Assembly: GCA_030648005.1 (NCBI GenBank)
Contig: JAUSIP010000016.1
Location: forward strand, 1,110 to 65,109
Length of the DNA stretch: 64,000 bases
Direction: 5' to 3'
From: a bacterium
GTDB taxonomy: Bacteria; Patescibacteriota; Minisyncoccia; Phycocordibacterales; UBA12445
In this document: one piece after another, positions 1 through 64,000 of the stretch
Numbering within the stretch: the first letter of the stretch is position 1
How the letters are laid out: each line of letters opens with the position of its first letter
Made by a program: the position numbers and the translations under genes
Notes under the pieces: model-generated
Databases searched by the model: none
What the model was told of the DNA's origin: nothing
What the model saw: only the letters and a program-made list of their open reading frames with translations

Positions 1-1
1 A

Positions 2-3000
2 TCAAGTTCTGATTTCAGTATTTGTTGTGTAGCAACCACCTCTAGTAGTAATCCTTCTGTTGCTACTCAAAATACCGACATCAATGGTCCTGGGACAGGC
101 ACTGTCGGTATAAAAACCATTACAGCTGACACGCTAGCCAAAACTGTTACGTTAACTCTCGATACTGCGACAAGATCAGAAAATAGCGACACTCACGACT
201 TCTTACGATTTACGATCGCTGGACTCAAGAATCCTTCTATTCCAAAAGGGATAGATTCATCAGGGTACGTTCTTGATATCAAATCTAAGAATGCTTCAGG
301 AGTGTTACTTGAATCATTCAATGCTAATCCTGTTTATATTGGTGGTGGTACAGCAGGTGGAGGATCTGTGACAACAATCAGGGGTGTTGTTTCTGGGAAC
401 GGTAGTAATTTGAAAGATGTTCCTGTTCACCTCATGTCGCCTTCAACTGGCCCACAAGATGCTACGACCGATGCTAACGGCTTGTATCAGTTCACTAATA
501 TTCCTGTCGGCTCGCAGTTCTTGTCAAATAACTTTGGTGGCGGTAATGAATATATGGTGTTCATTGAGCCATTCATAACCGGTGTTAGTGATGAGAACGG
601 CGCCACAACAACCAACTTCTTCGGTAATACTATGCCGTCACCAGTTATCGCGACCTCTACCAGTCTTATAGGGAAAAACTTCTCTCTTACTCCTGCAAAC
701 ACAGCTTCAATCGCAGCTAATTTCACTGTAAGGTTAACAGCTGCAGCCAATACTTTCACCGCCGCAGAGACCCTCGATGTATTTGCTGGCGGCCCCGGCC
801 AGTTTGTCTCAAGAACTATTACTCCTGGAGCCTCTGCTTTAAGCAACTCAACTCTTACTACCGTGCCTATTCCTAAGGTGAACGGTTCATGGGGTGTTGG
901 TATTAGTCCGCCTATGCCTAAGGGCGGAGGGTTTAGTGGTCCGCCACCATCACCAAATTGGTCTATGCCTAAGCCGATAGAGGTTAAGGTTTCCGGATGT
1001 CCTTCAGCCTGCGTAACATCCGTTAGTGGCTTCGCTACGACCTCCAATATCTTCACGATTTCTACCGCCGACAAAACTATTTCTGGCGTGTTGAAAGATG
1101 GCAGTGGTAATGCTATCGCTAGTGCTATGGTGTTCGCCTTCTCTCCATCGACAGACGCCGGAGGAGGTACAGGCAACAGCACTCAAAGTTCTACAGTGGG
1201 CGCCTTCTCTATTAAGGTGGTTGCCGGAACATATGTGGTTGGTGCGTACTCTCCGGGTATTGGTGAATCGAAGAAGGTTACTGTTGTTGTTGATAGTTCA
1301 GGCAATGTTTTTGTCGACGGCAATGCGACTGCTTCTACTGGCTCGTCAGGAGCTAATCCTTTCACACTTAAAATGGTTAAGCCTGACTACTCTATTACAG
1401 GTCAGGTAACGGATGGTTCGAGCGCAGTCGGTAACGCCCCAGTCTTTGCTTACCGTACGGATGCCCCAGGTCATGCCGATGCCATGAGTGACTCTTCAAC
1501 AGGAAACTATACACTTTACGTCAGTAATGGTACGTGGAAAGTAAGCTCGTTCATTCCTGGGTTTGGTCCAATGGCTGAGCAGACGGTGACTGTTTCAGGT
1601 AGTAGTCAGTCAAATATAAATTTCGCGCCATCTTCCAGTCAGACCTTCAGTATCTTGTCCGGTAATATCTATGAAGATACAAACAGGAGTGATACCTTTA
1701 CGGCCGGAGAGGGTTTGTCCGGTGCGGTAATTCGAGTTTCTAATGGCACAAATGTAAATGAAGGTGTGTCGAGTACTGACGGCGCTTATACTGTTCGAGT
1801 GCCATCCGGTACAGGTTACAAGATCCAAGATATTTTCAGCCCGACTTATGGTAGGATTGCGCCGATTGGAGATAGTGGCGCGGCAATTGGTACGATTAAT
1901 TTAACTGCTTCAACTACTAAGAATATCCGTATTCCTATCCGAGGAACTGTCAGTATCATAATTAAGGATTCAAGTGGCAATCCGCTTACAGTACCTAAGG
2001 CGTTTATTGATCTCTTTGACAATACGACTGGTTTGGGTAATCACGTAGAGATTGATAACGGAACCACTACATCCATACTCATGGCATCAAGCACCTCAGC
2101 CTATACTGTGAAAGCTTATATACAGGGTATTCCTCCAGCTAATATTTCTGTTGCGTCTGATGATGCCGGAACAACAGTCACATCTGGTAGGATAACGATC
2201 AACCGCGCTACTGAATATATTAAGATTGTGGTTAACACCGCCTCGGCTGGTATGAGCACTATCTCCGGTACCGTATATAAAGATTCCGCTACATCCGGCA
2301 ACGAACTCGAAGGCGCATGGATTCAATTCGTCGATCAGACCAACGGTGTTCAGTTTGGTACCCAGTCTACATCTAGCGGAAGATACAGCATAAAGGCTTT
2401 AGATGGTACTTATCAGATACTTGTATCAAAGCCTCAATATGTTGCTACTCCAACAACTTTAGTTGTTTCAGGCGCAACAACACAGAACATGACCATGACG
2501 CAATCCTCCCTGACTATCTCCGGTACTGTGACATCTGGTGGTGTGGCCGCCGCTAGCTCATTCGTTCGTGGTGAGAAAGTGGGAGGAGGTCAAGCCATAA
2601 CACAAACAGATACAAATGGTACTTATACCTTGAACGTTACTCCCGGTACTTGGAGAGTCTTCGCAGCTGCTGATGGTTATGCAGAGGCCGGTTATGCTTC
2701 TAATCCGCTGACTGTTTCTAGTTCGCAATCCAGTATCAATGTCGCTCTTTCAACCGCTGCATCCGTTCAGTCAAAGTTGGCTACTTCCAACACCTTTAGT
2801 GATACTTCAGCAGGAACTTTCAGTGACACTACGGTTAACCTTAAGGTAAGTGTTGATGCAAATGCTTTTGGTTCTGCTGGGGCGAGTTCCTACTTCACCG
2901 CCAAGGAGACTACTAACTATCCAAATACAACTAGTGTTAATATTGTCGCTAATAAAGCTAAGGATATCAGTGCTTTCTCGGGAGGTAGCCAGGTTACAAA

Positions 3001-4144
3001 TCTTGCATCCGGCAAAACAGCAGATGTTGAATTGACTTATACTGTGGCAGAGTTAGCAACTTCAAATATAGACACCACAACAGAGGTCGGCAAATTAACA
3101 GTCGTATCTTATAGTTCCGATAAGGGAGATTGGGAAACATTAAGTACGGTCGCAACCTACAAAGATTCGGCTGGAGATGTCGTGGCTTCCCCGAATGCTA
3201 ATCTATCTAACGTATCATCAGTCAGCTTCATTGCCTCAGGTACTCACTTCTCAGCATACGCCCTATCTTCTTCTGAGGGTGTATCACCGCCCGATGCGCC
3301 GACAGGAGTGACTGCTACTCCGGCAACAAACGTAGCTAGGGTTACGTTAACGTGGACTGCCTCTCCTGATGCTGAAGGATATTATGTTTACAGAGACACA
3401 TCTGCTGGTGGCACCTTCCCGTTAATTGGAAATCCTGGAAACACAACAAGCTATACCGATAATGCTGTATCAATCTCAACTACCTACCTCTATAAGGTGT
3501 CGGCATTTAAATCTAGTGGCGCTTCGGAATCATCACCTTCATCTGCTGTGAGCGCCACAACTCTTTCTGGCGGAGGTGGCGGAGGCGGAGGAGGAGCTGC
3601 CGCGTCACCTTCACCTGCTCCAGCAGCATCTACACCAGTAGTTGCCACTCCGGCACCTGTTGCGAAGCCAGCTGTTAAAGAGACCATAGGTCTTGCAATC
3701 CCTGTAAGTACTAGTGGTACAAATAGGATAGTTATAGGACATAAATTCTTGAAGGTGCTTAAGATTGGCAATAAGGGCAATGAGGTCAAGGCCCTTCAGG
3801 ATATTCTTGAGGCACAGGGACATCTTAAGATGCCTAAGGGTGTAGCTAAGGGCACCTTCGGCTCATTAACCAAAGAGGCTATTAAGAAGTTCCAGAAAGC
3901 CAATAATATCGCCAAAGAGGGTCAGCCTGGCTTCGGTGATCTTGGACCTAAGACTAGAGCGAAGTTGAATGAGATGGCTGTGGTAGAAACACCAAAAACG
4001 GAGGCAGAACCGGCCAAAGCACCAGAAGCATCTAAGTCAGCATCTGTTATGACTTCGGAGGCTAAAACAGCATTGATCAGCACTCTCTTACAGCAAATTC
4101 AGGCTCTGCAAGAAGTGCTTAAGGGTCTGAAGGCCGGACAATAG
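2..4144 (+). CDS. Giant secreted/cell-surface protein, 5'-truncated by the window edge. It has tandem beta-sandwich (carboxypeptidase-regulatory-like) repeats, an FN3 domain, a Gly/Ala/Pro linker and a C-terminal peptidoglycan-binding domain.
   Basis: Frame 2 is open from nt 2, with no stop before the GTG at 302 used by the ORF track. It contains repeated ~90-aa modules (e.g. SGTVT..DTNGTYTLNVTPGTWRV). It has the FN3-like PDAPTGVTATPATNVARVTLTWTASPDAEGYYVYRD, a GGGGGGGGAAASPSPAPAA linker, and the PG_binding_1-like NEVKALQDILEAQGHL...GTFGSLTKEAIKKFQKAN. Confidence 0.8.
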   Translation, partial: SSSDFSICCVATTSSSNPSVATQNTDINGPGTGTVGIKTITADTLAKTVTLTLDTATRSENSDTHDFLRFTIAGLKNPSIPKGIDSSGYVLDIKSKNASGVLLESFNANPVYIGGGTAGGGSVTTIRGVVSGNGSNLKDVPVHLMSPSTGPQDATTDANGLYQFTNIPVGSQFLSNNFGGGNEYMVFIEPFITGVSDENGATTTNFFGNTMPSPVIATSTSLIGKNFSLTPANTASIAANFTVRLTAAANTFTAAETLDVFAGGPGQFVSRTITPGASALSNSTLTTVPIPKVNGSWGVGISPPMPKGGGFSGPPPSPNWSMPKPIEVKVSGCPSACVTSVSGFATTSNIFTISTADKTISGVLKDGSGNAIASAMVFAFSPSTDAGGGTGNSTQSSTVGAFSIKVVAGTYVVGAYSPGIGESKKVTVVVDSSGNVFVDGNATASTGSSGANPFTLKMVKPDYSITGQVTDGSSAVGNAPVFAYRTDAPGHADAMSDSSTGNYTLYVSNGTWKVSSFIPGFGPMAEQTVTVSGSSQSNINFAPSSSQTFSILSGNIYEDTNRSDTFTAGEGLSGAVIRVSNGTNVNEGVSSTDGAYTVRVPSGTGYKIQDIFSPTYGRIAPIGDSGAAIGTINLTASTTKNIRIPIRGTVSIIIKDSSGNPLTVPKAFIDLFDNTTGLGNHVEIDNGTTTSILMASSTSAYTVKAYIQGIPPANISVASDDAGTTVTSGRITINRATEYIKIVVNTASAGMSTISGTVYKDSATSGNELEGAWIQFVDQTNGVQFGTQSTSSGRYSIKALDGTYQILVSKPQYVATPTTLVVSGATTQNMTMTQSSLTISGTVTSGGVAAASSFVRGEKVGGGQAITQTDTNGTYTLNVTPGTWRVFAAADGYAEAGYASNPLTVSSSQSSINVALSTAASVQSKLATSNTFSDTSAGTFSDTTVNLKVSVDANAFGSAGASSYFTAKETTNYPNTTSVNIVANKAKDISAFSGGSQVTNLASGKTADVELTYTVAELATSNIDTTTEVGKLTVVSYSSDKGDWETLSTVATYKDSAGDVVASPNANLSNVSSVSFIASGTHFSAYALSSSEGVSPPDAPTGVTATPATNVARVTLTWTASPDAEGYYVYRDTSAGGTFPLIGNPGNTTSYTDNAVSISTTYLYKVSAFKSSGASESSPSSAVSATTLSGGGGGGGGGAAASPSPAPAASTPVVATPAPVAKPAVKETIGLAIPVSTSGTNRIVIGHKFLKVLKIGNKGNEVKALQDILEAQGHLKMPKGVAKGTFGSLTKEAIKKFQKANNIAKEGQPGFGDLGPKTRAKLNEMAVVETPKTEAEPAKAPEASKSASVMTSEAKTALISTLLQQIQALQEVLKGLKAGQ

Positions 4145-4162
4145 ATTTCCCTGTTGCAATAG

Positions 4163-4198
4163 AAAAAAAACACTCCGCTTCTCAGCGGAGTGTTTTTG
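4163..4198 (+). terminator. Rho-independent terminator of the surface-protein gene
   Basis: An A-run precedes a CACTCCGCT-TCTC-AGCGGAGTG stem-loop, followed by TTTTTGTT. Confidence 0.75.
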
Positions 4199-4227
4199 TT
4201 AGACAAAAGTTCAAATTTAGTTTAAAT
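4199..4227 (+). promoter_or_regulatory. Putative promoter of the tRNA-Leu/tRNA-Cys pair
   Basis: TTAGAC-17 nt-TTAAAT lies about 20 nt upstream of tRNA-Leu. Confidence 0.3.
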
Positions 4228-4247
4228 TTAAGTGTGTCGAGTTGAAG

Positions 4248-4331
4248 GCCTGGGTGGCGGAATTGGTATACGCTACAGACTTAAAATCTGTCGCCCGTAA
4301 GGGATTGAGGGTTCGATTCCCTCCCCAGGCA
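4248..4331 (+). tRNA. tRNA-Leu (anticodon TAA)
   Basis: Hand-folded cloverleaf. Acceptor is GCCTGGG/CCCAGGC. Anticodon arm is ACAGA-CTTAAAA-TCTGT. It has a long variable arm and T arm GAGGG-TTCGATT-CCCTC. CCA is not fully encoded. Confidence 0.9.
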
Positions 4332-4347
4332 CCGCCGTATAAATTAT

Positions 4348-4422
4348 GGCCCGATAGCCAAGTGGTAAGGCAAAGATCTGCAAAATCTTTATGCGGGAGT
4401 TCAATTCTCCCTCGGGCCTCCA
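4348..4422 (+). tRNA. tRNA-Cys (anticodon GCA), CCA encoded
   Basis: Acceptor is GGCCCGA/TCGGGCC. Anticodon arm is AAGAT-CTGCAAA-ATCTT. T arm is GGGAG-TTCAATT-CTCCC. The discriminator is T, followed by CCA. Confidence 0.9.
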
Positions 4423-4423
4423 A

Positions 4424-4762
4424 TTATTTTGTTTTCTGGATGAGGGAATCTATATGCTGTCTATTTTTCTCCCCCATATCTATAGCAAAATCGAAGATAG
4501 GGTAGCGTCCAAGTCCTACAGCTTTCACCTTAACATATTCGCGGAAGTCACTCCTCTGTCTTTTGGCGAAACTCAACGCCTGTTCTTCGTACTTGTCCGG
4601 AAAGACAGTGATGAGGACGGTGACATTTTTATTGTCCCTACTTGCGCTGATACCAGTAACTGTAAGCAGCGCGTGTCCTGCTGATTCACGAGCTAGAAAT
4701 TCAGCCGCTAGCGTCATAAATCGCGCCGATATTCTATTTTCTCTTTTTCCATCTGACTCCAT
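4424..4762 (-). CDS. rbfA: Ribosome-binding factor A
   Basis: A 112-aa protein directly downstream of infB (the conserved infB-rbfA order), with RbfA-like length and pattern (ALLTVTGISASRDNKNVTVLITVF). Confidence 0.7.
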   Translation of the reverse strand: MESDGKRENRISARFMTLAAEFLARESAGHALLTVTGISASRDNKNVTVLITVFPDKYEEQALSFAKRQRSDFREYVKVKAVGLGRYPIFDFAIDMGEKNRQHIDSLIQKTK

Positions 4763-4767
4763 AGTAA

Positions 4768-6270
4768 TTATTTTTGTACTACGTCGAACACTTCTATTGT
4801 ATCATCTATTGCGATTGTAATCTTACTTTCTATTAGAGCGCCGAATTGGTTACCCTTAACAACCTCATCCGCTTTTTGTTTCTGCTGTTGCAGATCAACG
4901 ATAGTGCCCCGGCCGATCTCGTTCAACTGCCTTAATACCTTACACTTCCGGCCGAGCATTAACGAGCCCTCTAATACTGCACCGCCGACAATCTGTCTAT
5001 CTTTGGTCTTGCTGAATATCTTCAAGATCTTCGCTTTGCCGACAGTCTCTTCAACTTCAATCTTCGGAGTCCTCTCCTTCATCTCTTTGACTATAATTGG
5101 GCTGATATCGTAAATTATGTTGAAGATTCTAGGGGTTAGGTTTAAATTCTCAGCCATATCTTTGGCGGTATTATCGATTTTTACATTGAAGCCGATTATA
5201 AGTGGGCGCAAGCTTCCCGAAGCCGTCTTTATATCGTTCTCGCTTATGTTGCCGACGCCTTTGATGATGAATTTGATCTTTGCCTCGGTTGTCTCAAGCT
5301 TAAGAAGCTCTTTCTCAATAGCTTCCAGAGATCCGGAAACATCAGCTTTTAAGACTACTGGCACCACCACCCGGGCATTCTCAAATCTTGACTCATCCTT
5401 TTTTGATAACTCTTTTTGTTCGGCTTCTTTCGCCAACTTTTCCGCCTCTTTCTTGCTACCTACTGATCTAAACTTCGCTCCGGCTGGTACAACTTCACCA
5501 AAGCCAATAACTTTAATAGGGGAGGGTGCTTGTGCCTCGTCTACCGACTGACCCATAGAATTCTCCATATATCTCACTGGAGTTATGTTTTTGCCGATCA
5601 CCAAGAATGTGCCTTTTTTAAGAACACCATCTCGGAGGATGATCGTTGCCGACCCGCCCTTCTTTGGATCGAGGTTTGATTCGATTACGAAACCCTCAGC
5701 ATCTTTGGTTGTGTCTATCTTTAGTTCCCCCATTTCTGCGATAAGAAGCATTACATCGAGTAGCTCAGACACTCCGGCGCCTGTCTTGGCGGAGATTGGA
5801 GCGAACGGCACATTTCCACCAAAACCTTCGAGATAAACGCCGGCGGCAGCCAGATCAACCTTAACCTTCTCCACGTTTGCATTCGGTTTATCTATCTTAT
5901 TGATTGCCACAATGTAAGGCACTTTGGCTTGCTCGATAGTTTTTAAGGCCTCGAGAGTCTGTACTTTAACACCGTCATCTGCCGCAACAACCAAAATAAC
6001 AATATCGGCCACTTCAGCTCCACGCGAACGCATCTTTGAGAAGGCCTCATGCCCTGGAGTGTCCAAGAAGGTGATATTCTTCTCGGCTCCAGCTTCGGTC
6101 TTGTGTACTACTTCATAAGCGCCAAGATGCTGAGTGATACCTCCGGCTTCTTTGTCTACGGTACTTGATTTTCTAATGTAATCTAAAAGAGTTGATTTAC
6201 CATGATCAATATGCCCCATCACTGCGACAATAGGCGAACGCTCTTGATTGTTTGTCTCTTTTTTTGTCAT
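4768..6270 (-). CDS. infB: Translation initiation factor IF-2 (short form lacking the long N-terminal region)
   Basis: GTPase motifs [17 protein letters not shown] and NKID, followed by IF-2 C-terminal domains. Length is 500 aa. Confidence 0.95.
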
Positions 6271-6278
6271 GATATCTT

Positions 6279-6743
6279 CTAACCATTGTGGTTCTGAGAT
6301 TCCAAAATGGCCATCTTCTCTTCGTTGCTAAGTTCGTAGTCGGATTTGTGGCTCTGGAGTGGCTTAGCATAGATGCCAACTCGGTCTCTGCTGTATAGGC
6401 TTGATATCACCACTCCATCACCGTTGTCGTTAACGAAAGCGGTAGCGAAGCTTTGATTGCTTCCGGAATCTTTGAATGGGTTGAACCTTACCGTCTTAAC
6501 ACCTCTTATGTGGTGCCGCATCTTCTGTCTGATCGCCTCTATGTCTTGACGGAGTTCTGCTCTGGCTTTGGTTAGGTTATCTAGATCATTGCCGATCTTC
6601 TTAATAAGATCCTCTAGATCTCCACCACTTTTGCCCCGCATTAGTCTTCTTAATCGCAATTCCAGAATAATTACCCATATTAAGAGTAAAACTGAGACTG
6701 AAGCTATTATATATAGAACATTTCCCATATTTCGTATCGCCAA
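6279..6743 (-). CDS. DUF4446-family membrane-anchored protein
   Basis: It has an N-terminal TM helix and a coiled-coil. The C-terminal VRFNPFKDSGSNQSFATAFVNDNGDGVVISSLYSRDRVGIYAKP resembles DUF4446 as I recall it. Confidence 0.6.
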   Translation of the reverse strand: MAIRNMGNVLYIIASVSVLLLIWVIILELRLRRLMRGKSGGDLEDLIKKIGNDLDNLTKARAELRQDIEAIRQKMRHHIRGVKTVRFNPFKDSGSNQSFATAFVNDNGDGVVISSLYSRDRVGIYAKPLQSHKSDYELSNEEKMAILESQNHNG

Positions 6744-6810
6744 ATTGTACTACATTCTTAGGGGAATTACAAATTATTAATATTTATGCTAGCTTATAAT
6801 ACACAATATT

Positions 6811-8076
6811 ATGAAGAGCAAGACAAGACAGATATATATGGACTATGCTTCTGCGACGCCTATTGATCCACGGGTGGCTAAGGTGATGCAGAAGTATGTG
6901 AGTGTAGAGTGTGGCAACCCGAGCTCGATACATTCTTTGGGTGTATCTGCCAAGCGGGCAGTGGAAGATTCAAGGAAGAAGATTGCAAATGTTTTGAATT
7001 GCCAGGCGAAAGAGATAATTTTTACTAGTGGAGGTACAGAGGGTGATAATTTGGCAGTGTTAGGCACAGTCAGGAGTATAAGGGAAAAGTATAAGTATAA
7101 GGGAGGACACATAATAACGACCGCGATAGAACATCAGGCGGTGTTGGCACCGTGCCGACAGCTTGAGAAAGAGGGTTTTGAAGTGACATATCTGCCGGTT
7201 TCTAAAGAGGGGATAGTTGATCCGGAGGATGTGAAGAAGGCTCTTCGGCCTGACACCTTTCTTGTTTCTGTGATGTATGCGAATAATGAGGTGGGGACTG
7301 TCCAGCCTATTTCTGAAGTCGCTAAGGTTATACGCCGCTTCAAGTCCGGAAGTAAGGAATTTAAATTCCCTGCTCTTCTGCCTGCCCATGCTAGGGCAGG
7401 CGAGCATAATAGTGAAAGCGCGATGAATTTTGAAACCCATTCTCCGCTTTTTCACGTTGATGCGTGTCAGGCGCCGGGAGCTTTATTACTTAATGTGGCC
7501 AAGTTAGGCGTTGACATGATGACTCTAAGCGGAGCTAAGATTTATGGTCCGAAAGGTGTTGGATGTTTGTATTTAAAAAGTGGAGTTGAAATTTCTCCTA
7601 TAATCTACGGCGGAGGACAGGAGAAGGGTTTAAGGTCTGGTACGGAAAATGTCGCCGGTATTGTCGGTATGGCCGAAGTCTTAGTGACAGCTGATTTTGA
7701 TAGAGAGAAAGAGGGGATTAGATTAAGTAAATTAAGAGACTATTTTGCTGAGAAAATTTTAGAAGTTGTTTCTGATTCCGAGATAAATGGAAGTATGGAC
7801 AAGAGACTACCAAATAATTTAAACGTTTATATTCCGGATATTGGTAATGAACAGCTAGTGATAGAGCTTGATGCTATAGGTGTGGCCGTCTCATCCGGAA
7901 GCGCTTGTAATACGAACGAAGAGGGAAGTTCGCATGTTATAGATGCACTCGGTTATGGCCATGAAAGAAGCAGGGGATCTATACGATTCAGTCTGGGTAA
8001 GAGCACAACAAAGAAAGATATTGATTTCGTTATAAAAAATCTACCGGGGATTTTGGGTCGCATCAGGTTTAACTAA
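6811..8076 (+). CDS. Cysteine desulfurase (NifS/IscS-like class V aminotransferase) with a ~30-aa internal insertion
   Basis: Motifs YMDYASATP, SGGTEGDN, HVDACQA, SGAKIYGPKGVG (PLP lysine) and SSGSAC (active-site Cys). Confidence 0.9.
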   Translation: MKSKTRQIYMDYASATPIDPRVAKVMQKYVSVECGNPSSIHSLGVSAKRAVEDSRKKIANVLNCQAKEIIFTSGGTEGDNLAVLGTVRSIREKYKYKGGHIITTAIEHQAVLAPCRQLEKEGFEVTYLPVSKEGIVDPEDVKKALRPDTFLVSVMYANNEVGTVQPISEVAKVIRRFKSGSKEFKFPALLPAHARAGEHNSESAMNFETHSPLFHVDACQAPGALLLNVAKLGVDMMTLSGAKIYGPKGVGCLYLKSGVEISPIIYGGGQEKGLRSGTENVAGIVGMAEVLVTADFDREKEGIRLSKLRDYFAEKILEVVSDSEINGSMDKRLPNNLNVYIPDIGNEQLVIELDAIGVAVSSGSACNTNEEGSSHVIDALGYGHERSRGSIRFSLGKSTTKKDIDFVIKNLPGILGRIRFN

Positions 8077-8099
8077 GAATTAAGAATCAAATAAAGATT

Positions 8100-8139
8100 A
8101 AGCTGTTTTATTCTGACGGCCGTCAGAATAAAACAGCTT
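8100..8139. terminator. 40-nt perfect palindrome (bidirectional terminator-like hairpin)
   Basis: AAGCTGTTTTATTCTGACGG|CCGTCAGAATAAAACAGCTT, followed by TCGGATTTTT. Confidence 0.7.
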
Positions 8140-8155
8140 TCGGATTTTTGACAAT

Positions 8156-8183
8156 AAAAAAAGGTCAGGGGGATTCCCTGACC
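8156..8183 (-). terminator. Rho-independent terminator of the GC-rich minus-strand ORF
   Basis: The minus strand reads GGTCAGGG-AATCC-CCCTGACC followed by 7 T. Confidence 0.75.
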
Positions 8184-8202
8184 TTAGCACTCGAACCGAG
8201 TA

Positions 8203-8756
8203 CTACTTCTTCTGCTTGGACTTCTGTGCCGCCTTCTTCTTGGCTGCCTCCTGTGAGGACGACTGGATGGAGAGTCTCGAGGCCTTCGAATCGGCGTCGC
8301 GTTCCCGCTTGGCATCGGCTTCGCGCAGAGCGCGTGCTCGGCGTTCGGCCCGATTCCTTTCCTGCCGACCCGTCGTCACCTCCGGCTGGGCTTCGGTCTC
8401 GGACTTCAGCCCGGTGTAGGTCACGTGTCCCTTGAGAGACCGCAGGTCCCGCCAGAGGATGTTGAGACCACCACCGAAGCTGACCTTCGCGAGGTGACCC
8501 TGGATCTCCAGGACTCGGCCCTTGCCGTAGCTCGGGCGACCGACCGCGATGTCCTCCACCATGGGGTGGAAGACCGTGTCCGGCACCACCTCCAGGTTGG
8601 AGATGTGACACTTGACCACGCTCTTGCCGATACTGACCTCCGCGATGACCTTCTCGATGGACTCTCTAAGATCGACGGAATGGTGTTCACACGGCCCAGT
8701 ATGTTGCCGGGCATGCAGATGACGAGGTTGCCGGCACAGATGATGAGATTCTTCAT
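8203..8756 (-). pseudogene. GC-rich ORF of unknown function, apparently frameshifted near 8670-8700
   Basis: GGAGG lies 7 nt before ATG 8756. The frame from the ATG (MKNLIICAGNLVICMPGNILGRVNTIP) turns into Arg/Ser-rich nonsense. The -1 frame continues protein-like (VDLRESIEKVIAEV...GRVLEIQGHLAKVSFGGGLNILWRDL...) to the stop at 8203. Confidence 0.55.
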
Positions 8757-8845
8757 GGGATGTCCTCCGTTGTACGATTCACGCCTGTTTGAGCAGTGTT
8801 AGCTCGCTCAGGTTTACTATTTCAATAGTTCAGAGTCTACTTTAT

Positions 8846-8874
8846 ATCATACACCAATGGGTCTATTTTGTCAA
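8846..8874 (-). promoter_or_regulatory. Consensus sigma70-type promoter driving the GC-rich ORF
   Basis: The minus strand reads TTGACA (8874-8869), 17 nt, then TATGAT (8851-8846). Confidence 0.6.
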
Positions 8875-8876
8875 GT

Positions 8877-8905
8877 TTGGCCTTTTTAGTGGACTATTAT
8901 ATAAT
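8877..8905 (+). promoter_or_regulatory. Promoter of the 8914 gene (near-leaderless)
   Basis: TTGGCC-17 nt-TATAAT, with the ATG 8 nt after the -10 element. Confidence 0.5.
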
Positions 8906-8913
8906 AATAAGCA

Positions 8914-9738
8914 ATGGAGGAGCTTAATAAAACCCAGATCGTCTTACTAACATTGTTCATAACATTTGTTACGTCTGTAACAACAGGTATTGTCACTGTG
9001 ACCCTTCTTCAGCAGGCTCCGCAAGGTGTTACTCAGACTATTAATAGGGTCGTTGAGCATACCATTGAGAAGATTACTCCTGTCACAACCAGAACGGAGA
9101 CAAGAGTTGTTGGACAGGAAGATGAGATCATAAAAACCGCATCATTAATTAAGCCTGCTATTGTGAGAATTACCTCTTCAGTTTCGACTGCTGTGGCATC
9201 TACTTCTGACGAGCAGCTTGCGGGGATTTTAGTAGCAACAAATTTAAGCGACAACGAGGTGGGTACCGGCTTCCTGGTCTCAAGCGATGGATTAGTCGCT
9301 ACGGCCTATTCAGTGATCCCTGACCACAATATAAGCTATGGAGTTTTTGTTGGAGACAAGAAGTATCAGGCCAATGTTATCATACACAATAAGAATGAAG
9401 GATTAGCTATACTTAAGATTGAACATGATAAAGCTACTAAGTTTGTCGCTCCGCAGTTTGCATCTAAACCTGTAACGTTGGGTCAGACCATCATAGTATT
9501 AGGTCGCGATCTTGATAGGTACACTGTGTCTGTCGGCCTGGTTGCTTCACTCAAGGAGGCAACTTTGTCGTCTTTGCCTATATTTAAAACCACTGTGAGG
9601 TCTGACAATACCAACATCGGCGGACCGCTACTTTCAAGTACAGGACAGGTTGTGGGTCTTAATCTTGAGAATGGTAATGCTTTGCCTATTGAATTAATCA
9701 AATCTGGTATGGCATCTACAACAAGGGCGACGAATTAA
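8914..9738 (+). CDS. Membrane-anchored trypsin-like (S1C/HtrA-like) protease homologue with a substituted catalytic triad
   Basis: It has an N-terminal TM helix. GTGFLVSSDGLVATAYSVI, GLAILKI and TNIGGPLLSSTGQVVGLN align to the S1C motifs GSGF..TN.HV, DIAVLKI and GNSGGPL. Confidence 0.65.
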   Translation: MEELNKTQIVLLTLFITFVTSVTTGIVTVTLLQQAPQGVTQTINRVVEHTIEKITPVTTRTETRVVGQEDEIIKTASLIKPAIVRITSSVSTAVASTSDEQLAGILVATNLSDNEVGTGFLVSSDGLVATAYSVIPDHNISYGVFVGDKKYQANVIIHNKNEGLAILKIEHDKATKFVAPQFASKPVTLGQTIIVLGRDLDRYTVSVGLVASLKEATLSSLPIFKTTVRSDNTNIGGPLLSSTGQVVGLNLENGNALPIELIKSGMASTTRATN

Positions 9739-9740
9739 GT

Positions 9741-9768
9741 TTGACAAAATATCTAATTATCTTACAAT
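9741..9768 (+). promoter_or_regulatory. clpB promoter
   Basis: TTGACA-16 nt-TACAAT, with the ATG 12 nt after the -10 element. Confidence 0.6.
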
Positions 9769-9780
9769 CTTCATATTGCT

Positions 9781-12450
9781 ATGTTGCCATTCAATAACTT
9801 CACAACCAAAGCCAAAGAGGCCGTAAGGAAGGCTCATGAACTGGTTATAGAAAGAGGACAGAACCAGGTTGCGCCTATACATCTTCTTATTGCCTTGCTT
9901 ATCCAGGAAGATAGCCTCGTTCTGTCTATCCTTGATCGTTTGGAAGTAGATACTATTCTTCTGACTGATCACCTGATAGAGACTGTTGAGGGTGAAGCCG
10001 GTGGCAGTGTCTCAGCTCCAGCCTATCAGATATATCTGACGGCTGAGCTTGTTAAGGTGTTAGATATGGCGGCTAAGGCGGCGGCTTACTTGAAGGATGA
10101 ATTCATCTCTACTGAACATTTACTTGTGGCACTTCTTGATGTTCAGAGCCAGGCGCGCGATATACTCAATAAATTTAAAATTTCTAAAGATGAACTGCTT
10201 AAGATTTTGCAGGAGATCAAGAATGGCAAGATCACAGATGTAGTGCCAAAGAAGAAGGCGCATGCTCTGGAGCGGTACACTAGAAATCTTACAAGGCTTG
10301 CTCGTGAGGACAAGCTCGATCCTGTTATTGGACGAGATGAAGAGATCAGACGCGTGATGCAGATACTCTCAAGAAGGACCAAAAATAATCCTGTACTTAT
10401 AGGTGAGCCGGGTACTGGCAAGACCGCCGTGGCAGAAGGTTTGGCTAATAGAATTGCCAAAGGTGACGTACCGGATATTTTAAAGAATAAGGAGATAGTG
10501 TCTCTCGACATGGGGTCGCTGGTAGCTGGTACAAAGTACCGCGGAGAATTCGAAGAGAGGCTTAAGGGAATTTTAAAAGATGTAGAGAAGGCGAATGGCA
10601 ATATAATTCTATTCATAGATGAAATACACACCATCGTTGGAGCCGGTGCGGCTGAGGGCTCTATAGATGCGTCTAATATGTTGAAGCCTGCCCTTGCGCG
10701 CGGAGAGCTTCGTGCTATCGGAGCTACAACACTCAAGGAGTATCAGAAATATATTGAGAGAGACATGGCACTAGCCAGAAGATTCCAGCCGGTCTATGTA
10801 GGTGAGCCGAGTATTGAAGATGCAGTGGCGATACTTAGAGGTCTTCGGGATAGGTATGAGTTGCATCACGGTATTAAAATAAATGATGATGCGATCGTTG
10901 CGGCGGTCAACTTGAGCGCTAGATATATTGGAGACAGATTTTTGCCCGACAAAGCTATTGATCTTATAGATGAAGCTTCGGCTTCACTCCGGCTTTCGCT
11001 GGAAGACAAGCCAATGCTTCTTTTAGAGACCGACAAGAAGATTATGAGGCTTGAAGTTGAGAAGGAGGCGCTGAAGAAGGATGAGAGTGTAGATCAGAAG
11101 GCTGTTAAGACGCGCATAAAACAGATAGACAAAGAGGTCGGCGATCTACGAGAGACAACTTCCGAACTGGATAATCGCTGGAAAAATGAGAAGAAAAATA
11201 TTGTTGATACAAGGGCGATCAAGAAAGAACTTGAAGCTCTTCGGCTTGAGGCCGAAGCAGCGGAGATGCGCGCTGATTTAGGATTGGTGGCGGAGATCAG
11301 ATACGGCCGTATTCCACAGAAAGAGAGGGAGCTTAAGGAAACAGAGACAAAATTAAAGAAGCTTCAGAATAATAAGAGGATTTTGAAAGAAGAGGTAAAC
11401 GCAGAAGATATCGCCGGTGTAGTGTCTAAGTGGACAGGTATCCCAGTATTCCGAATGCTTGAGGAGGAAGTAGAGAAGTTGAAGAGAATGGAGGAAGAGC
11501 TTGCTAAGAGGGTTATCGGTCAGGCGGATGCAGTCAAGAAGGTTTCTGGTGCCATCAGACGCTCTCGTGCTGGTATTTCTGATCCAGACAGGCCAATAGG
11601 TTCATTCATGTTCTTGGGGCCCTCAGGTGTTGGCAAGACAGAACTTGCCAAGTCGCTGTCAGAGTTTATGTTTAACGATGAGAAGGCGATCATCCGCATA
11701 GATATGTCGGAATTCATGGAGAAGCACTCCGTGTCAAAGTTGATCGGCTCTCCGCCAGGCTATGTCGGTTATGAAGAGAGCGGTAAGCTGACAGAGATGG
11801 TTCGACATAGGCCGTACTCTATAATCCTCTTCGATGAGATCGAGAAGGCACATCCAGAGGTGTTTAACATACTCCTTCAGGTTCTTGATAATGGAAGGCT
11901 GACGGATTCTAAGGGACGAATCGTTAACTTCAAGAATACTGTTATAATTCTGACATCCAATATTGGATCCGAATATATCAGCAAGATGTCATCTATTGGC
12001 TTTGGTAACAATGCCATTAGCGACGGTTACGCTGAGACTAAAGATAAGATCCGAGATACTTTGAAAGACCACTTTAGGCCGGAGTTCTTGAATCGTCTGG
12101 ATGAGATCATAATCTTCGATACATTGAAGGACGAGACATTAAAGATGATTGTTGGTAACCAACTAAATATTGTAAGGAAGAGGCTGACAGACAAGGGGAT
12201 AGGTTTGGAGGTGAGTGATGAAGTTCTGATAAGCTTGGCGAAGGAGGGTTACAATCCAAATTACGGAGCGAGACCACTGAAGCGTTTGATTCAAACTAAA
12301 ATATTGAATCCAATATCAGAATTCTTGATCTCAAGCTCTGTAATATCCGGCTCTAGGATCTCCGTATATATGAAGAACGGCATTGTTGAAGTCGGTATTG
12401 TTTCCGGTGTGGCGAAAGCTAGACAGGCTAGGGTATCTAAGTTATCCTAG
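9781..12450 (+). CDS. clpB: ATP-dependent chaperone ClpB
   Basis: It has a Clp_N repeat, two AAA+ modules (GEPGTGKTA and GPSGVGKTE), a long coiled-coil middle domain and the RPLKRLIQ C-terminal motif. Length is 889 aa. Confidence 0.95.
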
Positions 12451-12507
12451 CTTAGAGTTTAGATTTGTTCGTTGATAAATCCGCCGGCTGGCGGAGGAGG
12501 TGCGTTT

Positions 12508-13380
12508 GTGAAAAAAGAAAAACCGAAGCCGTACTACGGGATCTCATGTCTCCATGACAGAAAGCAGATGCAGGATATCCTGACTTATGTTAAGGCCAAG
12601 AAGATTACCGGTAGGCGGATCATGGCCGGGACACATATGTCGTCTGCATCCTTCCGTGGGTTCGAAGTAGAGCATCCAAAAAGAACATTGAGGCTTGACG
12701 AAGTACGGAGCATCTACTCTTCGATTGAACGACCGAAGCAGCGGGGCCCAGATAGAGATTGGTTCGATGCGAATGTTTTCCGGGTCGTCCAATTCAACAG
12801 TGAAGGTCCGGCTGTGATAGACGCTGAGCTACTTCTTGTTAATCAGATGATACATATTCCAGATGGCGGACGGGAAGTCAACGTTATCGATCAGTTTGTT
12901 GAAGGTTTCCAGATCAACCACGCTCTGCCTAATCCGGATAAACTACGGTGGTTTAGAGACAAACAGATGTGGAGAAATATGCAGATCATCCTTCAGCTTG
13001 GTGAGTTGGCGATGGAAGAAACCGGTAATGATCCGGAGGGTCTGGCTGTGCTAGTGGAGAGCTATGGGGATGCCATCGACTATGTTCTTTGGGATGGGTC
13101 GGAAGATCATCAAGCAGTCTTCGATGCTGAATTTGCCAGGCCGTATCTTCGCGCGATTCGCGAGCATTGCCCAGATCTGGGCATTGCCGTATCAGGCAAT
13201 CTAGGACCAAACAGTATGCGTCTTGTAGATCCTCTTCGTGCAGAATTTCCAGATCTTTCCGTCGATGCAGAGAGTGAACTCCGGGATGAGAACGACTCAT
13301 TACTTATGGCTAAGGCCTTGAGCTATCTTGATGAATGCGCCAAGAGGTGGGAAAAGAAAATAAATATAGAGGATTGTTAA
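12508..13380 (+). CDS. TIM-barrel protein resembling phosphoribosylanthranilate isomerase (TrpF-like); function unknown
   Basis: GGAGG lies 7 nt before GTG 12508 (the ORF track starts at TTG 12472). There is a loose TrpF-like pattern: YYGIS.., VVQFNS, DAIDYVLWDGSE, IAVSGNLGPNSM, DLSVDAESELRD. Confidence 0.4.
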   Translation: MKKEKPKPYYGISCLHDRKQMQDILTYVKAKKITGRRIMAGTHMSSASFRGFEVEHPKRTLRLDEVRSIYSSIERPKQRGPDRDWFDANVFRVVQFNSEGPAVIDAELLLVNQMIHIPDGGREVNVIDQFVEGFQINHALPNPDKLRWFRDKQMWRNMQIILQLGELAMEETGNDPEGLAVLVESYGDAIDYVLWDGSEDHQAVFDAEFARPYLRAIREHCPDLGIAVSGNLGPNSMRLVDPLRAEFPDLSVDAESELRDENDSLLMAKALSYLDECAKRWEKKINIEDC

Positions 13381-13388
13381 GTTGTGTC

Positions 13389-13413
13389 ACCCCCTCCGTT
13401 CGCGGGGGTTTTT
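13389..13413 (+). terminator. Rho-independent terminator
   Basis: ACCCCC-TCCGTTCGC-GGGGGT followed by TTTTT. Confidence 0.6.
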
Positions 13414-13450
13414 AATTTGACTTTCCGGAGTTTTAAGGCTTAATGTAGGT

Positions 13451-14674
13451 ATGGAGAGGCTTAAACAAAAATTACCCGATTCGCCCGGAGTTTATTTCTT
13501 TAAGAAAGGAAAGGGTATTTTGTATATCGGCCGGGCTACGTCACTTCAAAGCCGTGTTAGAAGTTACTTTAATAAAGAGACGATAAATTCCCGTGGGGCT
13601 TTTATTGCGGGAATGGTTGCAGAAGCTACTTCGCTAGTTTGCAGACAGACTGATTCTGTTCTAGAGGCGATAATTCTGGAGGCGGAACTCATTAAAAAAT
13701 ACCAACCAAGATTTAATTCTAAAGAGAAAGATAATAAGAGTTTTTATTATATTGTCGTCACGGCTGAAAATTTTCCTAGAGTACTCATGGTTCGGGGTAG
13801 GAATTTAGAGATGAAAGATAATGATTTCAAAATTAAGAAACTTTTTGGCCCTTTCCCATCCGGCACAGAATTGAAGGAGGCACTCCGAGTCATCAGGAAA
13901 CTTTTCCCATTCAGAGATAAATGTTTGCCAAATTCAGGGAGATCTTGTTTTAACCGCCAAATAGATCTATGCCCGGGTGTTTGTATTGGAGAGGTATCTC
14001 GTGTTGAGTATAAAAAGCAGACTAAAAAAATAGAACTATTTTTGTCGGGCAAGAAGAAGACTGTGATCAGCTTACTTAAGAAGGAGATGAATATTTTTGC
14101 GAATAAAAGAGAATTTGAAAGAGCCGAAATTACAAAAAGAAAGATCTTTGCACTCGAACATATACAGGATGTAAGCTTGATAAAGAGAGAGTCGGCAATA
14201 TTACCGGATTTTGGCGAAAAAAATAAAATATTCAGAATAGAAGCATATGATATCGCACATCAGAGCGGGACGAATAATGTCGGGGTGATGGTTGTCTTAG
14301 AGAACAATGAACCCAATAAGGAAGAGTATAGGAAGTTTAAAATAAGAGGGGATTATCCATCTGATGATTTGCGATCATTGCGCGAGGTGTTGGAGAGACG
14401 GCTGAATCATCCCGAGTGGCGCTTTCCTGACTTGATAGTCGTCGACGGAGGCAAACTTCAGGTGGCTGTGGCGGAAGATATAATGAAGCGCGATGGTCTG
14501 CTTATTCCAATTGTTGGTGTAGTCAAAGATGAACATCATAGGCCTAAGAATATTTTGGGAGATGTTGAGATAATTAAAAAATATGAAAGAAAAATACTGC
14601 TGGCCAATAATGAGGCGCATAGCTACGCTATCAATTATTTTAGGAAACTAAGTATTAAGAGTATGAAGGGATAG
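13451..14674 (+). CDS. uvrC: Excinuclease ABC subunit C, short form lacking the C-terminal (HhH)2 region
   Basis: It has a GIY-YIG N-terminus (GVYFFKKGKGILYIGRATSLQSRV), a UVR-like helix (KREFERAEITKRKIFALEHI) and an endonuclease domain (RIEAYDIAH). Length is 407 aa. Confidence 0.85.
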   Translation: MERLKQKLPDSPGVYFFKKGKGILYIGRATSLQSRVRSYFNKETINSRGAFIAGMVAEATSLVCRQTDSVLEAIILEAELIKKYQPRFNSKEKDNKSFYYIVVTAENFPRVLMVRGRNLEMKDNDFKIKKLFGPFPSGTELKEALRVIRKLFPFRDKCLPNSGRSCFNRQIDLCPGVCIGEVSRVEYKKQTKKIELFLSGKKKTVISLLKKEMNIFANKREFERAEITKRKIFALEHIQDVSLIKRESAILPDFGEKNKIFRIEAYDIAHQSGTNNVGVMVVLENNEPNKEEYRKFKIRGDYPSDDLRSLREVLERRLNHPEWRFPDLIVVDGGKLQVAVAEDIMKRDGLLIPIVGVVKDEHHRPKNILGDVEIIKKYERKILLANNEAHSYAINYFRKLSIKSMKG

Positions 14675-14716
14675 ACTTGAAACTTACAGTTTCAGTACCC
14701 GCGATTGGGTTTTTTA
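14675..14716 (+). terminator. uvrC terminator region (two hairpins plus T-run)
   Basis: GAAACT-TAC-AGTTTC, then ACCC-GCGATT-GGGT followed by TTTTTT. Confidence 0.45.
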
Positions 14717-14731
14717 ATTCGCTCCGCTCTT

Positions 14732-14752
14732 AAAAAAGCCTCAATCGGGCTT
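14732..14752 (-). terminator. Putative terminator downstream of tRNA-Leu(CAA)
   Basis: The minus strand reads AAGCC-CGATTGA-GGCTT followed by TTTTTT. Confidence 0.4.
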
Positions 14753-14817
14753 CAAGTCTCTCACAGAAGACACTTAGGTGTCTTCTTCCGCGTCAAAATT
14801 TCACTTCGTTCAATTTG

Positions 14818-14900
14818 TGCCGCGGGAGAGACTTGAACTCTCACGAGGTTGCCCCCGATAGATTTTGAGTCTATTGCGTCTACCATTCCGCCACCGCGGC
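14818..14900 (-). tRNA. tRNA-Leu (anticodon CAA)
   Basis: Acceptor is GCCGCGG/CCGCGGC. Anticodon arm is ATAGA-CTCAAAA-TCTAT. It has a long variable arm and T arm GAGAG-TTCAAGT-CTCTC. Confidence 0.9.
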
Positions 14901-14946
14901 AGCACCAGATAAAATTATCAAACATTTGACAAAAACGCAAATAAGT

Positions 14947-14975
14947 TTGACAGACTTATCTGAGTCTGCTACAAT
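14947..14975 (+). promoter_or_regulatory. Consensus sigma70-type promoter of the smORF operon
   Basis: TTGACA (14947-14952), 17 nt, then TACAAT (14970-14975). Confidence 0.7.
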
Positions 14976-15016
14976 ATGTAAGTAATATTGAACCTTGACT
15001 AAGGAGGGATTTAAAC

Positions 15017-15100
15017 ATGAAGCAAACGAACGTTGCAGCCCTCATTCTTATCCTGATCACCATTGTGGTTATTGCACTTTCTACCATCGTTCGTCGTTAG
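15017..15100 (+). CDS. 27-aa hydrophobic single-TM peptide (MKQTNVAALILILITIVVIALSTIVRR)
   Basis: AAGGAGGG lies 8 nt upstream of the ATG. It sits downstream of a consensus promoter. It was not in the ORF track, being below the size cut-off and masked by the 99-aa TTG-start ORF. Confidence 0.55.
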   Translation: MKQTNVAALILILITIVVIALSTIVRR

Positions 15101-15108
15101 GAGGATAT

Positions 15109-15294
15109 ATGCTTACAGTCTACTGTACTCTAAAATGTCGATTCCTGGACATCAACCACATGCACTGTGTTAAGTGCGGTGAGGTGTGCAGTACGATGTG
15201 CCATCCGGAGTCATGTCCTGCGCCGGTTAAATTGCACTCTGAACCGGAAACGACCAAGGACATAACGAGACTAGCTTTTCTCGAAGGGCTTTAA
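15109..15294 (+). CDS. 61-aa Cys/His-rich small protein (putative metal-binding)
   Basis: An AGGAGG overlapping the smORF1 stop lies 4 nt before the ATG. It has 7 Cys, including CVKCGEVCSTMCHP (C-x2-C-x3-C-x3-C-H-P). Confidence 0.55.
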   Translation: MLTVYCTLKCRFLDINHMHCVKCGEVCSTMCHPESCPAPVKLHSEPETTKDITRLAFLEGL

Positions 15295-15309
15295 TAAGAC
15301 AAGGTGTCT

Positions 15310-15341
15310 GACCCGCGGTATAACTGCGGGTCTTTTTTTTT
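15310..15341 (+). terminator. Rho-independent terminator of the smORF operon
   Basis: GACCCGC-GGTATAACT-GCGGGTC followed by 9 T. Confidence 0.8.
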
Positions 15342-15365
15342 GTATCCAAAAAAGTTTGTGCTAAA

Positions 15366-16379
15366 ATGCAGGGTATGAATCCTGAAGAGAACAGAGAAAG
15401 TAAGAATGGCCTGAGCCATTCGATATTTTGGATCGAGCTGGAGAAGATCAAACCGAATCCTTACCAGCCGAGGCACGAATTCGATCAGGCACAGTTGAAT
15501 GACTTGGCGGAGTCTATTCGTCAGTACGGGGTTCTTCAGCCCCTTGTTGCCACTAGGAAGGAGTTCAAGACAGAAGATGGCGGACTCGGTGTTGAATATG
15601 AGCTAATCGCTGGAGAGAGGCGTCTCCGTGCTTCGAAGATAGCAGGTATATCACAGGTGCCGGTGGTTATCAGGACAGGTGAGCAATCTGATCTTGTTAA
15701 ACTTGAGCTGGCGATAATTGAGAACATTCAAAGAGAGGATTTAAATTCAGTAGATCGAGCGCGCGCCTTCAAACAACTTGTAGATAAATTTAATTTCAAA
15801 CACGCAGAGATAGCCGTTAAGGTTGGTAAGAGCCGAGAATATGTCTCCAACACCATGAGGATTTTAGATTTGCCGGAGGAGATACTTGAGGCGGTGTCGG
15901 CCAAGAAGATTACCGAAGGACACACAAGGCCACTCTTGATGCTTATTGATCGCAAGGAAGAGCAGATGACGCTCTTCAAGGAGATCATGTACAAAAAGCT
16001 TTCAGTTAGGGAGGCAGAAAGCATCGCCAGGAAGATTGCGGTGGAGAAGGTTAGGAAGAAGGATTATGGCGTTGATCCGGAGATCATAGACTTGGAGTCG
16101 AAGCTGACGGAGAAGCTTGGTACTAGAGTTGCGATAGAGAAGAGGGAATTCGGCGGGCGAGTGACTATCGACTTCTTCTCCAAAGAGGACGTTCACAACC
16201 TCCTTAGTCTTATAACTTCAGGCAAGATTGCTGCTCCGGCGGATCTGGCGAAGTTTGCAAATGGAATAGCCTCCAATGCTCCGACCTCAGAGAACGGCGC
16301 GCCGATAGACGATGTGCCAAAAGCGGAGAAAGATATGGACGATCCTGATCTGTATTCTCTAAAAAATTTTAGCGTTTAA
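15366..16379 (+). CDS. parB: Chromosome partitioning protein ParB/Spo0J
   Basis: It has a ParB N-terminal box (IKPNPYQPRHEFD..LAESIRQYGVLQPLVA...GERRLRASKIAG) and an HTH region. Confidence 0.9.
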   Translation: MQGMNPEENRESKNGLSHSIFWIELEKIKPNPYQPRHEFDQAQLNDLAESIRQYGVLQPLVATRKEFKTEDGGLGVEYELIAGERRLRASKIAGISQVPVVIRTGEQSDLVKLELAIIENIQREDLNSVDRARAFKQLVDKFNFKHAEIAVKVGKSREYVSNTMRILDLPEEILEAVSAKKITEGHTRPLLMLIDRKEEQMTLFKEIMYKKLSVREAESIARKIAVEKVRKKDYGVDPEIIDLESKLTEKLGTRVAIEKREFGGRVTIDFFSKEDVHNLLSLITSGKIAAPADLAKFANGIASNAPTSENGAPIDDVPKAEKDMDDPDLYSLKNFSV

Positions 16380-16411
16380 AACCTCATTACTATCAACATA
16401 TTAAGGGAAAC

Positions 16412-16523
16412 AATTTTTAATTTTTAATTTTGCAATTTTCAATGAATGTCGCAATGAATAAATGTTTAAAATATTGGAGCATTAAAAATTCATTGAAAAT
16501 TGTAAAATTAAAAATTTAAAATT
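16412..16523. repeat. AT-rich 36-bp inverted repeat (34/36 match) with a 40-nt spacer, between convergent parB and the RSH gene
   Basis: The left arm is AATTTTTAATTTTTAATTTTGCAATTTTCAATGAAT (16412-16447). The reverse complement of 16488-16523 differs at 2 positions. Confidence 0.8.
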
Positions 16524-16537
16524 CTCTTCTGATTACG

Positions 16538-18046
16538 CTATCCTCGTTGGCTCTTTTTCTTTGACTCTTCTTGTTCGCCCAGAGCTGCTTTTATTTTTCT
16601 TCTTGCGAAACTCGTTTTGGCATATTCAAGCCACTTGTAAGTTGGCTTACTGTTCTCTCTGGATTGGATTTCTACGATATCTCTATTTTTAAGTACCGTA
16701 TCTAGTGACATAAACTTGCTGTTTATTTTTGCACCGGCCACATGATCGCCAAGATCTGAATGTATTGCATATGCGAAGTCGATAGCCGTTGAAGCTTGAG
16801 GTAGCTCTATGACGTCTCCCTTGGGAGTGAAGACGAAGATCTGATCCTGGAAGAAGTCCAGCTGGATGTTCTCCAAGAACTCCTTCGAGCCCTTCACTGT
16901 CTTCTGCCACTCGATCAGCTGATTTAGCCATCGTAGCTTCTTGCCCATTAATCCTCCTGAATCCGGCTTGCCTGATTCATCGTATGCCAAGTGTGAGGCG
17001 ATACCGTACTCGGCTTCGTTGTGCATCTTCTCTGTTCTGATCTGTACCTCCACCACTCCGCCGTCGCCGGTAAAAATAACAGTATGGATACTCTGGTAAC
17101 CGTTTATTTTGGGTACAGCAATGTAGTCTCTGAGTCTGTCAGGTAGAGGCCGCCAGGTATTGTGTATGATCCCGAGTACACGATAGCAATCTTCCACAGT
17201 TGGCACTATTATTCGCAGGGCCGCGATGTCATATATTTTAGTGAGGTCCATATTGTTCCTCTGGAGTTTCTTATACAAACTGTAATCGTGCTTGATACGA
17301 AAGTCGGTCGTCACTTTGGTCAGGTTCTCCTTTGCGAATCTTTTTCTAAGCTGCTTCTGTATATTTTCTAATTGCTCCAGAGCCTCCTGGTTTTTAATCT
17401 GTCTGATTTTTTTCGTCTCTTCATACTCTTTGGGATATGCATAAGGAAAGGCAGCATCTTCAAGTGCCCCCTTAATCTGTCCCATCCCTAGGCGATTGGC
17501 AATCGGAGCGTAGATTTCGATCGTCTCTGCGGCGATGCGTTTCTTTTTCTCCGGTTTGATGTGCTCGAGGGTCATTACGTTGTGAAGTCGATCCGCAAGC
17601 TTAATCAGTATCACTCGTACATCTTTGGCGGTGGCGATGAAGAGCTTTCGTAAGCTCTCAGCATGACGTTCTATTCCCTGGTACTTTATCTTAGCGAGTT
17701 TTGTCACACCTTGTACTAGAAAAAGTATGTCGGCGCCAAATTCTTTCTGTAGAATTTCCGGAGTTACTAATGTGTCCTCAATCGTGTCATGTAGAAGCCC
17801 GGCTGCTATTGTCTGGGCATCAGCCTGCATCATCTTGGCGAGATTCTTGGCTGTGCCGGTTAGATGTACAAAATACGGTTCGCCTGACAGCCGCATCTGC
17901 CCTTCGTGAGCCTTTTTTGCAAATTCGTACGCTGTAGATACAAGTTTAACATCCTCCGGCGCACCGGAGATCATGAGACTCAAAATTTCTTTAAGTGTAA
18001 CATTGGTTTCTCCATCCGGATTTTTATTTTTTAGTTCCTTTTCCAT
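16538..18046 (-). CDS. RelA/SpoT homologue (bifunctional (p)ppGpp synthetase/hydrolase type)
   Basis: It has an HD domain (LLHDTIEDT), a synthetase domain (YQSIHTVI) and a TGS domain (IFVFTPKGDVIELPQASTAIDFAYAIH). I moved the start to ATG 18046 because the track start at 18112 overlaps topA by 89 nt. Confidence 0.85.
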   Translation of the reverse strand: MEKELKNKNPDGETNVTLKEILSLMISGAPEDVKLVSTAYEFAKKAHEGQMRLSGEPYFVHLTGTAKNLAKMMQADAQTIAAGLLHDTIEDTLVTPEILQKEFGADILFLVQGVTKLAKIKYQGIERHAESLRKLFIATAKDVRVILIKLADRLHNVMTLEHIKPEKKKRIAAETIEIYAPIANRLGMGQIKGALEDAAFPYAYPKEYEETKKIRQIKNQEALEQLENIQKQLRKRFAKENLTKVTTDFRIKHDYSLYKKLQRNNMDLTKIYDIAALRIIVPTVEDCYRVLGIIHNTWRPLPDRLRDYIAVPKINGYQSIHTVIFTGDGGVVEVQIRTEKMHNEAEYGIASHLAYDESGKPDSGGLMGKKLRWLNQLIEWQKTVKGSKEFLENIQLDFFQDQIFVFTPKGDVIELPQASTAIDFAYAIHSDLGDHVAGAKINSKFMSLDTVLKNRDIVEIQSRENSKPTYKWLEYAKTSFARRKIKAALGEQEESKKKSQRG

Positions 18047-20240
18047 CTTCTTTTTTCTCTTCGAGTTTGTGCGGGTTGTGGTTTGGGCAAGTCTTATCGC
18101 TACACCTCTCACTGATAGTCTTCGTACCCGCCATCATTAAATGTGTACAAAGACCGTTCTCTCTTGGATAACCGCAGATCTTGCCAGTTGGTTTCGCTTT
18201 TATAATATGTTTGCAATCCGGATAGTTTGAACATCCGTAGAAAATACCGAACCGGCCTTTCTTCTCCACCATCTGTCCTTTCTTGCAAATCGGACAGATA
18301 ACCCCCGTGCCATGTTGTGCTAACATCGCTGCCTCATCCTTCTTAATGAATTTACATTTCGGATAGTTATTGCAAGAGATGAACTTACCGAATCTGCCTT
18401 CTCTTTCTACCAACATTCCGTCTTTACACTTCTCGCACTTCTCTCCTGTCTCTTTTGGCCCGGCCAGTTCGTTGCCTTCCATCGTACGAGCGCCGGTACA
18501 CTCAGGGAATTTAATACAAGAGTAGAACTTACCTGTACGTCCGAGCTTGATGATCATCAAACCTGCGCAAGTCGGACAGTTCATCCCTTCCGGCGCGTCG
18601 CCCATATTTGTGACTTTTAGAGAATCGTCTTTAGACTTAACCTCCTTCTGGAATGGTCCGTAGAAATCTTTCAAAGTTTTTGTATAATCCTTCTTGCCCT
18701 CAGCGATCTCATCCAGGTTCTCTTCCATCTCTGCGGTGAAGGTGTCGCTGATGATGTTACCGAAGTTGTTTTCTAAGAAGGTGCTGACGACATCTCCGGT
18801 GTCTGTTGGTTTTAAAGTTTTATTCTCTTTATCGACATAACCTCTGGCCTGGATAGTTGCAAGAATAGAAGCGAATGTACTCGGCCTTCCGATGCCTCTC
18901 TTCTCCAACTCTTTAATTAAGCCCGCTTCGCTATATCTGTTTGGTGGTTCAGTCTGTTTCTCTTGTGATGTCGTCTGAATTAGATCGAGTTTCTCGCCGA
19001 CAGCAACCTTCGGCAGTTCTACCTCTTCGCCTCGTGCGCCCGGATCAGCCAAGAGCCAGCCAGGGAAGAGGGTTCGTGAGCCGTTGACGTGGAAGTCGGG
19101 GATGGATTTGCTCTCAATATTTGAGATAATCTTGGTCTTCAATATCTCAGCGTCCTTCATCTGGCTTGCAACTGTCCTCTGCCAGATAAGTTTATATAAT
19201 TTATTTTCTTCTTCATTCTTGCCGGCATTGTCTCTTAAACTATTAGTTGGCCTGATCGCTTCATGCGCTTCTTGCGCGTTCTTGACTCGGCTCTTATATT
19301 GGCGAGATACATATAGTTCTGCGCCATAGATCTTCGTGATAGCACTTTTAATATTCTCCACTGCTTCAGCACCAAGGTTGGTACTATCAGTTCTCATATA
19401 AGATATGTGGCCCTCTTCATAAAGCTTCTGTGCGATTTTCATAGTTCGACTAGGGGAGAAACCGAAGCGAGAGCTGGCGCTCTGTTGAAGGGTTGATGTG
19501 GTGAAGGGCGCTCTCGGGTGCCGCATCCCTTTCTCCTCTTTTATTTCTGTAACTATCCACTGCTCCTTGTTGCCCTTAGTAAGAATTTTGTCCGCCTCTT
19601 CTTTAGTCTCCGGTTCCACCTCACAGGTTGAAGTTATTAGATCTTTACTTTTAGTTTTTGTATCGGCAGTTATTACAAAAAATGTCTTTGGTATAAAAGC
19701 CCGAATCTCACGTTCGCGTTCCATTATTATACGAAGGGCTGGGGACTGTACTCGGCCAGCAGAAAGACCATAACGCACCTTCTTCCAGATCAGTCCTGAT
19801 AAATCATAACCGACAAGTCTGTCTAATATTCTCCTGGCTTCTTGTGCTTTTCTTAGATCTTGGTCAATCTCGCGCGGATGCTGTATCGCCTCCTTCACCG
19901 CCTTCTCGGTGATCTCGTGGAAGACGACGCGCTTCGGATGCTTAAGGTCGCAGGCCTGCTCAATGTGCCAGGCTATAGCCTCACCCTCTCGATCAGGGTC
20001 TGTGGCAAGCAGAACTTCTTCCGCTTTCTTGGCTAACTGCTTGATTTCTGCCACAACATGTTCTTTACCTTTGGAAATTTCGTAATGGGGAATAAAGCCG
20101 CCGGGAATGTCGACTGCTTTCTTGTTGCTCTTCGGGAGATCTCGTATATGCCCGATACTTGCAACCACCTTGTATTTACCATCCAAGTACTTCGAAATAG
20201 TTTTTGCTTTGGCTGGTGACTCAACAATTAATAATTTCAT
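18024..20240 (-). CDS. topA: DNA topoisomerase I with C-terminal zinc-ribbon repeats
   Basis: It has a Toprim N-terminus (MKLLIVESPAKAKTI), the active-site region (ISYMRTDS) and four CxxC...CxxC ribbons. Confidence 0.95.
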   Translation of the reverse strand: MKLLIVESPAKAKTISKYLDGKYKVVASIGHIRDLPKSNKKAVDIPGGFIPHYEISKGKEHVVAEIKQLAKKAEEVLLATDPDREGEAIAWHIEQACDLKHPKRVVFHEITEKAVKEAIQHPREIDQDLRKAQEARRILDRLVGYDLSGLIWKKVRYGLSAGRVQSPALRIIMEREREIRAFIPKTFFVITADTKTKSKDLITSTCEVEPETKEEADKILTKGNKEQWIVTEIKEEKGMRHPRAPFTTSTLQQSASSRFGFSPSRTMKIAQKLYEEGHISYMRTDSTNLGAEAVENIKSAITKIYGAELYVSRQYKSRVKNAQEAHEAIRPTNSLRDNAGKNEEENKLYKLIWQRTVASQMKDAEILKTKIISNIESKSIPDFHVNGSRTLFPGWLLADPGARGEEVELPKVAVGEKLDLIQTTSQEKQTEPPNRYSEAGLIKELEKRGIGRPSTFASILATIQARGYVDKENKTLKPTDTGDVVSTFLENNFGNIISDTFTAEMEENLDEIAEGKKDYTKTLKDFYGPFQKEVKSKDDSLKVTNMGDAPEGMNCPTCAGLMIIKLGRTGKFYSCIKFPECTGARTMEGNELAGPKETGEKCEKCKDGMLVEREGRFGKFISCNNYPKCKFIKKDEAAMLAQHGTGVICPICKKGQMVEKKGRFGIFYGCSNYPDCKHIIKAKPTGKICGYPRENGLCTHLMMAGTKTISERCSDKTCPNHNPHKLEEKKEDGKGTKK

Positions 20241-20297
20241 TATCTATCCATAGTAGCCACCTTTCGCAATCCGTGTCAAATAATAGCGGAGAGGATA

Positions 20298-21164
20298 TTA
20301 TAATTCCCTCTGAATTTTTCCTCCAAGTTCTTTAATCAGCCCCTTGATCTCCATCATTGAAAGCACGACATTTATCTCACTTGTTTTAATTTCAGATTCT
20401 CTAATCAAGTCATCACGTGTCATGGCTTCTACAGAGAGTAGTTTCATTACTTTAATTTCATTTTCGGAAAGAGTTGTTAAGTCTAATTCTTGTTGGCCAT
20501 CTTTCCTTGCAAGCGAGAGCGCTTCAAGTAGATCATCGCTGGAGCTGATCGGCGTGGCACCCTGTTTGATCAGTCTGTTTGTACCGTTCGAGTTTAAAGA
20601 GAAGATAGAGCCGGGAACTGCAAACAAGTCTTTATTGTATTCAGTTGCGAGTCTGGCAGTGATAAGCGTACCGGATTTATTTTGAGCTTCTATGACCAAG
20701 ATGGCCCGTGACATACCCGCCATGATCCTATTGCGAGCTGGAAAGGTGTGCGTGCCGGCAGGCATTAGTGGAGGCAGCTCAGAGAGCAGTGCACCGCCGG
20801 AGCGGACTATCTCGTCGGCCAAGTCTTTATTGGAGTGTGGATGCAGAACTTTCCTGTCCAAACCAGAACCGGGCACGCCTATCGTTGTGATGCCAGCCTG
20901 GAGTGCTGCTTTGTGAGCTATTGAGTCTATGCCGAGCGCCAAGCCGGATACAATCACAACTTTCTCGCCCCGCAAGCCTGCGATAATCTTCTCGCACGCC
21001 TCCTTGCCGTAGGTTGAAAACTTTCTTGAGCCAACTACTGTCAAAAAGATAAACTCCTCATCCGGCAGTACTCCTTCTAAATATAACTCTTTCGGCGGTT
21101 GAGGAATCTCAAAGAGTGATGCCGGAAATTCTTCTTTATTTAGTTTTCTAATCTGACCCTGCAT
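20298..21164 (-). CDS. dprA: DNA processing protein DprA (Smf)
   Basis: LTVVGSRKFSTYGKE, SGLALGIDSIAHKAAL and a C-terminal winged-helix-like tail. Confidence 0.9.
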   Translation of the reverse strand: MQGQIRKLNKEEFPASLFEIPQPPKELYLEGVLPDEEFIFLTVVGSRKFSTYGKEACEKIIAGLRGEKVVIVSGLALGIDSIAHKAALQAGITTIGVPGSGLDRKVLHPHSNKDLADEIVRSGGALLSELPPLMPAGTHTFPARNRIMAGMSRAILVIEAQNKSGTLITARLATEYNKDLFAVPGSIFSLNSNGTNRLIKQGATPISSSDDLLEALSLARKDGQQELDLTTLSENEIKVMKLLSVEAMTRDDLIRESEIKTSEINVVLSMMEIKGLIKELGGKIQREL

Positions 21165-21242
21165 TCCCGCTATCCTAGCATACCAAGATCAAATGAGTAA
21201 TTTTAATGTTTTATACGATAGTCACGGTCGTACTGATGATAT

Positions 21243-21283
21243 AACCTTGCTTAATCACGACGGCCGTATGAATTAAGCAAGGT
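21243..21283 (+). other. 13-bp-stem hairpin in the dprA/serS divergent region
   Basis: AACCTTGCTTAAT-(15 nt)-ATTAAGCAAGGTT sits immediately upstream of the serS -35 element. Confidence 0.4.
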
Positions 21284-21284
21284 T

Positions 21285-21313
21285 TTGCATAGAAAAGATT
21301 TGTCTGCTAAGAT
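21285..21313 (+). promoter_or_regulatory. serS promoter (leaderless configuration)
   Basis: TTGCAT-17 nt-TAAGAT, with 6 nt between the -10 element and ATG 21320. Confidence 0.55.
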
Positions 21314-21319
21314 TATTTT

Positions 21320-22585
21320 ATGTTAGATATCAAATTCATCCGGGAGAATTCAGACCTGATCAAGGAGGCAGCGAGGAAGAAGCATGTTGATTTCGACGTG
21401 GCTAAACTGCTGGAGGTGGATAAGGAGAGGCTGGCTTTGATGACCGAGATAGAAGGGATGCGCGCTAAGCAGAACCATGCCAGTCAGGAGATCATGAAGG
21501 CATCGGCTGACGCCAAAATATCGATATTGCATGATATGAAGACGCTGAAGGAGGAGATGCAGGTCAAGGAAGATGCGTTAGTGGCAGTGATGAAGAGTTG
21601 GCGCGAGATGATGCTTGCCGTGCCGAATATTCCGGACATGTCTGTACCAGAAGGAGCTTCAGATGCCGAGAATCAGGAGGTCAGGGTTTGGGGCGATATC
21701 CCCAAGTTTGATTTTAAGCCTAAGGATCATATTGAGTTAATGCAGAATCTTGGGATGCTTGATCTTGAAAGGGGCACTAAAGTCTCCGGTTTTCGCGGAT
21801 ATTTTTTAAAGGGCGATGGCGCTAAACTCCAGTTTGCTCTCTGGCGTTTTACTCAAGATTTTTTTGCACAAAAAGATGGGTTTGTGCCAATGATTGTACC
21901 TGCACTTTTAAAACCGGAAATATTTTTAGGAACAGGTTATCTTCCGCAGGGTGAAGAAGATTTATATAAAACACAAGACGGCGACTACCTTGCTGGAACT
22001 GCGGAGGTGGCTACGATGGGATACTATATGAACGATATTATAGAGAAGAAAGATTTGCCTCTAAAAATGCTCTCTTTTTCTTCTGCATTTCGAAGAGAGG
22101 CTGGGAGTCACGGCAAGGATACTCGGGGCATCTTGCGTGTACACGAATTTTATAAGTTTGAACAGGTGGTGCTCTGCGAGGCATCGCATGCGGAGTCAAT
22201 GAAGCACCACGAAGAGATAGAGAGGAATACTGAAGAGCTGACCGAAGCACTGGGTTTGCCTTATCATGTAGTGGCTAATTGTGGAGGTGATCTTGGTCTC
22301 GGACAGGTCAAGAAGTATGATATCGAAGTTTGGCTTCCATCTGAAGGTCGGTATCGAGAGACAGGCTCTGCATCTTATTTTCACGACTTTCAGACACGAA
22401 GGCTGAATATTCGTTATAAAGATGATGATGGCAAGCTTAAGTTCGTACATTCACTCAACAACACTGCCCTTTCTGGACGTCCCCTTATTGCGATAGTCGA
22501 GAACTATCAGAACGTCGATGGTTCCATAACTGTGCCGGAAGTTTTGAGGAAATATATGGGGAAGGATCTTATTTCAAAAATTTAG
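21320..22585 (+). CDS. serS: Seryl-tRNA synthetase
   Basis: It has an N-terminal coiled-coil arm and a class II core (FRREAGSHGKDTRGILRVHEF, GSASYFHDFQTRR). Confidence 0.95.
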   Translation: MLDIKFIRENSDLIKEAARKKHVDFDVAKLLEVDKERLALMTEIEGMRAKQNHASQEIMKASADAKISILHDMKTLKEEMQVKEDALVAVMKSWREMMLAVPNIPDMSVPEGASDAENQEVRVWGDIPKFDFKPKDHIELMQNLGMLDLERGTKVSGFRGYFLKGDGAKLQFALWRFTQDFFAQKDGFVPMIVPALLKPEIFLGTGYLPQGEEDLYKTQDGDYLAGTAEVATMGYYMNDIIEKKDLPLKMLSFSSAFRREAGSHGKDTRGILRVHEFYKFEQVVLCEASHAESMKHHEEIERNTEELTEALGLPYHVVANCGGDLGLGQVKKYDIEVWLPSEGRYRETGSASYFHDFQTRRLNIRYKDDDGKLKFVHSLNNTALSGRPLIAIVENYQNVDGSITVPEVLRKYMGKDLISKI

Positions 22586-22600
22586 TTTAAAATATAAAAA

Positions 22601-23461
22601 GTGGAGGTTAATCGTGAGGTTTTAAAATCTTCAGGGAGGATTAAGAGGAAGAAGGCGCTACAGGTTCTTTTTTGCGTTGCCTTTTTTCTGGCTGTAGCAT
22701 TTGTTGTATCTAATGGTGTTTTTCATCTGGATAAATTATATATAAAGAAAGTTTATATTGATGGTAACAAACAGGTGGAAGATAGCCGGATATTTGCCGT
22801 TGCCAAAGATATTTTATCTGGCAGATATTACGGAGTCTATCCGAAGAGTAATATCCTGATATATCCCAAAGAGCAGATAGCAGAGGTCTTACTCCGCAAT
22901 ATTCCCTGGCTGGCGAGTGTTGTGGTGTCCGGCAGTGCAAATGTAATCTCTATCGAGGTTATGGAGAGAGAGCCGAAATATTTATGGTGCGATGATCTTG
23001 CCAAGTCGGCCGTAGATCGCATTTGTTATTATCTGGATAAAGATGGGTTTGTTTTTGATAAGGCGCCCAACTTCACCGGGCATATCTACCCTGAATTTTA
23101 TGGAGGGAATAAAAGGGGTGGATACGTAGGCAGGTCTATTCTGCCAATCGAGACTTTACGTGAGATTTTGTCAATAAAAGATTCTATCGATAAGACATTG
23201 CAAGACAAGGGAGGTATTCTAGGTTATGTATATGGAGTTTACATTTATGAGAACGGCGATTATGATCTGTTACTTTCTGGTGGTAGAAAAGATTGGAAAA
23301 TTAATTTTGATCTTAATACCGATCCAGTAAAGAAGTTCCAGGTGGTTGTGGAGTCTAAGTTTTTCAAAAAAGAGCTTGATAATTCCACTAACCAGCTTGA
23401 TTATATCGATCTTAGATTTGGCAAAAAAGTTTTTTATAAATTCAACAAAGCGGGGGAATGA
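22601..23461 (+). CDS. FtsQ/DivIB-like cell-division protein (TM plus POTRA)
   Basis: It has an N-terminal basic segment, a TM helix and a POTRA-like IKKVYIDGNKQVEDSRIF. Confidence 0.5.
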   Translation: MEVNREVLKSSGRIKRKKALQVLFCVAFFLAVAFVVSNGVFHLDKLYIKKVYIDGNKQVEDSRIFAVAKDILSGRYYGVYPKSNILIYPKEQIAEVLLRNIPWLASVVVSGSANVISIEVMEREPKYLWCDDLAKSAVDRICYYLDKDGFVFDKAPNFTGHIYPEFYGGNKRGGYVGRSILPIETLREILSIKDSIDKTLQDKGGILGYVYGVYIYENGDYDLLLSGGRKDWKINFDLNTDPVKKFQVVVESKFFKKELDNSTNQLDYIDLRFGKKVFYKFNKAGE

Positions 23462-25251
23462 GGCGCTATAAAATGTCAGATTATCTTCTTAGTTTAGCGG
23501 CTGTTCTTACTGTCGGAGCGTTCTTTGGCTTCATCTTGTTTAAAACTGGCTCGTTCACGATAGATATTGTTAGCTCAAAATTAAATCCGCTTCCAGCTTT
23601 AATTCCAACAGAAGAATCTGTTGTTGCAGAACATAAGAAATTTCCTGTTTTATCCCGCAAGGTCATCGTAGATAAGGATCTTCTAAACTACAAGTTGACG
23701 CTGAAGGCCAAAGCTTTCGTTGTTAAAGATCTTGATACTGGTGAAGGCGTACTACAACAGAATGGCGATACTAAATTTCCGATTGCCTCTGTTACCAAGC
23801 TAGTTACGGCTATGGTCGCCCTGGATAATATTCCACCAGAGGAGATCGTTAAGGTCTCGAAGTCGGCAATTAACACCTACGGTCGCCAGGGTGGTTTGTC
23901 TACAGGGGAGAAGTTTAGGGTGGTAGACCTCATCAACTGCCTTCTGCTTGAATCGAGCAACGATGCTGCCGAAGCGCTAGCGGAACATTTTGGCCGAGCC
24001 GAATTTCTCGCCCTTATGAACAAGAAAGTTGCTTCTTTGGGGATGAAAGATACAAGTTACAAGGATCCGAGTGGACTCTCGAGTTCTAATGTCTCAACAT
24101 CGGAGGATCTCTCTAGGCTTATTACTCACATAGAGCATAACCGATCTGATATTCTGGCAATAACCAAGAAGAAGTCGTATGAGGTTCCGGCAAGTAAGCT
24201 GTCTAAGAAACATGTCTGGTACAACATCAATCGATTGGTTAGAAACAATGATTCATATTATTTGGGAGGTAAGGATGGTTTTACTGGAGAGGCGTTAATG
24301 ACTTTCACCGGCGCCTTCTCTATACCCATAAACGAGTTTGATCATAAAAGATTTTCCATAGCAATCCTCCGAAGTAGCGACCGCAACAGTGACGTCGCTA
24401 AGATCATAGACCGTGTTAGCAAATCGCTTAAGTACGAAAATGGGTTGTCCGCTGTTGCTGCTGTTAATAAAAATAATAAAACCAAGATCGAACCTGATAA
24501 GAATTTGGCGCTCTTGTTTGCTGGCGATATCCGAATAGGCCAACTAGATCCGCCGCCTTTCGAATCAGTTCCATTCCTGAAAGATGCGGACATAACGTTC
24601 GGAAGCATAAAAGGCCCGATATCAGACTTGGGTTATGATATTGGCAACAAAGATTCTGTTCGTATGGCACCGGAAGTCATTCCAGCATTAGTTGAAGCAG
24701 GCTTCGATGCACTGTCAGTGGCGGGCGGACATATTGGCGATTGGGGAATCACTGCACTAGAAGACACACTAAAAAGACTGCGGACGCATGGGATCGTCTA
24801 TGTGGGTGGAGGTTTTAATGTAAATGACGCAAGGACGGTTAAAATAATAGAGAAGAATGGTATTAAGATTGGGTTTCTTGGGTTCTCCGATATGGGCCCG
24901 GAGTGGCTTGAAGATAAGAAAGATCTACCAACGATACTTTCGGCTAGCGATGCCGAGATTAAAGAGGTCATCAGTGATGCAGCACAGCAAGTCGACCATT
25001 TAATCGTATCGTTTGATTTTGGAAAGCAGGACAAGAGTGAGTCGTCTGAACGTCAACGTTTTCTGGCTCATAGGGCGGTAGATTTGGGAGCTCGCATTGT
25101 AATCGGCCACGATACACACCTCGTGCAAGATGTTGAGAGGTATAATGATGGCATGATTGCGTATGGACTTGGGGATCTGACATCAGGAAATTTCTTAGGA
25201 GTGATCTTAGATAAGAAGATGATTTTGGAAGTTAGGGAAGATGGGGTATAA
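23458..25251 (+). CDS. Fusion protein: serine-type D-Ala-D-Ala carboxypeptidase (S11-like) plus a CapA-like metallophosphatase-fold domain
   Basis: The N-terminal half has SxxK (IASVTKL), SxN (ESSNDAAE) and a KTG-like GKDGFTG. The C-terminal half resembles CapA (LLFAGDI.., SVAGGHIGDWG, VYVGGGFN, IKIGFLGFSD, RIVIGHDTHLVQ). Confidence 0.65.
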   Translation: MRRYKMSDYLLSLAAVLTVGAFFGFILFKTGSFTIDIVSSKLNPLPALIPTEESVVAEHKKFPVLSRKVIVDKDLLNYKLTLKAKAFVVKDLDTGEGVLQQNGDTKFPIASVTKLVTAMVALDNIPPEEIVKVSKSAINTYGRQGGLSTGEKFRVVDLINCLLLESSNDAAEALAEHFGRAEFLALMNKKVASLGMKDTSYKDPSGLSSSNVSTSEDLSRLITHIEHNRSDILAITKKKSYEVPASKLSKKHVWYNINRLVRNNDSYYLGGKDGFTGEALMTFTGAFSIPINEFDHKRFSIAILRSSDRNSDVAKIIDRVSKSLKYENGLSAVAAVNKNNKTKIEPDKNLALLFAGDIRIGQLDPPPFESVPFLKDADITFGSIKGPISDLGYDIGNKDSVRMAPEVIPALVEAGFDALSVAGGHIGDWGITALEDTLKRLRTHGIVYVGGGFNVNDARTVKIIEKNGIKIGFLGFSDMGPEWLEDKKDLPTILSASDAEIKEVISDAAQQVDHLIVSFDFGKQDKSESSERQRFLAHRAVDLGARIVIGHDTHLVQDVERYNDGMIAYGLGDLTSGNFLGVILDKKMILEVREDGV

Positions 25252-25259
25252 TTATATTG

Positions 25260-25664
25260 ATGTTTTTACTTCAACTATTTTTTGATTATTGGCGGTGGCA
25301 TTACGGGACAGCCATAGCGAATATATTATCTATATGGAGTGATTTCTTCTGGTTTCTTAGAAGTTACTTCTCGACCGGAAGGTTCGCTGGAACTTTCTTC
25401 GTGCCGTGGAGGAATATTCATGAAGACTCCGCCGGCATCTCTGAATTTTTTAAATTGATCTCATCTGTCGTCACAGCTTTTTCTATGCGTATTATAGGAA
25501 CGACCATCAGGCTGATCATAATGGTTCTCGGCCTCGTCTCAAAAATCCTTCTGGCTACCTTAGGGGTCTTGTTTCTGATCCTCTGGATCGTTATGCCTGT
25601 GGCTCTGGCTATAACCTTTGCCGTCGGAGTAAATCTTTTAATTAAAGATCTACCAATCTTATGA
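25260..25664 (+). CDS. Hypothetical membrane protein
   Basis: It has multiple hydrophobic helices and an ATGA overlap with the next gene. Confidence 0.5.
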   Translation: MFLLQLFFDYWRWHYGTAIANILSIWSDFFWFLRSYFSTGRFAGTFFVPWRNIHEDSAGISEFFKLISSVVTAFSMRIIGTTIRLIIMVLGLVSKILLATLGVLFLILWIVMPVALAITFAVGVNLLIKDLPIL

Positions 25665-26326
25665 AACTATCAGAATTTAAAAAGCGAGACATAACCTTCT
25701 ACCCCGTACTTTTCCTTGAGCGCTTTTACCCCGAACAAGCTCGTCACTCGGTACTGTCGTTGTCTCAATATCTCTTCTATCTTTTTCTTATCGGTCTGTA
25801 CATGCTCCAGTACGGCAACAACTTCCCGTATCTTATAAATCTTTTAGGCCTGGCTATCATCTTCCTAACTTTCGGAGTGGCGACGCTCATGCTTGAAGCC
25901 TTCTTTCTTTCCTACTACTATTCCGGTCTAACTGCCGAAGAGCTAGATGCCGGCAGAATAATCTATCAGGTTAAGAATGGAGATCTTGTAAGTGCTATGC
26001 TTTCCTTGCCAATCGGGCAGAAATTGCAAAAGAAGCTCGGCCTCCGCTCCTTAGTAACCGACAACCTCCTGACTCACCGACAGATGGCAGTAGAGTATGA
26101 GAAATTTGAATTACCCAATCTAGGTACCGATAGATTCTTCACTACCACGGAACTGGTCTTGGGTATGTATCGCCAAGATCAGGGATTCGCAAGACTCCTG
26201 TCTGATAACGGCATCGGCGAACACGATCTGATGACTGCGATCAACTCAATAATAAAAGAGAGCGAAGAATTAGCCGCCAAAGAGCGCTGGTGGTCGCGGG
26301 AAAATCTGCAGGGCTATGTCCATTGA
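25661..26326 (+). CDS. Hypothetical membrane protein
   Basis: It has two or three N-terminal TM helices and is translationally coupled to the upstream gene. Confidence 0.5.
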   Translation: MKLSEFKKRDITFYPVLFLERFYPEQARHSVLSLSQYLFYLFLIGLYMLQYGNNFPYLINLLGLAIIFLTFGVATLMLEAFFLSYYYSGLTAEELDAGRIIYQVKNGDLVSAMLSLPIGQKLQKKLGLRSLVTDNLLTHRQMAVEYEKFELPNLGTDRFFTTTELVLGMYRQDQGFARLLSDNGIGEHDLMTAINSIIKESEELAAKERWWSRENLQGYVH

Positions 26327-27296
26327 CAAATACCTCATGATGGGTAATGGATTTTGGGATAGTTTAAAGAGGCCTATAATGGCTTTGGCGCCGATGGCGG
26401 ATGTTACTGATGCGGCCTTCAGGCGTGTGATCGCGAAGTACGGCAAGCCGGACTTAATGTACACAGAGTTTGTAGCCATAGATGGTCTTCTTTCTGACGG
26501 ATACGATAAACTATCCAAAGATCTTATTTATACAGATATAGAGCGGCCTATTGTGGCGCAGATCTTCGGCACCAAGCCGGAGAACTTTGAGAAGGTAGCA
26601 CGAATGGTGGCGGACATGGGCTTCGATGGAGTGGATATTAATATGGGTTGTCCTCATCATGCACTTGTGAAGAGCGGTACCTGTGGAGGGCTGATCGGAG
26701 ATATCCCGCACGCGAAGGAGATAGTTGAAGCTACAAAGCAAGGCGCGCAGTCTGGTCCGAATAAAATTCCGGTATCACTCAAAACTCGCATCGGCAGAAA
26801 TAAGATAATTACAGAAGAGTGGATCGGCGGACTGCTTGAAGCTCATCCGGCAGCGATCGCTATCCACGGCCGGACAGTTAAGGAGATGTCGAAGGTGCCG
26901 GCACATTGGGATGAGATAGCGAAAGCGGCGAAGCTTTGCCGTGATGCTGGTGTAGTCTCACTTGGCAACGGCGACATTAAAGATTTGCGTGACGCCCGTG
27001 AGAAGGTCAGTGAAAGCGGAACGGATGGCGCTATGCTTGGACGTGCCATCTTTGGCAACCCATGGCTTTTTTCTGAATATATACCGACGCTACAAGAAAG
27101 ACTTAGTGTGATGCTTCTGCATGCGCAAATATATGACGAACTATTTACCGGCATCAAACCATTTGCTTTAATGCGTAAGCACTTCGGTTCTTATGTCGGC
27201 GGATTTAATGGAGCCAAAGAACTTCGGACAAAACTGATGGAGGCGGAGAATTCGAAAGAGGTGGAAGAGATGATCAAACCGTATTTGGAGAATTGA
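26316..27296 (+). CDS. tRNA-dihydrouridine synthase
   Basis: LAPMADVTDAAFR, INMGCP and HGRT motifs. The exact start is uncertain (Met codons lie at 26316, 26337/26340 and 26379). Confidence 0.85.
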   Translation: MSIDKYLMMGNGFWDSLKRPIMALAPMADVTDAAFRRVIAKYGKPDLMYTEFVAIDGLLSDGYDKLSKDLIYTDIERPIVAQIFGTKPENFEKVARMVADMGFDGVDINMGCPHHALVKSGTCGGLIGDIPHAKEIVEATKQGAQSGPNKIPVSLKTRIGRNKIITEEWIGGLLEAHPAAIAIHGRTVKEMSKVPAHWDEIAKAAKLCRDAGVVSLGNGDIKDLRDAREKVSESGTDGAMLGRAIFGNPWLFSEYIPTLQERLSVMLLHAQIYDELFTGIKPFALMRKHFGSYVGGFNGAKELRTKLMEAENSKEVEEMIKPYLEN

Positions 27297-27357
27297 TAAC
27301 TTTGACCGGAGTAAATTTTTTTGTAATACTATACAGTAACCTTTGGGTTATTAAAAT

Positions 27358-28710
27358 ATGTTAAGAAATTCAAAAAAGCACTTAATTCTAATATTTAAAA
27401 TAGTTACGCCGATACTACTTTTTGGTGCTGGATTTTATGTTGGAGATAGGTATAGCGATAATTTCGGCATACAAAAACTTTCATCTATAAGCAATAAGGA
27501 GCCAGCTTTGCCGGTGACCGCTGACTTCGCGCCATTCTGGAAGACATGGAATTTGATTAATGAGAAGTTTGTTGATGGTCATGCCTCATCGACCGGCACC
27601 ACAACTGCGGCGTATAAAGCTGCTTACAAGCCAGTATCGGATCAGGAGAAGATCTACGGCGCTATCTCCGGGTTAGTTAAATCTCTTGGAGATCCATACA
27701 CCACCTTTCTGCCACCAAACGAAGCGGAGATGTTCCAGAACGATATCAATGGCAGTTTCCAGGGCGTTGGTATGGAGGTTGGATTAAAGAGTGATCTATT
27801 GACCGTCATTGCGCCACTTGAAGGCACTCCAGCCAAGAAAGCAGGAATAAGGTCGGGCGATAAGATTGTGAAGATAGATGACAAATCGACCGTCGGCATG
27901 TCAGTCGAGGAAGCAGTGAAGATGATCCGTGGGCCTAGAGGCACTTCCGTTACGCTATCAATCCTACGAGAGGGAGAGAAGGATATTTTAACTATTAAGG
28001 TTACCAGAGACACCATAACTATCCCGGTGATGGATATCGGCGAATCGAAGTCGGTCGGTAAGGATGGATCCTTAAGAAACGGTAAGGGTGGCACAGTGTC
28101 AGATGAGAATAATAATGGATTACGTAAAGACGGGATATTTGTAATGAGATTGTACAACTTTTCTGCACCGTCACCGGATTTCTTCCGTGAAGCACTGAAA
28201 AAATTTGAAGTTTCCGGTTCTAATAAATTAATTTTAGATCTAAGAGGCAACCCGGGTGGGTTCTTGGAAGCGGCAGTAGAGATCTCTAGCTGGTTCTTGC
28301 CGTCGGATAAGGTTGTTGTAAGAGAGGTCATAAACAAAGAGGGTGATGAGAAGATCCACAGAAGCAAGGGGTACGATATATTTAACGAGAATCTGAAGAT
28401 GGCAATTTTGATTGATAAAGGTAGTGCCTCAGCATCTGAGATCTTAGCCGGAGCACTTTCAGAACACGGAGTGGCTAAGCTTATCGGTGAACAAAGTTTC
28501 GGTAAGGGTTCTGTTCAGGAATTAATATCGGTGACATCAGACACTTATGTTAAGATGACCATCGCCAAGTGGCTGACTCCAGGTGGCAAGTCTATCTCAC
28601 TTTCAGGCTTGACTCCGGACATCATTGTGCCTATAACTAAGGAGGATGTTCTGAAGGGCAATGATCCACAGATGGATCGAGCAGCCAAACTTTTACTAGA
28701 AGGGAAATAA
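27358..28710 (+). CDS. Carboxy-terminal processing protease (S41 family) with a PDZ domain
   Basis: It has an N-terminal TM helix, a PDZ domain (GIRSGDKIVKIDD), LDLRGNPGGFL and DKGSASASEILAGAL. Confidence 0.9.
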   Translation: MLRNSKKHLILIFKIVTPILLFGAGFYVGDRYSDNFGIQKLSSISNKEPALPVTADFAPFWKTWNLINEKFVDGHASSTGTTTAAYKAAYKPVSDQEKIYGAISGLVKSLGDPYTTFLPPNEAEMFQNDINGSFQGVGMEVGLKSDLLTVIAPLEGTPAKKAGIRSGDKIVKIDDKSTVGMSVEEAVKMIRGPRGTSVTLSILREGEKDILTIKVTRDTITIPVMDIGESKSVGKDGSLRNGKGGTVSDENNNGLRKDGIFVMRLYNFSAPSPDFFREALKKFEVSGSNKLILDLRGNPGGFLEAAVEISSWFLPSDKVVVREVINKEGDEKIHRSKGYDIFNENLKMAILIDKGSASASEILAGALSEHGVAKLIGEQSFGKGSVQELISVTSDTYVKMTIAKWLTPGGKSISLSGLTPDIIVPITKEDVLKGNDPQMDRAAKLLLEGK

Positions 28711-28726
28711 TATAAAGAACAAAGAT

Positions 28727-29170
28727 ATGAAAGTAGTATTATTAAAAGATATACCGAAGGTGGGTAAGAAGTATGACATTAAAGATGTTTCAGATGGACA
28801 CGGAAGGAATTTTCTTATTCGTAACAAGCTGGCTGAATTAGCCACACCACACTCCTTAAGGATGGTGGAAGATATGAAAGGTAAGATCACAGCACAAAAA
28901 AATATAGAGGAAGCACAAGTGGAGGCTGGGTTAGCTAAGCTGTCTAAGGCTAAGATCACACTGAAGGGAAAAGCCAATGAAGAGGGCCACCTCTTCGCTG
29001 GCATTAAGGCAGAGGAACTATCGGATGCGATTAAGGATCAGACCGGATTGACCGTATCTTTTGAACATATAAATTTGGATAAACCGGTCAAGATGGTTGG
29101 AGAACACGAGGTGGAGGTGTCTATGGGTAGTAAAAAGGCAAAATTCAAACTGACGGTGGAGAAAGAATAA
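28727..29170 (+). CDS. rplI: Ribosomal protein L9
   Basis: MKVVLLKDIPKVGKKYDIKDVSDGHGRNFLI. Confidence 0.9.
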   Translation: MKVVLLKDIPKVGKKYDIKDVSDGHGRNFLIRNKLAELATPHSLRMVEDMKGKITAQKNIEEAQVEAGLAKLSKAKITLKGKANEEGHLFAGIKAEELSDAIKDQTGLTVSFEHINLDKPVKMVGEHEVEVSMGSKKAKFKLTVEKE

Positions 29171-29175
29171 CCAAA

Positions 29176-29209
29176 TAAAAAAATCCCCCGTTTAGTGGGG
29201 ATTTTTTTT
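29176..29209. terminator. Bidirectional terminator between rplI and rpmA
   Basis: An A-run, ATCCCC-CGTTTAGT-GGGGAT, then a T-run. Confidence 0.8.
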
Positions 29210-29216
29210 GATTATT

Positions 29217-29489
29217 TTAGAGAACGCTAACTGTAACCTTCTTAATAGCCTTGCCGTTGAATCTCGTCTTTCTTTTTTCTCCGAACTTAACAATTCCGGC
29301 CTTTGTTGCAAACAGTGAGTGATCCTTTCCAACTCCGACATTAGCACCGGCCATTATAACTGTACCGCGCTGACGTACAATAATAGAACCTGCCAGGGCT
29401 TTGTCCCCGTCATAGAGCTTTGTACCAAGATACTGTGGTCCCGAATCTTTTAAGTTTTTGGCTGAACCGCCTGCCTTTTTATGTGCCAT
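29217..29489 (-). CDS. rpmA: Ribosomal protein L27
   Basis: [28 protein letters not shown]...IIVRQRGT. Confidence 0.95.
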
Positions 29490-29507
29490 ATGTTATATTA
29501 GTCTGTA

Positions 29508-29861
29508 ATGAAAAACAGTTTAAACTACTTTATGGAAAAAATCAAGGGGCTAGAGAAAGAGATCTGCTTGGTTGTGCTGGTCACACTTGTTGGCCTTCTT
29601 GGTTTTGGACTTGGGAGATTGTCTAGACTAGAAGAAAGAAGGGTGCCTATAGTCATAAAGAACGAGGCTATTTCGATGCAGGAAGGAAGTACTCCTATTG
29701 AAGCAGGTAAGTATGTCGCCTCAAAAAGTGGCAACTCTTATTACTTGCCCTGGTGTACAGGAGTTAAAAGAATTAAAGAGAATAATAAAGTTTGGTTTGA
29801 TAGCGAAGATGAAGCAAAAACAGCAGGCTATGCACCGGCAAGTAATTGCAAGGGGTTGTAG
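29508..29861 (+). CDS. Membrane-anchored small protein with a C-terminal Cys-containing 'sunset'/Ada-like domain
   Basis: It has a TM helix and YVASKSGNSYYLPWCTGVKRIKENNKVWFDSEDEAKTAGYAPASNC. The family name is recalled from memory. Confidence 0.5.
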   Translation: MKNSLNYFMEKIKGLEKEICLVVLVTLVGLLGFGLGRLSRLEERRVPIVIKNEAISMQEGSTPIEAGKYVASKSGNSYYLPWCTGVKRIKENNKVWFDSEDEAKTAGYAPASNCKGL

Positions 29862-29944
29862 GTTTATGTACAATGTTATATATATATGGTTAATGGTTAG
29901 TCGACCCTTAACTCTATTAATATTTAGTCATAGGATTGAATAAT

Positions 29945-30112
29945 ATGGGTAATAAACTAGTTTGGATTGTCGTAGTAGTTTTGGCGCTCCTTGGTTTGTA
30001 CTACTACTCAATGCCTGCATCTGAGGCTCCTGTGGAGTCAGCTCCAGCAGCTGTAGCCGAGGTGGTTCCAGAGGCTCCTGCTGATGCAGTAGCTCCGGCT
30101 CCGGTTCAGTAA
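29945..30112 (+). CDS. 55-aa membrane-anchored Ala/Pro-rich peptide
   Basis: MGNKLVWIVVVVLALLGLYYYSMPASEAPVESAPAAVAEVVPEAPADAVAPAPVQ. It is below the ORF-track cut-off and is followed by a hairpin plus T-run. Confidence 0.4.
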   Translation: MGNKLVWIVVVVLALLGLYYYSMPASEAPVESAPAAVAEVVPEAPADAVAPAPVQ

Positions 30113-30140
30113 TCTTTCTCTAAAGAGACAAGGAAGGCTT

Positions 30141-30176
30141 TGCTTGATAGCTGTCAGGCAAGGTCTTTCTTTTTTA
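30141..30176 (+). terminator. Putative terminator
   Basis: TGCTTGATAG/CTGTCAGGCA forms a hairpin with G-U pairs, followed by a T-rich run. Confidence 0.45.
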
Positions 30177-30326
30177 AAACATGCATATTTGGCGCGGAAC
30201 TTTGTCAGAAGCTCCGTCTACTCCTCGAAGTACGATTTGTACATCCTCGTCGTATACTCGCTTCTTCCTCGTTCCGCATCCAAATCTGCGAGTTTTAACT
30301 AGCAGATTGACGGGAGGTTTTAATTA

Positions 30327-32396
30327 GTGTTTAATGTTTCAATGACAGAGCACTTCAAATTAAAGTCTGATTGGAAACCTGCCGGCGATCAACCGGAGGC
30401 TATTGCAAAACTTTCAGAGGGACTCAAAGATGGCCTTCGTCACCAGACTCTTTTTGGCGTGACTGGATCAGGTAAGACCTTCACCGCAGCCAATGTTATT
30501 GCCAAGTTCAATAAGCCGACTCTTGTCATTGCCCACAACAAGACGCTCGCCGCCCAGCTCGCACAAGAGTACCGCGAATTTTTCCCAAACAACGCCGTTC
30601 ACTACTTCGTCTCATACTACGATTACTATCAGCCGGAGGCATACATGCCGATCACTGATACGTATATAGAAAAAGATGCAAAAATTAATGAAGAGATAGA
30701 TAGATTAAGACACGCATCGACACAAGCTCTTCTAACTAGACGTGACGTTATTATTGTCGCTTCAGTATCTTGCATATACGGCTTAGGCAGTCCAGAGGAT
30801 TATGAGAATGAGAATTTGAAGATCAAGGATGGCGACGAAATTTCACGTCAGGACTTTTTTAAAAAACTTGTGTCGATACATTTCAATAGAACGAACTCCG
30901 ACCTGACTCCAGGCACTTTCCGTTCACTTGGTAATAACATCGAGATAATGCCAACAGGGGAGAAGGTTATCTTCAATGTAAATATCGCTCTGCGCGGTGG
31001 TAGGAGCTTTATAGATGGTATTTTAAAATTAGATCCAGTCTCAATGCAGATGTTGGAGAAGCTTGATTTCTTCTATCTTTTCCCAGCCAAGCACTTCTTA
31101 ACAAACAAGGATAAGAAGAAGGCTGCGTTGAAGTCTATCCGTGCCGAACTAGCACAGAGACTTAAAGAGCTGAAGAAGGCTGGAAAGATCCTTGAAGCAG
31201 AGAGGATCAAGCGTCGTACAACTTATGATTTAGCTATGATTGATGAAGTCGGCTACTGTAGCGGTATTGAGAACTATTCAAGACATCTGTCTGGCCGAGC
31301 GACAGGTTCACCTCCTGATACTCTGCTTTCATACTTCCCGCACAAAGCTGACGGCTCGGCGGACTTCTTAACCATCATCGACGAGTCGCATGTCACAGTA
31401 CCGCAGATCGGTGGAATGTATGGTGGAGATCAGTCACGTAAGAAGACCTTGATAGAGCACGGCTTCCGTCTGCCTTCTGCTTTAGATAATAGGCCATTCA
31501 CCTTTGAAGAGTTTAGTAAAGCTGTGGGGCAAGTTATATATACTTCTGCAACACCAGCTGAACATGAAAGTAATCTAAGTAAGCCTCCTACTGGTCAGAC
31601 CGTTGAACAGATCATTAGGCCGACTGGACTGATAGATCCTGAAATTATTGTCCGGCCAATAGTACCTTCCGGCAAATACGAAGGCCAGATCCAGGACTTC
31701 ATGAGAGAAGTGAATGATACTATCCAGAAAGGCTTCCGAGTCATCGCTACAACACTAACCAAGAAGATGGCCGAGGAACTCTCAATATATCTAAAAGAGA
31801 AGGGGATTAAAGCGGAGTATTTACATAGTGATATCAAAACAATCGAGAGAATCCAGATCCTGACCGATTTCCGAAGGGGTAAGTTTGACTGCATCGTCGG
31901 TGTTAACCTGTTGCGAGAAGGTCTCGACTTACCGGAAGTTGCACTGATCGGTATCCTGGATGCCGACAAAGAAGGCTTCTTGCGATCTGAATCTGCCCTC
32001 ATACAAACCATTGGCCGTGCTGCTAGAAATGTTTTCGGCAGAGTTATCCTTTATGCGGAAAAAATGACCGGCTCAATGAAGGCCGCGATAGATGAGACAA
32101 CAAGAAGAAGAAAGATTCAGGTTGCTTATAATGAGAAGCATGGCATCACTCCAAAAACTATTATTAAATCTATAAAAGATATTACAGAGAGTATGGAGTC
32201 CAAACACAGCAAGACGGTCAACGCCCTGCTTGAGATCGATAAAAGGGTTTTTGCCAAAAATCCGAAAGCATTACTTAGAGAAAAAGAGCGTCAGATGAAC
32301 GAGGCTGTGAAGCTTCTCGACTTTGAGACAGCGGCAATTCTCCGCGATGAGATCAAGGTGCTATCAGACCTTCATTTGCGTATACATCAGATGTGA
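30327..32396 (+). CDS. uvrB: Excinuclease ABC subunit B
   Basis: GVTGSGKTFT, helicase motifs and a C-terminal UVR domain (FETAAILRDEIKVL). GGGAGG lies upstream of the GTG start. Confidence 0.95.
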   Translation: MFNVSMTEHFKLKSDWKPAGDQPEAIAKLSEGLKDGLRHQTLFGVTGSGKTFTAANVIAKFNKPTLVIAHNKTLAAQLAQEYREFFPNNAVHYFVSYYDYYQPEAYMPITDTYIEKDAKINEEIDRLRHASTQALLTRRDVIIVASVSCIYGLGSPEDYENENLKIKDGDEISRQDFFKKLVSIHFNRTNSDLTPGTFRSLGNNIEIMPTGEKVIFNVNIALRGGRSFIDGILKLDPVSMQMLEKLDFFYLFPAKHFLTNKDKKKAALKSIRAELAQRLKELKKAGKILEAERIKRRTTYDLAMIDEVGYCSGIENYSRHLSGRATGSPPDTLLSYFPHKADGSADFLTIIDESHVTVPQIGGMYGGDQSRKKTLIEHGFRLPSALDNRPFTFEEFSKAVGQVIYTSATPAEHESNLSKPPTGQTVEQIIRPTGLIDPEIIVRPIVPSGKYEGQIQDFMREVNDTIQKGFRVIATTLTKKMAEELSIYLKEKGIKAEYLHSDIKTIERIQILTDFRRGKFDCIVGVNLLREGLDLPEVALIGILDADKEGFLRSESALIQTIGRAARNVFGRVILYAEKMTGSMKAAIDETTRRRKIQVAYNEKHGITPKTIIKSIKDITESMESKHSKTVNALLEIDKRVFAKNPKALLREKERQMNEAVKLLDFETAAILRDEIKVLSDLHLRIHQM

Positions 32397-35074
32397 TGTA
32401 TGGTGTAGGGATGTCTAAAATCGAAAAACCATCCTCCGCACAAGGCTACGGCATGGCGAAGTACGAAAAAAGCGACAAGATAATCGTGAAGGGGGCCCGG
32501 ACTCACAACCTCAAGAATATTACAGTTGAGATGCCTCGCGACAAGATGATTGCCTTCACCGGCCTTTCCGGCTCGGGCAAGTCTTCGCTTGCCTTCGATA
32601 CTATCTTCGCTGAAGGTCAGCGTCGATATATTGAATCTCTTTCCTCTTACGCTCGACAATTCTTGCGTCAATTTCAGAAGCCAGATGTTGATGAGATCAT
32701 CGGCCTTTCGCCTGCTATCTCTATCGACCAGAAGAGCCACTCTTCTAACCCACGTTCGACCGTCGCTACTATCACCGAGATCTACGACTACCTGCGAGTA
32801 TTCTTCGCCCGTGTCGGACGACCGCACTGTTTGGTCTGCGGGACAGAAATCAGGAGACTCTCAAACGATGAGATTGTGGATTTCGTAGTTGAGAAGATAA
32901 AGAAGCATGATGCTGAGGATAAAAATAAAACATCTCAGATCTCTAGAGTTATGGTTTTCGCCCCTGTAGTCCGCGGAAGGAAGGGTGAATATTATCAACT
33001 ACTCTATGACTTACTTAACAAGGGTTACACTCAGGTAAAGATAGATGGAACTATCTATAAACTTCGCGAGCAGATCATTTTAGATAAAAACATTAGACAT
33101 GATATTGATGTCTTGATAGACGAAGTATCGCTATTGGAAGGTATTAAAGCCGAGAATTCTATTAATACAAAAGAGAAGATTATAAAAGATAGGTTGGCGG
33201 AAGCTGTCGGCATAGCACTTGGGCATGCTGACGATACGGTTAAGATAATTTTCAATATGGATCAGGGCAGAGTTGTACTCTCCGGACTTGGACCGAAGTG
33301 GGAAGAGATCGGCATGTCAGCTAAGTACACCTGCCCTAAGGATGGCTTCTCTTTCATGGAAGTCGAGCCGAGACTTTTCTCCTTCAACTCACCTTTTGGT
33401 GCCTGCGAAGTTTGTCACGGATTGGGAACCAAAGAACTCTTTGGCGAAGAGCCTTGTGATGCATGTCACGGCAAACGTCTTCGTCCCGAAGCTTTGAATG
33501 TGCTGATTGAAAATAAAAATATTGTCGATGTAAGCTCCATGTCTATAAAAGAAGCATCAGACTTTTTCAAAGAGCTTAAACTTACAGAACGAGAAGTAAG
33601 TATTTCAACATCGGTGATAAGAGAGGTTGTGAACCGCATTAAATTCATGCTTGATGTTGGTTTAGATTATCTTTCTTTGGATAGACGAGCCGGTACTTTG
33701 TCCGGTGGTGAGGCGCAGAGGATTCGTCTAGCCTCTCAGCTTGGCTCAAGATTAGTTGGCGCATTGTATGTGCTGGATGAACCGACGATAGGCCTGCACT
33801 CCAGAGACAACGACAGGCTGATTAAGACATTAAAAGACCTGCGGGATCTCGGTAATACTATAATCGTTGTTGAGCATGACGAGGACACTATCTTCGCATC
33901 TGATTATCTGGTGGATATAGGCCCGGGTGCCGGTGTGCATGGGGGCGAGATTGTCGTTTCCGGTCCAACTGATGAACTCATCACAGATAAAAAGAAGAAA
34001 TCTTTGACGCTAGATTATCTGCGTGGCGACGCTAAGGTTGAGATACCAGAAAAGAGGCGAGATAAGGAGATGGGGTCGCTTAAGATCGTAGGCGGGAAAG
34101 TATTCAGTATAAATAATTTAAATATCGAAGTACCTCTAGGGAGGCTGGTCTGTCTGACTGGCGTCTCTGGTTCCGGTAAGTCATCTCTGATGGATGAGAT
34201 CATCTACAAGAATCTTCATCAGAAGTTTGAGAGGCGCAACAAGGCTGAACCGGTGAATTGCAAAAGTTTCCTAGGTACAGAATATGTCTCCCGTGTTGTA
34301 TCAATAGATCAATCGCCAATCGGCAGAACACCAAGATCCAACCCGGCTACTTACACCGGTGCCTTCACTCACATTCGTGATATGTTCGCTGAGACGGTAG
34401 ATGCTAAGGTTAAGGGCTTCCGTGCTAACCGCTTTTCCTTCAACGTTAAGGGTGGGCGATGTGAGACATGTGAAGGCAACGGCCAGATCGCCGTCGAGAT
34501 GCACTTCCTACCGACTGTCTATGTGCCGTGCGATGTCTGTGGAGGTAAGAGATTTAATAGGGAGACGCTGGAGGTGAAGTATAAGAAGAAGTCTATACAT
34601 GATGTGCTTAAGATGACAGTGGAAGAAGCGACGAGATTCTTTATAGATATTCCCGCAATATATGACAGGTTAAAAATTCTTGGCGAAGTGGGGCTTGGCT
34701 ATTTAGAGCTTGGCCAATCCGCCACTACACTTTCCGGTGGAGAATCACAGAGAGTCAAGATTGCCTCCGAGCTCTATCGGCCCGGCCTGCACAAGACTGT
34801 CTACCTTCTTGATGAGCCAACTATCGGACTTCACTATGAAGATGTTAAGAATTTAATAGAGATCATCCAGCGACTCGTTAAGCACGGTAATACTGTGATC
34901 GTCATTGAGCACAATATGGATGTCATAAAGTCGGCTGACTACTTGATCGACATGGGGCCCGAAGGCGGGGATCAGGGTGGTAAGGTTGTGGCGGAGGGCA
35001 CACCGGAGGATGTAGCCAAGAATCCAAGATCTCACACTGGACATTACTTGAAGAAAGTGCTAAAAAGAAAGTAG
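32393..35074 (+). CDS. uvrA: Excinuclease ABC subunit A
   Basis: It has two ABC ATPase modules (GLSGSGKSS and GVSGSGKSS) and zinc-finger CxxC pairs. The start is ambiguous among GTG 32393, ATG 32396 and ATG 32411. Confidence 0.95.
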
Positions 35075-35098
35075 ATCGGAACAAAAAGGAGGCAAGAT

Positions 35099-35482
35099 AT
35101 GACAAGGTCAGAAGGGATCGTGGTTCAGAAACCGGCGAAGACTTTTGTTGATAGGATCAAGGAGGAGTTGGAGACAAACGATAAGACTGAGGAACAGGAG
35201 GTACGATTGTTAATACAGAAGGCGAAGGATGCTCTTAATTCATTGATCGAAGGTCTAATTGTAGAAATTCGGAATACCGGCATTACTTCCAAGGAACTTA
35301 ACAGGGTTGTCAATTTTACTTACTGCGCTCCAAGCCACCAGATCCTGGGTAAGGTAGATAGCTTTTTGGTGGCCTACCTCGCAAATCAAGGATTTACAGA
35401 CATTAAGGCTGAAGCTAGGTCCTCCGGTACCAAGGACGGAAATTTTGTTGGGACGACTATACAGTTCACAATCCCAAAGTAA
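35099..35482 (+). CDS. Hypothetical protein (127 aa)
   Basis: It has AAGGAGG 7 nt before the ATG and its own terminator. I recognise no motif. Confidence 0.55.
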   Translation: MTRSEGIVVQKPAKTFVDRIKEELETNDKTEEQEVRLLIQKAKDALNSLIEGLIVEIRNTGITSKELNRVVNFTYCAPSHQILGKVDSFLVAYLANQGFTDIKAEARSSGTKDGNFVGTTIQFTIPK

Positions 35483-35498
35483 TCTATGGTTAACCAAC

Positions 35499-35522
35499 CG
35501 GCCCGCATGGGCCGTTTTTTTT
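35499..35522 (+). terminator. Rho-independent terminator
   Basis: CGGCCC-GCAT-GGGCCG followed by 8 T. Confidence 0.8.
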
Positions 35523-35545
35523 ATATTCTATATTGATATTATTAA

Positions 35546-35581
35546 ATGTTACAGATGTGACGGCCGTCTGATGTGTAACAT
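35546..35581 (-). terminator. Hairpin directly downstream of truB
   Basis: An ATGTTACA/TGTAACAT stem encloses a GACGGCCGTC core. Confidence 0.35.
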
Positions 35582-35582
35582 A

Positions 35583-36323
35583 TTATTGTAAGTGCCATTC
35601 GCCGATTCGGGTTCTTTTGATTGTCAGCGCAATCGCTTTAGTGCCGAGCATTTTGCCAAGCTCGTGGGCGATCGAACGCATGTAGGCTCCACTTTGGCAG
35701 GAGATTTTAATTTTGGCGATATCAAATTTCTTTATTTCCGGATTTATTTCAAAATATTTTTTCCACGAATCTGTTATTTTATCCTGTCGGAAGTCGCCGG
35801 TGACTTTTTGAGTAGAATCTAATACATATTTTTCTAAGCTATCTCTATCTATGGCGTTAAATCTAATAAGTTCCACGGAATTTATGAACGAATCTTGCTT
35901 CGGTACTTTTATTTTTTTTATTATTCCTTGTCGTGCCCATTCAAAAAGTGGTATCCCCCCTACCGGCTTGGAGGAGTATGGTGGATATGGAAGTTCTACC
36001 TTGCCGATGAATTTATTTAAGGAAGAAATTAACTCATTTTTGTTTATTATTTTTTTCTTCCCACCTTTCACTAGACCTAATATGTCATAGCTGTCAGTTT
36101 CTATGCCGAAGACTATTTCGACCTCATACTCTTTGTCCAGATTCAGATATTTTTCCCTATTTTTATTCTCCTCTCCGACCATAACCAGAAGAAGCCCTTC
36201 AGCCATTGGATCTAAGCGCCCAGCGTATGAAAGTTTTACGGACTTAAATTCCGGCCTCTCTGTCCTAAGTTTATCTAATGCCTGAAGCGGAGTTTGTCCG
36301 ACGGGCTTATTCAGTAGTATCAT
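35583..36323 (-). CDS. truB: tRNA pseudouridine synthase (TruB-like)
   Basis: MILLNKPVGQTP...AGRLDPMAEGLLLVMVG, carrying the catalytic Asp motif. Confidence 0.8.
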   Translation of the reverse strand: MILLNKPVGQTPLQALDKLRTERPEFKSVKLSYAGRLDPMAEGLLLVMVGEENKNREKYLNLDKEYEVEIVFGIETDSYDILGLVKGGKKKIINKNELISSLNKFIGKVELPYPPYSSKPVGGIPLFEWARQGIIKKIKVPKQDSFINSVELIRFNAIDRDSLEKYVLDSTQKVTGDFRQDKITDSWKKYFEINPEIKKFDIAKIKISCQSGAYMRSIAHELGKMLGTKAIALTIKRTRIGEWHLQ

Positions 36324-36379
36324 CTGTGTATTCTTATTTATTCTGTAACGTTTGGCAATATGATACTATTATACTCATA

Positions 36380-37339
36380 ATGATGACTAGAGTGGCGGTA
36401 TTAAGAGGTGGGCCAAGCTCGGAGTATGACGTCTCGCTTAAAACGGGGGCTAATGTGTTGGCCGCCTTGGCACCGAAATATAAGACCAAAGATATTTTAA
36501 TATCTAAAGATGGTACATGGCACATGGATGGCATACCGGCTACTCCGGAGAAGATTGCTAGGGGTGTAGATGTAGTCTTTATTGCCCTGCACGGCGAATA
36601 TGGCGAAGATGGACAGGTTCAGCGGATCCTCCATCAGCTCAAGGTGCCGTATACGGGTTCGGAAGCATGGCCGTCATCAGTGGCTCTGAATAAGGCTCTC
36701 ACTAAAGATCATTTCAGAAAGCACAACATCAGAACTCCGCACGGGATGCTGGTTTGTAATGATGAAGACGTAGAAACTCTGGCGGCAAGAATATTCAACA
36801 AGCTTTCTCCGCCCTGGTTCGTAAAGCCGAACACCGGAGGTTCTTCTATTGGTGCCGGACTAGCCAAAGATATTCAGAGTCTTATAAATCGTTTGCAAGA
36901 ATCTTTTAAATATAGCGACACGGTTATTGTGGAGGAGGCGATCATGGGACGAGAGGCGACCTGCGGAGTTATAGATAATTTCCGCAATAAAAAGCATTAC
37001 GCTCTCTTTCCAATAGAGATTATTAAGCCGAAAGCTAGAGACTTCTTCGACTACGAATGCAAGTATGACGGTTCGACTCAAGAGATCTGCCCGGGTAATT
37101 TCACAGCTAAAGAAAAACAGGAGATGCAGAATGCTGCACTAAAGGTGCACAAAGCATTAGGATTAAGACATTACTCACGTACTGATTTCATTGTCTCACC
37201 ACGGGGCATATACACGCTTGAGGTGAACACTCTGCCTGGCCTTACTTCAGAATCTCTCTTTCCGAAGGCTATGGCTGCTGTGGGCACCAATTATCTCGGC
37301 TTTCTAGAGCATCTCATTAATCTGGCACTTAAAAAATAA
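36380..37339 (+). CDS. ddl: D-alanine--D-alanine ligase
   Basis: MMTRVAVLRGGPSSEYDVSLKTG with an ATP-grasp core. I trimmed the start from the track's 36278, which overlaps truB. Confidence 0.9.
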   Translation: MMTRVAVLRGGPSSEYDVSLKTGANVLAALAPKYKTKDILISKDGTWHMDGIPATPEKIARGVDVVFIALHGEYGEDGQVQRILHQLKVPYTGSEAWPSSVALNKALTKDHFRKHNIRTPHGMLVCNDEDVETLAARIFNKLSPPWFVKPNTGGSSIGAGLAKDIQSLINRLQESFKYSDTVIVEEAIMGREATCGVIDNFRNKKHYALFPIEIIKPKARDFFDYECKYDGSTQEICPGNFTAKEKQEMQNAALKVHKALGLRHYSRTDFIVSPRGIYTLEVNTLPGLTSESLFPKAMAAVGTNYLGFLEHLINLALKK

Positions 37340-37361
37340 AAAAACCTCCGATGAACGGAGG
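37331..37361 (-). terminator. Terminator shared by convergent ddl and the RidA-like gene
   Basis: CCTCCG-ATGAA-CGGAGG with a T-run on the minus strand. Confidence 0.65.
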
Positions 37362-37377
37362 AGTGTAACACTCTGTA

Positions 37378-37740
37378 TTATTGGTTGAAGTTAAGCGAAG
37401 CCAGAGCCTTAATTGCCACACGAGCCCCAGACCAAAGTCCCTTAACAACTACACACTCTCTCGTTGGATACTCGTTTGGAGGATGCCAAAAACTACCGTA
37501 TGTCTGGTTCATCTCTTCATAATCAGCCTGATCGATCAGAGATATTCTCACATCCATTACATAACTCAGGTCAAGGTCAAAATGCTTAGAGAGTATTTCT
37601 TCGATATTTTTTAATATCTGTCTCGTCTCGACCCCAACTCCGCCCCCAACTAGAACTCCATTTTTATCTAATCCAATCATACAAGAAAAAAATATATAGT
37701 GGCCATTTCTGCGATAGAGGCTGTACGGATGCCTGTCCAT
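37378..37740 (-). CDS. RidA/YjgF/L-PSP family protein
   Basis: Length of 120 aa and the patterns ETRQILKNIEEIL and ARVAIKALA. Confidence 0.6.
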   Translation of the reverse strand: MDRHPYSLYRRNGHYIFFSCMIGLDKNGVLVGGGVGVETRQILKNIEEILSKHFDLDLSYVMDVRISLIDQADYEEMNQTYGSFWHPPNEYPTRECVVVKGLWSGARVAIKALASLNFNQ

Positions 37741-37795
37741 ATTACTGTCTCCTTGATTGTATAAAGGATTCTTGTCCTATCTATGAGCAATTTTA

Positions 37796-39742
37796 CTAGA
37801 GGATATTTTCCGGGTCAACTCTAACAATGAACCTACTTGGCAGAGATCTTAATATTTCCAGCAAATTAGAATATGGCGTCTCTGCAATATCTGGAGACAA
37901 CTCACCTTGAGCTTGTTGAGGGGGCCACCCTTCCGGATCCACCTTTAGTAGGATATTTACTCTGTCCTTATTTCCCACCCTTTCAATGAAGGCATTGAAT
38001 TTGCTTGGCTCATAATTTTGCAGAAATTTCTCCAGTTGATCCATCTCTGTATTTGTAATATTTTTAGGCCCTTCCGATGTGATCTTTATAAGAATTTTGA
38101 AGGGGGGATAGTTGAACCTTTTTCTTTCTTTAATCTCACCACGGAAGAATTCTAGCAAGTCTCCTGAGAGTACGTTCTCAAAGATCTTCTCGTCGGGCTT
38201 TCTGGTCTGTATCAGAAATCTTTTTAATGTCTTAAGTCGCAGCCGCGTCAGAAGATCAAAAATATTTTCATCCATTTTATAATCAGGAAGAGAAAAGAGG
38301 GTATCGATGGAGATGATCGCTACTGTCTCAATGTTCTGATTCAGATAACTTAGAACCATGTCAGTACCGATAAGTATAGCGCCGGGTGTTTGCAGAAACT
38401 CTGTGATAATCTCTCTAGCCTGTTTGTACTTTTTAACAGCATTGCCGTCTATTCTGAATATCCTTGCGTCCGGGAATTCTGCTCTTACTTCATCCTCAAC
38501 TCTTTCTGTGGCCACCCCCAAGACTTTTAGCTTCCAACTTCCGCAATTCGTGCATTTAACGTCTGTTGCAGACTTTCTACCACATCTGTTACAAAGGAAG
38601 ATATTCTCGCTAACTGTTCTATGAAGAACCATCGGTAGACTGCATTCGGTACAGAGGATTATCTCACCGCAGTCTGCGCACAGAGTCGATGTACCGAGAC
38701 CTTTTCTGGCGCATATAAGTAGAGCATGCTCTTTTTTTGCAATAGACTCCTTTATAGCCAGCTTAACTTTGGGGCTTAATATCGAATCGCCCGCCTTCCG
38801 CATATCTATAACCTCCTGATATATATTCATAGGAAACCGGTATTTTAGAGGTGATTCTTGTATGAAGTTACCAGCTTGCGCGTTATAGATATCTTCAATT
38901 CTAGGTATTGAATCTCCAAGCACTAGCCTTGCAGGTTTCGCTCTCGCTAGTTTTTCTGCGAATGTTCTGATGTCCATGAATGGTCGTGACATTGTTTTGT
39001 AGAAGTGGGAATTCTCTTTATCGATGATGATCGTCGCAATATCTTCGCGAGGTAATGACAGGAATACCGGAGTGGCCACGATCAATATCGGGTGCTGTTC
39101 TTCGAGGGCACCTCGCCACCGTTCATAGATCGTTTTTACTGTAAGACGGTTATGCATAATAACCGTATACTCTTCTATGCCTTTTTTCAGTATCTCGCCA
39201 CATTCTTCGGCATCATGAATCGTCGGCAAGATGAAGAAGACGGAGTGTTTCTTTGCGAACTCTTCGCGTATTAAACTTTTATAGTAAGAGTATCTTTCGT
39301 CATCAGGAAGACCCAGAACAGATATTTCAAATCTTCTATTCTTAACATTGGAGAGGATTTTCGGAGGGAACAAGTCCTTTGCTGTTTTATTTTTCTCCCA
39401 GGCATTTAGGATCGCCTTGGGGGTCAGAAAGCGGATTATCTGCCCTGGAGATGAGACGGCATATTCAGCTGTTTCTTTTGAGGCAGTTATAAAGTCGGGT
39501 AAATAGGCACCTTCCGCCACTATCTTTTTAATTTTTTTAAAACCGAATTCAGAAGTTTTTAATTCTGACTTCATCTCTTTTGCTCCGCTTATAGAAGTGG
39601 CGATTCCCAAGACCTCTTTATTGCGCAGAGGAATCACAACCAACGCGCCGTTAGTTATTTCTTTGGTAGTAAAGTAGGTCAGATCCTCATTTAGAATATT
39701 CTTGGCTATGGGGGCGACCGTGACGATCTTAAGATTCTCCAT
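37796..39742 (-). CDS. priA: Primosomal protein N' (PriA) homologue with degenerate Walker A and B motifs
   Basis: It has PriA Cys-rich zinc motifs (LCADCGEIILCTECSLPMVLH...CNRCG...CTNCG). The helicase motif I position reads GLPDDERYSY and the DEEH position reads DKEN. Confidence 0.75.
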   Translation of the reverse strand: MENLKIVTVAPIAKNILNEDLTYFTTKEITNGALVVIPLRNKEVLGIATSISGAKEMKSELKTSEFGFKKIKKIVAEGAYLPDFITASKETAEYAVSSPGQIIRFLTPKAILNAWEKNKTAKDLFPPKILSNVKNRRFEISVLGLPDDERYSYYKSLIREEFAKKHSVFFILPTIHDAEECGEILKKGIEEYTVIMHNRLTVKTIYERWRGALEEQHPILIVATPVFLSLPREDIATIIIDKENSHFYKTMSRPFMDIRTFAEKLARAKPARLVLGDSIPRIEDIYNAQAGNFIQESPLKYRFPMNIYQEVIDMRKAGDSILSPKVKLAIKESIAKKEHALLICARKGLGTSTLCADCGEIILCTECSLPMVLHRTVSENIFLCNRCGRKSATDVKCTNCGSWKLKVLGVATERVEDEVRAEFPDARIFRIDGNAVKKYKQAREIITEFLQTPGAILIGTDMVLSYLNQNIETVAIISIDTLFSLPDYKMDENIFDLLTRLRLKTLKRFLIQTRKPDEKIFENVLSGDLLEFFRGEIKERKRFNYPPFKILIKITSEGPKNITNTEMDQLEKFLQNYEPSKFNAFIERVGNKDRVNILLKVDPEGWPPQQAQGELSPDIAETPYSNLLEILRSLPSRFIVRVDPENIL

Positions 39743-39903
39743 ATATTAAGTCTACCCTTTAGCTGTTCTCAGTGTAGTCTTGGCACGGTCTAGATTTAAT
39801 GGTACTCTTTGGCGACGTGTCCCGTTAGAATTCTTTGATTAAAGGATATCTAGTGGAAGAATATTGTGCTGTATGGCCGTAATTAAACGAAAAAAAGGGG
39901 AAA

Positions 39904-41055
39904 ATGAAGAATTCTAGTGGGATGAAAAAGGGGCCTAAGGTCTTCGTGGGTATGTCCGGCGGAGTAGATTCGTCTGTTTCTGCTGCCCTTTTAAAACAAG
40001 CCGAATATGATGTAACTGGTGTTTTTATTAAGACCTGGTCGCCCGACTGGCTCCCTTGCACCTGGCGTGAAGAGAGGCGTGATGCCATGCGAGTAGCAGC
40101 TAAACTTAAGATCCCACTGTTAACCCTGGACTTGGAGAAAGAGTATAAAGAAGGGGTCGCAGAATATATGATAGAAGGCTATAGACGAGGTGAGGTGCCC
40201 AATCCAGATGTGATGTGCAACAAGATTATTAAGTTCGGTGGGTTCTTTGATTTCGCGATGAGGCAAGGTGCCGATTACGTTGCCACTGGACATTACGCGC
40301 AGATACGACAGGAAGCAGACCCAGCACGCAAAAAGCCAGCCCTGCTTGCTCCCAACCATCAAGGGGCAGTCGCAATCAGGACTGCTTTTCTTCTCGCTGG
40401 GTCTCGTGACAGCGAGAAGGACCAAACCTATTTCCTCTGGATGCTCGGACAAAAACAACTTTCCCACACACTATTCCCAATAGGAGATTTTAAAAAGTCA
40501 GAAGTTAGAAGGCTGGCCAAGAAGTTTGATCTTCCGGTGGCAGACAAGAAAGACAGCCAAGGACTCTGCTTCATGGGCGACATAGATGTTAAGGATTTTC
40601 TGAAGCATTATATAAAGGAGAAGAAGGGAGATGTTTTAAGTGAGGAGGGCGAGGTGATAGGCGAGCATGAAGGTTCAACCTTCTATACTATTGGCGAGCG
40701 TCATGGATTCAAGATAAATAAAAAGACACCGGATGATACGCCATACTATGTAGTTAAGAAAGATACCGCCAAAAATATTTTAGTAGTTTCTAATAAAAAA
40801 AGTTCCGGCGAGATCATGAAGAAGGAGATCTTAATAAAAGACGTTAACTGGAATCAGGGACGAGCTCCGGACTTGTCTAAAAAGTTAGAAGCTAGGATAC
40901 GCTATCGTCAGGAGCTTCAAGTTTGTCGGTTAGAAGAACCGGAAAAAGGTGTCTATAAAGTCATCTTCGACGCCGACCAACCCGCACCTTCTTCCGGCCA
41001 ATCCGTCGTCTTCTACTCCAAAAATATTTGCCTCGGCGGGGGAGTAATACTATAA
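39904..41055 (+). CDS. mnmA: tRNA 2-thiouridine(34) synthase MnmA, with a ~20-aa insertion
   Basis: VFVGMSGGVDSSVSA (PP-loop), ATGHYA and KDQTYFL. Confidence 0.9.
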   Translation: MKNSSGMKKGPKVFVGMSGGVDSSVSAALLKQAEYDVTGVFIKTWSPDWLPCTWREERRDAMRVAAKLKIPLLTLDLEKEYKEGVAEYMIEGYRRGEVPNPDVMCNKIIKFGGFFDFAMRQGADYVATGHYAQIRQEADPARKKPALLAPNHQGAVAIRTAFLLAGSRDSEKDQTYFLWMLGQKQLSHTLFPIGDFKKSEVRRLAKKFDLPVADKKDSQGLCFMGDIDVKDFLKHYIKEKKGDVLSEEGEVIGEHEGSTFYTIGERHGFKINKKTPDDTPYYVVKKDTAKNILVVSNKKSSGEIMKKEILIKDVNWNQGRAPDLSKKLEARIRYRQELQVCRLEEPEKGVYKVIFDADQPAPSSGQSVVFYSKNICLGGGVIL

Positions 41056-41064
41056 TTGGAAAAT

Positions 41065-42912
41065 ATGAAAACAGCTGAAGTTCGAGAGAAATATTTAAAG
41101 TTTTTTGAGGAAAGGGGGCACAAGATTATGGCCTCGGCCTCTTTGGTGCCGCAAAATGACCCCACAACACTATTCACCGGCTCCGGTATGCAACCGATGA
41201 TTCCATATCTGCTTGGAGAGAAACACCCACTAGGAACTAGAATTACAGACTCGCAGAAGTCCTTCCGTAGCGGAGACATAGACGACATTGGCGATAACCG
41301 CCACACCACTTTCTTCGAGATGCTTGGTAACTGGTCACTGGGTGACTACTTCAAGAAAGAACAGGTGCCTTGGATGTTTGAATTTCTAACCAAAGAGATT
41401 GGTATTGATCCAAATAAGCTTTATGTGAGTGTCCTGATCGGCGATGAGAAAAATAATATACCAAAAGATACTGAGACAGCAGAGATCTGGAAAGGACTTT
41501 TTGCAGACAAAGGGATCGAAGCTAAGGAGGTGGAGATAGGCAGTGAGAAGAACGGCTATGACGTCGGCATGCAGGGCGGGCGGATATTCTACTACGACGT
41601 CGGCAAGAACTGGTGGTCAAGAGTTGGTGTACCAGACAAGATGCCTGCAGGTGAACCAGGTGGTCCCGATACAGAAATGTTTTATGAGTTTTCCGACATA
41701 CCTCATGATCCAAAATATGGCGAAAATTGTCATCCCAACTGCGACTGTGGGCGATTCATGGAGATAGGCAACAACGTCTTCATGGAGTACAAGAAGAATG
41801 ATGATGGCACTTTCTCTAAACTACCTCAGAGTAATGTTGATTTTGGTGGTGGGCTTGAACGTATTACAGCAGCAAGCCTAAATACTGCTGATGTCTTTCA
41901 GATCGATATCTTCAGGGGAATTATCGAGACGCTTGAAGGGCTTTCTGGGAAATCATATTCGGATACTAACTATACGGCAGCATTTAGGATTATCGCAGAT
42001 CATACTCGGTCGGCTATTTTCCTTATTGGTGATGGAGTTTACCCTTCCAATGCAGACCAGGGCTACTTCGTCCGACGTCTGCTTCGTCGTGCGATACGAT
42101 ACTGGGACAAGTTGGGTATTAAGAAAGAGGGTATAGCAGAGCTTGTAGACCCTATTTTGGACTACTATGAGGATGCTTATGTTGATACTTATAATAAGAA
42201 GGAGGAGATCAAGTCAGAGATTAAAAAAGAAGAACAAAAATTCAGAGAGACATTAGAAAGGGGGATGAAGGAGTTTGAAAAAGGCATAGATTCTTTTACT
42301 CTCTTTACTACTTACGGCTTTCCGGTTGAATTAACTGAGGAATTAGCTAAGGAGAAAGGTGTCATTATAGGTAGAAGCGAATTTGACCTCAAGATGAAAG
42401 GACATCAAAACCTCTCCAGGTCTGGCTCTGAGCAGAAGTTTAAGGGGGGTTTGGCAGATCATAGCCAAGAGACAGTGCGACTTCATACTGCACATCACTT
42501 ACTTCTTGCTGCACTTCAGAATGTTTTAGGTTCGAATGTTAAGCAGAGGGGTTCAAATATTACCTCAGAGAGATTGCGAATAGACTTCTCTTTTGAACGC
42601 AAGATGACAGATGAGGATAAGAAGAAGGTGGAAGATCTGGTCAACATCTGGATATCGGAAAAGATACCGATGATACGCCGAGATATGCCTAAGGCAGAGG
42701 CTGAAGCGCTTGGTGCCGAGCATGAGTTCGGAGCAACTTACGGCGACGTCGTGTCTGTTTACTTCGCAGAAAGATCAGACGGTACACGAGTATCAAAAGA
42801 ATTCTGTGGCGGACCGCATGTGCAAAATACCAGTGAACTTTCGCATTTTAAAATCTTAAAGGAAGAGGCTGTGGCATCGGGTATTAGGCGCGTCAAGGCC
42901 GTACTAGAATAA
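41065..42912 (+). CDS. alaS: Alanyl-tRNA synthetase, short form lacking the C-Ala domain
   Basis: HTTFFEMLGNWSLGDYFK plus editing-domain motifs HTAHHLL and CGGPHV. Length is about 615 aa. Confidence 0.9.
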   Translation: MKTAEVREKYLKFFEERGHKIMASASLVPQNDPTTLFTGSGMQPMIPYLLGEKHPLGTRITDSQKSFRSGDIDDIGDNRHTTFFEMLGNWSLGDYFKKEQVPWMFEFLTKEIGIDPNKLYVSVLIGDEKNNIPKDTETAEIWKGLFADKGIEAKEVEIGSEKNGYDVGMQGGRIFYYDVGKNWWSRVGVPDKMPAGEPGGPDTEMFYEFSDIPHDPKYGENCHPNCDCGRFMEIGNNVFMEYKKNDDGTFSKLPQSNVDFGGGLERITAASLNTADVFQIDIFRGIIETLEGLSGKSYSDTNYTAAFRIIADHTRSAIFLIGDGVYPSNADQGYFVRRLLRRAIRYWDKLGIKKEGIAELVDPILDYYEDAYVDTYNKKEEIKSEIKKEEQKFRETLERGMKEFEKGIDSFTLFTTYGFPVELTEELAKEKGVIIGRSEFDLKMKGHQNLSRSGSEQKFKGGLADHSQETVRLHTAHHLLLAALQNVLGSNVKQRGSNITSERLRIDFSFERKMTDEDKKKVEDLVNIWISEKIPMIRRDMPKAEAEALGAEHEFGATYGDVVSVYFAERSDGTRVSKEFCGGPHVQNTSELSHFKILKEEAVASGIRRVKAVLE

Positions 42913-42960
42913 ATTCTTTTCCACACACACTTATACTGAATTTGGGGTATAATTCTGTAC

Positions 42961-44007
42961 ATGAACGTGGCTATTATTGATATTGGTAGCGGGAGTGTTG
43001 GGCTTGCCGGAGTTCTTCTGGAGAAGGATAAGGTACCGATTCTAAAATTCTCAAAGAGAATCGAGCTCACACTTCAGGAGAAGCTGGATCCAGAAAGACT
43101 ACTTCAAGAAAGCTTCACTGCTATAGAGCGAGTTATTGCTGATATGCAAAAAGGTATGGCCCTAGCGCCGTCGTCAGTCTTCTGCTTCTTGTCTCCGCAT
43201 CTCATTGTATCTCAGGCGAGAAATATTATCCTTAACTTTGATAAATCCTCTACAGTAAATTCTCTTGTCATAAACGATGCCGTCAACAGGGAGCTTAAAA
43301 GATTTAGTGCAGGTAATAACAGTGGTGAAGTTGTCATTGAGCACAAGATCATGGGCGTTAAGTTGAATGGCTACGAAACAACCAACCTTAAAGATCGGAT
43401 TGCGAATAGATTAGAGATTTCGATCTTTTTTACACTGGCTCCGGCAGATATATTAAATAAGATCAAGAAGCAGATCTCAAGCTCTTTTCATAACGAACAG
43501 GTGGAATTCCACTCCTTTTCCATTGCCCATTTTGCCATTCTACGAGATATATTTAGGGCTGAACAAAACTTCGCCTTCATTGATATTGGATCTGAGATTA
43601 CTGATGTTTCTCTTGTCAGAGAGGGGGTCATTGAGAAAACTACGTCCTTTCCACTGGGCAAGAACACATTCATTAGATCTATAATGAACAAGATGCAAGT
43701 CAGTGCGCCTGTTGCGTTATCTATAATAAAGAAGGGGGGTGATCTAGTTTCTGTGAGCGAAGAATGGATTACAGCGATAAGGGGTGCGATTGATAGCAAT
43801 AATTTTGAGGGTAAAGTACGGGAGAAGATTTTTATATTAACCGACAAGGACTTTTCTGGAGCTACCTCCGCAATTCTCAATCAACAACTGGAGATCAAAG
43901 AACTAACTTCTACTGATCTAAATAAATTCTGTCAGAATTATAGTGGCGCCGTAGATGACCCATTCCTTATGGTGGCTTCAATATTTGTTAATAAATTGTT
44001 AAACTAA
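42961..44007 (+). CDS. Actin-fold ATPase (FtsA/PilM-like)
   Basis: VAIIDIGSGSVG (phosphate 1) and FAFIDIGSEITDVSL (phosphate 2). Confidence 0.5.
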   Translation: MNVAIIDIGSGSVGLAGVLLEKDKVPILKFSKRIELTLQEKLDPERLLQESFTAIERVIADMQKGMALAPSSVFCFLSPHLIVSQARNIILNFDKSSTVNSLVINDAVNRELKRFSAGNNSGEVVIEHKIMGVKLNGYETTNLKDRIANRLEISIFFTLAPADILNKIKKQISSSFHNEQVEFHSFSIAHFAILRDIFRAEQNFAFIDIGSEITDVSLVREGVIEKTTSFPLGKNTFIRSIMNKMQVSAPVALSIIKKGGDLVSVSEEWITAIRGAIDSNNFEGKVREKIFILTDKDFSGATSAILNQQLEIKELTSTDLNKFCQNYSGAVDDPFLMVASIFVNKLLN

Positions 44008-44011
44008 GATT

Positions 44012-45271
44012 ATGAAAAGAAAAGTTGTTGAAGATCTAATATTTAAAAAGGCGCCCGTCTATCAAATGGACGAAGTCAATGACAACAGGGTGGTGAGTAA
44101 TGGGAACCGAGGCTCCGGAAGAAAGTTTTATGTGTATGCACTTATTGTTATAGCCGGCTCGGTCCTGGTACTTGGCTTGTTTGTACTTTTGTCCTCAACC
44201 TTCTCAAGGGTTTCTGTGATGGTTTTAACGACAAATCGAGAGATTATATTGGATGACCTTGTTCCACTCAACAAAGATGGCGCAGGGGGCGGGATAAAGT
44301 ACGAGATGATGAGTTTGAAGGAAATGGAGTCTGGATATGTTCCTACTAGCGGTAATAAACTCGTGTCTAAGTACGCTACTGGTATTGTGACTATTTACAA
44401 TTCATTTAGCCCCGCGTCCCAAATTTTGGTTGCCGGCACAAGGCTTGAGACCACAGATGGTAAGATCTACAAAATAGACAAAACAGTATCGATCCCAGGC
44501 ATGTCGTCAGTTGCTGTATCTGTTAAGGCCGGAGAAGCGGGCGTAAAATACAATATACCCCCGACGAACTTTACTATTCCAGGCCTTAAAGACAGCCCGA
44601 AGTTTTCGAAGATATATGCTAAATCTGTTAAAGATATTTCCGGAGGCTGGTCCGGGGAATTGAAGGTGGCTTCCTCGGCGGATATCACAAAGACGCGGCT
44701 GAATTTACAGGACAGTCTAAAAAAGAAACTGATCAAGAAGGCTCTAGCGGAAACCCCGAAAGGTTTCTTACTTTGGGAAGATGGGATGCTTATCAGTTTC
44801 AGCGACAACACAATAGACAACTCTTCTTTAATTGGGGCTGATGGAGATAAGATGAATCTCCAGGTGAATGGTGTACTCCGCGCAATAATGATATTAGAAG
44901 ATGATCTTAAAAATTTTATAGTAGCCAAAAAGAAAGCTGAGCTGGTCGGTGGGACTAAGTTTGTTATCGACAATCCAGGCAAACTTAGTTTTAAGATATT
45001 AAATAAGGATAAAATAAACACAGACGGAACAAGCAGCGTTCTTGCAAGGATAACGGGCAAACAATATATAATGTGGGATTTTGATGAAAGTTCTCTTAAG
45101 AATAAACTGAGTGGTGTAAAACGATCTAAATATCAGGATGTTTTCAAGGAGTTCCCGGCGATAGAAGAGGCTGCCGCAGTGTTCTACCCATCATGGGCTT
45201 TCTATTTTCCAATCGACACAAATAGGATAGAAATAGCCTTAGCACCTAAGGAGGGGGTTGACTTAAAATAG
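44012..45271 (+). CDS. Hypothetical membrane-anchored protein (419 aa)
   Basis: It has a single N-terminal TM helix (FYVYALIVIAGSVLVLGLFVLLSS), and its start lies 4 nt after the preceding gene's stop. Confidence 0.5.
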   Translation: MKRKVVEDLIFKKAPVYQMDEVNDNRVVSNGNRGSGRKFYVYALIVIAGSVLVLGLFVLLSSTFSRVSVMVLTTNREIILDDLVPLNKDGAGGGIKYEMMSLKEMESGYVPTSGNKLVSKYATGIVTIYNSFSPASQILVAGTRLETTDGKIYKIDKTVSIPGMSSVAVSVKAGEAGVKYNIPPTNFTIPGLKDSPKFSKIYAKSVKDISGGWSGELKVASSADITKTRLNLQDSLKKKLIKKALAETPKGFLLWEDGMLISFSDNTIDNSSLIGADGDKMNLQVNGVLRAIMILEDDLKNFIVAKKKAELVGGTKFVIDNPGKLSFKILNKDKINTDGTSSVLARITGKQYIMWDFDESSLKNKLSGVKRSKYQDVFKEFPAIEEAAAVFYPSWAFYFPIDTNRIEIALAPKEGVDLK

Positions 45272-45287
45272 GTTAATCTGCTATGAT
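45258..45287 (+). promoter_or_regulatory. Promoter of the infA-rpmJ-rpsM... operon
   Basis: TTGACT-18 nt-TATGAT, located in the 3' end of the upstream CDS. Confidence 0.5.
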
Positions 45288-45304
45288 AGCCGAGCAATTT
45301 GAAT

Positions 45305-45544
45305 ATGGAAAATAGTAAAGATATAGTCCACCTGGATCAAGAAGTAGACGGTACTGTTGTTGAAACATTACCCAATATGATGTTCCGGGTAGACCTTAGT
45401 CCGCCAGCTGGCGGAGGCAAAATCATTTTGGCCTATCTTGCGGGCAAAATGAGGATGAATCGAATCAAGGTTCTAATTGGCGATAAGGTAAGAGTCAAGC
45501 TTGATATCTATGGAGTTAAGGGCAGAGTAATTAGAAGATATTAA
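45305..45544 (+). CDS. infA: Translation initiation factor IF-1, with a small in-frame palindromic insertion
   Basis: GTVVETLPNMMFRV...GKMRMNRIKVLIGDKVRV. The extra SPPAGGG is encoded by TCCGCCAGCTGGCGGA. Confidence 0.9.
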   Translation: MENSKDIVHLDQEVDGTVVETLPNMMFRVDLSPPAGGGKIILAYLAGKMRMNRIKVLIGDKVRVKLDIYGVKGRVIRRY

Positions 45545-45547
45545 TAC

Positions 45548-45661
45548 ATGAAAGTAAGATCATCATTAAAAAAGTTGTGTGCGAAGTGTAAGATGGTCCG
45601 TCGCAAGGGCTGTCTTTATGTCGTATGCGATCAGCCTAAACACAAGCAAAGGCAAGGATAA
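45548..45661 (+). CDS. rpmJ: Ribosomal protein L36
   Basis: [37 protein letters not shown]. It is below the ORF-track cut-off. Confidence 0.9.
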
Positions 45662-45665
45662 ATAT

Positions 45666-46046
45666 ATGAGAATCTCAGGTATAACAATTCCGGATAATAA
45701 AAGACTAGAAATAGCACTAACTGCTGTTTATGGGATTGGCAGAAGTTTAGCTCAGAAGATGCTGGATGAGCAGTCTATTCCACACAGCACAAAGGCAACC
45801 GAGCTGACGCCAGACCAGGAGAATATCCTACGAAAGCGTGTTGAGTCAGAGAAGGTAGAAGGTGAGCTAAAGAGAATAATTGCCGGCAACATAAAGCGCC
45901 TAAAAGACATCAAGGCATACAGGGGCACAAGACACCAGAAGAGCCTTCCTTCCCGTGGACAAAGGACGAAGACGAACTCCCGAACACGAAGAGGTAACGT
46001 AAGAAAGACCATGGGTTCCGGAAGGAAGAAGGTTGAGAAGAAGTAA
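45666..46046 (+). CDS. rpsM: Ribosomal protein S13
   Basis: MRISGITIPDNKRLEIALTAVYGIG. I trimmed the start from the track's 45579. Confidence 0.95.
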   Translation: MRISGITIPDNKRLEIALTAVYGIGRSLAQKMLDEQSIPHSTKATELTPDQENILRKRVESEKVEGELKRIIAGNIKRLKDIKAYRGTRHQKSLPSRGQRTKTNSRTRRGNVRKTMGSGRKKVEKK

Positions 46047-46055
46047 AAAAACAAA

Positions 46056-46499
46056 ATGGGAAAGACAAAAATTATAAATAAACCGGACGCAGAGCAGAAG
46101 TCCGAAAGCAAGGTGGGCGAAGTTAAGCCTGTGGTTAAGAATGCCAAGCAAAGACTTTCTTCTGGTACTCTATACGTTCAGGCAACCTACAATAACACTA
46201 AGTTACTCTTCACCGACAACGACGGTAACTCTATCGCAGCATCTTCATCTGGAGCTCTCGGTTTTAGTGGCGCTAAGAAGGGTACCCCTTTCGCAGCCGC
46301 CAAGGTGGGCGAGCTTATCGGCGACAAGGCGGCCGCTCTGGGTGTTAAGGATGCTAATGTCGTGGTTAAGGGTGTGGGGGCAGGTCGAGAGTCGGCCATT
46401 AGAGCCTTCTCTTCTAAGGGGATCAACATCTCAGCTATCCGAGATGAGACCCCAATTCCTCACAACGGTCCAAAGCCTAAAAAGCCGAGAAGAGTATAA
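46056..46499 (+). CDS. rpsK: Ribosomal protein S11
   Basis: GTLYVQATYNNTKLLFTDNDGN...GAKKGTPFAA. Confidence 0.95.
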   Translation: MGKTKIINKPDAEQKSESKVGEVKPVVKNAKQRLSSGTLYVQATYNNTKLLFTDNDGNSIAASSSGALGFSGAKKGTPFAAAKVGELIGDKAAALGVKDANVVVKGVGAGRESAIRAFSSKGINISAIRDETPIPHNGPKPKKPRRV

Positions 46500-46513
46500 A
46501 AAATAAATAAATC

Positions 46514-47131
46514 ATGTTAGTAAAACGAAAATATAAAATTTGCAAAAGACTGGGAGATGGAATCTTTAACAAGTGTCAGACACCAGGTTTTTCCCGTGCA
46601 ATGGCTCCAAAAAAGGGCGCGATAAAGAAGAGACCACCACGAGCAAGGTCAGAATACGGCAACCAGCTTATAGAAAAGCAAAAGGTGCGATATACATATC
46701 TAATAAGAGAGAAACAGTTTTCTAACTACGTAGAGAAGGCTCAGAGTACTAAGGGTGTTAAGGCTATAGACCATCTATACACATTACTTGAGAGGAGACT
46801 CGACAACGTAGTCTACCGAGCTGGATTCTCGCCTTCAAGAGCCGGGTCAAGACAGCTCGTTTCTCACGGACATATTACAGTCAACGGCACACGTGTCACT
46901 ATTCCTTCTTATCAGCTCAAGATTGGAGATGAAGTTAGAATCAGAGATGGCAGTAAAGATAAGACTGTTTTTAAGGGATTAACAGACAAGCTGAAGAACT
47001 ATAAGATGCCAAAATGGCTTAAGTTTGAAGCCGATAAGATGGAGATTGGAGTTCTTTCTGACCCTACTCCACTCGAGGCTGGCTCCACCTTGAATTTGAA
47101 TTCGGTGATGGAGTTTTATAGTAGAACGTAG
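46514..47131 (+). CDS. rpsD: Ribosomal protein S4
   Basis: S4 N-terminal region plus S4 RNA-binding domain (RLDNVVYRAGFSPSRAGSRQLVSHGHITVNG). Confidence 0.95.
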   Translation: MLVKRKYKICKRLGDGIFNKCQTPGFSRAMAPKKGAIKKRPPRARSEYGNQLIEKQKVRYTYLIREKQFSNYVEKAQSTKGVKAIDHLYTLLERRLDNVVYRAGFSPSRAGSRQLVSHGHITVNGTRVTIPSYQLKIGDEVRIRDGSKDKTVFKGLTDKLKNYKMPKWLKFEADKMEIGVLSDPTPLEAGSTLNLNSVMEFYSRT

Positions 47132-47158
47132 TATTTTGCGAGGTTTCCACCCGAGGAC

Positions 47159-47187
47159 TTGCAAAAAGTCTGGGAATAGTTTATAAT
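47159..47187 (+). promoter_or_regulatory. Internal promoter upstream of rpoA
   Basis: TTGCAA-17 nt-TATAAT. Confidence 0.55.
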
Positions 47188-47222
47188 AATCAACTAAATA
47201 TTTAATATTTTTTTATAAAAAT

Positions 47223-48206
47223 ATGCCAAATTATAACATCGTTCTTCCATCGAAACCCCGAGTCGTCTCTGAAGCGGATTTTAAGGGTGTTTACGAGATA
47301 GATGGGCTTTATCCGGGCTATGGCCACACACTAGGAAACTCACTAAGAAGGATTATTTTATCCTCTTTGCCGGGTGCTGCTATCACATCCCTAAAGATTG
47401 TCGGTGTTGACCATGAGTTTTCTACTATCGAGGGCGTTAAGGAGGATGTTATTACTATACTTTTAAGCCTTAAGAAGGTCAGATTCAGACTGATTGATGA
47501 TAATCCTCAGAAGGTATTCCTTTCTGTGTCTGGAGCTAAGAAAGTAACCGCAGGGGACATAGAGGCACCGGCGGGAGTAGAAGTTTTAACTCCAGACTTC
47601 CACATAGCTACTCTAACCGACAAGAGCTCCAAGCTTGAGATTGAATTTGTGGTTGAGAAAGGACTTGGATTTGTGCCTAAGGAGGTTATCCACAAGGAGA
47701 AGGTTGATATCGGCACTATCTCCGTCGACGCCATCTTCACTCCTATTAGAAGGGTCAACTATGAGGTTGAGAACATGCGAGTTGGAGACAGGACAGACTA
47801 CAACAGACTACGCCTTTTCATCGAAACAGACGGCACTCTTACTGCCAGAGAAGCCCTTGAAACATCCATCTACACTATGATCTCACAGCTTAAGGCGATA
47901 GTTGGCTTCATAGAAGAAGTTCCTGAGGTTGCTGAGGAGGATAAGATCAGCGACGAGGAGTCTAAGGGTGGTGAGCAAGGTGGAGACAATGAGTCTGCTA
48001 GACAAGAAGATGTTATGAAGATCCGGATCGAAGATGTAAGCTTCTCTACAAGGACACAGAAGGCCTTATCTGAAGCAAGCATCAGGACAGTTGGCGGATT
48101 AGCCAGGAAGCGAGAGGAGGATCTCCGCAATATCGACGGTTTAGGCGAGAAGGGTATCTCTGAGATCAAGAGAGCCCTGGGTAATTATGGGATCAACCTT
48201 AAATAA
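47223..48206 (+). CDS. rpoA: DNA-directed RNA polymerase subunit alpha
   Basis: It has the N-terminal dimerisation domain (GHTLGNSLRRILLSS-type) and a C-terminal HhH domain. Confidence 0.95.
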   Translation: MPNYNIVLPSKPRVVSEADFKGVYEIDGLYPGYGHTLGNSLRRIILSSLPGAAITSLKIVGVDHEFSTIEGVKEDVITILLSLKKVRFRLIDDNPQKVFLSVSGAKKVTAGDIEAPAGVEVLTPDFHIATLTDKSSKLEIEFVVEKGLGFVPKEVIHKEKVDIGTISVDAIFTPIRRVNYEVENMRVGDRTDYNRLRLFIETDGTLTAREALETSIYTMISQLKAIVGFIEEVPEVAEEDKISDEESKGGEQGGDNESARQEDVMKIRIEDVSFSTRTQKALSEASIRTVGGLARKREEDLRNIDGLGEKGISEIKRALGNYGINLK

Positions 48207-48227
48207 ATAAGAAACTAAAGAAATTCC

Positions 48228-48578
48228 ATGAGACACCACAATAGTGTAAGAAAATTAAGCAGAGAGACTGGGCAGAGGAAGGCACTGTTGCGTTCACTTG
48301 CGGAGAGTCTTGTTATCCACGGCAAGATCAAGACTACCGAGGCCAAGGCTAAGGAGTTGCGTCCGTTCATCGAGAAGCTAGTCACAAAAGGCAAGGACGG
48401 CACATTGGCTTCAAGAAGAATTTTAATCTCTAGACTTGGAAGCCCTGAGGTGGTTAAGAAGATGGTAGATGAGATAGCCAAGAAGTACACAGAGAGAAAA
48501 GGGGGCTATACCAGGATACTTAAGCTGGGCACAAGAGGAGGAGATGCCAGCCCGATGGCTTTAATCGAATTTGTATAA
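48228..48578 (+). CDS. rplQ: Ribosomal protein L17
   Basis: MRHHNSVRKLSRETGQRKALLRSLAESL. Confidence 0.95.
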   Translation: MRHHNSVRKLSRETGQRKALLRSLAESLVIHGKIKTTEAKAKELRPFIEKLVTKGKDGTLASRRILISRLGSPEVVKKMVDEIAKKYTERKGGYTRILKLGTRGGDASPMALIEFV

Positions 48579-48582
48579 TCAT

Positions 48583-48933
48583 ATGACTACCAAATACACA
48601 ATAGACGCCAGCGGAAGGACGATAGGCAGGATAGCATCCGAAGCCGCTTTTATCATCATGGGCAAGAATACAGCGCAGTTTGCCAAGAATATCGCCCCTA
48701 AGGTATCCGTAAGCATCGTCAATGCTGCCAAGACTAAGATTACAGACAAGAAGAAGGAGGAGAAGGAGTATTACCACTTCACCGGCCACCCGAGTGGAAG
48801 AAAGAGCAATACACTAGGAATGGTGCTTGATAAGAAGGGACATGAAGAGGTCTTCCGCAATGCTGTATACGGCATGCTTCCGAAGAATAAGTTAAGGAAG
48901 GAGATGCTGAAGAATTTGATAGTTACAGAATAA
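48583..48933 (+). CDS. rplM: Ribosomal protein L13
   Basis: IDASGRTIGRIASEAAFIIMGK. I prefer the ATG at 48583 over the TTG at 48571. Confidence 0.9.
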   Translation: MTTKYTIDASGRTIGRIASEAAFIIMGKNTAQFAKNIAPKVSVSIVNAAKTKITDKKKEEKEYYHFTGHPSGRKSNTLGMVLDKKGHEEVFRNAVYGMLPKNKLRKEMLKNLIVTE

Positions 48934-48940
48934 TATTTAA

Positions 48941-49357
48941 ATGATGAAAACAGAGACTAAAGGAAAATATTTCGAGGCTGTAGGCAGAAGAAAGACTTCA
49001 ACTGCCAGAGTAAGACTTTACCCTCACGAGTCTACAAAGAACGTTTTTGTAATAAACGGCAAGGATATCAAAGAGTACTTTCCAACAGCTGAGATGAAGT
49101 ACATTGTAGCTTCTCCATTTGAGACATCAGCTACAGTTGCCAAGTATGAGGTTACAGTAGTGGCTACAGGTGGCGGGATACACTCTCAGGCTGAGGCGGT
49201 AAGGCACGGCATCTCAAGAGCCTTGCTTCTGACTGACGGTGAGCTAAGAAAGCTCCTCAAAAAGGCTAAGATGCTCAAGAGAGACCCACGAGCTAAGGAG
49301 CGAAGGAAATTCGGCCTCAAGAAGGCAAGAAAGGCTCCACAGTGGAGCAAGCGATAG
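48941..49357 (+). CDS. rpsI: Ribosomal protein S9
   Basis: GRRKTSTARVRL and the C-terminal KARKAPQWSKR. Confidence 0.95.
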   Translation: MMKTETKGKYFEAVGRRKTSTARVRLYPHESTKNVFVINGKDIKEYFPTAEMKYIVASPFETSATVAKYEVTVVATGGGIHSQAEAVRHGISRALLLTDGELRKLLKKAKMLKRDPRAKERRKFGLKKARKAPQWSKR

Positions 49358-49372
49358 TTCAAAAATTAAAAA

Positions 49373-49396
49373 GATCCCGGAAACGGGGTCTTTTTG
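49373..49396 (+). terminator. Terminator of the ribosomal protein operon
   Basis: GATCCCG-GAAA-CGGGGTC followed by TTTTT. Confidence 0.8.
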
Positions 49397-49410
49397 TTTG
49401 GCATGAGAAA

Positions 49411-49430
49411 ACCGCCAGAGGTCTGGCGGT
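49411..49430 (-). terminator. Hairpin/terminator of the 49479-49736 gene (CCGCCAG/CTGGCGG motif family)
   Basis: ACCGCCAG-AGGT-CTGGCGGT, with TTTTC following on the minus strand. Confidence 0.55.
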
Positions 49431-49478
49431 TTGGCGGCGGTAAGCAGTAGGTCTGCTTAGTACTTAAAAGAGGAGTGA

Positions 49479-49736
49479 TTAGACGTGCATCCAACCGTTG
49501 TCATCTTCATGGTAAATCCAGCCGAACTTGCCCATCTCACGGACCTCTTCTTCGGACATGTAGAGAACAAACATGTCGAAGTCTCCAACAAAGATACCAG
49601 CCTCGCTGAGGTCTATTTTCTCATCGAGATCAGCGTAGTAATTCTTCAGGATCTGAAGACCACCCAGAACACCATTCTTTTTGCTGGGATCCGATGAGTC
49701 TTCATCAAGAATCTCTACTGCTCGCTTGACGTTCAT
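49479..49736 (-). CDS. Hypothetical small acidic protein (85 aa)
   Basis: It has its own consensus promoter, a GGGAG SD and a terminator. It is Asp/Glu-rich with no recognised motif. Confidence 0.55.
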   Translation of the reverse strand: MNVKRAVEILDEDSSDPSKKNGVLGGLQILKNYYADLDEKIDLSEAGIFVGDFDMFVLYMSEEEVREMGKFGWIYHEDDNGWMHV

Positions 49737-49797
49737 TTTGCTTCTACTCCCGTCTGTTGATTTAGTTGTCGAATAACTCGGCTAATTTCTATCTTCA

Positions 49798-49827
49798 AGT
49801 ATAGCATACTAAATATCAAACTGTCAA
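49798..49827 (-). promoter_or_regulatory. Consensus promoter of the acidic-protein gene
   Basis: The minus strand reads TTGACA (49827-49822), 18 nt, then TATACT (49803-49798). Confidence 0.6.
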
Positions 49828-49900
49828 TAGCAAATACAAAATACCATTATTTTATAAGGGGGATATTTTAATTTTGATTTCAGCAGATTCTATGTGATCA

Positions 49901-50002
49901 CAAGTTACTAAGTCTACTCATCCGCCCAGGGCGGATTGCGTGGACTAAGTACTTGCCGACCCCGACTCACGGTTTTTGTTTTTTAGGAGAGAAAACAAAA
50001 AC
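49901..50002. other. Structured intergenic segment (two long hairpins)
   Basis: CAAGTTACTAAGTCTAC...GTGGACTAAGTACTTG encloses TCCGCC-CAG-GGCGGA. It is followed by GTTTTTGTTTT-TTAGGAGAG-AAAACAAAAAC. Confidence 0.4.
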
Positions 50003-50024
50003 ATCGTTCCGCCTTCATAAAACT

Positions 50025-50049
50025 AAAAAAGTGGAGAAGTCCACTTTTT
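50025..50049 (-). terminator. Terminator of the minus-strand tRNA-Glu transcription unit (bidirectional shape)
   Basis: AAAAAGTGGA-GAAG-TCCACTTTTT lies 13 nt downstream of the tRNA 3' end. Confidence 0.75.
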
Positions 50050-50061
50050 CTTAACGTTTGA

Positions 50062-50133
50062 TGACCCTACAGAGAATCGAACTCTGATTTAAGCCTTGAG
50101 AAGGCTCCGTCCTAACCGTTAGACGATAGGGCC
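50062..50133 (-). tRNA. tRNA-Glu (anticodon CTC)
   Basis: Acceptor is GGCCCTA/TAGGGTC. D arm is GTCT-AACGGTTA-GGAC. Anticodon arm is GAGCC-TTCTCAA-GGCTT. T arm is CAGAG-TTCGATT-CTCTG. Confidence 0.9.
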
Positions 50134-50149
50134 AAATTGTAAACTAACT

Positions 50150-50362
50150 GCGACCAAACTCTGATTTCCTCCTTACAGGAGCGGTACACCTTTCGCACCC
50201 TACGGGGATGCTCAAGGTCTTGCAGTTGGGTCCCCAAGCCCAACCTCACCTCTCGAAGGCCGTGTCCTAACCGATAGTCCCGACCCCACAGGGTCGAGGA
50301 TCCTCGATTTTATGGAGATTTCGCTGTAACGAAATCGTAATAAAATCGGGAACGATAGGGCC
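50150..50362 (-). ncRNA. tRNA-Glu-derived structured RNA or tRNA pseudogene carrying two large hairpin-rich insertions
   Basis: Three blocks match tRNA-Glu (nt 1-11 at 11/11, nt 12-25 at 13/14, nt 39-54 at 13/16). They are separated by 74-nt and ~80-nt self-complementary inserts. The T-arm 3' strand and the acceptor 3' strand are missing. Confidence 0.45.
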
Positions 50363-50389
50363 GTTACTGTGAAACTATTCTAATATAAC

Positions 50390-50417
50390 TTGCCAAGAAT
50401 GTAAAATATGATAGTAT
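50390..50417 (+). promoter_or_regulatory. Putative promoter of the nuclease gene
   Basis: TTGCCA-16 nt-TAGTAT, followed by tandem AAAGGAGG SD motifs. Confidence 0.4.
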
Positions 50418-50446
50418 GAGAAAGGAGGTTTGTAAAGGAGGTCGTT

Positions 50447-50863
50447 TTGCCCCGCAAGAACAATGAGGAGCTCCGAAGGAAGGATCTCCCTAGTGGTAAA
50501 AAAAAGACCCGTTCACGCGGATGCCGAAGCAGAAAACCCAACAATAAGGTTAACCGCGGGAGATATTGGGAGGAGCGAATGGCTAAGCTCCTGGACGATA
50601 ATAACATCAAGTACACAGCCAATAGATCATTTAAAACGGTTAATAAGAAAGGATATAGAAACCATAGGGAAGTTGATTTCTGCCTCCATGAAGATCTAAG
50701 TGTCTTGCGACGAGAACATCCGATCCGGTACATTGAAGTTAAGAGTGGAAAACTAGATAGAGACCAGCAGGAGGATCTTCGTAATGCTGGAATTTATACC
50801 GACATTATCATCCCCCTAGACATAATCTATTGGGAAATACATGGTCTTTCTTTGCAGAAATAA
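50447..50863 (+). CDS. PD-(D/E)XK nuclease-fold protein with a ~45-aa Lys/Arg-rich N-terminal tail
   Basis: It has a TTG start 5 nt after GGAGG. REVDFCL (Asp) and YIEVKSGK (E-x-K) fit the PD-(D/E)XK motif, preceded by a GRYWEERMAKLL helix. Confidence 0.5.
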   Translation: MPRKNNEELRRKDLPSGKKKTRSRGCRSRKPNNKVNRGRYWEERMAKLLDDNNIKYTANRSFKTVNKKGYRNHREVDFCLHEDLSVLRREHPIRYIEVKSGKLDRDQQEDLRNAGIYTDIIIPLDIIYWEIHGLSLQK

Positions 50864-50876
50864 ATCTAGAACTACC

Positions 50877-50899
50877 CCGGCTACTTAGCCGGATTTTTT
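50877..50899 (+). terminator. Rho-independent terminator
   Basis: CCGGCT-ACTT-AGCCGG, then A and TTTTTT. Confidence 0.75.
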
Positions 50900-50938
50900 C
50901 TTGCCACGCCGATAAGGCGGGTATGCTATAATTATCCA

Positions 50939-51574
50939 ATGAACTTTATAGACACGTTTCTTCATATCGATACATACTTGGCCGGGTTGACATCTGACTA
51001 CGGCGTATATATCTATGCACTACTCTTCCTGGTTATCTTCTTAGAGACTGGGATTGTAGCTACACCCTTCCTACCCGGAGATTCCCTACTCTTTGCTGCC
51101 GGAGCGATAGCAGCTTCGGCTGGCGGATTGAATATCTGGATCTTATTAGCTGTTATAGCTTCCGCATCCATAATTGGAGATTCCGTCAACTACACGATTG
51201 GTAGTTATCTGGGAGCAAGGGCATTTGGAGATCCTAATTCACAGATATTCAAGAAGGAGTATTTAGATCGCGCACAAGAATTTTACAGTAAATATGGCGA
51301 CAGGGCGGTGGTATTGGGGCGCTTCTTCCCAATCATTAGGACATTTGTTCCATTTGTTGCTGGTGTCAGTAATATGAAATATGATAAGTTTGTCTTTTTT
51401 AATATAACAGGCGGAATACTCTGGACACTAGTTTTCTGCTTCGGCGGATACCTCTTCGGCAATATCCAGATAGTGAAAGACAATTTCACTGCCGTTATCT
51501 TTGGTATTATTATTATTTCTCTCCTACCAGGGATTTACCATCTGTTTGCAAATAGATTAAGAATACGTGAGTAA
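50939..51574 (+). CDS. DedA family (VTT domain) membrane protein
   Basis: FLPGDSLLFAAG and RFFPIIRTFVPFVAG. Confidence 0.85.
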   Translation: MNFIDTFLHIDTYLAGLTSDYGVYIYALLFLVIFLETGIVATPFLPGDSLLFAAGAIAASAGGLNIWILLAVIASASIIGDSVNYTIGSYLGARAFGDPNSQIFKKEYLDRAQEFYSKYGDRAVVLGRFFPIIRTFVPFVAGVSNMKYDKFVFFNITGGILWTLVFCFGGYLFGNIQIVKDNFTAVIFGIIIISLLPGIYHLFANRLRIRE

Positions 51575-51647
51575 GCATACATTGACTATTTAAGCCAAAA
51601 GACTTAACTTGAATACGGATGTTTTTAGTCTTTGACTCAAGGGAGTT

Positions 51648-52139
51648 TTGCAGATGCTTATCGTCGTACCTGAATTCAAAGAAGTGAAGGGTCAACTGGT
51701 CTTCCTTGCTGGCCCCATACAAGGCGCGGAAGACTGGCAGAGTTTTGCTATTAATTTTTTCTCAAAGAGATGTCCGTCGTTGGATATAGCTACCCCGAGG
51801 GGTAATTATAAAGATCTTAACTTCGATTACGATAAGCAAGTAGACTGGGAATCCTTTTACCTCGCGATGGCATCTAAGAGTGCTGGAATTCTCTTCTGGC
51901 TAGCAAAAGAGAAGACGCATTACTGCGACAGGTCTTATGCACAAACAACAAGATTTGAACTGGCTGAATGGGTGATAAAAAACACCATCAATCCGTTTGT
52001 AAATCTTTTCATTGGCATCGAGCCAGGATTTACCGGCGCGAAATATATTAGAAGGCGACTTAGCCGGGAGTGTCCGGAAATTGTAATACACGAGACCCTC
52101 GAGGCGCTCTGCGAAGAGGTGATCTTGAATGTCCGTTAA
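51648..52139 (+). CDS. Nucleoside 2-deoxyribosyltransferase-like fold protein
   Basis: VFLAGPIQGAEDWQ and AQTTRFELAEW (catalytic-Glu-type motif) resemble PF05014/PF15891 as I recall them. A GGGAG SD is present. Confidence 0.5.
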   Translation: MQMLIVVPEFKEVKGQLVFLAGPIQGAEDWQSFAINFFSKRCPSLDIATPRGNYKDLNFDYDKQVDWESFYLAMASKSAGILFWLAKEKTHYCDRSYAQTTRFELAEWVIKNTINPFVNLFIGIEPGFTGAKYIRRRLSRECPEIVIHETLEALCEEVILNVR

Positions 52140-52494
52140 ACCCGAGCTTGATTTCGATAGACCGCGACAAGTTACAAAAATCCCAGTATTTCCTGAGAAT
52201 TCAGCAGGACTCAATCGAGGTAGTGTACTCGAGATTACATCGCTCATGCCGGAAGCCGCTCAGTTGGGAGGGCTAAAAGTCGGAAAGAAGATTATGCTGG
52301 GCTATGATGGCACACATATCCGCTCGGGGCCACTTATCTGGCTGGTAGAAAAGATCATTGAAGAGATAGCCTACGGCTGGTGGAAAGTTATCGAGGTGCC
52401 ATTGCCCGACTTCTCAAATGCGGAATTCAACAAGGAATTCGCCTTGATTATCGAACATCTAGAACTTGTACCAGTCATCAAGCTGGATTCCTAA
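52129..52494 (+). CDS. Hypothetical protein (121 aa), translationally coupled to the NDT-like gene
   Basis: It overlaps the upstream CDS by 11 nt. I recognise no motif. Confidence 0.5.
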   Translation: MSVKPELDFDRPRQVTKIPVFPENSAGLNRGSVLEITSLMPEAAQLGGLKVGKKIMLGYDGTHIRSGPLIWLVEKIIEEIAYGWWKVIEVPLPDFSNAEFNKEFALIIEHLELVPVIKLDS

Positions 52495-52510
52495 TCAGAT
52501 CACACTCTTT

Positions 52511-52537
52511 ACCCCCGCTTAGCGGGGGATTTTTTTT
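52511..52537 (+). terminator. Rho-independent terminator
   Basis: CCCCCGC-TTA-GCGGGGG followed by a T-run. Confidence 0.85.
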
Positions 52538-52557
52538 ATGAAATTTGATAGACTCCA

Positions 52558-53097
52558 GTGGTGACCATACAAATGATCCACCATACAATAAAGCATGTTG
52601 ATGTCTTCCCGGAGGAGGCTTGTGTTGAGCCTGCATTTTATAGCACTAGGCGCACTGCGAAGGGAATCGTCCTTGATTCGCATAGAAAAGTTGCCTTAGT
52701 GTCTAAAAAAGGGAGTGGTTTCTACTTCCTGCCTGGCGGTGGAATTGAGGAGGGGGAGTCGACAGAGGAAGCGCTTAAAAGGGAGTGTGCTGAAGAGATG
52801 GGGCAAAGTATAAAGATCGAAAGAAAGTTCGCGACAACTTCTGAATACCGCGCCAAGTCTGCAGAATTATATGAGACATCATGCTTTATAGCCCGCTTAT
52901 CAGAAGACGGACAAGATTTGGAGGTCATACCCGACGATAGCTTGCTTGGTATGGAGGTACTCTGGATAGGTAAGCCGGAAGCGATAGAACTATTAAAAAA
53001 ACAGGCTAAAAAAATAACTGATAAAACAGATAACTATTACAGCCGTAAATTTAATACTCTCCGCGATCTATACTTCATAGATAAAAGTTTGATATAA
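52558..53097 (+). CDS. Nudix hydrolase
   Basis: Nudix box GGGIEEGESTEEALKRECAEEMG. Confidence 0.85.
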   Translation: MVTIQMIHHTIKHVDVFPEEACVEPAFYSTRRTAKGIVLDSHRKVALVSKKGSGFYFLPGGGIEEGESTEEALKRECAEEMGQSIKIERKFATTSEYRAKSAELYETSCFIARLSEDGQDLEVIPDDSLLGMEVLWIGKPEAIELLKKQAKKITDKTDNYYSRKFNTLRDLYFIDKSLI

Positions 53098-53100
53098 ATA

Positions 53101-53124
53101 AAAGGCCTCCAGTTTGCGGAGGCC
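53101..53124. terminator. Bidirectional hairpin between convergent genes
   Basis: GGCCTCC-AGTTTGC-GGAGGCC. Confidence 0.55.
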
Positions 53125-53143
53125 AGCCAGATTTTCTACTCAC

Positions 53144-53503
53144 TTAATTTTCTTTACGTGGCTTCTTTGGTTTATTTAGGAAGAGCGACCAACATTGAAC
53201 CGGCGTGATCCCTAGCGTCTCTGCTAACTTTATGATACCCATCGTAAACGCGGTATTAATATATCTATCGTACAAGAACCGGCGACCAAAAACATTGATG
53301 TACTCTTGCATATTTATACCATACTGCTTGCTTAATATTAGAGTGAGATCCTCTTCATTTTTCGGCAAGGTAGCCGTGAACTTAGTGTTGAAGTCCGCTA
53401 GTCTCTCTTTGACTTCATTAGTATCGAGTTCAATATATTTGAGCTCCTCGAAGGCTTCATCCAGCTCCTTCTTTGTGTAGGGCGAATTTATTATACCCAC
53501 CAC
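53144..53503 (-). CDS. Hypothetical protein (119 aa), possible C-terminal HTH
   Basis: It has a GTG start preceded by AGGGGGA. MGIIKLAETLGITPVQ looks HTH-like. The C-terminus is basic. Confidence 0.45.
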   Translation of the reverse strand: MVGIINSPYTKKELDEAFEELKYIELDTNEVKERLADFNTKFTATLPKNEEDLTLILSKQYGINMQEYINVFGRRFLYDRYINTAFTMGIIKLAETLGITPVQCWSLFLNKPKKPRKEN

Positions 53504-53596
53504 TCATCCCCCTTTTTTTTATAAACGTCCAATTATCTGACATAATCATAGCCTTTTTTCTTAAAATAATGTAGTCTCTAACACGGAGGTGTTGAC

Positions 53597-54631
53597 ATGA
53601 AAATCGAAGAAGTGGCGAAGATTGACATGGCTAAACTGATCAACGCCACAGGGCTCACAGAAGAAGAGGTACTCACAGCACTTAGAGTGTCTAATCCAAA
53701 ACGATGGCTTAGGGATATGAAGGCAGCGAAGACTATTGGGGAATCCCGACGAGTCTATGATGCGGCGAGCGATGATCTGGAGAACAAAGATCCGGTCAGA
53801 AAGAAGATACTCTACATGCACGAAGCAAGGTGCCAGGCTGTCGTTGATCAAAAAAAGATTGACTCTGTCGAAGACTTGTATGAAATAGTTAATCGTGGAA
53901 TTGTAGATGGCCCAGCATTCACTAAGGCTGCATGGCTTCTCGTCGCATGCATAAAACAACTAGGCCAGTTCGCAAGACTCTATCGTCAACTCATCGAAAA
54001 GAAAAGCACCAATGATGCCTTGATCACAACTGTGGCCGGTGAATTCATCGCTTCATGCATGCTTGAACTGGAGAAGCCGACGCTTACAATGGAAGAGCTC
54101 TATGGTATCCGTGCATACTCATCTTATCTTCCACCTACCCATCCTGTCCGGCATTATGCAAACAAAAAATTCAAGATTGCCCTCGGGAAATTCCTGTCAG
54201 AACCGCGTGTGCTTACTGAACTCACAACTGCTCGGGGCTGGGCTAGAGAAAAACGGGAATTTTCCCGTATAGACTCCCTGATATTCAAGATCGTGGTGAA
54301 GGAGTGTGAAAACAACCCCGTCTTCGCTAATGCTTGTGAAGTTCTAGTCAGATATTTTAATCTGATCGGCCCGAATTCAGCTCAGCGTAAATGCCTGACT
54401 ATACTTGCTGGAAGAGCCCAAACTTTCGATGAGCTTCGGCATGTCTTCGATCGCTACTCCCATGGAAGCTACTTGGATAATCTCCGCCGAAAGATGATTG
54501 ATAAGCTAGTGGCCCTGGCTTCTACGGTTGAACGGCTCATGTTTATTTATGAGAGAGGAGGATCTGGGCTGGTGACGTCTGCTAACAAGAGAAAGATCAT
54601 CCAAAAGTTGGCAAAGATGTACACCAAATAA
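53597..54631 (+). CDS. Hypothetical all-helical protein (344 aa)
   Basis: CGGAGGTG lies 6 nt before the ATG. I recognise no family. Confidence 0.55.
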   Translation: MKIEEVAKIDMAKLINATGLTEEEVLTALRVSNPKRWLRDMKAAKTIGESRRVYDAASDDLENKDPVRKKILYMHEARCQAVVDQKKIDSVEDLYEIVNRGIVDGPAFTKAAWLLVACIKQLGQFARLYRQLIEKKSTNDALITTVAGEFIASCMLELEKPTLTMEELYGIRAYSSYLPPTHPVRHYANKKFKIALGKFLSEPRVLTELTTARGWAREKREFSRIDSLIFKIVVKECENNPVFANACEVLVRYFNLIGPNSAQRKCLTILAGRAQTFDELRHVFDRYSHGSYLDNLRRKMIDKLVALASTVERLMFIYERGGSGLVTSANKRKIIQKLAKMYTK

Positions 54632-54640
54632 GTAAGAAGA

Positions 54641-54667
54641 AACCCCCTGCGGAAATCGCGGGGGGTT
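54641..54667. terminator. Bidirectional terminator
   Basis: CCCCCTGCG-GAAAT-CGCGGGGGG, a 9-bp stem. Confidence 0.7.
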
Positions 54668-54676
54668 ATTAATTTT

Positions 54677-55162
54677 TTAACGATAGGATGTTGACAACAG
54701 GCTCATTCCCCAGTAGTCGTGGAAACCGAGAGGCTCGCCATCTTCATATCTGTAGATTTCTTCGCGGCCATTGAAATTAGTGAAGTCGAAGAGACGCCCC
54801 TGGTTGAAGTAGATGAACGAATCTCCCTTATAGTACGCCGGGCCACGACCACCGATGAACTGCCCGGTTTCGTATGTCTTTCGCAACACAGCCCTTAGAA
54901 AAGGGATCGCCTCTTTTGAGTAAGCCCCACCATAGTTCATTATCCAAATCGGCCGATCCTTGAACCAGATTGTTGTCGTGCCGGCCGACCTCTCTTCTCC
55001 TGGAATTGCGCAATACTGATCCTGAAGACGGAAGTCGCCGTCTCGATAATGAATGGCCAGGAAGTCTGGCATATCGTGAACCTGTATCTCTTCCGAAAGA
55101 CCACTAGCCAAACATGACGCCATCGCTCTGAAGAAGAATTCGCGAATCTTACTGATGTCCAC
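54677..55162 (-). CDS. DUF5680-like protein
   Basis: AGGAGGTG lies 4 nt before GTG 55162 (the track start at 55246 has no SD). The pattern YRDGDFRLQDQY...IWIMNYGG..FLR.VL resembles DUF5680 as I recall it. Confidence 0.45.
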   Translation of the reverse strand: MDISKIREFFFRAMASCLASGLSEEIQVHDMPDFLAIHYRDGDFRLQDQYCAIPGEERSAGTTTIWFKDRPIWIMNYGGAYSKEAIPFLRAVLRKTYETGQFIGGRGPAYYKGDSFIYFNQGRLFDFTNFNGREEIYRYEDGEPLGFHDYWGMSLLSTSYR

Positions 55163-55296
55163 AGGACACCTCCTATTGCTCCATTTTTTTAAAATCAAAT
55201 CTATCGGCGATATTAACATAGAGTCAACCACCACGCAATATGACAATAAACCGGGAATTTCTACTATTCAACAATGAGTGGTAAAATAATAAGACA

Positions 55297-56262
55297 ATGT
55301 TGTTCTACTTTTATATTTTTATTTTTCTAGTCGCGATAGTATCGCTCGGGGTGTCGAGTGGGATGGTGGCACGTGCCTTGCTGAAACTCGGTAGGATTGT
55401 AGGGCTCAACGAATGCGTGCTTTCTTTTATGCTACTTGGGATCATAACCTCCTTGCCCGAAATATTTATCGCAACAGCATCCGTTATCACAAACAATCCA
55501 CTCTTATCGATTGGAAATATTATAGGTGCCAACTTCACCAATATCACTTTGGCTATCGGACTAGTGGCATATTTGTCTGGCGGAATAGATCTCTCTGGGC
55601 AAGTATCCAAGAGGGTTTTCTGGATATCATTCATGCTAGTTCTAATGCCTTCTTTTTTGGTTCTTGGAGGAGGGTTGTCTCGCTTCGACGGATTACTTCT
55701 ATGTTTAATGTTCCTAGCCTACATAATCGTCTTTTCTTATGATGGACAGTTTCTAGAAAAGTCAGCACCACATGTACCCTACGGTGTACACTACTTCTCT
55801 GAGGTTTATCCAAGCTTGATTAATCTTACCCTAGGACTACTAATACTTGTACTATCCTCAATTTTTATCATACTATTCACTGCTGGACTTACTAGCTATT
55901 GGCCCATCGACTTAATACTCTTTAGCACAGTTGTCCTCGGACTTGCCACCACGCTCCCTGAGCTCTTCTTTGGTATGAGAGGTGCAATAATGCAACACTC
56001 TTCGCTGGCAATGGGTAATATACTCGCATCAACCGTCTTTAATAGCACAGTCATCATCGGTCTACTCGCAATAGTATCGCCGACGGCCACGAATTCTTTA
56101 ACTGCCGGCCCAGTCATCCTAACTTCATCCTTCACCTTTTTAGCATTTATCTTACTATCGGTATTCTCTTACACCGGCTCTAGAATAAACCGCACGGAGG
56201 GGGTATTATTAATGTCGTTGTACTTTTTATTCATCACATCTGCTTCCGCACTTTATTTATAA
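55297..56262 (+). CDS. Ca2+/Na+ antiporter (CaCA family, YrbG-like)
   Basis: It has two alpha-repeats: GIITSLPEIFIA...GNIIGANFTNITLAIG and GLATTLPELFFG...GNILASTVFNSTVIIG. Confidence 0.85.
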   Translation: MLFYFYIFIFLVAIVSLGVSSGMVARALLKLGRIVGLNECVLSFMLLGIITSLPEIFIATASVITNNPLLSIGNIIGANFTNITLAIGLVAYLSGGIDLSGQVSKRVFWISFMLVLMPSFLVLGGGLSRFDGLLLCLMFLAYIIVFSYDGQFLEKSAPHVPYGVHYFSEVYPSLINLTLGLLILVLSSIFIILFTAGLTSYWPIDLILFSTVVLGLATTLPELFFGMRGAIMQHSSLAMGNILASTVFNSTVIIGLLAIVSPTATNSLTAGPVILTSSFTFLAFILLSVFSYTGSRINRTEGVLLMSLYFLFITSASALYL

Positions 56263-57353
56263 TGACTGCTATCTATATAATTTTAGGAATAGTTTTTGGC
56301 GCCATCGTCGCTCTTTTTATATTTTATTCACTGAATAAGAAGGTTGAACCTTCTTCCGATAATAATCCTCTGCTCTTGATCCAGAACCAGCTCAATAATC
56401 TTTCTAAAACATTAGACCAGCGCTTGGCAGACTCTGAAAGACACCTCAACGAATCCGTGACCGGCGCGCACCGTGCCATGCAGAACCAGATAGGGGAGTC
56501 GTACAAGATCGTCACTGATCTGACTGAGAAGTTGACGCGCCTCGATGAGACCAACAAACAGGTTGTTGGCTTCGCTGACCAGCTACAGTCACTTCAAGAC
56601 ATTTTGAAGAATCCAAAACAGCGTGGGATACTTGGCGAGTATTACCTAGAGACAGTGCTTAAGAACGTCATGCCACCAGGTAGCTATGAGATGCAGTACA
56701 AGCTTGGACAAGACGAAGATGGTGCCGACTTAATACCCGATGCGGTTGTCTTTGTGAAAGATAAAATCATACCAATAGACTCCAAATTCTCACTCGAAAA
56801 CTACAACAGGATAGTCGCCGAGCGTGACCCGGTAGAGCGCGAGAAGTTGGAAAAACTTTTTGTGAATGACTTAAAAAATCGTATTTCAGAAACAGCTAAG
56901 TATATTAAACCTAGTGCCGGTACTATGGACTTCGCTTTCATGTTCATACCGCATGAGGCCATTTACTATGATCTACTAATCAACAAGATCGGCGCCTTAA
57001 AAGAAGATACGGAGTCGCTGATCCAGCGCGCCGCTTCGAAGTATAAGGTTATCATCGTTTCGCCGACATCTTTCCTAGCCTACCTACAAACCGTCCTCCA
57101 GGGCTTGAAGGCGATGCAGATTGAGGAACAGGCCAAAGATATTGTGAAGCGAGTAGGGGAGCTGACCACACACCTCAAGACTTATATGGAGAAACATGAG
57201 AAGCTCGGCAAGTCGCTCGCCACTGTCGTCAACCAGTACACCGATTCCTCCAAGGAGTTCAAGAAAATAGATAAGGATTTGATGCGTATCACCGAAGCAG
57301 ACGTCGCCCTCGACTACGAACCGCTCTCACTCGACAAGCCAGAGATGGAATAG
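56262..57353 (+). CDS. rmuC: DNA recombination protein RmuC
   Basis: It has an N-terminal TM helix, a coiled-coil and a nuclease-like core (RGILGEYYLETVL...PDAVVFV..IPIDSKF). Confidence 0.85.
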   Translation: MTAIYIILGIVFGAIVALFIFYSLNKKVEPSSDNNPLLLIQNQLNNLSKTLDQRLADSERHLNESVTGAHRAMQNQIGESYKIVTDLTEKLTRLDETNKQVVGFADQLQSLQDILKNPKQRGILGEYYLETVLKNVMPPGSYEMQYKLGQDEDGADLIPDAVVFVKDKIIPIDSKFSLENYNRIVAERDPVEREKLEKLFVNDLKNRISETAKYIKPSAGTMDFAFMFIPHEAIYYDLLINKIGALKEDTESLIQRAASKYKVIIVSPTSFLAYLQTVLQGLKAMQIEEQAKDIVKRVGELTTHLKTYMEKHEKLGKSLATVVNQYTDSSKEFKKIDKDLMRITEADVALDYEPLSLDKPEME

Positions 57354-57355
57354 GC

Positions 57356-57540
57356 TTAAATTCCAAAAGGCTTCAAAAATCAAATTTGTAAAATTGCTTA
57401 ACCCCACTCTCACACCTAGGCCAGAATGATTGTCCCACTAAGACGGGACAGAAGAGGATCATTCTGGCCTAAGGGCTCGAGCGGCCGCCCCCACCTACAA
57501 TTTTAAAAATTTATTTTTTCCGCCTTATTTTGGAATTTAA
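57356..57540. repeat. 185-nt nested inverted-repeat element (MITE-like or structured RNA)
   Basis: The outer pair is TTAAATTCCAAAAGGC / GCCTTATTTTGGAATTTAA. The middle AT-rich arms match ~19/23. The central 14-bp stem TAGGCCAGAATGAT/ATCATTCTGGCCTA encloses TGTCCC-(8 nt)-GGGACA. Confidence 0.7.
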
Positions 57541-57552
57541 ACATATTCCCCC

Positions 57553-57581
57553 TTGCATTTTAGGGCGGATTTTTGTATTAT
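57553..57581 (+). promoter_or_regulatory. rplU promoter (near-leaderless)
   Basis: TTGCAT-17 nt-TATTAT, with the ATG 10 nt after the -10 element. Confidence 0.55.
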
Positions 57582-57591
57582 ACTTGGACTT

Positions 57592-57921
57592 ATGGAATTT
57601 GCAGTAATACAGACGGGTGGCAAGCAGTATATCGTCAAGCCAGGCGACGTTATTCATATTGAGAAGTTGTCCGGATACGACGATAAAAGGCCTGAAAAAG
57701 GGGCAAAAATCACCTTTAACGAGGTTTTACTAGTGGATGACGGGGATAGTACCACTGTAGGCGCACCGTTCATTTCAGGGGCTAAAGTTGAGGGTACGCT
57801 GGTAGAAGAGGGCAGGGATAGAAAAGTCATAATTCAGAAATACAAAAATAAGGTGAGATACAAGAAGCGAATCGGCCACCGCCAGCACTACTCAGAAGTT
57901 AAGATAGACACTATAAAATAA
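57592..57921 (+). CDS. rplU: Ribosomal protein L21
   Basis: MEFAVIQTGGKQYIVKPGD. I trimmed the start from the track's TTG 57553, which overlaps the promoter. Confidence 0.9.
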   Translation: MEFAVIQTGGKQYIVKPGDVIHIEKLSGYDDKRPEKGAKITFNEVLLVDDGDSTTVGAPFISGAKVEGTLVEEGRDRKVIIQKYKNKVRYKKRIGHRQHYSEVKIDTIK

Positions 57922-57925
57922 ACTT

Positions 57926-57954
57926 AAAAATCCACCGAACGGGTGGATTTTTTC
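57926..57954. terminator. Bidirectional terminator between rplU and recR
   Basis: An A-run, ATCCACC-GAACG-GGTGGAT, then a T-run. Confidence 0.8.
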
Positions 57955-57955
57955 A

Positions 57956-58585
57956 TTACTGTCGATTCTTTAGTGCATTCTTGATTGTGTCACTATCGGA
58001 ATACTCCAGCTCCGTACCGGTAGACATACCGCGGCCAAGGACAGAGATTTTTATAATATTGGAAGACTCACTTCGAGTTTTTTGGCAGATTGGTGTTAAG
58101 GTGTTTCGGACATAATCTGCGGTATTGTCGCCCTCGGGATTGGCGTTCAGGGCGATTATTATTTCTTTAAGGCCGACTTGCGACATATTGTTAATCAGGT
58201 TAGTAAGTTCGCGGATCCGTATCTTCTGTTCCGGATTTTTCTCCAATATCTGAAGCAGGCCACCTAAGATGAAGTACCTGCCGTTAAACTCGCCGGAACG
58301 GGAGATATTCTCTAGATCTATATCTTTAGCTACAACCATAAGCACAGAGCTGTCCCGACTCTGATCACTACATAGTGCACACTGCTGACTGACTGGAGTT
58401 AAAGAAAGTCGGAAGCAAGTGGGACAGTGGCTGACCTCCTTCTTGAGTCTTACAATATAATCAATTAATTCTCTGGTGTAGGCAGTGTTCTCAGCCAGCA
58501 AGAAATAGACGAACCTCTTCGCCTGTCTTGGTCCAATCCCCGGGAATCGGCCGAACATCTGAGTTAACTTGCTTATTGGATCCAT
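57956..58585 (-). CDS. recR: Recombination protein RecR
   Basis: It has an HhH motif (FPGIGPRQAKRF), a C4 zinc finger (CPTC...CALC) and a Toprim domain. Confidence 0.9.
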   Translation of the reverse strand: MDPISKLTQMFGRFPGIGPRQAKRFVYFLLAENTAYTRELIDYIVRLKKEVSHCPTCFRLSLTPVSQQCALCSDQSRDSSVLMVVAKDIDLENISRSGEFNGRYFILGGLLQILEKNPEQKIRIRELTNLINNMSQVGLKEIIIALNANPEGDNTADYVRNTLTPICQKTRSESSNIIKISVLGRGMSTGTELEYSDSDTIKNALKNRQ

Positions 58586-58594
58586 GTTAAGAAG

Positions 58595-59935
58595 TTAGAA
58601 GTCACCGAAGCCGGAGGCACCATGGTCAGACTTATCAATATTCATGAAGCTGACGCGCTTCTGGTCGAAGAAGAGTTCTGCCTCACCGGTCGGGCCATTT
58701 CTATGCTTAGCGATGATGATCTTAGAGATACCCGCAGGAGCACTCTTGTCCTGCTTATCTTCGCGGTGGATGAAGAGTACAACATCGGCATCCTGCTCAA
58801 TAGAACCGGAATCTCGGAGATCTGACAATCTTGGCTCGCCACCTCTCTGTTCCACAGCTCGGGATAGCTGTGAGAGTGCGAGCACAGGCACATCAAGATC
58901 GCGCGCAAGCCCTTTCAATGCCCTTGATATCTCCGTAACTTGATGGACCATGGAGTCATAATTTTTGCTTGGATGCATAAGTTGAAGGTAGTCGACGACG
59001 ATCAGACCTAGTCCATGCTCACTCTTCAAACGCCTAGCAACCGACTTCATCCTGATTATATTATTACTTGATTCATCATCAATATAGAGCGGTGCTTTCG
59101 ACAGCTTCTCCAGAGTGTCCCGTATCAGCGAAAACTCATCATCACTCTCGATCTGCCCCGTACGTAGTTTCCATGCATCGACATTTGATTCAGCAGCCAG
59201 CATTCTGTCTACAAGCTGTTGAGAGCTCATTTCTAGAGAGAAGATGCCGACAGGAATATTATTGAGCAGAGCTGCATTACGGGCGATATCCATCGCCAAA
59301 GTCGTCTTTCCCATCGAGGGCCGAGCTGCCAAGATAATTAGGTCTGATTTCTGTAAACCAGCCAGCTTATTGTCGAGTTGGTGAAACCCGGTCTTAACCC
59401 CACGAACCTCGTTCTTAGAGTGATGTAGACGGTCAAGTCTTGTCCAAGCCTCTTCGAGTGTAGAGCCTATATCGACAAATTTACTGCGTATAGAAGCATT
59501 TCCTATATTAAAGATCTTTTTCTCGGCTGCATCAATCACCTGATCAACTTCATCAGCCTCACCATAACCAAGATTAGATATGTGGTCGGCAGCTTCGATC
59601 AAATTCCTGAGCGTTGAAGACTTCTGGATAAGCCGAGCGTAATGTTCGACATTATTAGTCGAAGGGACAGTGGTCACAAGCTGGGTCAAATAGCTCGCTC
59701 CACCGATATTATCAAGTAGCTTCTTCTCTTTCAGCTTAGCCGAAAGTACAACCATGTCGATGGGCTCGTTCTTAGCCAAGAGCTCGAGCATGGTCGCATA
59801 GATTATTTTATGCTTCTCGGAATAGAAAGCGTCTTTCTGCAGGATATCAGAGATGTCGTGTATAGACTGAGGTCGCATCATGATAGCCCCAAGAAGCGCC
59901 TTCTCGGCGTCGAGGTTCTGCGGTGGTACACGCAT
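58595..59935 (-). CDS. dnaB: Replicative DNA helicase DnaB
   Basis: PPQNLDAEKALLGAIM and Walker A ARPSMGKTT. I prefer ATG 59935 over the TTG at 59974. Confidence 0.95.
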   Translation of the reverse strand: MRVPPQNLDAEKALLGAIMMRPQSIHDISDILQKDAFYSEKHKIIYATMLELLAKNEPIDMVVLSAKLKEKKLLDNIGGASYLTQLVTTVPSTNNVEHYARLIQKSSTLRNLIEAADHISNLGYGEADEVDQVIDAAEKKIFNIGNASIRSKFVDIGSTLEEAWTRLDRLHHSKNEVRGVKTGFHQLDNKLAGLQKSDLIILAARPSMGKTTLAMDIARNAALLNNIPVGIFSLEMSSQQLVDRMLAAESNVDAWKLRTGQIESDDEFSLIRDTLEKLSKAPLYIDDESSNNIIRMKSVARRLKSEHGLGLIVVDYLQLMHPSKNYDSMVHQVTEISRALKGLARDLDVPVLALSQLSRAVEQRGGEPRLSDLRDSGSIEQDADVVLFIHREDKQDKSAPAGISKIIIAKHRNGPTGEAELFFDQKRVSFMNIDKSDHGASGFGDF

Positions 59936-60027
59936 AGCAGAAGATTTGAATTCAGTTGCAGTGGTCACTACCAAAGAATATTGGAAAAAACTTAAATTCC
60001 AAAGCTACTATAGGGGATAAACTGTGA

Positions 60028-61773
60028 CTATCTTCTCCCTGCTACCTCCTCCTTAATCATCACCACAAAATCCTCAATTTTCAAGTCTTTAATCTGCCCC
60101 TTATCTCGACTTTCTGCGGTTATTGTCCCGGCTTCCACCTCTTTAGCTCCAATAACTATTAAGTACGGCGTCTTCATCATCTTGTTATTTCGAATCTTCT
60201 TGCCCAGAGTCTCATTACTGCTATCAAGTTCTACGCGAACATCCTCTGCCTTCAGCTTGTTATATATCTCGCTCGCATAGTCCATAAACTTCTCGCTCAC
60301 AGGCACTATCGCCACCTGAGTAGGTGCTAGCCATGTCGGGAAGGCTCCGGCACAGTGCTCGATTAGGAAGGCGAAGACTCGCTCGAGAGAGCCGATCGTA
60401 GAACGATGAATCATAACCGGTCTTTTCTTTTGACCGTCTGCGTCGACGTATTCTATCTCAAACTTCTGCGGAAGCAGGAAATCCATCTGCGCTGTAAATA
60501 AAGTGTCCTCCTTGCCATGAACATTCTTCGCCTGCACATCGAGCTTAGGTCCATAGAAGGCAGCTTCGTCGAGGGCTGTGATATAAGGAAGGCCGAGTTC
60601 ATCCAACGCTTCTTTCATTAAACCTTCGGCGTGATTCCAGAGATCATCATCCGGAAAATATTTCTCCTTGTTTTCCGGATCCCGCTTAGAGAAACGATAA
60701 GAGACGATATCAAGAAGTCCAAGCCCCTTCATACCCTCAACTATCATGTTACAAACCCGCTTAAACTCCTCCTTCAATCCTTCCGGAGTTACAAAAATAT
60801 GACCATCAGTAAGCTGAAATTTACGCACGCGTATCATCCCCATCAATTCTCCGGACTTTTCATAACGATTATAATCAGCGATTTCCGCATATCGAACCGG
60901 TAGATCCTTATAGCTCCATGGCTTTCGTTGGTACAGGCGAATATGATGCGGACAAGCCATTGGTCTCAAGTAGAATTTGTCGCCATCCATATCTATTGGA
61001 GCATACATACTGTGAGTGTAGTGGTCTAAGTGACCGGAGGTTCTATACAACTCCTCGCCACCCAGATATGGTGTTGAAACGTGCTCATAGTCATACTTCC
61101 TCTCAAGTTCACGAGCGAATTTCTCCAGTTCAAATTTAACTGCCGTACCCTTAGGAGTCCATAATGGCAACCCCTTACCAACTTTCTCATCAATTATAAA
61201 AAGATCTAGTTCTCTACCGAGTTTCTTGTGGTCTCTCTTCTCGGCTTCTTCTCGCATGGCAACATATTCATCAAGCTTCTCCTTAGACTCAAAAGCTAAG
61301 CCGTAGATGCGCGTCAACATCTGATTCTTCTCATCACCTCGCCAATAAGCACCGGCTGTCCTTTCTATCCTGAAGGCGTCGACAGGGATCTCGCTTGTAT
61401 TCTTCACATGTCCTCCGCGGCAAAGATCTGTGAAGTCGCCTGTTGTATAAGTTGTAAGTTTGGAGCCCTCTTTGGATAAATCTTCTATCAGCTCGCACTT
61501 GAATGGCTGATCTTCAAACATCTTCAATACTTCCGCTTTGGGTCTTTCGGCACCAATGAAATCGAGTTTGGCTTCAATCAACTTCCTCATCTCTTTCTCA
61601 AGCTCCGGCAAATCAGTCTCTGAAATAGGTTTTGATAACAAAAAATCGTAGTAGAAGCCGTTATCAATGACCGGGCCGATCGCGAGCTTAGCCCTTGGAT
61701 CATGTTTCAAGACGGCGATGGCTAGCAAGTGAGCCAGCGAATGTCTGATGTCGTGTAATTTATTGTTTTCCAT
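60028..61773 (-). CDS. thrS: Threonyl-tRNA synthetase, lacking the N-terminal TGS region
   Basis: HSLAHLL motif, a class II core and a C-terminal anticodon-binding domain. Length is 581 aa. Confidence 0.9.
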   Translation of the reverse strand: MENNKLHDIRHSLAHLLAIAVLKHDPRAKLAIGPVIDNGFYYDFLLSKPISETDLPELEKEMRKLIEAKLDFIGAERPKAEVLKMFEDQPFKCELIEDLSKEGSKLTTYTTGDFTDLCRGGHVKNTSEIPVDAFRIERTAGAYWRGDEKNQMLTRIYGLAFESKEKLDEYVAMREEAEKRDHKKLGRELDLFIIDEKVGKGLPLWTPKGTAVKFELEKFARELERKYDYEHVSTPYLGGEELYRTSGHLDHYTHSMYAPIDMDGDKFYLRPMACPHHIRLYQRKPWSYKDLPVRYAEIADYNRYEKSGELMGMIRVRKFQLTDGHIFVTPEGLKEEFKRVCNMIVEGMKGLGLLDIVSYRFSKRDPENKEKYFPDDDLWNHAEGLMKEALDELGLPYITALDEAAFYGPKLDVQAKNVHGKEDTLFTAQMDFLLPQKFEIEYVDADGQKKRPVMIHRSTIGSLERVFAFLIEHCAGAFPTWLAPTQVAIVPVSEKFMDYASEIYNKLKAEDVRVELDSSNETLGKKIRNNKMMKTPYLIVIGAKEVEAGTITAESRDKGQIKDLKIEDFVVMIKEEVAGRR

Positions 61774-61829
61774 AATTATCCAGTTTACATATTATTGCAA
61801 AAAAAGTCGATATGTAAGATAATTATAAT

Positions 61830-62138
61830 ATGAAAAAAGAAAAAAATATTTTAATGGCGGTGCTTGCATATTGCGGGCCTCTGATCATCATCTCATATCT
61901 CGCTGCTAAAGATGACTCTTTTACAAAATTTCACATCAAGCAGGCTTTAACTATTATTATCGTCGGATTCGTTTTGTCTTTCTTGAGTATGTTTATGTTT
62001 TTCTCGGTTGGCATATTCTTTGGGATGGCTAAAATGGCACTCGGCATATTCATGATCATCGGCATTTTGAACGCCGCTCAGGGCAAGGAGACGGAACTGC
62101 CTTTCATCGGCCAGCTCGCAAAATCCTTAAATTTCTAG
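61830..62138 (+). CDS. DUF4870-like small membrane protein
   Basis: AVLAYCGPLIIISYLAAKDDSFTKFHIKQAL plus two further TM helices. Confidence 0.6.
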   Translation: MKKEKNILMAVLAYCGPLIIISYLAAKDDSFTKFHIKQALTIIIVGFVLSFLSMFMFFSVGIFFGMAKMALGIFMIIGILNAAQGKETELPFIGQLAKSLNF

Positions 62139-62194
62139 TAGTATAACAAGAGATCAAAAGATATAGTACTGACCTTTAACAAGGAGGTGTGCTC

Positions 62195-62734
62195 ATGAGT
62201 AGTGGTGAGATCAAGGTAGTGAAATATAGGGGTGAGAAGCTCTTCAAATCCCAGGATAATATCATGCTTGATATATTGTACGGCTTCGATTTCTACACCG
62301 GAAAAATTTCGATAATCAGGAGAGGTGTCGAAGTAGATCATTGTACGATTGAGGCCGACGGAAAAAGAGATCCTTCTCCATGCTTCGAGGGGCTGGAAAA
62401 GCTTTTAAAAAATTTCCAAGTCTCAGGCGATCGACAAGAACTGTATCCAGCGTATTTTGAAGAAGGGGACAAGATCCGATTTGAAAATGCACGCTGGGAT
62501 CTCGACTTCAAGGAAGAATTCATAGAGGATGATGTAGCTAACAAACTCTCGCACATTCTTCAAGAATCACTCAAGATTCTAACGACTGTAACACAAGAAC
62601 GAGTGTTAAACAGGTACGACAGATTACTTAAGAAAGAAAGGGAGAAGTTGCTAGCAAATTTCCCGAATTTCCCAATTCATCGGCGGATACTCAAAAAGAA
62701 CGAGTCCATTGATCTAGGATTCAGCAATAAATGA
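62195..62734 (+). CDS. Hypothetical protein (179 aa)
   Basis: AACAAGGAGG lies 7 nt before ATG 62195. I recognise no family. Confidence 0.55.
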   Translation: MSSGEIKVVKYRGEKLFKSQDNIMLDILYGFDFYTGKISIIRRGVEVDHCTIEADGKRDPSPCFEGLEKLLKNFQVSGDRQELYPAYFEEGDKIRFENARWDLDFKEEFIEDDVANKLSHILQESLKILTTVTQERVLNRYDRLLKKEREKLLANFPNFPIHRRILKKNESIDLGFSNK

Positions 62735-62767
62735 AAGATGGCTGATTCCTTGAGTCTTCTGGTATAG

Positions 62768-62790
62768 TCCCCGCTCCGCGGGGATTTTTC
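62768..62790 (+). terminator. Rho-independent terminator
   Basis: TCCCCGC-TCC-GCGGGGA followed by TTTTT. Confidence 0.8.
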
Positions 62791-62862
62791 TTTTCTTTAC
62801 AGACCAGAACAAATATGGTAGTTTCTAACTGGATCTTTTGATAACTAACAAGGAGGCACGAA

Positions 62863-63897
62863 ATGGCCGAACCACTCTTTAGTGCGGAAGAATCCTCTCT
62901 GCACAAGTCTGAGATCGATAAACTAAGGGAGGAGCGTAAATATGACGAGATAGAAAATGTTCGCCAAGCATTTATGCTGGAGGGCGTACGCAGAGCTCAA
63001 TCTCGGCCGGAAGAACTATTGAACGGCATGATCATATGTGTAGGTAGCCGGGGACATAAATACGTTCTACTGGATGAAGCCTTCACTCATTCGGATTCCA
63101 AAAAAAATAAGGACGCCCTAAATAGCTTCGACACACCGGAAGCCAGGCGAAATCTCTACACGATCCTACGGGCTCTGGTAGAGGTGCCGAGATCCTGGGC
63201 TTGGTCCGCATTCACTAGATTCCTCCGGGGTATCGGTAAGCAGAACGGGGCGAAGTATCATGGGGCCGGAATGTTCAGTGTAAGATACGGCTGGAAAGAA
63301 AGAGAAGTTAGCGCGATCGCATATGTAATGACGTGCGATAGTTATCGCGGTTACACTACATACTCTAGCGTACTTATGTCTTATGCTGACACCATGAAAG
63401 AGATCGAGGAAGAGGATAGGTATAATAGAGCGAAGTTCTACGCAGTCCGCGCGGAACGGGATATTCCATTCCTGAACAAACTTTGTGAGATGCTCGAAGC
63501 ACGCGGACTAGGACCCATTCCGGCTCTACCCGATGAAAAACCCAAGAAAGAGCGGGAGATAAAAATTTTCAAGGCAGGAGATATTGTACGACAGAAAGAT
63601 CTACGAGATCTGCCCCTGCCGGCTCTGGTCAGAATATCGGTAACAAAGATATTCAAGGGGAAAGAAGGAGAAAAGGATCAGCGCGTTGCGGGCCAGATGG
63701 ACGAAGTTATCACAAGAATTCATGAGAAACATTACTACGACTATTATGTCGTCGCCAAAGACGGTAAGGCCTATAAATACTTTATGGGATACAGCTTCAA
63801 GACAAATCTCGATGGCGCCACCTTCCTCGGCGAATGGAAGGGCGAGATAGTCAAGAATAAAGAGATAAAATTAGATTTCCACTACTACAAAAACTAA
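62863..63897 (+). CDS. Hypothetical protein (344 aa)
   Basis: AACAAGGAGG lies 6 nt before the ATG. I recognise no family. Confidence 0.55.
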   Translation: MAEPLFSAEESSLHKSEIDKLREERKYDEIENVRQAFMLEGVRRAQSRPEELLNGMIICVGSRGHKYVLLDEAFTHSDSKKNKDALNSFDTPEARRNLYTILRALVEVPRSWAWSAFTRFLRGIGKQNGAKYHGAGMFSVRYGWKEREVSAIAYVMTCDSYRGYTTYSSVLMSYADTMKEIEEEDRYNRAKFYAVRAERDIPFLNKLCEMLEARGLGPIPALPDEKPKKEREIKIFKAGDIVRQKDLRDLPLPALVRISVTKIFKGKEGEKDQRVAGQMDEVITRIHEKHYYDYYVVAKDGKAYKYFMGYSFKTNLDGATFLGEWKGEIVKNKEIKLDFHYYKN

Positions 63898-63901
63898 AAA
63901 T

Positions 63902-63940
63902 AAAAAGCCGGCCGTCCCGCTTAGCGGGACGGCTTTTTCT
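63902..63940 (+). terminator. Rho-independent terminator
   Basis: GCCGTCCCGC-TTA-GCGGGACGGC followed by TTTTT. Confidence 0.85.
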
Positions 63941-64000
63941 TTTGCCATAAGCTATTATTTAGTGTATAGTTTTGCGAATGATAGATTTTAAGATACTCAA

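Follow-up and report, generated by a model that had tools for sequence, protein, structure and literature searches.

A GC-rich, lineage-restricted protein gene, frameshifted in one copy and probably resident in a conserved slot of Patescibacteria genomes

Under the Lawrence–Ochman model, compositionally atypical acquired genes are said to ameliorate over time. Programmed -1 frameshifting is known from dnaX and the IS3-family transposases, and dual-function or mRNA-embedded regulatory RNAs are exemplified by SgrS/SgrT, RNAIII/hld and SR1/SR1P. The locus described here, a GC-rich minus-strand block within a 64-kb stretch of DNA (hereafter the window), shares some features with each of these systems and departs from each of them. 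Like an acquired gene of the Lawrence–Ochman type it is a single gene whose GC content, and above all third-position GC content (GC3), is off by ~8 sd, but the deviation persists in positional orthologues and is accompanied by no donor, mobility gene or insertion scar. Its coding sequence carries on in the -1 frame as in dnaX and the IS3-family transposases, but no slippery heptamer is present and the shift is not conserved in the orthologues. As in the dual-function RNAs, one promoter-terminator unit comprises a structured RNA, an open reading frame (ORF) or both, although the ORFs are much longer (110–190 aa) and the window copy is almost devoid of a non-coding RNA part. The predicted protein has two short beta-rich modules, each with a Gly-x-x-Val...Gly-x-Val signature, and a basic helix after them, and so resembles the KOW (NusG/Spt5, uL24, eS4) and Tudor-like (RapA, CarD) modules; this KOW/Tudor/SH3-like class supplies its only PDB and Pfam matches, all weak, and unlike established members its matches are non-significant and its beta-region models unreliable, so that the likeness is a lead and not membership. 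On balance the block is probably a resident, lineage-restricted protein gene, kept GC-rich in a conserved slot, of which the window copy is frameshifted as a pseudogene or through error.

The block (bases 8203–8756, minus strand) contains 61% GC with peaks of 67–70%, compared with 44.2% for the whole window. Among 300-nt windows the mean GC is 0.442 (sd 0.042), the block reaches a maximum of 0.67 and the highest value elsewhere is 0.57; by single-codon-phase GC the block is the top outlier of the 64 kb. Its GC3 of 0.82 lies ~8 sd above the 42 host ORFs (0.463±0.044, maximum 0.57), an excess far beyond chance. The hand counts of the first-pass annotation were all reproduced exactly (8281–8340, 70.0%; 8521–8580, 66.7%; 8821–8880, 33.3%; 9001–9060, 48.3%), and its promoter, GGAGG, stop and terminator were found where it had put them, so that a consensus scan and reading of the sequence bear out a unit with its own promoter, Shine-Dalgarno sequence and terminator. 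GC changes in sharp steps at ~8200 and ~8800. The features of the unit are listed below, where P0002 is an intact homologous protein and L081 a contig with an orthologous locus.

8846 to 8874, minus strand: sigma-70-type promoter TTGACA-17-TATGAT, 11 of 12 consensus positions
8757 to 8845, minus strand: 5' leader of ~85 nt, with block 8816–8757 conserved with L081
8768 to 8764, minus strand: Shine-Dalgarno sequence GGAGG, 7 nt ahead of ATG 8756
8676 to 8756, minus strand: N-terminal 27 codons in the ATG-8756 frame (MKNLIICAGNLVICMPGNILGRVNTIP), GC3 0.81, matching P0002 residues 14–40
8662 to 8667, minus strand: AGAGAG tract, likeliest frame-break site, a +2 nt change from (AG)2 to (AG)3
8203 to 8676, minus strand: C-terminal 157 codons and stop in the -1 frame, GC by codon position 0.63/0.43/0.82
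8205 to 8203, minus strand: stop TAG, ending the -1 frame
8154 to 8185, minus strand: intrinsic terminator from a consensus scan, with a 10-bp stem, 5-nt loop and T7

The position of the frame break can be read from codon-phase composition. From 8754 to ~8690 the GC-rich phase (0.81–0.87) is the third position of the ATG-8756 frame, and from ~8675 to 8203 the GC-rich phase (0.80–1.00) is the third position of the -1 frame. This switch of -1, placed at 8676–8662 (~8690–8670 by GC3 periodicity), bears out the break that had been noted near 8670–8700, and the translations given with it were correct. The AGAGAG tract coincides with the switch and is the sole simple-sequence repeat within the first 200 nt of the coding sequence; removal of 8667–8666 yields a seamless ORF of 183 aa (..IPSILESIEKV..). 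The coding sequence has this one lesion and no further stops or indels. The NCBI annotation covers only a remnant of this 183-aa gene that starts at GTG-8619 (Q7S19_03020, 138 aa).

Protein searches returned a single intact homologue, P0002 (193 aa), among about 15 billion proteins. It and the repaired protein align end to end from residue 1 (BLASTP E 3e-32), and the C-terminal part matches P0002 over residues 8–157 (phmmer E 2.8e-26). Because an intact protein aligns over its whole length with the repaired one, the window copy is frameshifted, and the gene is, judging from these alignments, a genuine protein-coding sequence that is frameshifted as sequenced. A net gain of 2 nt, for which the simplest route is (AG)2 to (AG)3 at 8667–8662, would have broken the copy, which would therefore be a very recent pseudogene or else contain an assembly error. 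The window protein and P0002 (type A) were the sole matches in an exhaustive search of 1.84 billion representatives, and a search of 5.8 billion clusters again gave these two alone. The family had not been recognized in the first-pass annotation, and no curated library recognizes it either: Pfam, PHROGs, NCBIfam and PADLOC hold no family for the repaired protein or P0002, and relaxed profile thresholds gave sub-threshold matches only (E 0.008 or higher). The protein searches (about 15 billion proteins) revealed no homologue outside the clade in any organism, blastn and tblastn found no match in phages (INPHARED) or plasmids (PLSDB), and neither a conserved 22-mer of the leader nor protein-pattern scans detected relatives in the JGI metagenomes and IMG/VR.

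The gene lies in a slot within a syntenic block that is conserved on both flanks (DUF4446-cysteine desulfurase-slot-protease-ClpB), with divergent trypsin-like protease and ClpB genes. A GC-rich minus-strand ORF occupies the same slot in six other contigs, all from related, ultra-small Patescibacteria, with GC3 values of 0.88 (L081), 0.88 (L082), 0.91 (L083), 0.88 (L085), 0.70 (L086) and 0.76 (L087), in genomes of 41–45% GC whose flanking genes have a GC3 of 0.31–0.45. The slot assemblies are JGI 3300064746 (two contigs), SRR22388166, SRR31089947, SRR12816580 and GCA_964639675.1; the seven independent assemblies referred to here include the window's own, and the others come from five samples. 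The closest named relatives of the clade are Paceibacteria-type and Candidatus Vogelbacteria genomes. In more distant relatives (L088, L090, L091 and L017) the cysteine desulfurase gene abuts the protease gene directly, and L084, the nearest neighbour of the window by housekeeping genes, has no ORF in the slot.

Across the seven assemblies the slot ORFs are about 110–190 aa long, lie on the minus strand and fall into four types that are 21–33% identical. An alignment of the window type with the five other slot proteins (hhalign probability 91.2%, E 1e-6) extends over 89 collinear columns starting at residue 1. The common architecture consists of an N-terminal G-x-x-V..LG-x-V beta module and a second LG-x-G-x-V..V-x-F beta module, usually followed by a charged C-terminal helix; in the window protein the C-terminal part has a beta-rich core and then a long Lys/Arg/Ala/Glu-rich helix. 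An internal duplication was rejected, the similarity between domains 1 and 2 being non-significant (E 0.07). By these comparisons the slot proteins are evidently one very divergent family with no known domain and no donor. None of the PDB profile matches was significant (eS4 KOW, E 0.23; Spt5 tandem KOW, E 0.35–0.7), and the Pfam-level matches lay below the gathering score (RapA Tudor, Tudor_1_RapA, E 0.12; SH3 families, E 0.04–0.08, with SH3_15 at E 0.04). AlphaFold2 models were poor (pLDDT 48 from a two-sequence alignment and 51 from the single sequence, with the beta region <50) and confident solely for the C-terminal helix. The product may be a small nucleic-acid-binding protein with tandem SH3-like (KOW- or Tudor-like) barrels and a basic helix.

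Promoter and terminator are homologous across the slot loci wherever the unit ends are covered. The window promoter, together with the start of the transcript (..GTAGA..TTGAAATAG..), can be aligned with the promoters found in the slots of L082, L083, L085 and L086 (TTGACA-17-TATACT), and the window terminator, with the stem AAGGTCAGGG-AATCC-CCCTGACCTT at 8185–8161 and then T7, is homologous to the terminators that close the units of L081–L086 (..CCAGGGAAT..CCCCTGGCCTTTTTTTATTG). The leader varies with the ORF type: the window leader aligns with that of L081 (by blastn, 91% identity over 68 nt, including a 33-nt stretch, 8807–8775, that is 100% identical, compared with just 59% identity for the coding sequences) and not with types B–D. 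It has no Rfam match and no second copy within the window. A structured riboswitch-like element was rejected, as no stable fold was found in the leader (z -0.3 to -0.9), and an upstream small ORF was discarded, as the corresponding frame of L081 lacks a start codon. The type-specific leader may be the regulatory site of the product, possibly an autoregulatory one. Taken together, the clade would possess a slot dedicated to transcription, flanked by the cysteine desulfurase gene on one side and by those for the protease and ClpB on the other. Its equipment is a sigma-70 promoter close to consensus, a leader, a strong Shine-Dalgarno sequence and an intrinsic terminator; it is a slot from which the product is predicted to be expressed at a high level and in which the ORFs seem to evolve very fast.

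The GC-richness of the slot gene has outlasted extensive synonymous change in its neighbours. Between the window and L081 the cysteine desulfurase is saturated at synonymous sites (pS 0.78) at 85% amino-acid identity, and conserved four-fold codons of housekeeping genes have an identical third base in 0.36–0.44 of cases. In the slot gene, 34 of 43 conserved four-fold sites are G or C in both copies, and just 59% of the sites that are G/C in both carry the identical base, suggesting that these sites exchange C and G and seldom change to A or T. With flanking genes so close to synonymous saturation, the G/C-ending codons appear to be actively maintained, and amelioration has by the same sequence comparison evidently not occurred. 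Translational selection was rejected as the cause: GC3 is 0.49 in the gene for ribosomal protein S13 (rpsM), so that G/C-ending codons are not a general translational optimum, and it is ordinary in infB and clpB. A specific mRNA fold was rejected as well, since shuffling of synonymous codons gave no clear structural excess (z -0.2 to -2.8 for the slot coding sequences vs +0.4 to -1.7 in controls); the case is limited to an overall preference for high GC or for stable folding. Searches of the literature for GC-rich genes that persist and for codon usage in Patescibacteria turned up nothing relevant.

Some slot units contain structured RNA alone (L084 and L089), some an ORF together with structured RNA (L081–L083, L085 and L086) and some an ORF alone (the window and L087). 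The RNA core has the sequence GRAAUGUCGCYAAG...AGUGC. The ORF-less transcripts of L084 (~520 nt) and L089 (~150 nt) fold with z-scores of -5.5 and -4.8, and in L082, L083 and L085 a conserved, non-periodic, GC-rich segment of 430–670 nt lies between the stop codon and the terminator. An RNA motif is found 5' of the ORF in L081 and 3' of it in L082 and L083. A search of Rfam 15 identified four tRNAs only in the whole window and nothing above noise in 8100–8920 or in the slots of L081–L085 and L089, and ARAGORN found no tmRNA. In relatives the unit includes GC-rich structured non-coding RNA or is made up of it entirely, so the GC-richness may reflect selection on the whole transcript. We tentatively put forward, as an idea with less chance of being right than wrong by a good distance, that this strongly promoted unit of the clade is under a gene-specific force that keeps third positions at 0.7–0.9 GC despite sequence turnover. 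In that case the transcript might serve both as an mRNA and as a very stable or structured RNA, or the protein gene might have originated within a gene for structured non-coding RNA, with the ORF as a module on the 5' or the 3' side of a conserved RNA core.

The frame break could be a sequencing or assembly error in an organism that has an intact 183-aa gene, which would displace only the pseudogene part of the reading given above. This is possible though rather doubtful. The lesion is single, GC3 is still 0.82, taking out 2 nt makes the ORF seamless, none of the six orthologues is broken and the source is a metagenome-assembled genome; on the other hand, 2-nt indels outside homopolymers are uncommon in short-read assemblies, and a true replication slip could plausibly have occurred at (AG)3. 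Programmed -1 ribosomal frameshifting as the link between the two frames, one of the options raised by the first-pass annotation, is scarcely credible: the downstream frame is indeed -1 relative to the ATG frame, but the search for a slippery site over 8756–8560 found no X XXY YYZ heptamer in any register and no homopolymer run, and each of the six orthologues, P0002 among them, is one uninterrupted ORF. The sharp GC transitions at both ends, which would fit an assembler joining high-GC DNA of another organism into the contig, carry almost no weight against the observations that both flanks are the host's own genes within one conserved syntenic block, that the same layout recurs in seven independent assemblies and that the AT-rich promoter and terminator belong to the unit; the probability of such a chimera is practically negligible.

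A recent horizontal acquisition from a high-GC donor, since decayed to a pseudogene, had also been suggested and would account for the extremely atypical composition and the frameshift. It is very improbable, since comparison of the same locus in relatives (L081–L083 and L085–L087) revealed positional orthologues of the same composition, the flanking genes are near-saturated at synonymous sites, the promoter and terminator are common to the relatives and no donor homologue exists in the searches outside the clade. The family keeps its position and odd composition in related genomes, so the GC-rich block is in all likelihood no recent import and no product of misassembly; a foreign origin may lie at the base of the clade. 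Alternatively, the slot could be a recombination hot spot where leader and ORF, sometimes together with the RNA module, form a cassette that is exchanged again and again for versions from an unsampled GC-rich pool (for example a virus or mobile element belonging to these bacteria or to their hosts), so that the GC-richness is re-imported each time. Four types at 21–33% identity and two ORF-less versions occur among genomes whose cysteine desulfurases are 63–82% identical, and genome pairs at the same cysteine desulfurase distance (75% identical) differ in slot-protein identity (22% vs 70%), a discontinuity that fits cassette replacement as well as bursts of divergence. The missing ORF in L084, the co-variation of the leader with ORF type and the shifting position of the RNA motif also agree with replacement. 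However, no member of such a pool was found in 15 billion proteins, IMG/VR, INPHARED, PLSDB or the JGI metagenomes; the borders, lying among housekeeping genes, contain no integrase genes, terminal repeats or target duplications, only chance-level repeats and two terminator hairpins; and slot genes of type B diverge in step with the housekeeping genes (69–73% vs 75–85% identity). Repeated replacement is considered unlikely.

A resident gene that is kept GC-rich, the reading preferred here, defines a previously undescribed small-protein family that adjoins the protease and ClpB stress genes of Patescibacteria, and beside the same genes lies an associated structured RNA that matches no library. 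If the ORF arose within an RNA gene, the ORF-less units of L084 and L089 and the ORF-only unit of the window would be states of one element. Atypical GC content in a gene is commonly taken as a sign of fresh horizontal transfer; in this slot the signal has survived the near-saturation of the neighbours' synonymous sites and would therefore be a counter-example to the use of amelioration for dating. What it points to is a force specific to the gene, on composition or on RNA, in organisms whose tiny genomes should experience little selection on codon usage.

The GC content of the window is 44.2% overall (mean 0.442, sd 0.042, in 300-nt windows), and the minus-strand block that contains the slot gene (8203–8756) reaches a peak of 0.67, with no value above 0.57 in the rest of the 64 kb. 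Four hand counts of GC content in the first-pass annotation were exact on recount (70.0%, 66.7%, 33.3%, and 48.3%), and the expression signals and start codon lie on the minus strand where it had placed them:

8874–8846, minus strand: promoter, TTGACA-17-TATGAT
8768–8764, minus strand: GGAGG, 7 nt 5′ of the ATG at 8756
8205–8203, minus strand: TAG stop codon
8185–8154, minus strand: terminator with a 10-bp stem, a 5-nt loop, and T7

The GC-rich phase occupies third codon positions of the ATG frame from 8754 to approximately 8690 (0.81–0.87) and those of the -1 frame from approximately 8675 to the stop codon (0.8–1.0). The GC3 of the slot gene is 0.82 compared with 0.463 ± 0.044 (maximum 0.57) in 42 host ORFs. 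This periodic GC excess that switches phase, together with the high GC3, shows that the block is protein-coding DNA with a real frame break. A non-coding RNA is ruled out by a screening of the window with Rfam and ARAGORN, which identified four tRNAs only and no match within 8100–8920. Two further features were observed next to the slot. A perfect 40-nt palindrome (8100–8139, AAGCTGTTTTATTCTGACGG/CCGTCAGAATAAAACAGCTT) directly past the stop codon of the cysteine desulfurase gene resembles a bidirectional terminator, at a site where the sequence of related genomes is not alignable. A second promoter-like site (8877–8905, plus strand, TTGGCC-17-TATAAT) adjoins the slot promoter in divergent orientation, facing the trypsin-like protease gene (ATG at 8914), and would imply a leader of only a few nucleotides. 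The second-highest GC peak of the window (3511–3690) is a 60% GC stretch within an ORF of 1280 aa (302–4144, plus strand) that carries CarboxypepD_reg and PG_binding_1 domains and displays an unusual GC2 (0.54) that exceeds both GC1 and GC3.

The repaired window protein (2 nt removed, 183 aa) has no match in curated protein libraries, and its sole match in a collection of 5.8 billion protein clusters is the window's own entry Q7S19_03020, a 138-aa NCBI ORF on a 108.8-kb contig annotated as "MAG: hypothetical protein [bacterium]". An exhaustive phmmer search of 1.84 billion representatives found one further protein, the intact homologue P0002 (193 aa, E = 2.8e-26), and a profile built from the two proteins retrieves no third. 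P0002 is encoded by one ORF without interruption, and its alignment with the repaired protein begins at window residue 1 (E = 3e-32) and includes the 27 residues of the ATG frame (window, KNLIICAGNLVICMPGNILGRV; P0002, QNIIPVTGNMVFVIPNKKLGYV). Neither an X XXY YYZ heptamer nor a homopolymer is present near the frame junction; the missing slippery heptamer and the uninterrupted homologue rule out the programmed -1 frameshift that the first-pass annotation had considered. Another of its suggestions, that a real gene has become a pseudogene or carries an indel, finds support in the alignment of P0002 from the N-terminus onward and in a single repeat: AGAGAG (8667–8662) coincides with the phase switch and is the sole simple repeat among the first 200 coding nucleotides, and removal of one AG produces a seamless 183-aa ORF. 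The frame break reads most simply as a +2 slip, (AG)2 to (AG)3, which may have arisen either in the organism or during assembly.

P0002 is encoded on a Logan contig of 1.1 kb (L081) that matches the window in layout: its slot gene has a GC3 of 0.88 and runs convergently to a cysteine desulfurase gene (GC3 0.44) whose product is 85% identical to that of the window. With the cysteine desulfurase as a handle, ten further contigs of related Patescibacteria were retrieved, sharing the gene order DUF4446, cysteine desulfurase, trypsin-like protease, and ClpB. The desulfurase gene abuts the protease gene without a slot in the outermost three (L088, L090, and L091), and the same holds for L017, L028, and L053, Paceibacteria that are more distant. 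Closer relatives hold a minus-strand unit between the two genes; in the following contigs it carries an ORF, within loci of 41–45% GC and flanking genes with a GC3 of 0.31–0.45:

L082, minus strand: slot ORF of 161 aa, GC3 0.88
L083, minus strand: slot ORF of 156 aa, GC3 0.91
L085, minus strand: slot ORF of 153 aa, GC3 0.88
L086, minus strand: slot ORF of 113 aa, GC3 0.70
L087, minus strand: slot ORF of 114 aa, GC3 0.76

The slot promoter of the relatives (TTGACA-17-TATACT or TATGAT), the beginning of their transcripts, and their terminator (..CCAGGGAAT..CCCCTGGCCTTTTTTTATTG) can all be aligned with the window. The recurrence of this architecture in seven independent assemblies, counting that of the window, argues strongly against an assembly chimera, which had been one of the initial options. 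No insertion scars were found at the borders of the window slot. A second variable slot is located between the DUF4446 and cysteine desulfurase genes of some relatives (L083:3928–4896, L085:2481–3427, L086:2707–2937, and L091:877–1107) and contains small ORFs (about 165, 72, and 60 aa) with no Pfam match; the two genes are adjacent in the window (6743/6811).

The slot proteins were classified into type A (window and L081, 48% identical), type B (L082, L083, and L085, 69–73% identical), type C (L086), and type D (L087), with 21–33% identity across types. A profile–profile comparison of type A with the other five slot proteins (probability 91.2%, E = 1e-6, 89 collinear columns from residue 1; type B alone, probability 60.6%, E = 8e-5) places them in one very divergent family. 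All share an N-terminal module (..IP..G..V.V......LG.V.), a short strand ending in ..V..VP., and a second module (G.WV.H....LG.G.V..I...G..V.F.), and a charged helical tail is usual, not universal. Two AlphaFold2 runs gave an overall pLDDT of 48 and 51 with confidence for the C-terminal helix alone, and the only clues to the fold come from matches below threshold to barrels of the KOW, Tudor, or SH3 type. We infer that the slot protein may consist of tandem SH3-like barrels and a basic helix and hence would bind nucleic acids.

The leader (8757–8816) is far more conserved than the gene that follows it. The block 8816–8750 is 91% identical between the window and L081, including a 33-nt run of 100% identity (8775–8807, minus strand, GCGAGCTAACACTGCTCAAACAGGCGTGAATCG), compared with only 59% in the adjacent coding sequences and neutral sites near saturation in the flanking genes. 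Neither the leader nor the 33-nt run folds stably; the leader occurs once in the window, and searches of the window, of IMG/VR, and of JGI metagenomes gave no further copy of the run. Types B–D carry a different leader, with a YAAAC-loop hairpin 5′ of AGGAGG. Based on this pattern, the leader can reasonably be regarded as a putative operator that is specific to each type and to which the cognate slot protein may bind.

A single import evolving under the mutational regime of the host should have ameliorated. Between the window and L081, synonymous sites of the cysteine desulfurase gene are saturated (pS 0.78, dN 0.10; slot gene, dN 0.52), and housekeeping genes across the clade retain the third base at a fraction of 0.36–0.44 of conserved four-fold codons. 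Of 43 conserved four-fold sites within the slot gene, 34 have G or C in both the window and L081, but the base is the same at only 59% of these 34, indicating that the sites turned over while remaining G or C. The synonymous divergence and the conservation of the slot in seven assemblies, with no donor found in any collection searched, leave the proposed recent acquisition from a high-GC donor without support. The turnover at the four-fold sites argues that the GC-richness is actively maintained and not left over. General translational selection found no support as the cause (GC3 of 0.49 for ribosomal protein S13 and 0.46–0.47 for IF-2 and ClpB), nor did a specific mRNA fold within the coding sequence (synonymous-codon shuffling, z = -0.2 to -2.8 for slot genes and, for controls, +0.4 to -1.7). 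The slot mRNA does fold much more stably as a result of its GC content (-0.40 vs. -0.25 kcal/mol per nt). The main rival to active maintenance is a repeated replacement of the cassette from an unsampled GC-rich pool. The discontinuous protein identities between slots favor this rival; the complete absence of such a pool from the collections searched and the congruence within type B speak against it.

Several slots of the relatives contain structured RNA. The slot of L084, the nearest neighbor of the window by housekeeping genes, has the promoter and terminator (L084:3765–4285, minus strand) without an ORF or codon periodicity, and its strongly structured, GC-rich transcript (about 520 nt) is much more stably folded than shuffled sequences (z = -5.5). 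The L089 slot (L089:4794–4960, minus strand) similarly encodes a GC-rich, hairpin-rich RNA of about 150 nt with no ORF (z = -4.8). In type B, a conserved non-periodic GC-rich segment of 430–670 nt lies between the stop codon of the ORF and the terminator (L082:1772–2318, L083:6664–7096, and L085:4737–5409, minus strand). This segment shows helices inserted as modules, compensatory changes at 12 pairs, and recurrent (U)AGUGC motifs; the "MDGxCAKG.." ORFs that gene callers predict there are spurious. A shared motif, GRAATGTCGCYAAG with AGTGC repeats after it, is located 3′ of the ORF in L082 and L083, 5′ of it in L081, and midway along the L084 RNA. The slot RNAs of L081–L085 and L089 have no Rfam match, those of L084 and L089 gave no tmRNA call, and the latter two may represent an undescribed non-coding RNA of the Patescibacteria. 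The window slot has the ORF module only. Its gene, broken by a frameshift, belongs to an undescribed, fast-evolving family of small proteins that is restricted to the clade and occupies a conserved, hypervariable transcription slot. Given its ORF-only, RNA-only, and mixed versions, all of them GC-rich, the slot resembles an RNA gene under a strong promoter in which a mobile ORF module is optional.

Follow-up and report, generated by a model that had tools for sequence, protein, structure and literature searches.

An in-frame palindromic expansion in infA of a Vogelbacteria-like Patescibacterium and its relation to other GC-rich hairpins in the same 64-kb window

The REP/BIME sequences are extragenic palindromes that are mobilised by RAYT transposases. 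They number tens to hundreds, share a conserved GTAG-type head, and are accompanied by a RAYT gene. The RPEs of Rickettsia measure approximately 100-150 bp; tens of copies exist, and in many genes they can be recognised as insertions. Palindromic elements of this kind, inserted in frame into protein-coding genes, are mentioned in PMC1779305. Template switching creates and maintains perfect hairpins (PMC8794818, PMC5453318, PMC8604942). In a quasi-palindrome template switch, a single event produces a perfect inverted repeat from neighbouring sequence (PMC5453318, PMC8794818), and the process acts in coding DNA, where several residues are changed at once (PMC8604942).

The palindrome described here lies in infA within a 64-kb stretch of DNA (the window, which denotes the whole stretch analysed) whose host is a Vogelbacteria-like Patescibacterium of ~44% GC. 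As in the RPEs, palindromic DNA is found in frame in a conserved gene, where it encodes a surface peptide and leaves the fold intact; unlike the RPEs, the unit measures 16-19 nt, with two near-identical copies and one demonstrable insertion only. The recurrence of short, imperfect, GC-rich palindromes within a single genome, in some cases adjacent to gene ends, is reminiscent of REP/BIME, but none of the REP hallmarks was found in the ~70 kb of genome covered, which comprised the window and 5.8 kb more from the same genome. Template-switch mutations offer a parallel in that they can make stems and keep them perfect without selection, and in infA the palindrome is perfect and has no loop. It differs from them in that the ancestral arm was not recovered and the four-point signature is not demonstrable, that codons were added to a near-universal translation factor, and that a near-identical sequence occurs 33 kb away. 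Loop-length variation in the IF-1/eIF1A OB fold is comparable in that a surface loop varies in length with the core fold and the ribosome-contact motifs preserved, although the turn is short in every solved bacterial IF-1.

The infA gene was identified by its TIGR00008 profile score (65.5 bits; cut-off 61.15) and by the conserved gene order infA-rpmJ-rpsM-rpsK-rpsD-rpoA-rplQ-rplM-rpsI. The AF2 model of the product is an OB fold, intact despite the inserted turn residues, that superposes on the E. coli IF-1 of 30S complexes with an rmsd of 1.1 A, and the product retains the LPN motif, GKMR, and the C-terminal GR..R. The gene reads ...FRVDLSPPAGGGKIILAYLAGKM..., and its palindrome is a genuine lineage-restricted in-frame expansion, from three codons (G-x-G in relatives) to seven, at the tip of the beta2-beta3 hairpin. 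This site is a surface turn, with the LPN loop at the other end of strand beta2; in the model the inserted loop (residues 32-38) is placed between strands 26-31 and 39-45, with a mean pLDDT of 67 for residues 31-40. An in-frame insertion in a loop of this highly conserved protein had been claimed in the original prediction and is borne out by the alignments; other IF-1s had been put at about 3 residues shorter, and the gap is in fact 4 residues relative to E. coli and all other solved IF-1s. As RNA, the palindrome is predicted to fold into a stem of 6 bp closed by a 4-nt loop (about -11 kcal/mol). Its presence is not due to misassembly, because the same palindrome was recovered from an independent sample (L004, from SRR33086898). 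Coordinates of all features are listed in Table 1.

Table 1. Coordinates of infA, its expanded turn, and the hairpins discussed in the text.
Feature	Position	Strand	Basis
Fifth hairpin TCCGCC-TATGCCTAAG-GGCGGA(GG), encoding SPPMPKGGG	907..928	+	sequence
Near-palindrome TCCGCCGGCTGGCGGA with one G.T mispair	12480..12495	+	sequence, match, fold
AGGAGGTG: SD-like sequence (12495-12502) and GTG start (12508-12510) of TIM-barrel gene 12508-13380	12495..12510	+	sequence
infA, translation initiation factor IF-1, 79 aa	45305..45544	+	TIGR00008 match, AF2 OB fold, conserved synteny
Expanded beta2-beta3 turn, codons AGT CCG CCA GCT GGC GGA GGC (SPPAGGG)	45398..45418	+	protein and codon alignments
Perfect 16-nt palindrome TCCGCCAGCTGGCGGA in turn-coding segment	45400..45415	.	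sequence, fold
Intrinsic terminator AAACCGCCAGACCUCUGGCGGUUUUCUC of 85-aa ORF 49479-49736 (copy 3 of the original prediction)	49409..49432	-	fold, U-run
Long imperfect intergenic hairpin with tip ATCCGCC-CAG-GGCGGAT at 49920-49936 (copy 4)	49900..49955	.	fold

Alignment of IF-1 from relatives indicated that the insertion is lineage-specific, being neither ancient nor universal, with 5 of the 120 nearest clusters expanded at this point. The turn reads SPPAGGG in the window protein (P0001), GPPAGG in P0004, APAGGES in P0003, and GVSGTPAQAG in P0002, and is a short G-x-G in the equally close P0005 and P0006 and in ~110 other near relatives. In a second species (L004, ~76% nucleotide identity) the palindrome is identical at 16/16 positions and the insertion at 5/5 codons (p ~0.04), compared with 53% identity of infA codons for conserved residues outside the insertion; the insertion is older than the split of this species from that of the window. 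A third species (L001) carries a decayed version in which the symmetry is lost, and a fourth (L002) has a different perfect palindrome of 14 nt (p = 0.046), with the same CGCC/GGCG outer arms and the centre TGCGCA where the window has AGCT. Hairpins are predicted at the same infA position in the window, L004, and L002, and the segment is absent altogether from infA of L005, L008, and ~110 relatives. In 168 Paceibacteria loci, which gave 108 distinct alleles, the FRV-to-GKMR segment was between 12 and 22 residues long, and unrelated expansions of the turn occur in many lineages, for example as a tandem 9-nt duplication (L021) or a 12-nt palindrome (L076). Natural palindromes are also generated by the conserved YLAGK codons, such as the 16-nt ATCTTGCCGGCAAGAT in L160, and palindromes of 12-16 nt are carried there by standard (non-expanded) alleles. 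No ancestral allele in which a GCTGGCGGA arm was already present was found; the insertion-free relatives read GGT GCT GGT or GGA GGG GGC at the turn, so that a minimum of two steps is required, and a template-switch origin is not reconstructible.

The near-palindrome at 12480, which matches the infA copy at 18/19 nt with flanks included, is located in the 57-nt spacer between clpB (ending at 12450) and a gene for a TIM-barrel enzyme. The hairpin is upstream of the SD of this gene and overlaps it, as had been predicted, its last base being the first A of the SD. This SD is strong, in a window where such sites are almost unused (SD-like motif before 3 of 39 long ORFs). The NCBI annotation of the gene (290 aa) starts from the GTG at 12508, and homologues start M-x(2-7)-PYIG in alignment with this codon, which places the hairpin in the 5' UTR. 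The reading PPAGGGG from a TTG at 12472 is correct as sequence but probably not translated, because homologues start at the GTG; residues 1-10 of the TTG-started protein had pLDDT < 50.

Four hairpins had been proposed as copies of one element. All four were confirmed with respect to position and sequence, including the 18/19 nt shared by the first two, but they do not constitute a single element. The third (ACCGCCAG-AGGT-CTGGCGGT, 49411-49430) was rejected as a copy: it is an intrinsic terminator of ordinary type belonging to the minus-strand ORF (fold-energy z = -5.0; on the minus strand, a 10-bp stem with a 4-nt loop and then a U-run). L005 has neither this terminator at the corresponding syntenic site nor the ORF. 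Terminators with CCGCC...GGCGG stems are common in other Paceibacteria loci (L088, L065, L103, L155), and the third hairpin resembles Rho-independent terminators of this kind, unlike the infA and 12480 hairpins, which lack a U-run and are not located at gene ends. The fourth (TCCGCC-CAG-GGCGGA, 49921-49935) does lie at the apex of a larger hairpin, as claimed, and was rejected as a copy: it is the tip of a separate, unrelated 55-nt intergenic hairpin with only 6-nt arms in common (fold z = -3.1 and -3.3 on the two strands), followed by a T-run at ~49974-49987. This hairpin matched no Rfam family even at E<=1 and was not present near tRNA-Glu in L005. The fifth hairpin, overlooked previously, is inside a 1744-aa peptidoglycan-binding surface protein and shares TTAG before the arm with the 45400 copy. 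It was rejected as an inserted copy since its residues align with a conserved GIGPAMPKG-GG block in 11 homologues; the relative L172 reads GGC CCG TCT ... GGC GGA GGA at this site, the left arm of the 907 hairpin differs from it by point substitutions only, and two of these three substitutions relative to L172 raise complementarity to GGCGGA. Copies of the element were absent from 41 kb of the three closest relatives and from the additional 5.8 kb of the same genome, none of the other window-specific insertions (17 kb of syntenic genes) was palindromic, and the L001 and L002 infA variants had no second copies on their contigs. The other hairpins are independent GC-rich hairpins on the common string GGCGGA(GG), and not copies of a mobile unit.

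With moderate confidence, the infA palindrome is explained here as a local hairpin or template-switch indel in a tolerant loop, the other hairpins not being copies of a mobile unit. The turn-coding DNA of the clade would have been a run of Gly/Ala codons (G-x-G), with Gly-Gly(-Gly) most often written locally as GGC GGA (GG.), the reverse complement of which, with a one-base shift, would give CCG CC. (Pro-Pro). An error of replication mediated by a short hairpin, through slippage or through template switching within the strand, may have introduced TCCGCC in frame upstream of GGCGGA, adding Pro-Pro-Ala-Gly-type residues, and the expanded turn would have been retained since the turn tolerates length change. 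Later template switches or decay may have reshaped it into the different perfect palindrome of L002 and the degraded one of L001. In the window, GGC GGA is the commonest GG codon pair (20/120) and GGC GGA GG. accounts for 6/24 GGG triplets; with peptides fixed, CCGCC...GGCGG arose ~0.85 times per resample of window genes. A local origin does not predict the 18/19 match to 12480, which must then be chance or convergence on GCTGGCGGAGG. Of 2000 order-3 Markov simulations of the window, 21 contained two 16-nt near-palindromes at a Hamming distance of no more than 1 from each other (p ~0.01 for the 16-mer core, lower with flanks), and the match to 12480 is the sole item that remains unexplained.

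It is rather unlikely that the palindrome is a mere by-product of the peptide, with triplet slippage to Pro/Ala/Gly and with the remaining matches, that at 12480 among them, as coincidences noticed after the fact. CCN CCN and GGN GGN are complementary codon families, so that a hairpin is almost free. When proteins were fixed and synonymous codons resampled, CCGCC...GGCGG was present at least 3 times in coding DNA in 111/1500 trials (7%), and a stem of 8 or more appeared in infA in 2.5-2.9% of resamples (p = 0.026). Palindromy given the peptide was not significant across all insertion alleles (Fisher combination of per-allele p ~0.18), nor was the difference in long stems between insertion alleles and standard ones, with their palindromes in YLAGK codons. 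Against a by-product, small independent p values agree (L004 codons ~0.04, L002 ~0.05, 12480 match ~0.01), the T...A extension is found in every copy (6-mer version at least 2 times in coding DNA in 6/1500 resamples), and each of the three PP...GGG strings found in the window is written with CCG CC. and GGC GGA GG.; the infA palindromy is somewhat beyond what the peptide demands. The 14-mer family has 2 sites with 4 strand-matches versus 0.23 expected (0/100 shuffles reach 4), and TCCGCC-N0-12-GGCGGA occurs 4 times versus 0.09 in shuffles. Among the 6-mer inverted-repeat arms of the window, TCCGCC/GGCGGA ranks first (P = 2e-5 given real k-mer counts; ~0.04-0.08 after Bonferroni correction for all 6-mers), for a pattern chosen after the fact. 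The arm enrichment is real but modest, and part of it is explained by PP...GG peptides, the codons of which are partly self-complementary.

Less probable again is a nucleic-acid-level function of the hairpin common to infA and the TIM-barrel gene, either as an RNA stem modulating translation, stability, or processing, or as a 16-bp dyad operator for a dimeric regulator downstream of both promoters. The 12480 hairpin abuts the SD and the infA copy is followed by GGAGG, the 18/19 identity takes in GG beyond the dyad, and promoter-like sites lie upstream of both copies (12420-12448 and 45258-45287); the exact 16 nt in L004 amid diverged infA codons, the perfect dyad kept in L002, and the shared hairpin position are also compatible with such a function. 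However, the lost symmetry in L001 and the lack of the segment in L005, L008, and ~110 relatives imply that infA expression does not need the hairpin. Local folding was not more stable than in shuffles (z = +0.65 and -0.17), and there are two sites only, with no candidate regulator, T-run, or Rfam family. In the sister organism the contig is cut, so that it lacks the sequence upstream of the homologous gene. On the favoured reading, the hairpin itself would be without function.

Least probable is a miniature GC-rich palindromic unit (~16-19 nt, TCCGCC-RGCT-GGCGGAGG) copied between loci, whether by templated repair at ectopic sites or by a process like that of REP/RAYT or of RPEs, and surviving in coding DNA only in the PPAGG(G) frame, with infA and 12480 as two insertions: comparison with orthologues shows the infA segment to be an insertion, and it has its 18/19 counterpart, the three forward frames of the unit are all open, CCGCC...GGCGG hairpins number 5 in the window versus a rate of ~1.1 per 64 kb across 1.37 Mb from other Paceibacteria (0 in 41 kb of the closest relatives), and the RPEs as described in PMC1779305 provide a precedent, but there are just two near-identical copies in ~70 kb, the 907 hairpin and the non-palindromic insertions of syntenic genes do not fit, the infA insertion predates the L004 split and its L001 and L002 variants stand alone on their contigs, target-site duplications and a conserved GTAG-type flank are lacking beyond TTAG in two copies, and the TIM-barrel enzyme encoded beside 12480 is neither a nuclease nor a transposase.

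We infer a template-switch origin of the infA palindrome in a turn whose length is variable among relatives, and the Patescibacteria seem prone to expand this IF-1 turn by 3 to 9 residues.

The window's infA (TIGR00008 match of 65.5 bits, above the curated cut-off of 61.15; PF01176 recorded on all homologues of its product) was compared with every solved IF-1 and with the 120 nearest IF-1 clusters among 5.8 billion proteins. Against every solved IF-1, a four-residue gap falls exactly at ...VDL[SPPA]GGGK..., corresponding to E26-N27-G28 of E. coli. This gap and the comparison with relatives at the same turn bear out the original prediction of an in-frame insertion; the window IF-1 is indeed longer, by four residues rather than the approximately three first estimated. 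The turn consists of three residues, G-x-G, in almost all of the 120 clusters and is expanded in five: SPPAGGG in P0001 (the window's own), GPPAGG in P0004, APAGGES in P0003, GVSGTPAQAG in P0002, and GPGQSVGTS in P0009. The alignment of relatives thus places the expansion in particular lineages and not throughout the phylum. Cluster P0005 has the short GAG at the turn, and apart from this its sequence departs from that of P0003 at just two N-terminal residues. Scans of genome and metagenome contigs yielded no further PPAGG-type alleles beyond those of the five clusters. The nearest IF-1s bearing a taxon name belong to Candidatus Vogelbacteria (Paceibacteria / Patescibacteria).

The corresponding DNA loci of relatives are approximately 70-76% identical to the window across the infA region. 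At the turn, L004 reads GGT CCG CCA GCT GGC GGA, which contains a 16-nt palindrome identical to that of the window; L001 reads GCT CCA GCG GGC GGA, a decayed relative of it; and L002 reads CGCCTGCGCAGGCG, a different perfect 14-nt palindrome that has the CGCC/GGCG outer arms in common with the window. L005 and L008, with GGT GCT GGT and GGA GGG GGC, are without expansion. Because the same palindrome is carried in different samples (SRR33086898 for L004 and SRR13727527 for the window), the insertion is real rather than an assembly artefact and is older than the split between the two; a genuine, lineage-specific, in-frame insertion is supported. The gene directly upstream of infA encodes 419 aa with weak similarity to Baseplate_J-like proteins (PF04865, E = 1.5e-5), and its synteny with infA is kept across several Vogelbacteria-like genomes (L001, L005, L008, and L171).

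Positions of the hairpins, palindromes, and neighbouring genes considered here (window coordinates)
Feature	Position	Strand	Sequence or description
Copy 1	12480-12495		TCCGCCGGCTGGCGGA; near-palindrome with one G.T mispair
Copy 2	45400-45415		TCCGCCAGCTGGCGGA; perfect palindrome within infA
Copy 3	49411-49430		ACCGCCAG-AGGT-CTGGCGGT
Copy 4	49921-49935		TCCGCC-CAG-GGCGGA
Fifth hairpin	907-928		TCCGCC-TATGCCTAAG-GGCGGA(GG)
infA	45305-45544
Gene upstream of infA	44012-45271		419 aa
Gene downstream of copy 1	12508-13380	plus	290 aa, predicted TIM barrel
Small ORF near copy 3	49479-49736	minus	85 aa
Copy 3 (intrinsic terminator)	49409-49432	minus	AAACCGCCAGACCUCUGGCGGUUUUCUC
Hairpin tipped by copy 4	49900-49955		55 nt, imperfect
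Hairpin tipped by copy 4, with following sequence	49900-49990		TTTTTGTTTTTT approximately 18 nt after the hairpin
Glycine run in surface protein	3566-3598		GGC GGA GGT GGC GGA GGC GGA GGA GGA
Perfect palindrome	8100-8139		AAGCTGTTTTATTCTGACGGCCGTCAGAATAAAACAGCTT; 40 nt, 20-bp arms, no loop
Second hairpin after it	8161-8185		10 bp
CCCGC...GCGGG hairpins	52512-52528; 62768-62784; 63911-63933; 15312

The AlphaFold model of the window IF-1 (mean pLDDT 79; strands 13-22, 26-31, 39-45, 61-66, and 72-78) predicts an OB barrel of five strands, which Foldseek superposes on the E. coli IF-1 of solved 30S complexes at E = 4e-8 with an rmsd of 1.1 A over 70 columns. In the model the insertion forms loop 32-38 between beta2 and beta3, within a block (31-40) of mean pLDDT 67. 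The LPN motif, GKMR, and the C-terminal GR..R show little or no variation. OB-fold topology puts the beta2-beta3 turn and the LPN loop at opposite ends of strand beta2; the LPN loop enters helix 44 in 1HR0, and the literature consulted on IF-1 gives no residue-level ribosome contact for the turn. The segment from FRV to GKMR spans 12-22 residues in a set of 108 distinct alleles (168 Paceibacteria loci), and unrelated turn expansions of up to +9 residues are present in many lineages (L021/L108, L076, L067, L019/L104, L120, L124, and L081); that of L021 is a tandem 9-nt duplication, CCAGATACA CCAGATGGA, and that of L076 holds a 12-nt palindrome, CTCGTCGACGAG. The beta2-beta3 turn is a spot where Paceibacteria IF-1s tolerate length change.

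All four hairpins originally described were recovered exactly, copies 1 and 2 with their flanks are identical at 18 of 19 nt as claimed, and a fifth hairpin, built on identical arms, was added. The idea that the four are copies of one recurring element was not borne out, as copy 3 is a terminator and copy 4 the tip of a separate hairpin. Copy 3, read on the minus strand, is a GC-rich stem-loop followed by a U-run (fold z = -5.0), located 47 nt past the stop of the 85-aa ORF, and is a textbook intrinsic terminator of that ORF. L005 is without both the ORF and this hairpin and has the rpsI terminator only; other Paceibacteria commonly have CCGCC...GGCGG terminators between A- and T-runs. The hairpin around copy 4 (z approximately -3.2 on either strand) has no counterpart in L005. 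A search of 49360-50160 against Rfam 15 gave no match even at E<=1, and a search of the whole window gave four tRNAs only, with no family for any hairpin. The region 49900-49990 has the promoter region of the 85-aa ORF on one side and tRNA-Glu on the other, and its hairpin could be a small RNA.

Copy 1 is located in the 57-nt spacer after clpB and, as predicted, overlaps the Shine-Dalgarno sequence of the following gene: the first A of AGGAGGTG, 5 nt before GTG 12508, doubles as the last base of the hairpin. A Shine-Dalgarno-like motif was found upstream of 3 of 39 long ORFs in the window, and the leaders of clpB, uvrC, infA, rpmJ, rpsK, rpsD, rpoA, rplQ, and rpsI are AT-rich, as are those of all ribosomal-protein genes; Shine-Dalgarno sequences are almost never used in this genome, and the 12508 gene is a striking exception. 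The N terminus of full-length homologues of the 12508 protein, M-x(2-7)-PYIG, lines up with GTG 12508 rather than TTG 12472, so the copy 1 hairpin lies in the 5' UTR. Its translation as PPAGGGG from TTG 12472, an attractive proposal given the scarcity of Shine-Dalgarno sequences, is disfavoured by these N termini. The contig of the closest relative, L169, begins within this gene. A word-indexed search gave 2 matches to the protein, and its apparent orphan status was overturned by an exhaustive HMMER search that returned 923 cluster representatives (50% clustering). Its family, large and uncharacterised, has the conserved motifs PYIGITGF, GFQLN..WP, DYVLxDxSGGxG, GVAGGL, and SIDAEGxLRD, and close relatives are very rare in Paceibacteria. 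A role as a dyad-recognising nuclease or regulator was rejected, since the protein is predicted to be a TIM barrel (pLDDT 85.8, with Foldseek matches to TIM-barrel enzymes only) and has no match in Pfam, PHROG, PADLOC, or NCBIfam.

In a peptidoglycan-binding surface protein of 1744 aa, the fifth hairpin supplies the codons for SPPMPKGGG. Eleven homologues align across its left arm without a gap, carrying GIGPAMPKG..GG, and the related locus L172 reads GGC CCG TCT ATG CCT AAG GGC GGA GGA. The right arm, GGCGGAGG, is common to the window and L172, and the left arm differs by point substitutions only, two of three of which raise complementarity; this copy is therefore not an inserted element, and it was rejected as a third insertion. 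A nine-glycine run in the surface protein contains three overlapping occurrences of the same right-arm string. Elsewhere in the window, the perfect 40-nt palindrome is flanked by the ends of two ORFs, at 8076 on the plus strand and at 8165 on the minus strand. It is probably part of a terminator region serving both strands, but the length of its perfect 20-bp dyad is unusual.

The GC content of the window is approximately 44% throughout. The 14-mer family common to copies 1 and 2 (two sites, or four strand-matches) compares with 0.23 matches expected and was reached in 0 of 100 shuffles. A Markov near-palindrome test, which accepts any pair of any sequence, was regarded as fairer; two 16-nt near-palindromes at Hamming distance <=1 occurred in 21 of 2000 order-3 Markov copies of the window (p ~0.01). 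The pattern TCCGCC-N0-12-GGCGGA was found four times, against 0.09 in shuffles, and TCCGCC/GGCGGA is the top inverted-repeat arm among all 6-mers in the window (P = 2e-5 given true k-mer counts, approximately 0.04-0.08 when corrected for the number of 6-mers). Part of this enrichment is explained by coding, because the CCN CCN (Pro-Pro) and GGN GGN (Gly-Gly) codon families are complementary: with proteins fixed and synonymous codons redrawn, CCGCC...GGCGG appeared approximately 0.85 times per resample and at least three times in 7% of trials, and the 6-mer version appeared at least twice in only 0.4%. The enrichment of hairpin arms is genuine yet modest, the pattern having been picked post hoc. 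A second GC-rich arm family, CCCGC...GCGGG, is nearly as enriched (P = 5e-5 given k-mer counts), and two of its copies share CCCGC-TTA-GCGGG.

On balance we favour, as the origin of the infA palindrome, an indel that arose locally by a hairpin or template switch in a loop that tolerates it. The inserted bases, TCCGCCAG|CTGGCGGA in the window and CGCCTGC|GCAGGCG in L002, are reverse-complementary to their neighbours. GGC GGA is the genome's commonest writing of Gly-Gly (20/120), GGC GGA GG. accounts for 6/24 Gly triplets, and the reverse complement of GGC GGA, one base out of register, reads CCG CC., or Pro-Pro. A hairpin-mediated template switch on a GGC GGA string would place TCCGCC upstream, and a frame-keeping spacer would then yield added Pro-Pro-Ala-type residues, matching the infA turn. 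Published work describes template switches that generate perfect stems, keep them perfect, and change coding sequence (PMC5453318, PMC8794818, PMC8604942). Such an origin accounts for the shared arms and reading frame, the remodelled yet perfect dyad of L002, the substitution pattern at 907, and the lack of signs of transposition. It leaves over the 18/19 identity with the non-coding copy 1, which either is a coincidence of approximately 1% or hints at a function in common or at ectopic copying. The turns of insertion-free relatives, GGT GCT GGT and GGA GGG GGC, contain no GCTGGCGGA, and the ancestral turn cannot be polarised because the lineages are about equally distant (47-58% codon identity). 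We infer the template-switch step, as no ancestral allele with a pre-existing arm was recovered.

It is rather doubtful that the palindrome is purely a by-product of the peptide, or a coincidence. The encoded peptide can be what makes a stretch of coding DNA perfectly palindromic: in standard infA alleles, natural palindromes of 12-16 nt arise from the conserved YLAGK codons (CTT GCC GGC AAG), so that palindromes in this gene are not unique to insertions. L160, L105, L006, and others often write LAGK as CTT GCC GGC AAG, a 12-nt palindrome that extends in L160 to 16 nt, ATCTTGCCGGCAAGAT. When the peptide was fixed and synonymous codons were resampled, the alleles of the window and L004 gave a stem of at least 8 in 2.5-2.9% of trials, and that of L002 in 4.6%; the 12-nt palindrome of L076 arose in 12%, and the remaining insertion alleles gave nothing. 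Fisher combination across all independent insertion alleles gave approximately 0.18, which is not significant. With this result, and given the natural YLAGK palindromes, the proposal that turn insertions are generally palindromic was rejected as unproven. Evidence from the Vogelbacteria subclade leans in the opposite direction and counts against a peptide by-product: L004 has all five PPAGG codons the same as the window, against 53% identity at other conserved-residue codons (p ~0.04), and L002 has an independent perfect dyad. The two post-hypothesis tests (L004 and L002), combined with the negative L001, gave p ~0.02. This pattern is consistent with weak selection on a hairpin, or with a mutational process that generates perfect inverted repeats and later regenerates them.

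A functional RNA or DNA dyad we consider unlikely. An RNA hairpin is predicted at the same infA position in the window, L004, and L002, and none in L001, but the local folding energy at the infA copy is no better than that of shuffles (z = -0.17), and there is neither an Rfam match nor a dyad-recognising neighbour.

A copied mini-element, at which the near-identity of copies 1 and 2 hints through ectopic copying, is improbable. Two near-identical copies and a further three looser ones are present in the 64-kb window, and extending the motif count beyond it gave no copy in an extra 5.8 kb of the same genome (L170 + L171, same sample, 100% identity to the window). CCGCC...GGCGG hairpins were absent from L001, L005, and L008 (41 kb combined, 39-40% GC); the window has 5 of them, and 1.37 Mb of DNA from other Paceibacteria has approximately 24. 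No second copies of the L001, L002, L006, and L076 insertion sequences were found on their own contigs; none of 12 other window-specific insertions, in 17 kb syntenic with L005 and L001, is palindromic; and no flank is common to the hairpin copies beyond TTAG in two. REP/RAYT-like repeats occur in many copies per genome, mostly extragenic, with a conserved head tetranucleotide and a RAYT / Y1 transposase gene; the window hairpins, over the approximately 70 kb of genome covered, are not such a set of many, mostly extragenic copies. Rickettsia palindromic elements (RPEs) are insertions relative to orthologues in several genes, whereas here infA carries one and the surface-protein copy is not one. 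It is very improbable that a 16-19-nt GC-rich palindromic unit is actively copied in Vogelbacteria genomes, into UTRs and the surface loops of essential proteins including IF-1 in the PPAGG frame; if true, it would be a far smaller analogue of RPEs or mitochondrial GC clusters in reduced Patescibacteria genomes.

A recurring four-copy element is therefore unsupported. A mobile unit or regulatory hairpin would matter more; neither is indicated by the approximately 70 kb examined. If a local hairpin or template-switch origin is correct, the insertion would be a tidy natural case of a hairpin-forming replication error adding residues to a protein that is among the most conserved in bacteria. It would not be surprising, and it would show which IF-1 loop absorbs extra residues, which would be useful for IF-1 engineering and for the annotation of Patescibacteria.

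Follow-up and report, generated by a model that had tools for sequence, protein, structure and literature searches.

A predicted two-gene small-protein operon in a variable cassette between tRNA-Leu(CAA) and parB of an uncultured Parcubacteria genome

Can a few hundred base pairs between a tRNA gene and parB hold two genuine protein genes, and what could such genes do? The question is raised by a locus of an uncultured member of Parcubacteria (Patescibacteria), analyzed here within a 64-kb stretch of DNA (the window), in which a preliminary description placed an operon of two small open reading frames (ORFs) encoding a 27-aa membrane peptide (smORF1) and a 61-aa Cys-rich protein (smORF2). Hardly any Patescibacteria have been cultured, their genomes are tiny, and most of their small proteins lack annotation. 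The unit is probably a genuine, independently transcribed small-protein operon, carried in a lineage-specific variable cassette at the tRNA-Leu(CAA)/parB site, and may form an accessory membrane-associated module.

The left landmark of the insertion site, tRNA-Leu(CAA), lies on the minus strand at 14817–14900 (ARAGORN; Rfam score 60.4 bits). The right landmark, parB, occupies 15375–16379 on the plus strand, and the Pfam domains ParB_N, HTH_ParB and ParB_C are recorded for it on an identical Logan contig. This adjacency is kept in most of about 140 related Parcubacteria loci, the gap being usually just 40–100 bp. The spacer upstream of the tRNA gene (14901–14946, minus strand) is conserved and aligns with the relative L047 and with the empty site of the relative L002. 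Judging from its sequence, it probably contains the divergent tRNA-Leu promoter (TGATAAT, minus strand). Within 14901–15365, DNA similarity to relatives is limited to this spacer.

The cassette opens with a promoter (14947–14975, plus strand) in which TTGACA (14947–14952) and TACAAT (14970–14975) are separated by 17 nt and TG precedes the −10 element. It ranks best among 24 promoter-like sites in 10 kb, is one of four sites matching 11 of 12 positions on both strands of the 64-kb window (1.8 ± 1.3 in shuffles) and can be aligned with the promoter of parB in L002, where the site is empty. Transcription would start near 14982 and produce a transcript of about 360 nt. It would end at an intrinsic terminator (15310–15341, plus strand) consisting of a 10-pair stem with a 3-nt loop (15310–15332) and nine T (15333–15341), with a folding energy of −21.5 kcal/mol (z = −5.8 vs shuffles). 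Over its full 360 nt, the transcript is somewhat more stable than shuffles (z = −2.6) because of this terminator; the coding body gives z = +0.9, and the 5′ region folds with only −7 kcal/mol (z = −0.1). Rfam assigns no family to the cassette at gathering score and returns just terminator-like noise at E ≤ 10. The promoter, Shine–Dalgarno (SD), terminator and ORF signals are present far beyond chance, and the promoter, the terminator, both SDs, both smORFs and the tRNA-Leu(CAA) and parB flanks all sit where the preliminary description had put them. The strong expression proposed there is suggested by the consensus form of these signals.

The first ORF (15017–15100, plus strand) is preceded by the SD sequence AAGGAGGG (15001–15008, plus strand), 8 nt ahead of ATG 15017, and encodes the predicted single-pass membrane peptide MKQTNVAALILILITIVVIALSTIVRR; the earlier reading of this start as opening a hydrophobic 27-aa peptide with a basic C-terminus (RR) is confirmed in the sequence. 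Among 1785 start-to-stop ORFs of 20–80 aa in the six frames of the window, smORF1 is the most hydrophobic: its 19-aa Kyte–Doolittle mean is 3.05, and no other short ORF reaches 2.8. It is also among just 58 of these ORFs that have a strong SD. Its codon-usage log-likelihood (0.347) lies within that of real genes (0.215 ± 0.115) and is reached by 0 of about 6000 off-frame samples; synonymous codon usage has no discriminating value in this genome, because its distributions in and out of frame overlap. The peptide would insert into the membrane. No alignable homologue of smORF1 was found, and its coding status therefore rests on signals, composition and analogy. Pairwise tests of the transmembrane (TM) peptides of five cassettes show no significant similarity except between paralogues in the relative L001, weak p-values between such peptides being an artefact created by shuffling a hydrophobic block. 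A collection of 15 billion proteins contains neither smORF1 nor the 53-aa paralogue of smORF2 from the relative L150 described below.

The second ORF (15109–15294, plus strand) starts at ATG 15109 and encodes a 61-aa Cys/His-rich protein with seven Cys. Its SD, AGGAGG (15099–15104, plus strand), overlaps the TAG stop of smORF1 (15098–15100). The distance of 4 nt between GGAGG and the ATG is at the short edge of usage in this genome (5–9 nt at clear gene starts in the window) and counts against the preferred reading. Sequestration of the SD by mRNA structure was considered as a coupling mechanism and rejected, the local fold being no better than shuffles. The longest mechanical ORF at this place is a 99-aa form starting at TTG (14995–15294), whose 38 extra codons overlap smORF1 out of frame and have a non-coding score of −0.074. 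The preference for the 61-aa start expressed in the preliminary description is upheld by conservation with synonymous bias confined to the 61-aa frame. The 61-aa form is also chosen by an independent gene call in the Logan assembly of the same organism, and the homologues begin at the equivalent Met, each with its own SD. The low codon score of smORF2 is explained by its Cys/His N-domain, which scores −0.06 to −0.10 in every member of the family.

An exhaustive profile search (hmmsearch) of 1.84 billion proteins revealed just three relatives of smORF2, with lengths of 104–124 aa. Profile searches, including those of 5.8 billion clusters, return only P0001–P0004 (P0001 at 2.3e-13 and 6.6e-16), and when the 61-aa and 124-aa proteins served as queries in word-indexed searches of 5.8 billion protein clusters, each matched itself alone. 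Homology of smORF2 to the 124-aa protein of L047 follows from the BLASTP E value (9e-6) and the Smith–Waterman score (64 vs 25.9 ± 4.8 for shuffles, with 0 of 20000 reaching 64). P0003 and P0004 are encoded directly upstream of parB. An additional 53-aa paralogue, missed by gene calling, is encoded in L150 and agrees with the N-terminus of smORF2 at 15 of 24 positions. The family has five members, drawn from four or five metagenome-assembled genomes: the window protein, P0002, P0003, P0004 and the 53-aa ORF of L150. Its members share invariant C6, C10, H17, H19, C20, C23, G24 and H32, and C36 occurs in four of the five; all these residues are present in the window protein. The signature can be written as C-x3-C-x6-H-x-H-C-x2-C-G-x7-H, followed by a further Cys in four of five sequences.

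Viral contigs, phage records and plasmids yielded no relatives, and a ParB-anchored scan of metagenome contigs gave no relative above 74% and no additional cassettes. A search with the cassette DNA detects only a tRNA-promoter block of about 50 nt and 64 nt within the part that encodes the Cys-rich N-domain. Pfam, NCBIfam, PHROGs and PADLOC give nothing above threshold for any of the cassette products, with the exception of Janus/Ocnus for an extra gene of L149, and no paper was found in a literature search on Cys-rich small proteins in Patescibacteria. As the preliminary description had supposed, neither product, nor the two in combination, corresponds to a described family (Rfam, Pfam, NCBIfam, PHROGs, PADLOC and PDB are negative). 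The smORF2 family is a tiny, previously undescribed one, encoded at this position in a small number of closely related genomes, and smORF2 is a short, N-domain-only member of it.

In the smORF2 frame, substitutions are unevenly spread over the codon positions: comparison with L150 gives 8/3/13 and 5/8/14 differences at codon positions 1/2/3. Comparison of P0003 between L149 and the L151 strain gives 5/7/41 differences, with 36 synonymous and 10 non-synonymous changed codons. For two TM ORFs of the same strains the values are 4/7/18 and 8/4/23, a third-position bias without indels. In the genomes of the relatives ParB is 82–86% identical and the Cys/His-rich protein 30–38%; the family evolves under purifying selection, yet much faster than ParB.

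A separate promoter-to-terminator cassette immediately before parB encodes each of the three relatives, along with small TM ORFs that as a rule immediately precede the gene and end in a stop codon adjoining its SD. In all five cassettes a near-consensus −10 element follows a perfect TTGACA, and SD-led small TM ORFs and a terminator come before the parB promoter. Small TM ORFs occur in four of four related cassettes, and the Cys/His-rich family is found in such cassettes only, always together with these ORFs. The pairing of a membrane peptide with a Cys-rich protein is conserved at this site in L047 and L150, and also in L149, where the membrane partner is a 90-aa TM protein; the overlap of stop codon and SD is kept in L047 (TAGAGG) and L149 (TAAGGAG). 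The checks proposed in the preliminary description, conservation of the pair and of the overlap and a substitution pattern that is not flat, thus speak for it. An N-domain-only form with its own AGGAGG stands beside a long form in L150, tandem paralogous TM peptides are present in L001, and the content of the cassette is different in every genome. The gap is empty (about 40–100 bp) in L002, whose ParB is 80% identical, and in most other relatives. The cassette is accessory (missing in L002), variable in content and fast-evolving. The promoter, the terminator and the comparative data agree with the earlier proposal of a self-contained operon in which both frames are best read as coding.

According to the preferred reading, the near-consensus sigma-70-type promoter would start the transcript of about 360 nt near 14982, and ribosomes would load at the SD of smORF1 and synthesize the 27-aa single-pass membrane peptide. 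The second cistron would be translationally coupled to the first, since the TAG stop of smORF1 is located inside the AGGAGG of the next ATG. The hairpin with its nine T would insulate the cassette from parB, and parB would be driven by its own leaderless promoter. Both products could act together in an accessory, dispensable membrane-associated module rather than in a housekeeping function. Possibly they are a conflict or addiction-type pair, consisting of a membrane-active peptide and a protein partner.

Alternatively, the cassette could be a degenerating relic of a larger ancestor, with smORF2 as a truncated, possibly chimeric leftover of long and short paralogues, transcribed but useless; this is rather unlikely. 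The protein keeps the N-domain alone and is devoid of the C-terminal three-helix domain (RK..L.ILV..YK.EL...DNN..AI...AT.EEF) present in P0002, P0003 and P0004: just scattered residues align with this domain, and AlphaFold2 gives smORF2 no helices. The N-terminus of smORF2 resembles the 53-aa paralogue of L150 and its middle (MCHPxSCPxP) the 108-aa one, a mosaic expected after deletion between tandem copies. Cassette contents vary, and the L151 strain has a frameshift in its version of the L149 gene of the Ocnus family, so decay does occur in such cassettes. However, the invariant Cys, His and Gly positions, both SDs, the consensus promoter and the terminator are all intact, and the differences from homologues are biased to third codon positions. 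Moreover, L150 retains a similar N-domain-only protein alongside its long form. The three-helix domain is absent from this 53-aa paralogue as well, and the window protein is therefore a short form of the family.

A second alternative, of similarly low probability, concerns the origin of the cassette and is compatible with the preferred operon: the genes could be cargo left by a mobile element integrated at tRNA-Leu. At the tRNA-Leu(CAA)/parB junction, which is a rearrangement hotspot, cassettes turn over and segments become inverted. Half of the relatives have the tRNA segment in inverted orientation, L150 carries 23 nt copied from the tRNA 3′ end immediately before its cassette, content differs in each genome, and a 12-nt direct repeat flanks the window cassette (CAAAAAAGTTTG at the parB promoter, matching 14938–14949). 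Against this, no integrase or other mobility gene is found nearby, viral contigs, phage records and plasmids give no matches, and the GC content of the cassette is that of the genome. The window cassette adjoins the 5′ side of the tRNA gene, not the 3′ end used by integrases, and a 12-nt repeat containing one mismatch is, by estimate, close to what chance would give in 521 bp.

For the function of the predicted operon, the best guess is a membrane-associated accessory or conflict module; PADLOC and PHROGs give nothing in support of this guess. In type V GhoT/GhoS-like toxin–antitoxin systems a membrane-peptide toxin has a protein partner, GhoS being an RNase without a metal site. The window operon is similar in that one bicistronic unit, in an accessory, variable and fast-evolving locus, encodes a short membrane peptide together with a small soluble protein. 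Unlike GhoT/GhoS, it has the peptide gene first, and its products are not known to resemble that pair in sequence or fold. A broader idea is that the tRNA-Leu/parB cassettes represent conflict or addiction modules of a novel kind, in which a constitutive membrane-active peptide is checked by, or works through, a co-translated zinc-binding protein; this idea is speculative and unlikely. If it were true, the rapid turnover of the cassettes (30–38% identity vs 82–86% for ParB) would be the mark of an arms race, the opponents being phages or the cells that these episymbionts colonize, and the window copy would be a minimal version consisting of the peptide and the metal-binding domain alone.

Another group of candidates for comparison comprises small membrane proteins that modulate larger complexes in the membrane, such as KdpF, AcrZ, MgrB, MgtS and CydX. 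Like smORF1, they are single-pass proteins of 20–50 aa with their own SD and are often overlooked. Usually they are conserved with their target or regulon and encoded beside it, whereas the neighbors of smORF1 are a tRNA gene and parB. The sequence of smORF1 is, in addition, not conserved even at ParB identity of about 85%, and its only constant partner is the Cys/His-rich protein. The modulation of larger membrane complexes by small bacterial membrane proteins has been reviewed (PMC12648545). Should the pair prove to be a toxin–antidote or membrane-regulatory module, it would add another type to the known small-protein systems, in a lineage with few understood accessory functions. In any case, the locus is a clean comparative example of a strongly signalled small-protein operon with a new Cys/His-rich family of five known sequences; the family is very narrow, and the wider impact of the locus is therefore modest.

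It is quite improbable that smORF1 is a type I toxin under the control of an antisense small RNA, with smORF2 being incidental. The shape criteria for such toxins (<60 aa, hydrophobic, one TM helix, charged or bulky C-terminus; Fozo et al. 2010, PMC2887945) suit a 27-aa peptide that is nearly all one hydrophobic helix with an RR end. As in the Hok, Ldr, Fst, TisB, Ibs and ShoB classes, about one TM helix precedes a charged C-terminus and the gene occupies a variable intergenic site, with tandem paralogous TM peptides in the cassette of L001. In contrast to these toxins, no antisense unit was detected: a consensus scan, which could miss a weak promoter, found no promoter-like or terminator-like site on the minus strand in or beside 14947–15341. 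The strong SD is unobstructed under a consensus promoter, as the 5′ fold indicates, which is the opposite of tightly repressed toxin mRNAs. Pfam, NCBIfam, PHROG and PADLOC give no toxin-family match, and smORF1 would be co-transcribed and coupled with a conserved downstream protein gene. The resemblance to type I toxins noted in the preliminary description is reduced to size, hydrophobicity and a basic C-terminus.

A ferredoxin-like motif had also been noted in smORF2. Seven Cys in 61 residues, with the string CVKCGEVCSTMCHP, could indicate a small iron–sulfur protein of this kind; this assignment is very doubtful. The true spacing is C-x2-C-x3-C-x3-C-H-P, not C-x2-C-x2-C-x3-C-P, and the residues concerned are not conserved: C27 and C31 each occur in two of the five homologues, being missing in three, and both are missing from P0002. 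Among the invariant residues, His and Cys are combined in knuckle-like pairs. Neither Fer4 nor any other Pfam model matches smORF2 at E ≤ 10, and the weak best matches are zinc-binding families, all below significance: rubredoxin-like NF045720 (NCBIfam, 14–16 bits vs a cut-off of 45), DZR_2 for the L150 paralogue (13 bits vs a cut-off of 27), and, in the PDB sequence profile search, the eL37 zinc ribbon and the Hrs protein (1dvp), with E ≥ 0.07.

The Cys/His set probably binds metal; a hairpin domain resembling a zinc ribbon, with one or two Zn, is the likeliest form. AlphaFold2 models the 61-aa protein with low confidence (pLDDT 54) and puts short hairpins at HC-x2-CG, C-x3-C and the H/C pairs with pLDDT of just 52–67; in the long forms, the three-helix domain is the part of highest confidence. 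Foldseek comparison of AlphaFold2 models with the PDB gives generic helical-bundle matches only (E ≥ 1). Similar proteins are the small one-domain zinc-finger micro-proteins with C(P)XCG motifs of Haloferax volcanii (PMC11241148) and Brz of Halobacterium (PMC2253796). They too are shorter than 70 aa, Cys-rich and provided with a CxxCG knuckle (HC-x2-CG is invariant in the smORF2 family), are often missed by annotation in "intergenic" DNA and probably contain little beyond a metal-binding hairpin domain. Unlike them, smORF2 has a single CxxCG, C-x3-C as the first pair and three added invariant His, reaches no curated zinc-ribbon model above threshold and belongs to a bacterial (Patescibacteria), not archaeal, host. 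Its family also includes long forms with the extra three-helix domain and would always be co-transcribed with a small membrane peptide.

Finally, it is hardly credible that the transcript is a non-coding RNA with accidental ORFs or that the 99-aa TTG ORF is the real gene: the former could appeal to the z value of the whole transcript and the latter to its length, but the excess stability belongs to the terminator, the transcript body and Rfam do not bear out an RNA, the cassette DNA is not conserved in relatives, and protein conservation with synonymous bias is found in the 61-aa frame alone.

The gene downstream of the operon has signals of its own. A search for parS near parB gave nothing convincing. 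The parB promoter region (15347–15367, plus strand) consists of the repeat copy mentioned above and TG-C-TAAAAT, with the −10 element at 15362–15367. The conserved ParB start is ATG 15375 (MNPEE), 7 nt past the −10 element, and the parB mRNA would therefore be leaderless. The arrangement of TGCTA[A/C]AAT, 7 nt and ATG ahead of parB is kept in four genomes.

The interval between tRNA-Leu(CAA) (14817–14900, minus strand) and parB holds a real small-protein operon, backed by comparison with relatives. The cassette promoter (TTGACA at 14947–14952, 17 nt, TACAAT at 14970–14975, with TG before the −10) ranks first among promoter-like sites within 10 kb around it and is one of four 11/12 matches on both strands of the entire 64-kb window; strong constitutive transcription could start at about 14982. 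The first cistron, smORF1 (15017–15100, plus strand), is preceded by the SD AAGGAGGG, 8 nt upstream of ATG 15017, and its 27 codons specify MKQTNVAALILILITIVVIALSTIVRR. Its TAG stop overlaps the AGGAGG (15099–15104) that forms the SD of smORF2 (ATG 15109, 61 codons, seven Cys), and with this arrangement translation of smORF2 would be coupled to that of smORF1. The unit ends at 15341 with a 10-pair GC-rich hairpin followed by nine T (folding z = −5.8). Promoter, cistrons, stop/SD overlap, terminator and flanks all lie where the preliminary description had placed them, and its core claim of a two-smORF operon is upheld with comparative support.

ParB relatives place the window among the Parcubacteria/Paceibacterota of Patescibacteria. 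Among about 140 related loci, most have tRNA-Leu(CAA) next to parB, the gap being usually 40–100 bp; in the window it is 465 bp. The DNA of the site is unconserved in relatives except for about 50 nt adjoining the tRNA, a block which probably holds the tRNA promoter. The closest genomes (ParB 80–86% identical to that of the window) split into two groups, with an empty site or with an insert. The site is empty in L002; the other closest genomes carry a different insert built on the same plan (a TTGACA promoter, SD-led small ORFs, a terminator, then parB's own TGCTA[A/C]AAT promoter). The pair described for the window, a TM ORF with a Cys-rich gene, recurs at three related loci. The contact between stop and SD is found at two of them, L047 (TAGAGG) and L149 (TAAGGAG), where the TM ORF stands directly 5' of the Cys-rich gene, and is missing at L150, where the two are 30 nt apart with AGGAGG between them.

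A word-indexed search with smORF2 returned the query as its sole match. The 124-aa Cys-rich protein of the L047 insert shares CT..C.F.D..H.HC..CG with it (BLASTP E = 9e-6; Smith-Waterman score 64 against 25.9 ± 4.8 for shuffles, with 0 of 20,000 composition-preserving shuffles as high). An exhaustive search of 1.84 billion representatives with a profile of these two proteins added P0003 from L149 (104 aa, 6.5e-12) and P0004 from L150 (108 aa, 1.3e-4), whose genes lie immediately 5' of parB; the two genomes are at equal distance from the window (ParB 82–86%). L150 also encodes an uncalled 53-aa paralogue, MLSIHCTIKCRFLGEHRHCDKCGE..., with 15/24 identity to the smORF2 N-terminus. A five-sequence profile found no further members among 5.8 billion clusters. 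smORF2 is thus a real protein in a new, extremely narrow Cys/His-rich family of five sequences in public data, in all of which C6, C10, H17, H19, C20, C23, G24 and H32 are invariant, C36 being kept in four.

Differences between smORF2 and the L150 paralogues concentrate on the third position of the codon (8/3/13 and 5/8/14 for positions 1/2/3), and synonymous changes are numerous. In the strain pair L149/L151 (one sample, 85.8% nucleotide identity) the changed codons of P0003 are 36 synonymous and 10 non-synonymous, those of parB 36 and 2. Judged from these substitution patterns, the family is shown to be under purifying selection. The codon-usage score of smORF2 is low (−0.03), as it is for the N-domains of every member, which indicates an effect of composition rather than absence of coding.

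The eight conserved Cys/His residues could bind a metal, probably Zn. The weak best matches are all zinc-binding (rubredoxin-like NF045720, a double zinc ribbon, the eL37 zinc ribbon and the Hrs protein, 1dvp); they would fit a zinc-ribbon-like site but prove nothing, and no fold or sequence relative was found in the PDB. The ferredoxin-like motif proposed for smORF2 is not borne out: its spacing is off, C27 and C31 are unconserved, and no Fer4 model matches.

smORF1 is an orphan membrane peptide paired with this new family. Its product tops the hydrophobicity ranking of the window's 1785 short ORFs, with an extreme and continuous hydrophobic stretch, and could be inserted into the membrane. 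No alignable homologue was found, and pairwise similarity among the TM peptides of five cassettes lacks significance; small single-pass TM ORFs are nevertheless present in each related cassette. Codon usage resembles that of real genes, none of about 6000 off-frame samples scoring as high. Translation of smORF1 is supported by its strong SD, hydrophobicity, codon usage and these recurring TM ORFs. Changes in both L149 TM ORFs relative to L151 are biased to third positions, with zero indels, which supports coding for the TM-ORF class and, by analogy, for smORF1.

The long family members carry an extra C-terminal domain, modelled by AlphaFold2 as a three-helix bundle (pLDDT 80–88). The window smORF2 lacks it (AlphaFold2 gives a hairpin of low confidence) and so represents an N-domain-only short form, like the 53-aa L150 paralogue. 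Its N-terminus resembles the short L150 copy and its MCHPxSCPxP the long one, a mosaic which suggests that smORF2 may have arisen by deletion or gene conversion among tandem paralogues. The main rival reading, that this minimal cassette is a decaying relic, is considered unlikely.

The cassette is rated as a putative combination of a small zinc-finger-like protein and a small membrane protein, which could act jointly. Its content is shown to be accessory and variable: it changes far faster than ParB, differs between sister genomes, and has duplicated components in L150 and L001. Since it is dispensable (L002), fast-evolving, duplicating and shifting in content, our guess is that it forms an accessory module, possibly of the conflict type, rather than serving a housekeeping function. 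A true toxin–antidote system is quite improbable. The suggested likeness to type I toxin–antitoxin systems extends to the shape of the smORF1 peptide, which agrees with the published shape criteria (PMC2887945), but a consensus scan showed no antisense promoter or terminator, no toxin family matched, and the SD is not sequestered. Defence, phage and plasmid libraries did not contain the cassette products or sequences. The 99-aa TTG-start ORF (14995–15294) was rejected as a gene, as the preliminary description had anticipated: homologues have SDs of their own and begin at the Met that corresponds to that of smORF2, the additional codons run across smORF1 in a different frame and score as non-coding, and an independent gene call picked the 61-aa form. 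A known RNA was rejected, as no Rfam family matches; shuffled sequences fold at least as well as the body of the transcript (z = +0.9), and the modest z of −2.6 for the whole transcript is due to the terminator.

The cassette promoter can be aligned to the promoter of parB in L002, whose site is empty, a further TGCTAAAAT −10 lies directly 5' of parB, and a 12-nt direct repeat (14938/15347), by itself near chance expectation, lies on both sides of the insert. The cassette would fit an origin in which the ancestral promoter region of parB was duplicated or received an insertion. Compared with the window (14788–14900), L047 and L002, a segment made up of tRNA-Leu(CAA) and about 30 nt on its 3' side has the opposite orientation in L149 (2215–2330), L150 (1–59) and L001 (3222–3305). 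In L150 the 3' end of tRNA-Leu occurs a second time: a direct copy of 23 nt with one mismatch stands at 193–215, at a distance of 134 nt downstream from the tRNA gene and just 5' of the cassette promoter. This copy resembles an integration scar, an integrase being absent there. By these sequence comparisons, inversion and copy mark the junction as a recombination hotspot, which rearranges besides gaining and losing cassettes; no mobility genes are present at it. The Logan contigs L072 and L150 both break within tRNA-Leu.

The L149 cassette (3424–3771) also encodes a 115-aa protein of the Janus/Ocnus family (PF05005, E = 3.7e-18), to which phosphohistidine phosphatases of 14 kDa belong; in L151 (1373–1754) the gene has a frameshift. 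The L001 cassette (3432–3901) has, in place of the Cys/His protein, three SD-led membrane peptides of 44–46 aa, two of which are tandem paralogues with the motif VGY.Y..D..C...L.IVWIL (Smith-Waterman 105 vs. 21.8 ± 4.2).

The parB mRNA appears to be leaderless: an extended −10, TG-C-TAAAAT (15359–15367), lies 7 nt 5' of the conserved start ATG 15375 (MNPEE...), an arrangement kept in L047, L001 and L002, and the mechanical-ORF start ATG 15366 overlaps this −10. A second strongly signalled small unit (49400–49830, minus strand) adjoins tRNA-Glu (50060–50134); it comprises another of the four 11/12 promoter matches (TTGACA, 18 nt, TATACT with TG), a GGGAG SD, an acidic 85-aa ORF (49736..49479) and a hairpin + T terminator. 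The UvrC of model bacteria has about 600 aa, much longer than the UvrC homologue upstream of the cassette (13451–14674, just 407 aa); the L149 homologue has 406 aa, and its recorded Pfam matches are UvrC_M and an RNaseH-like domain.
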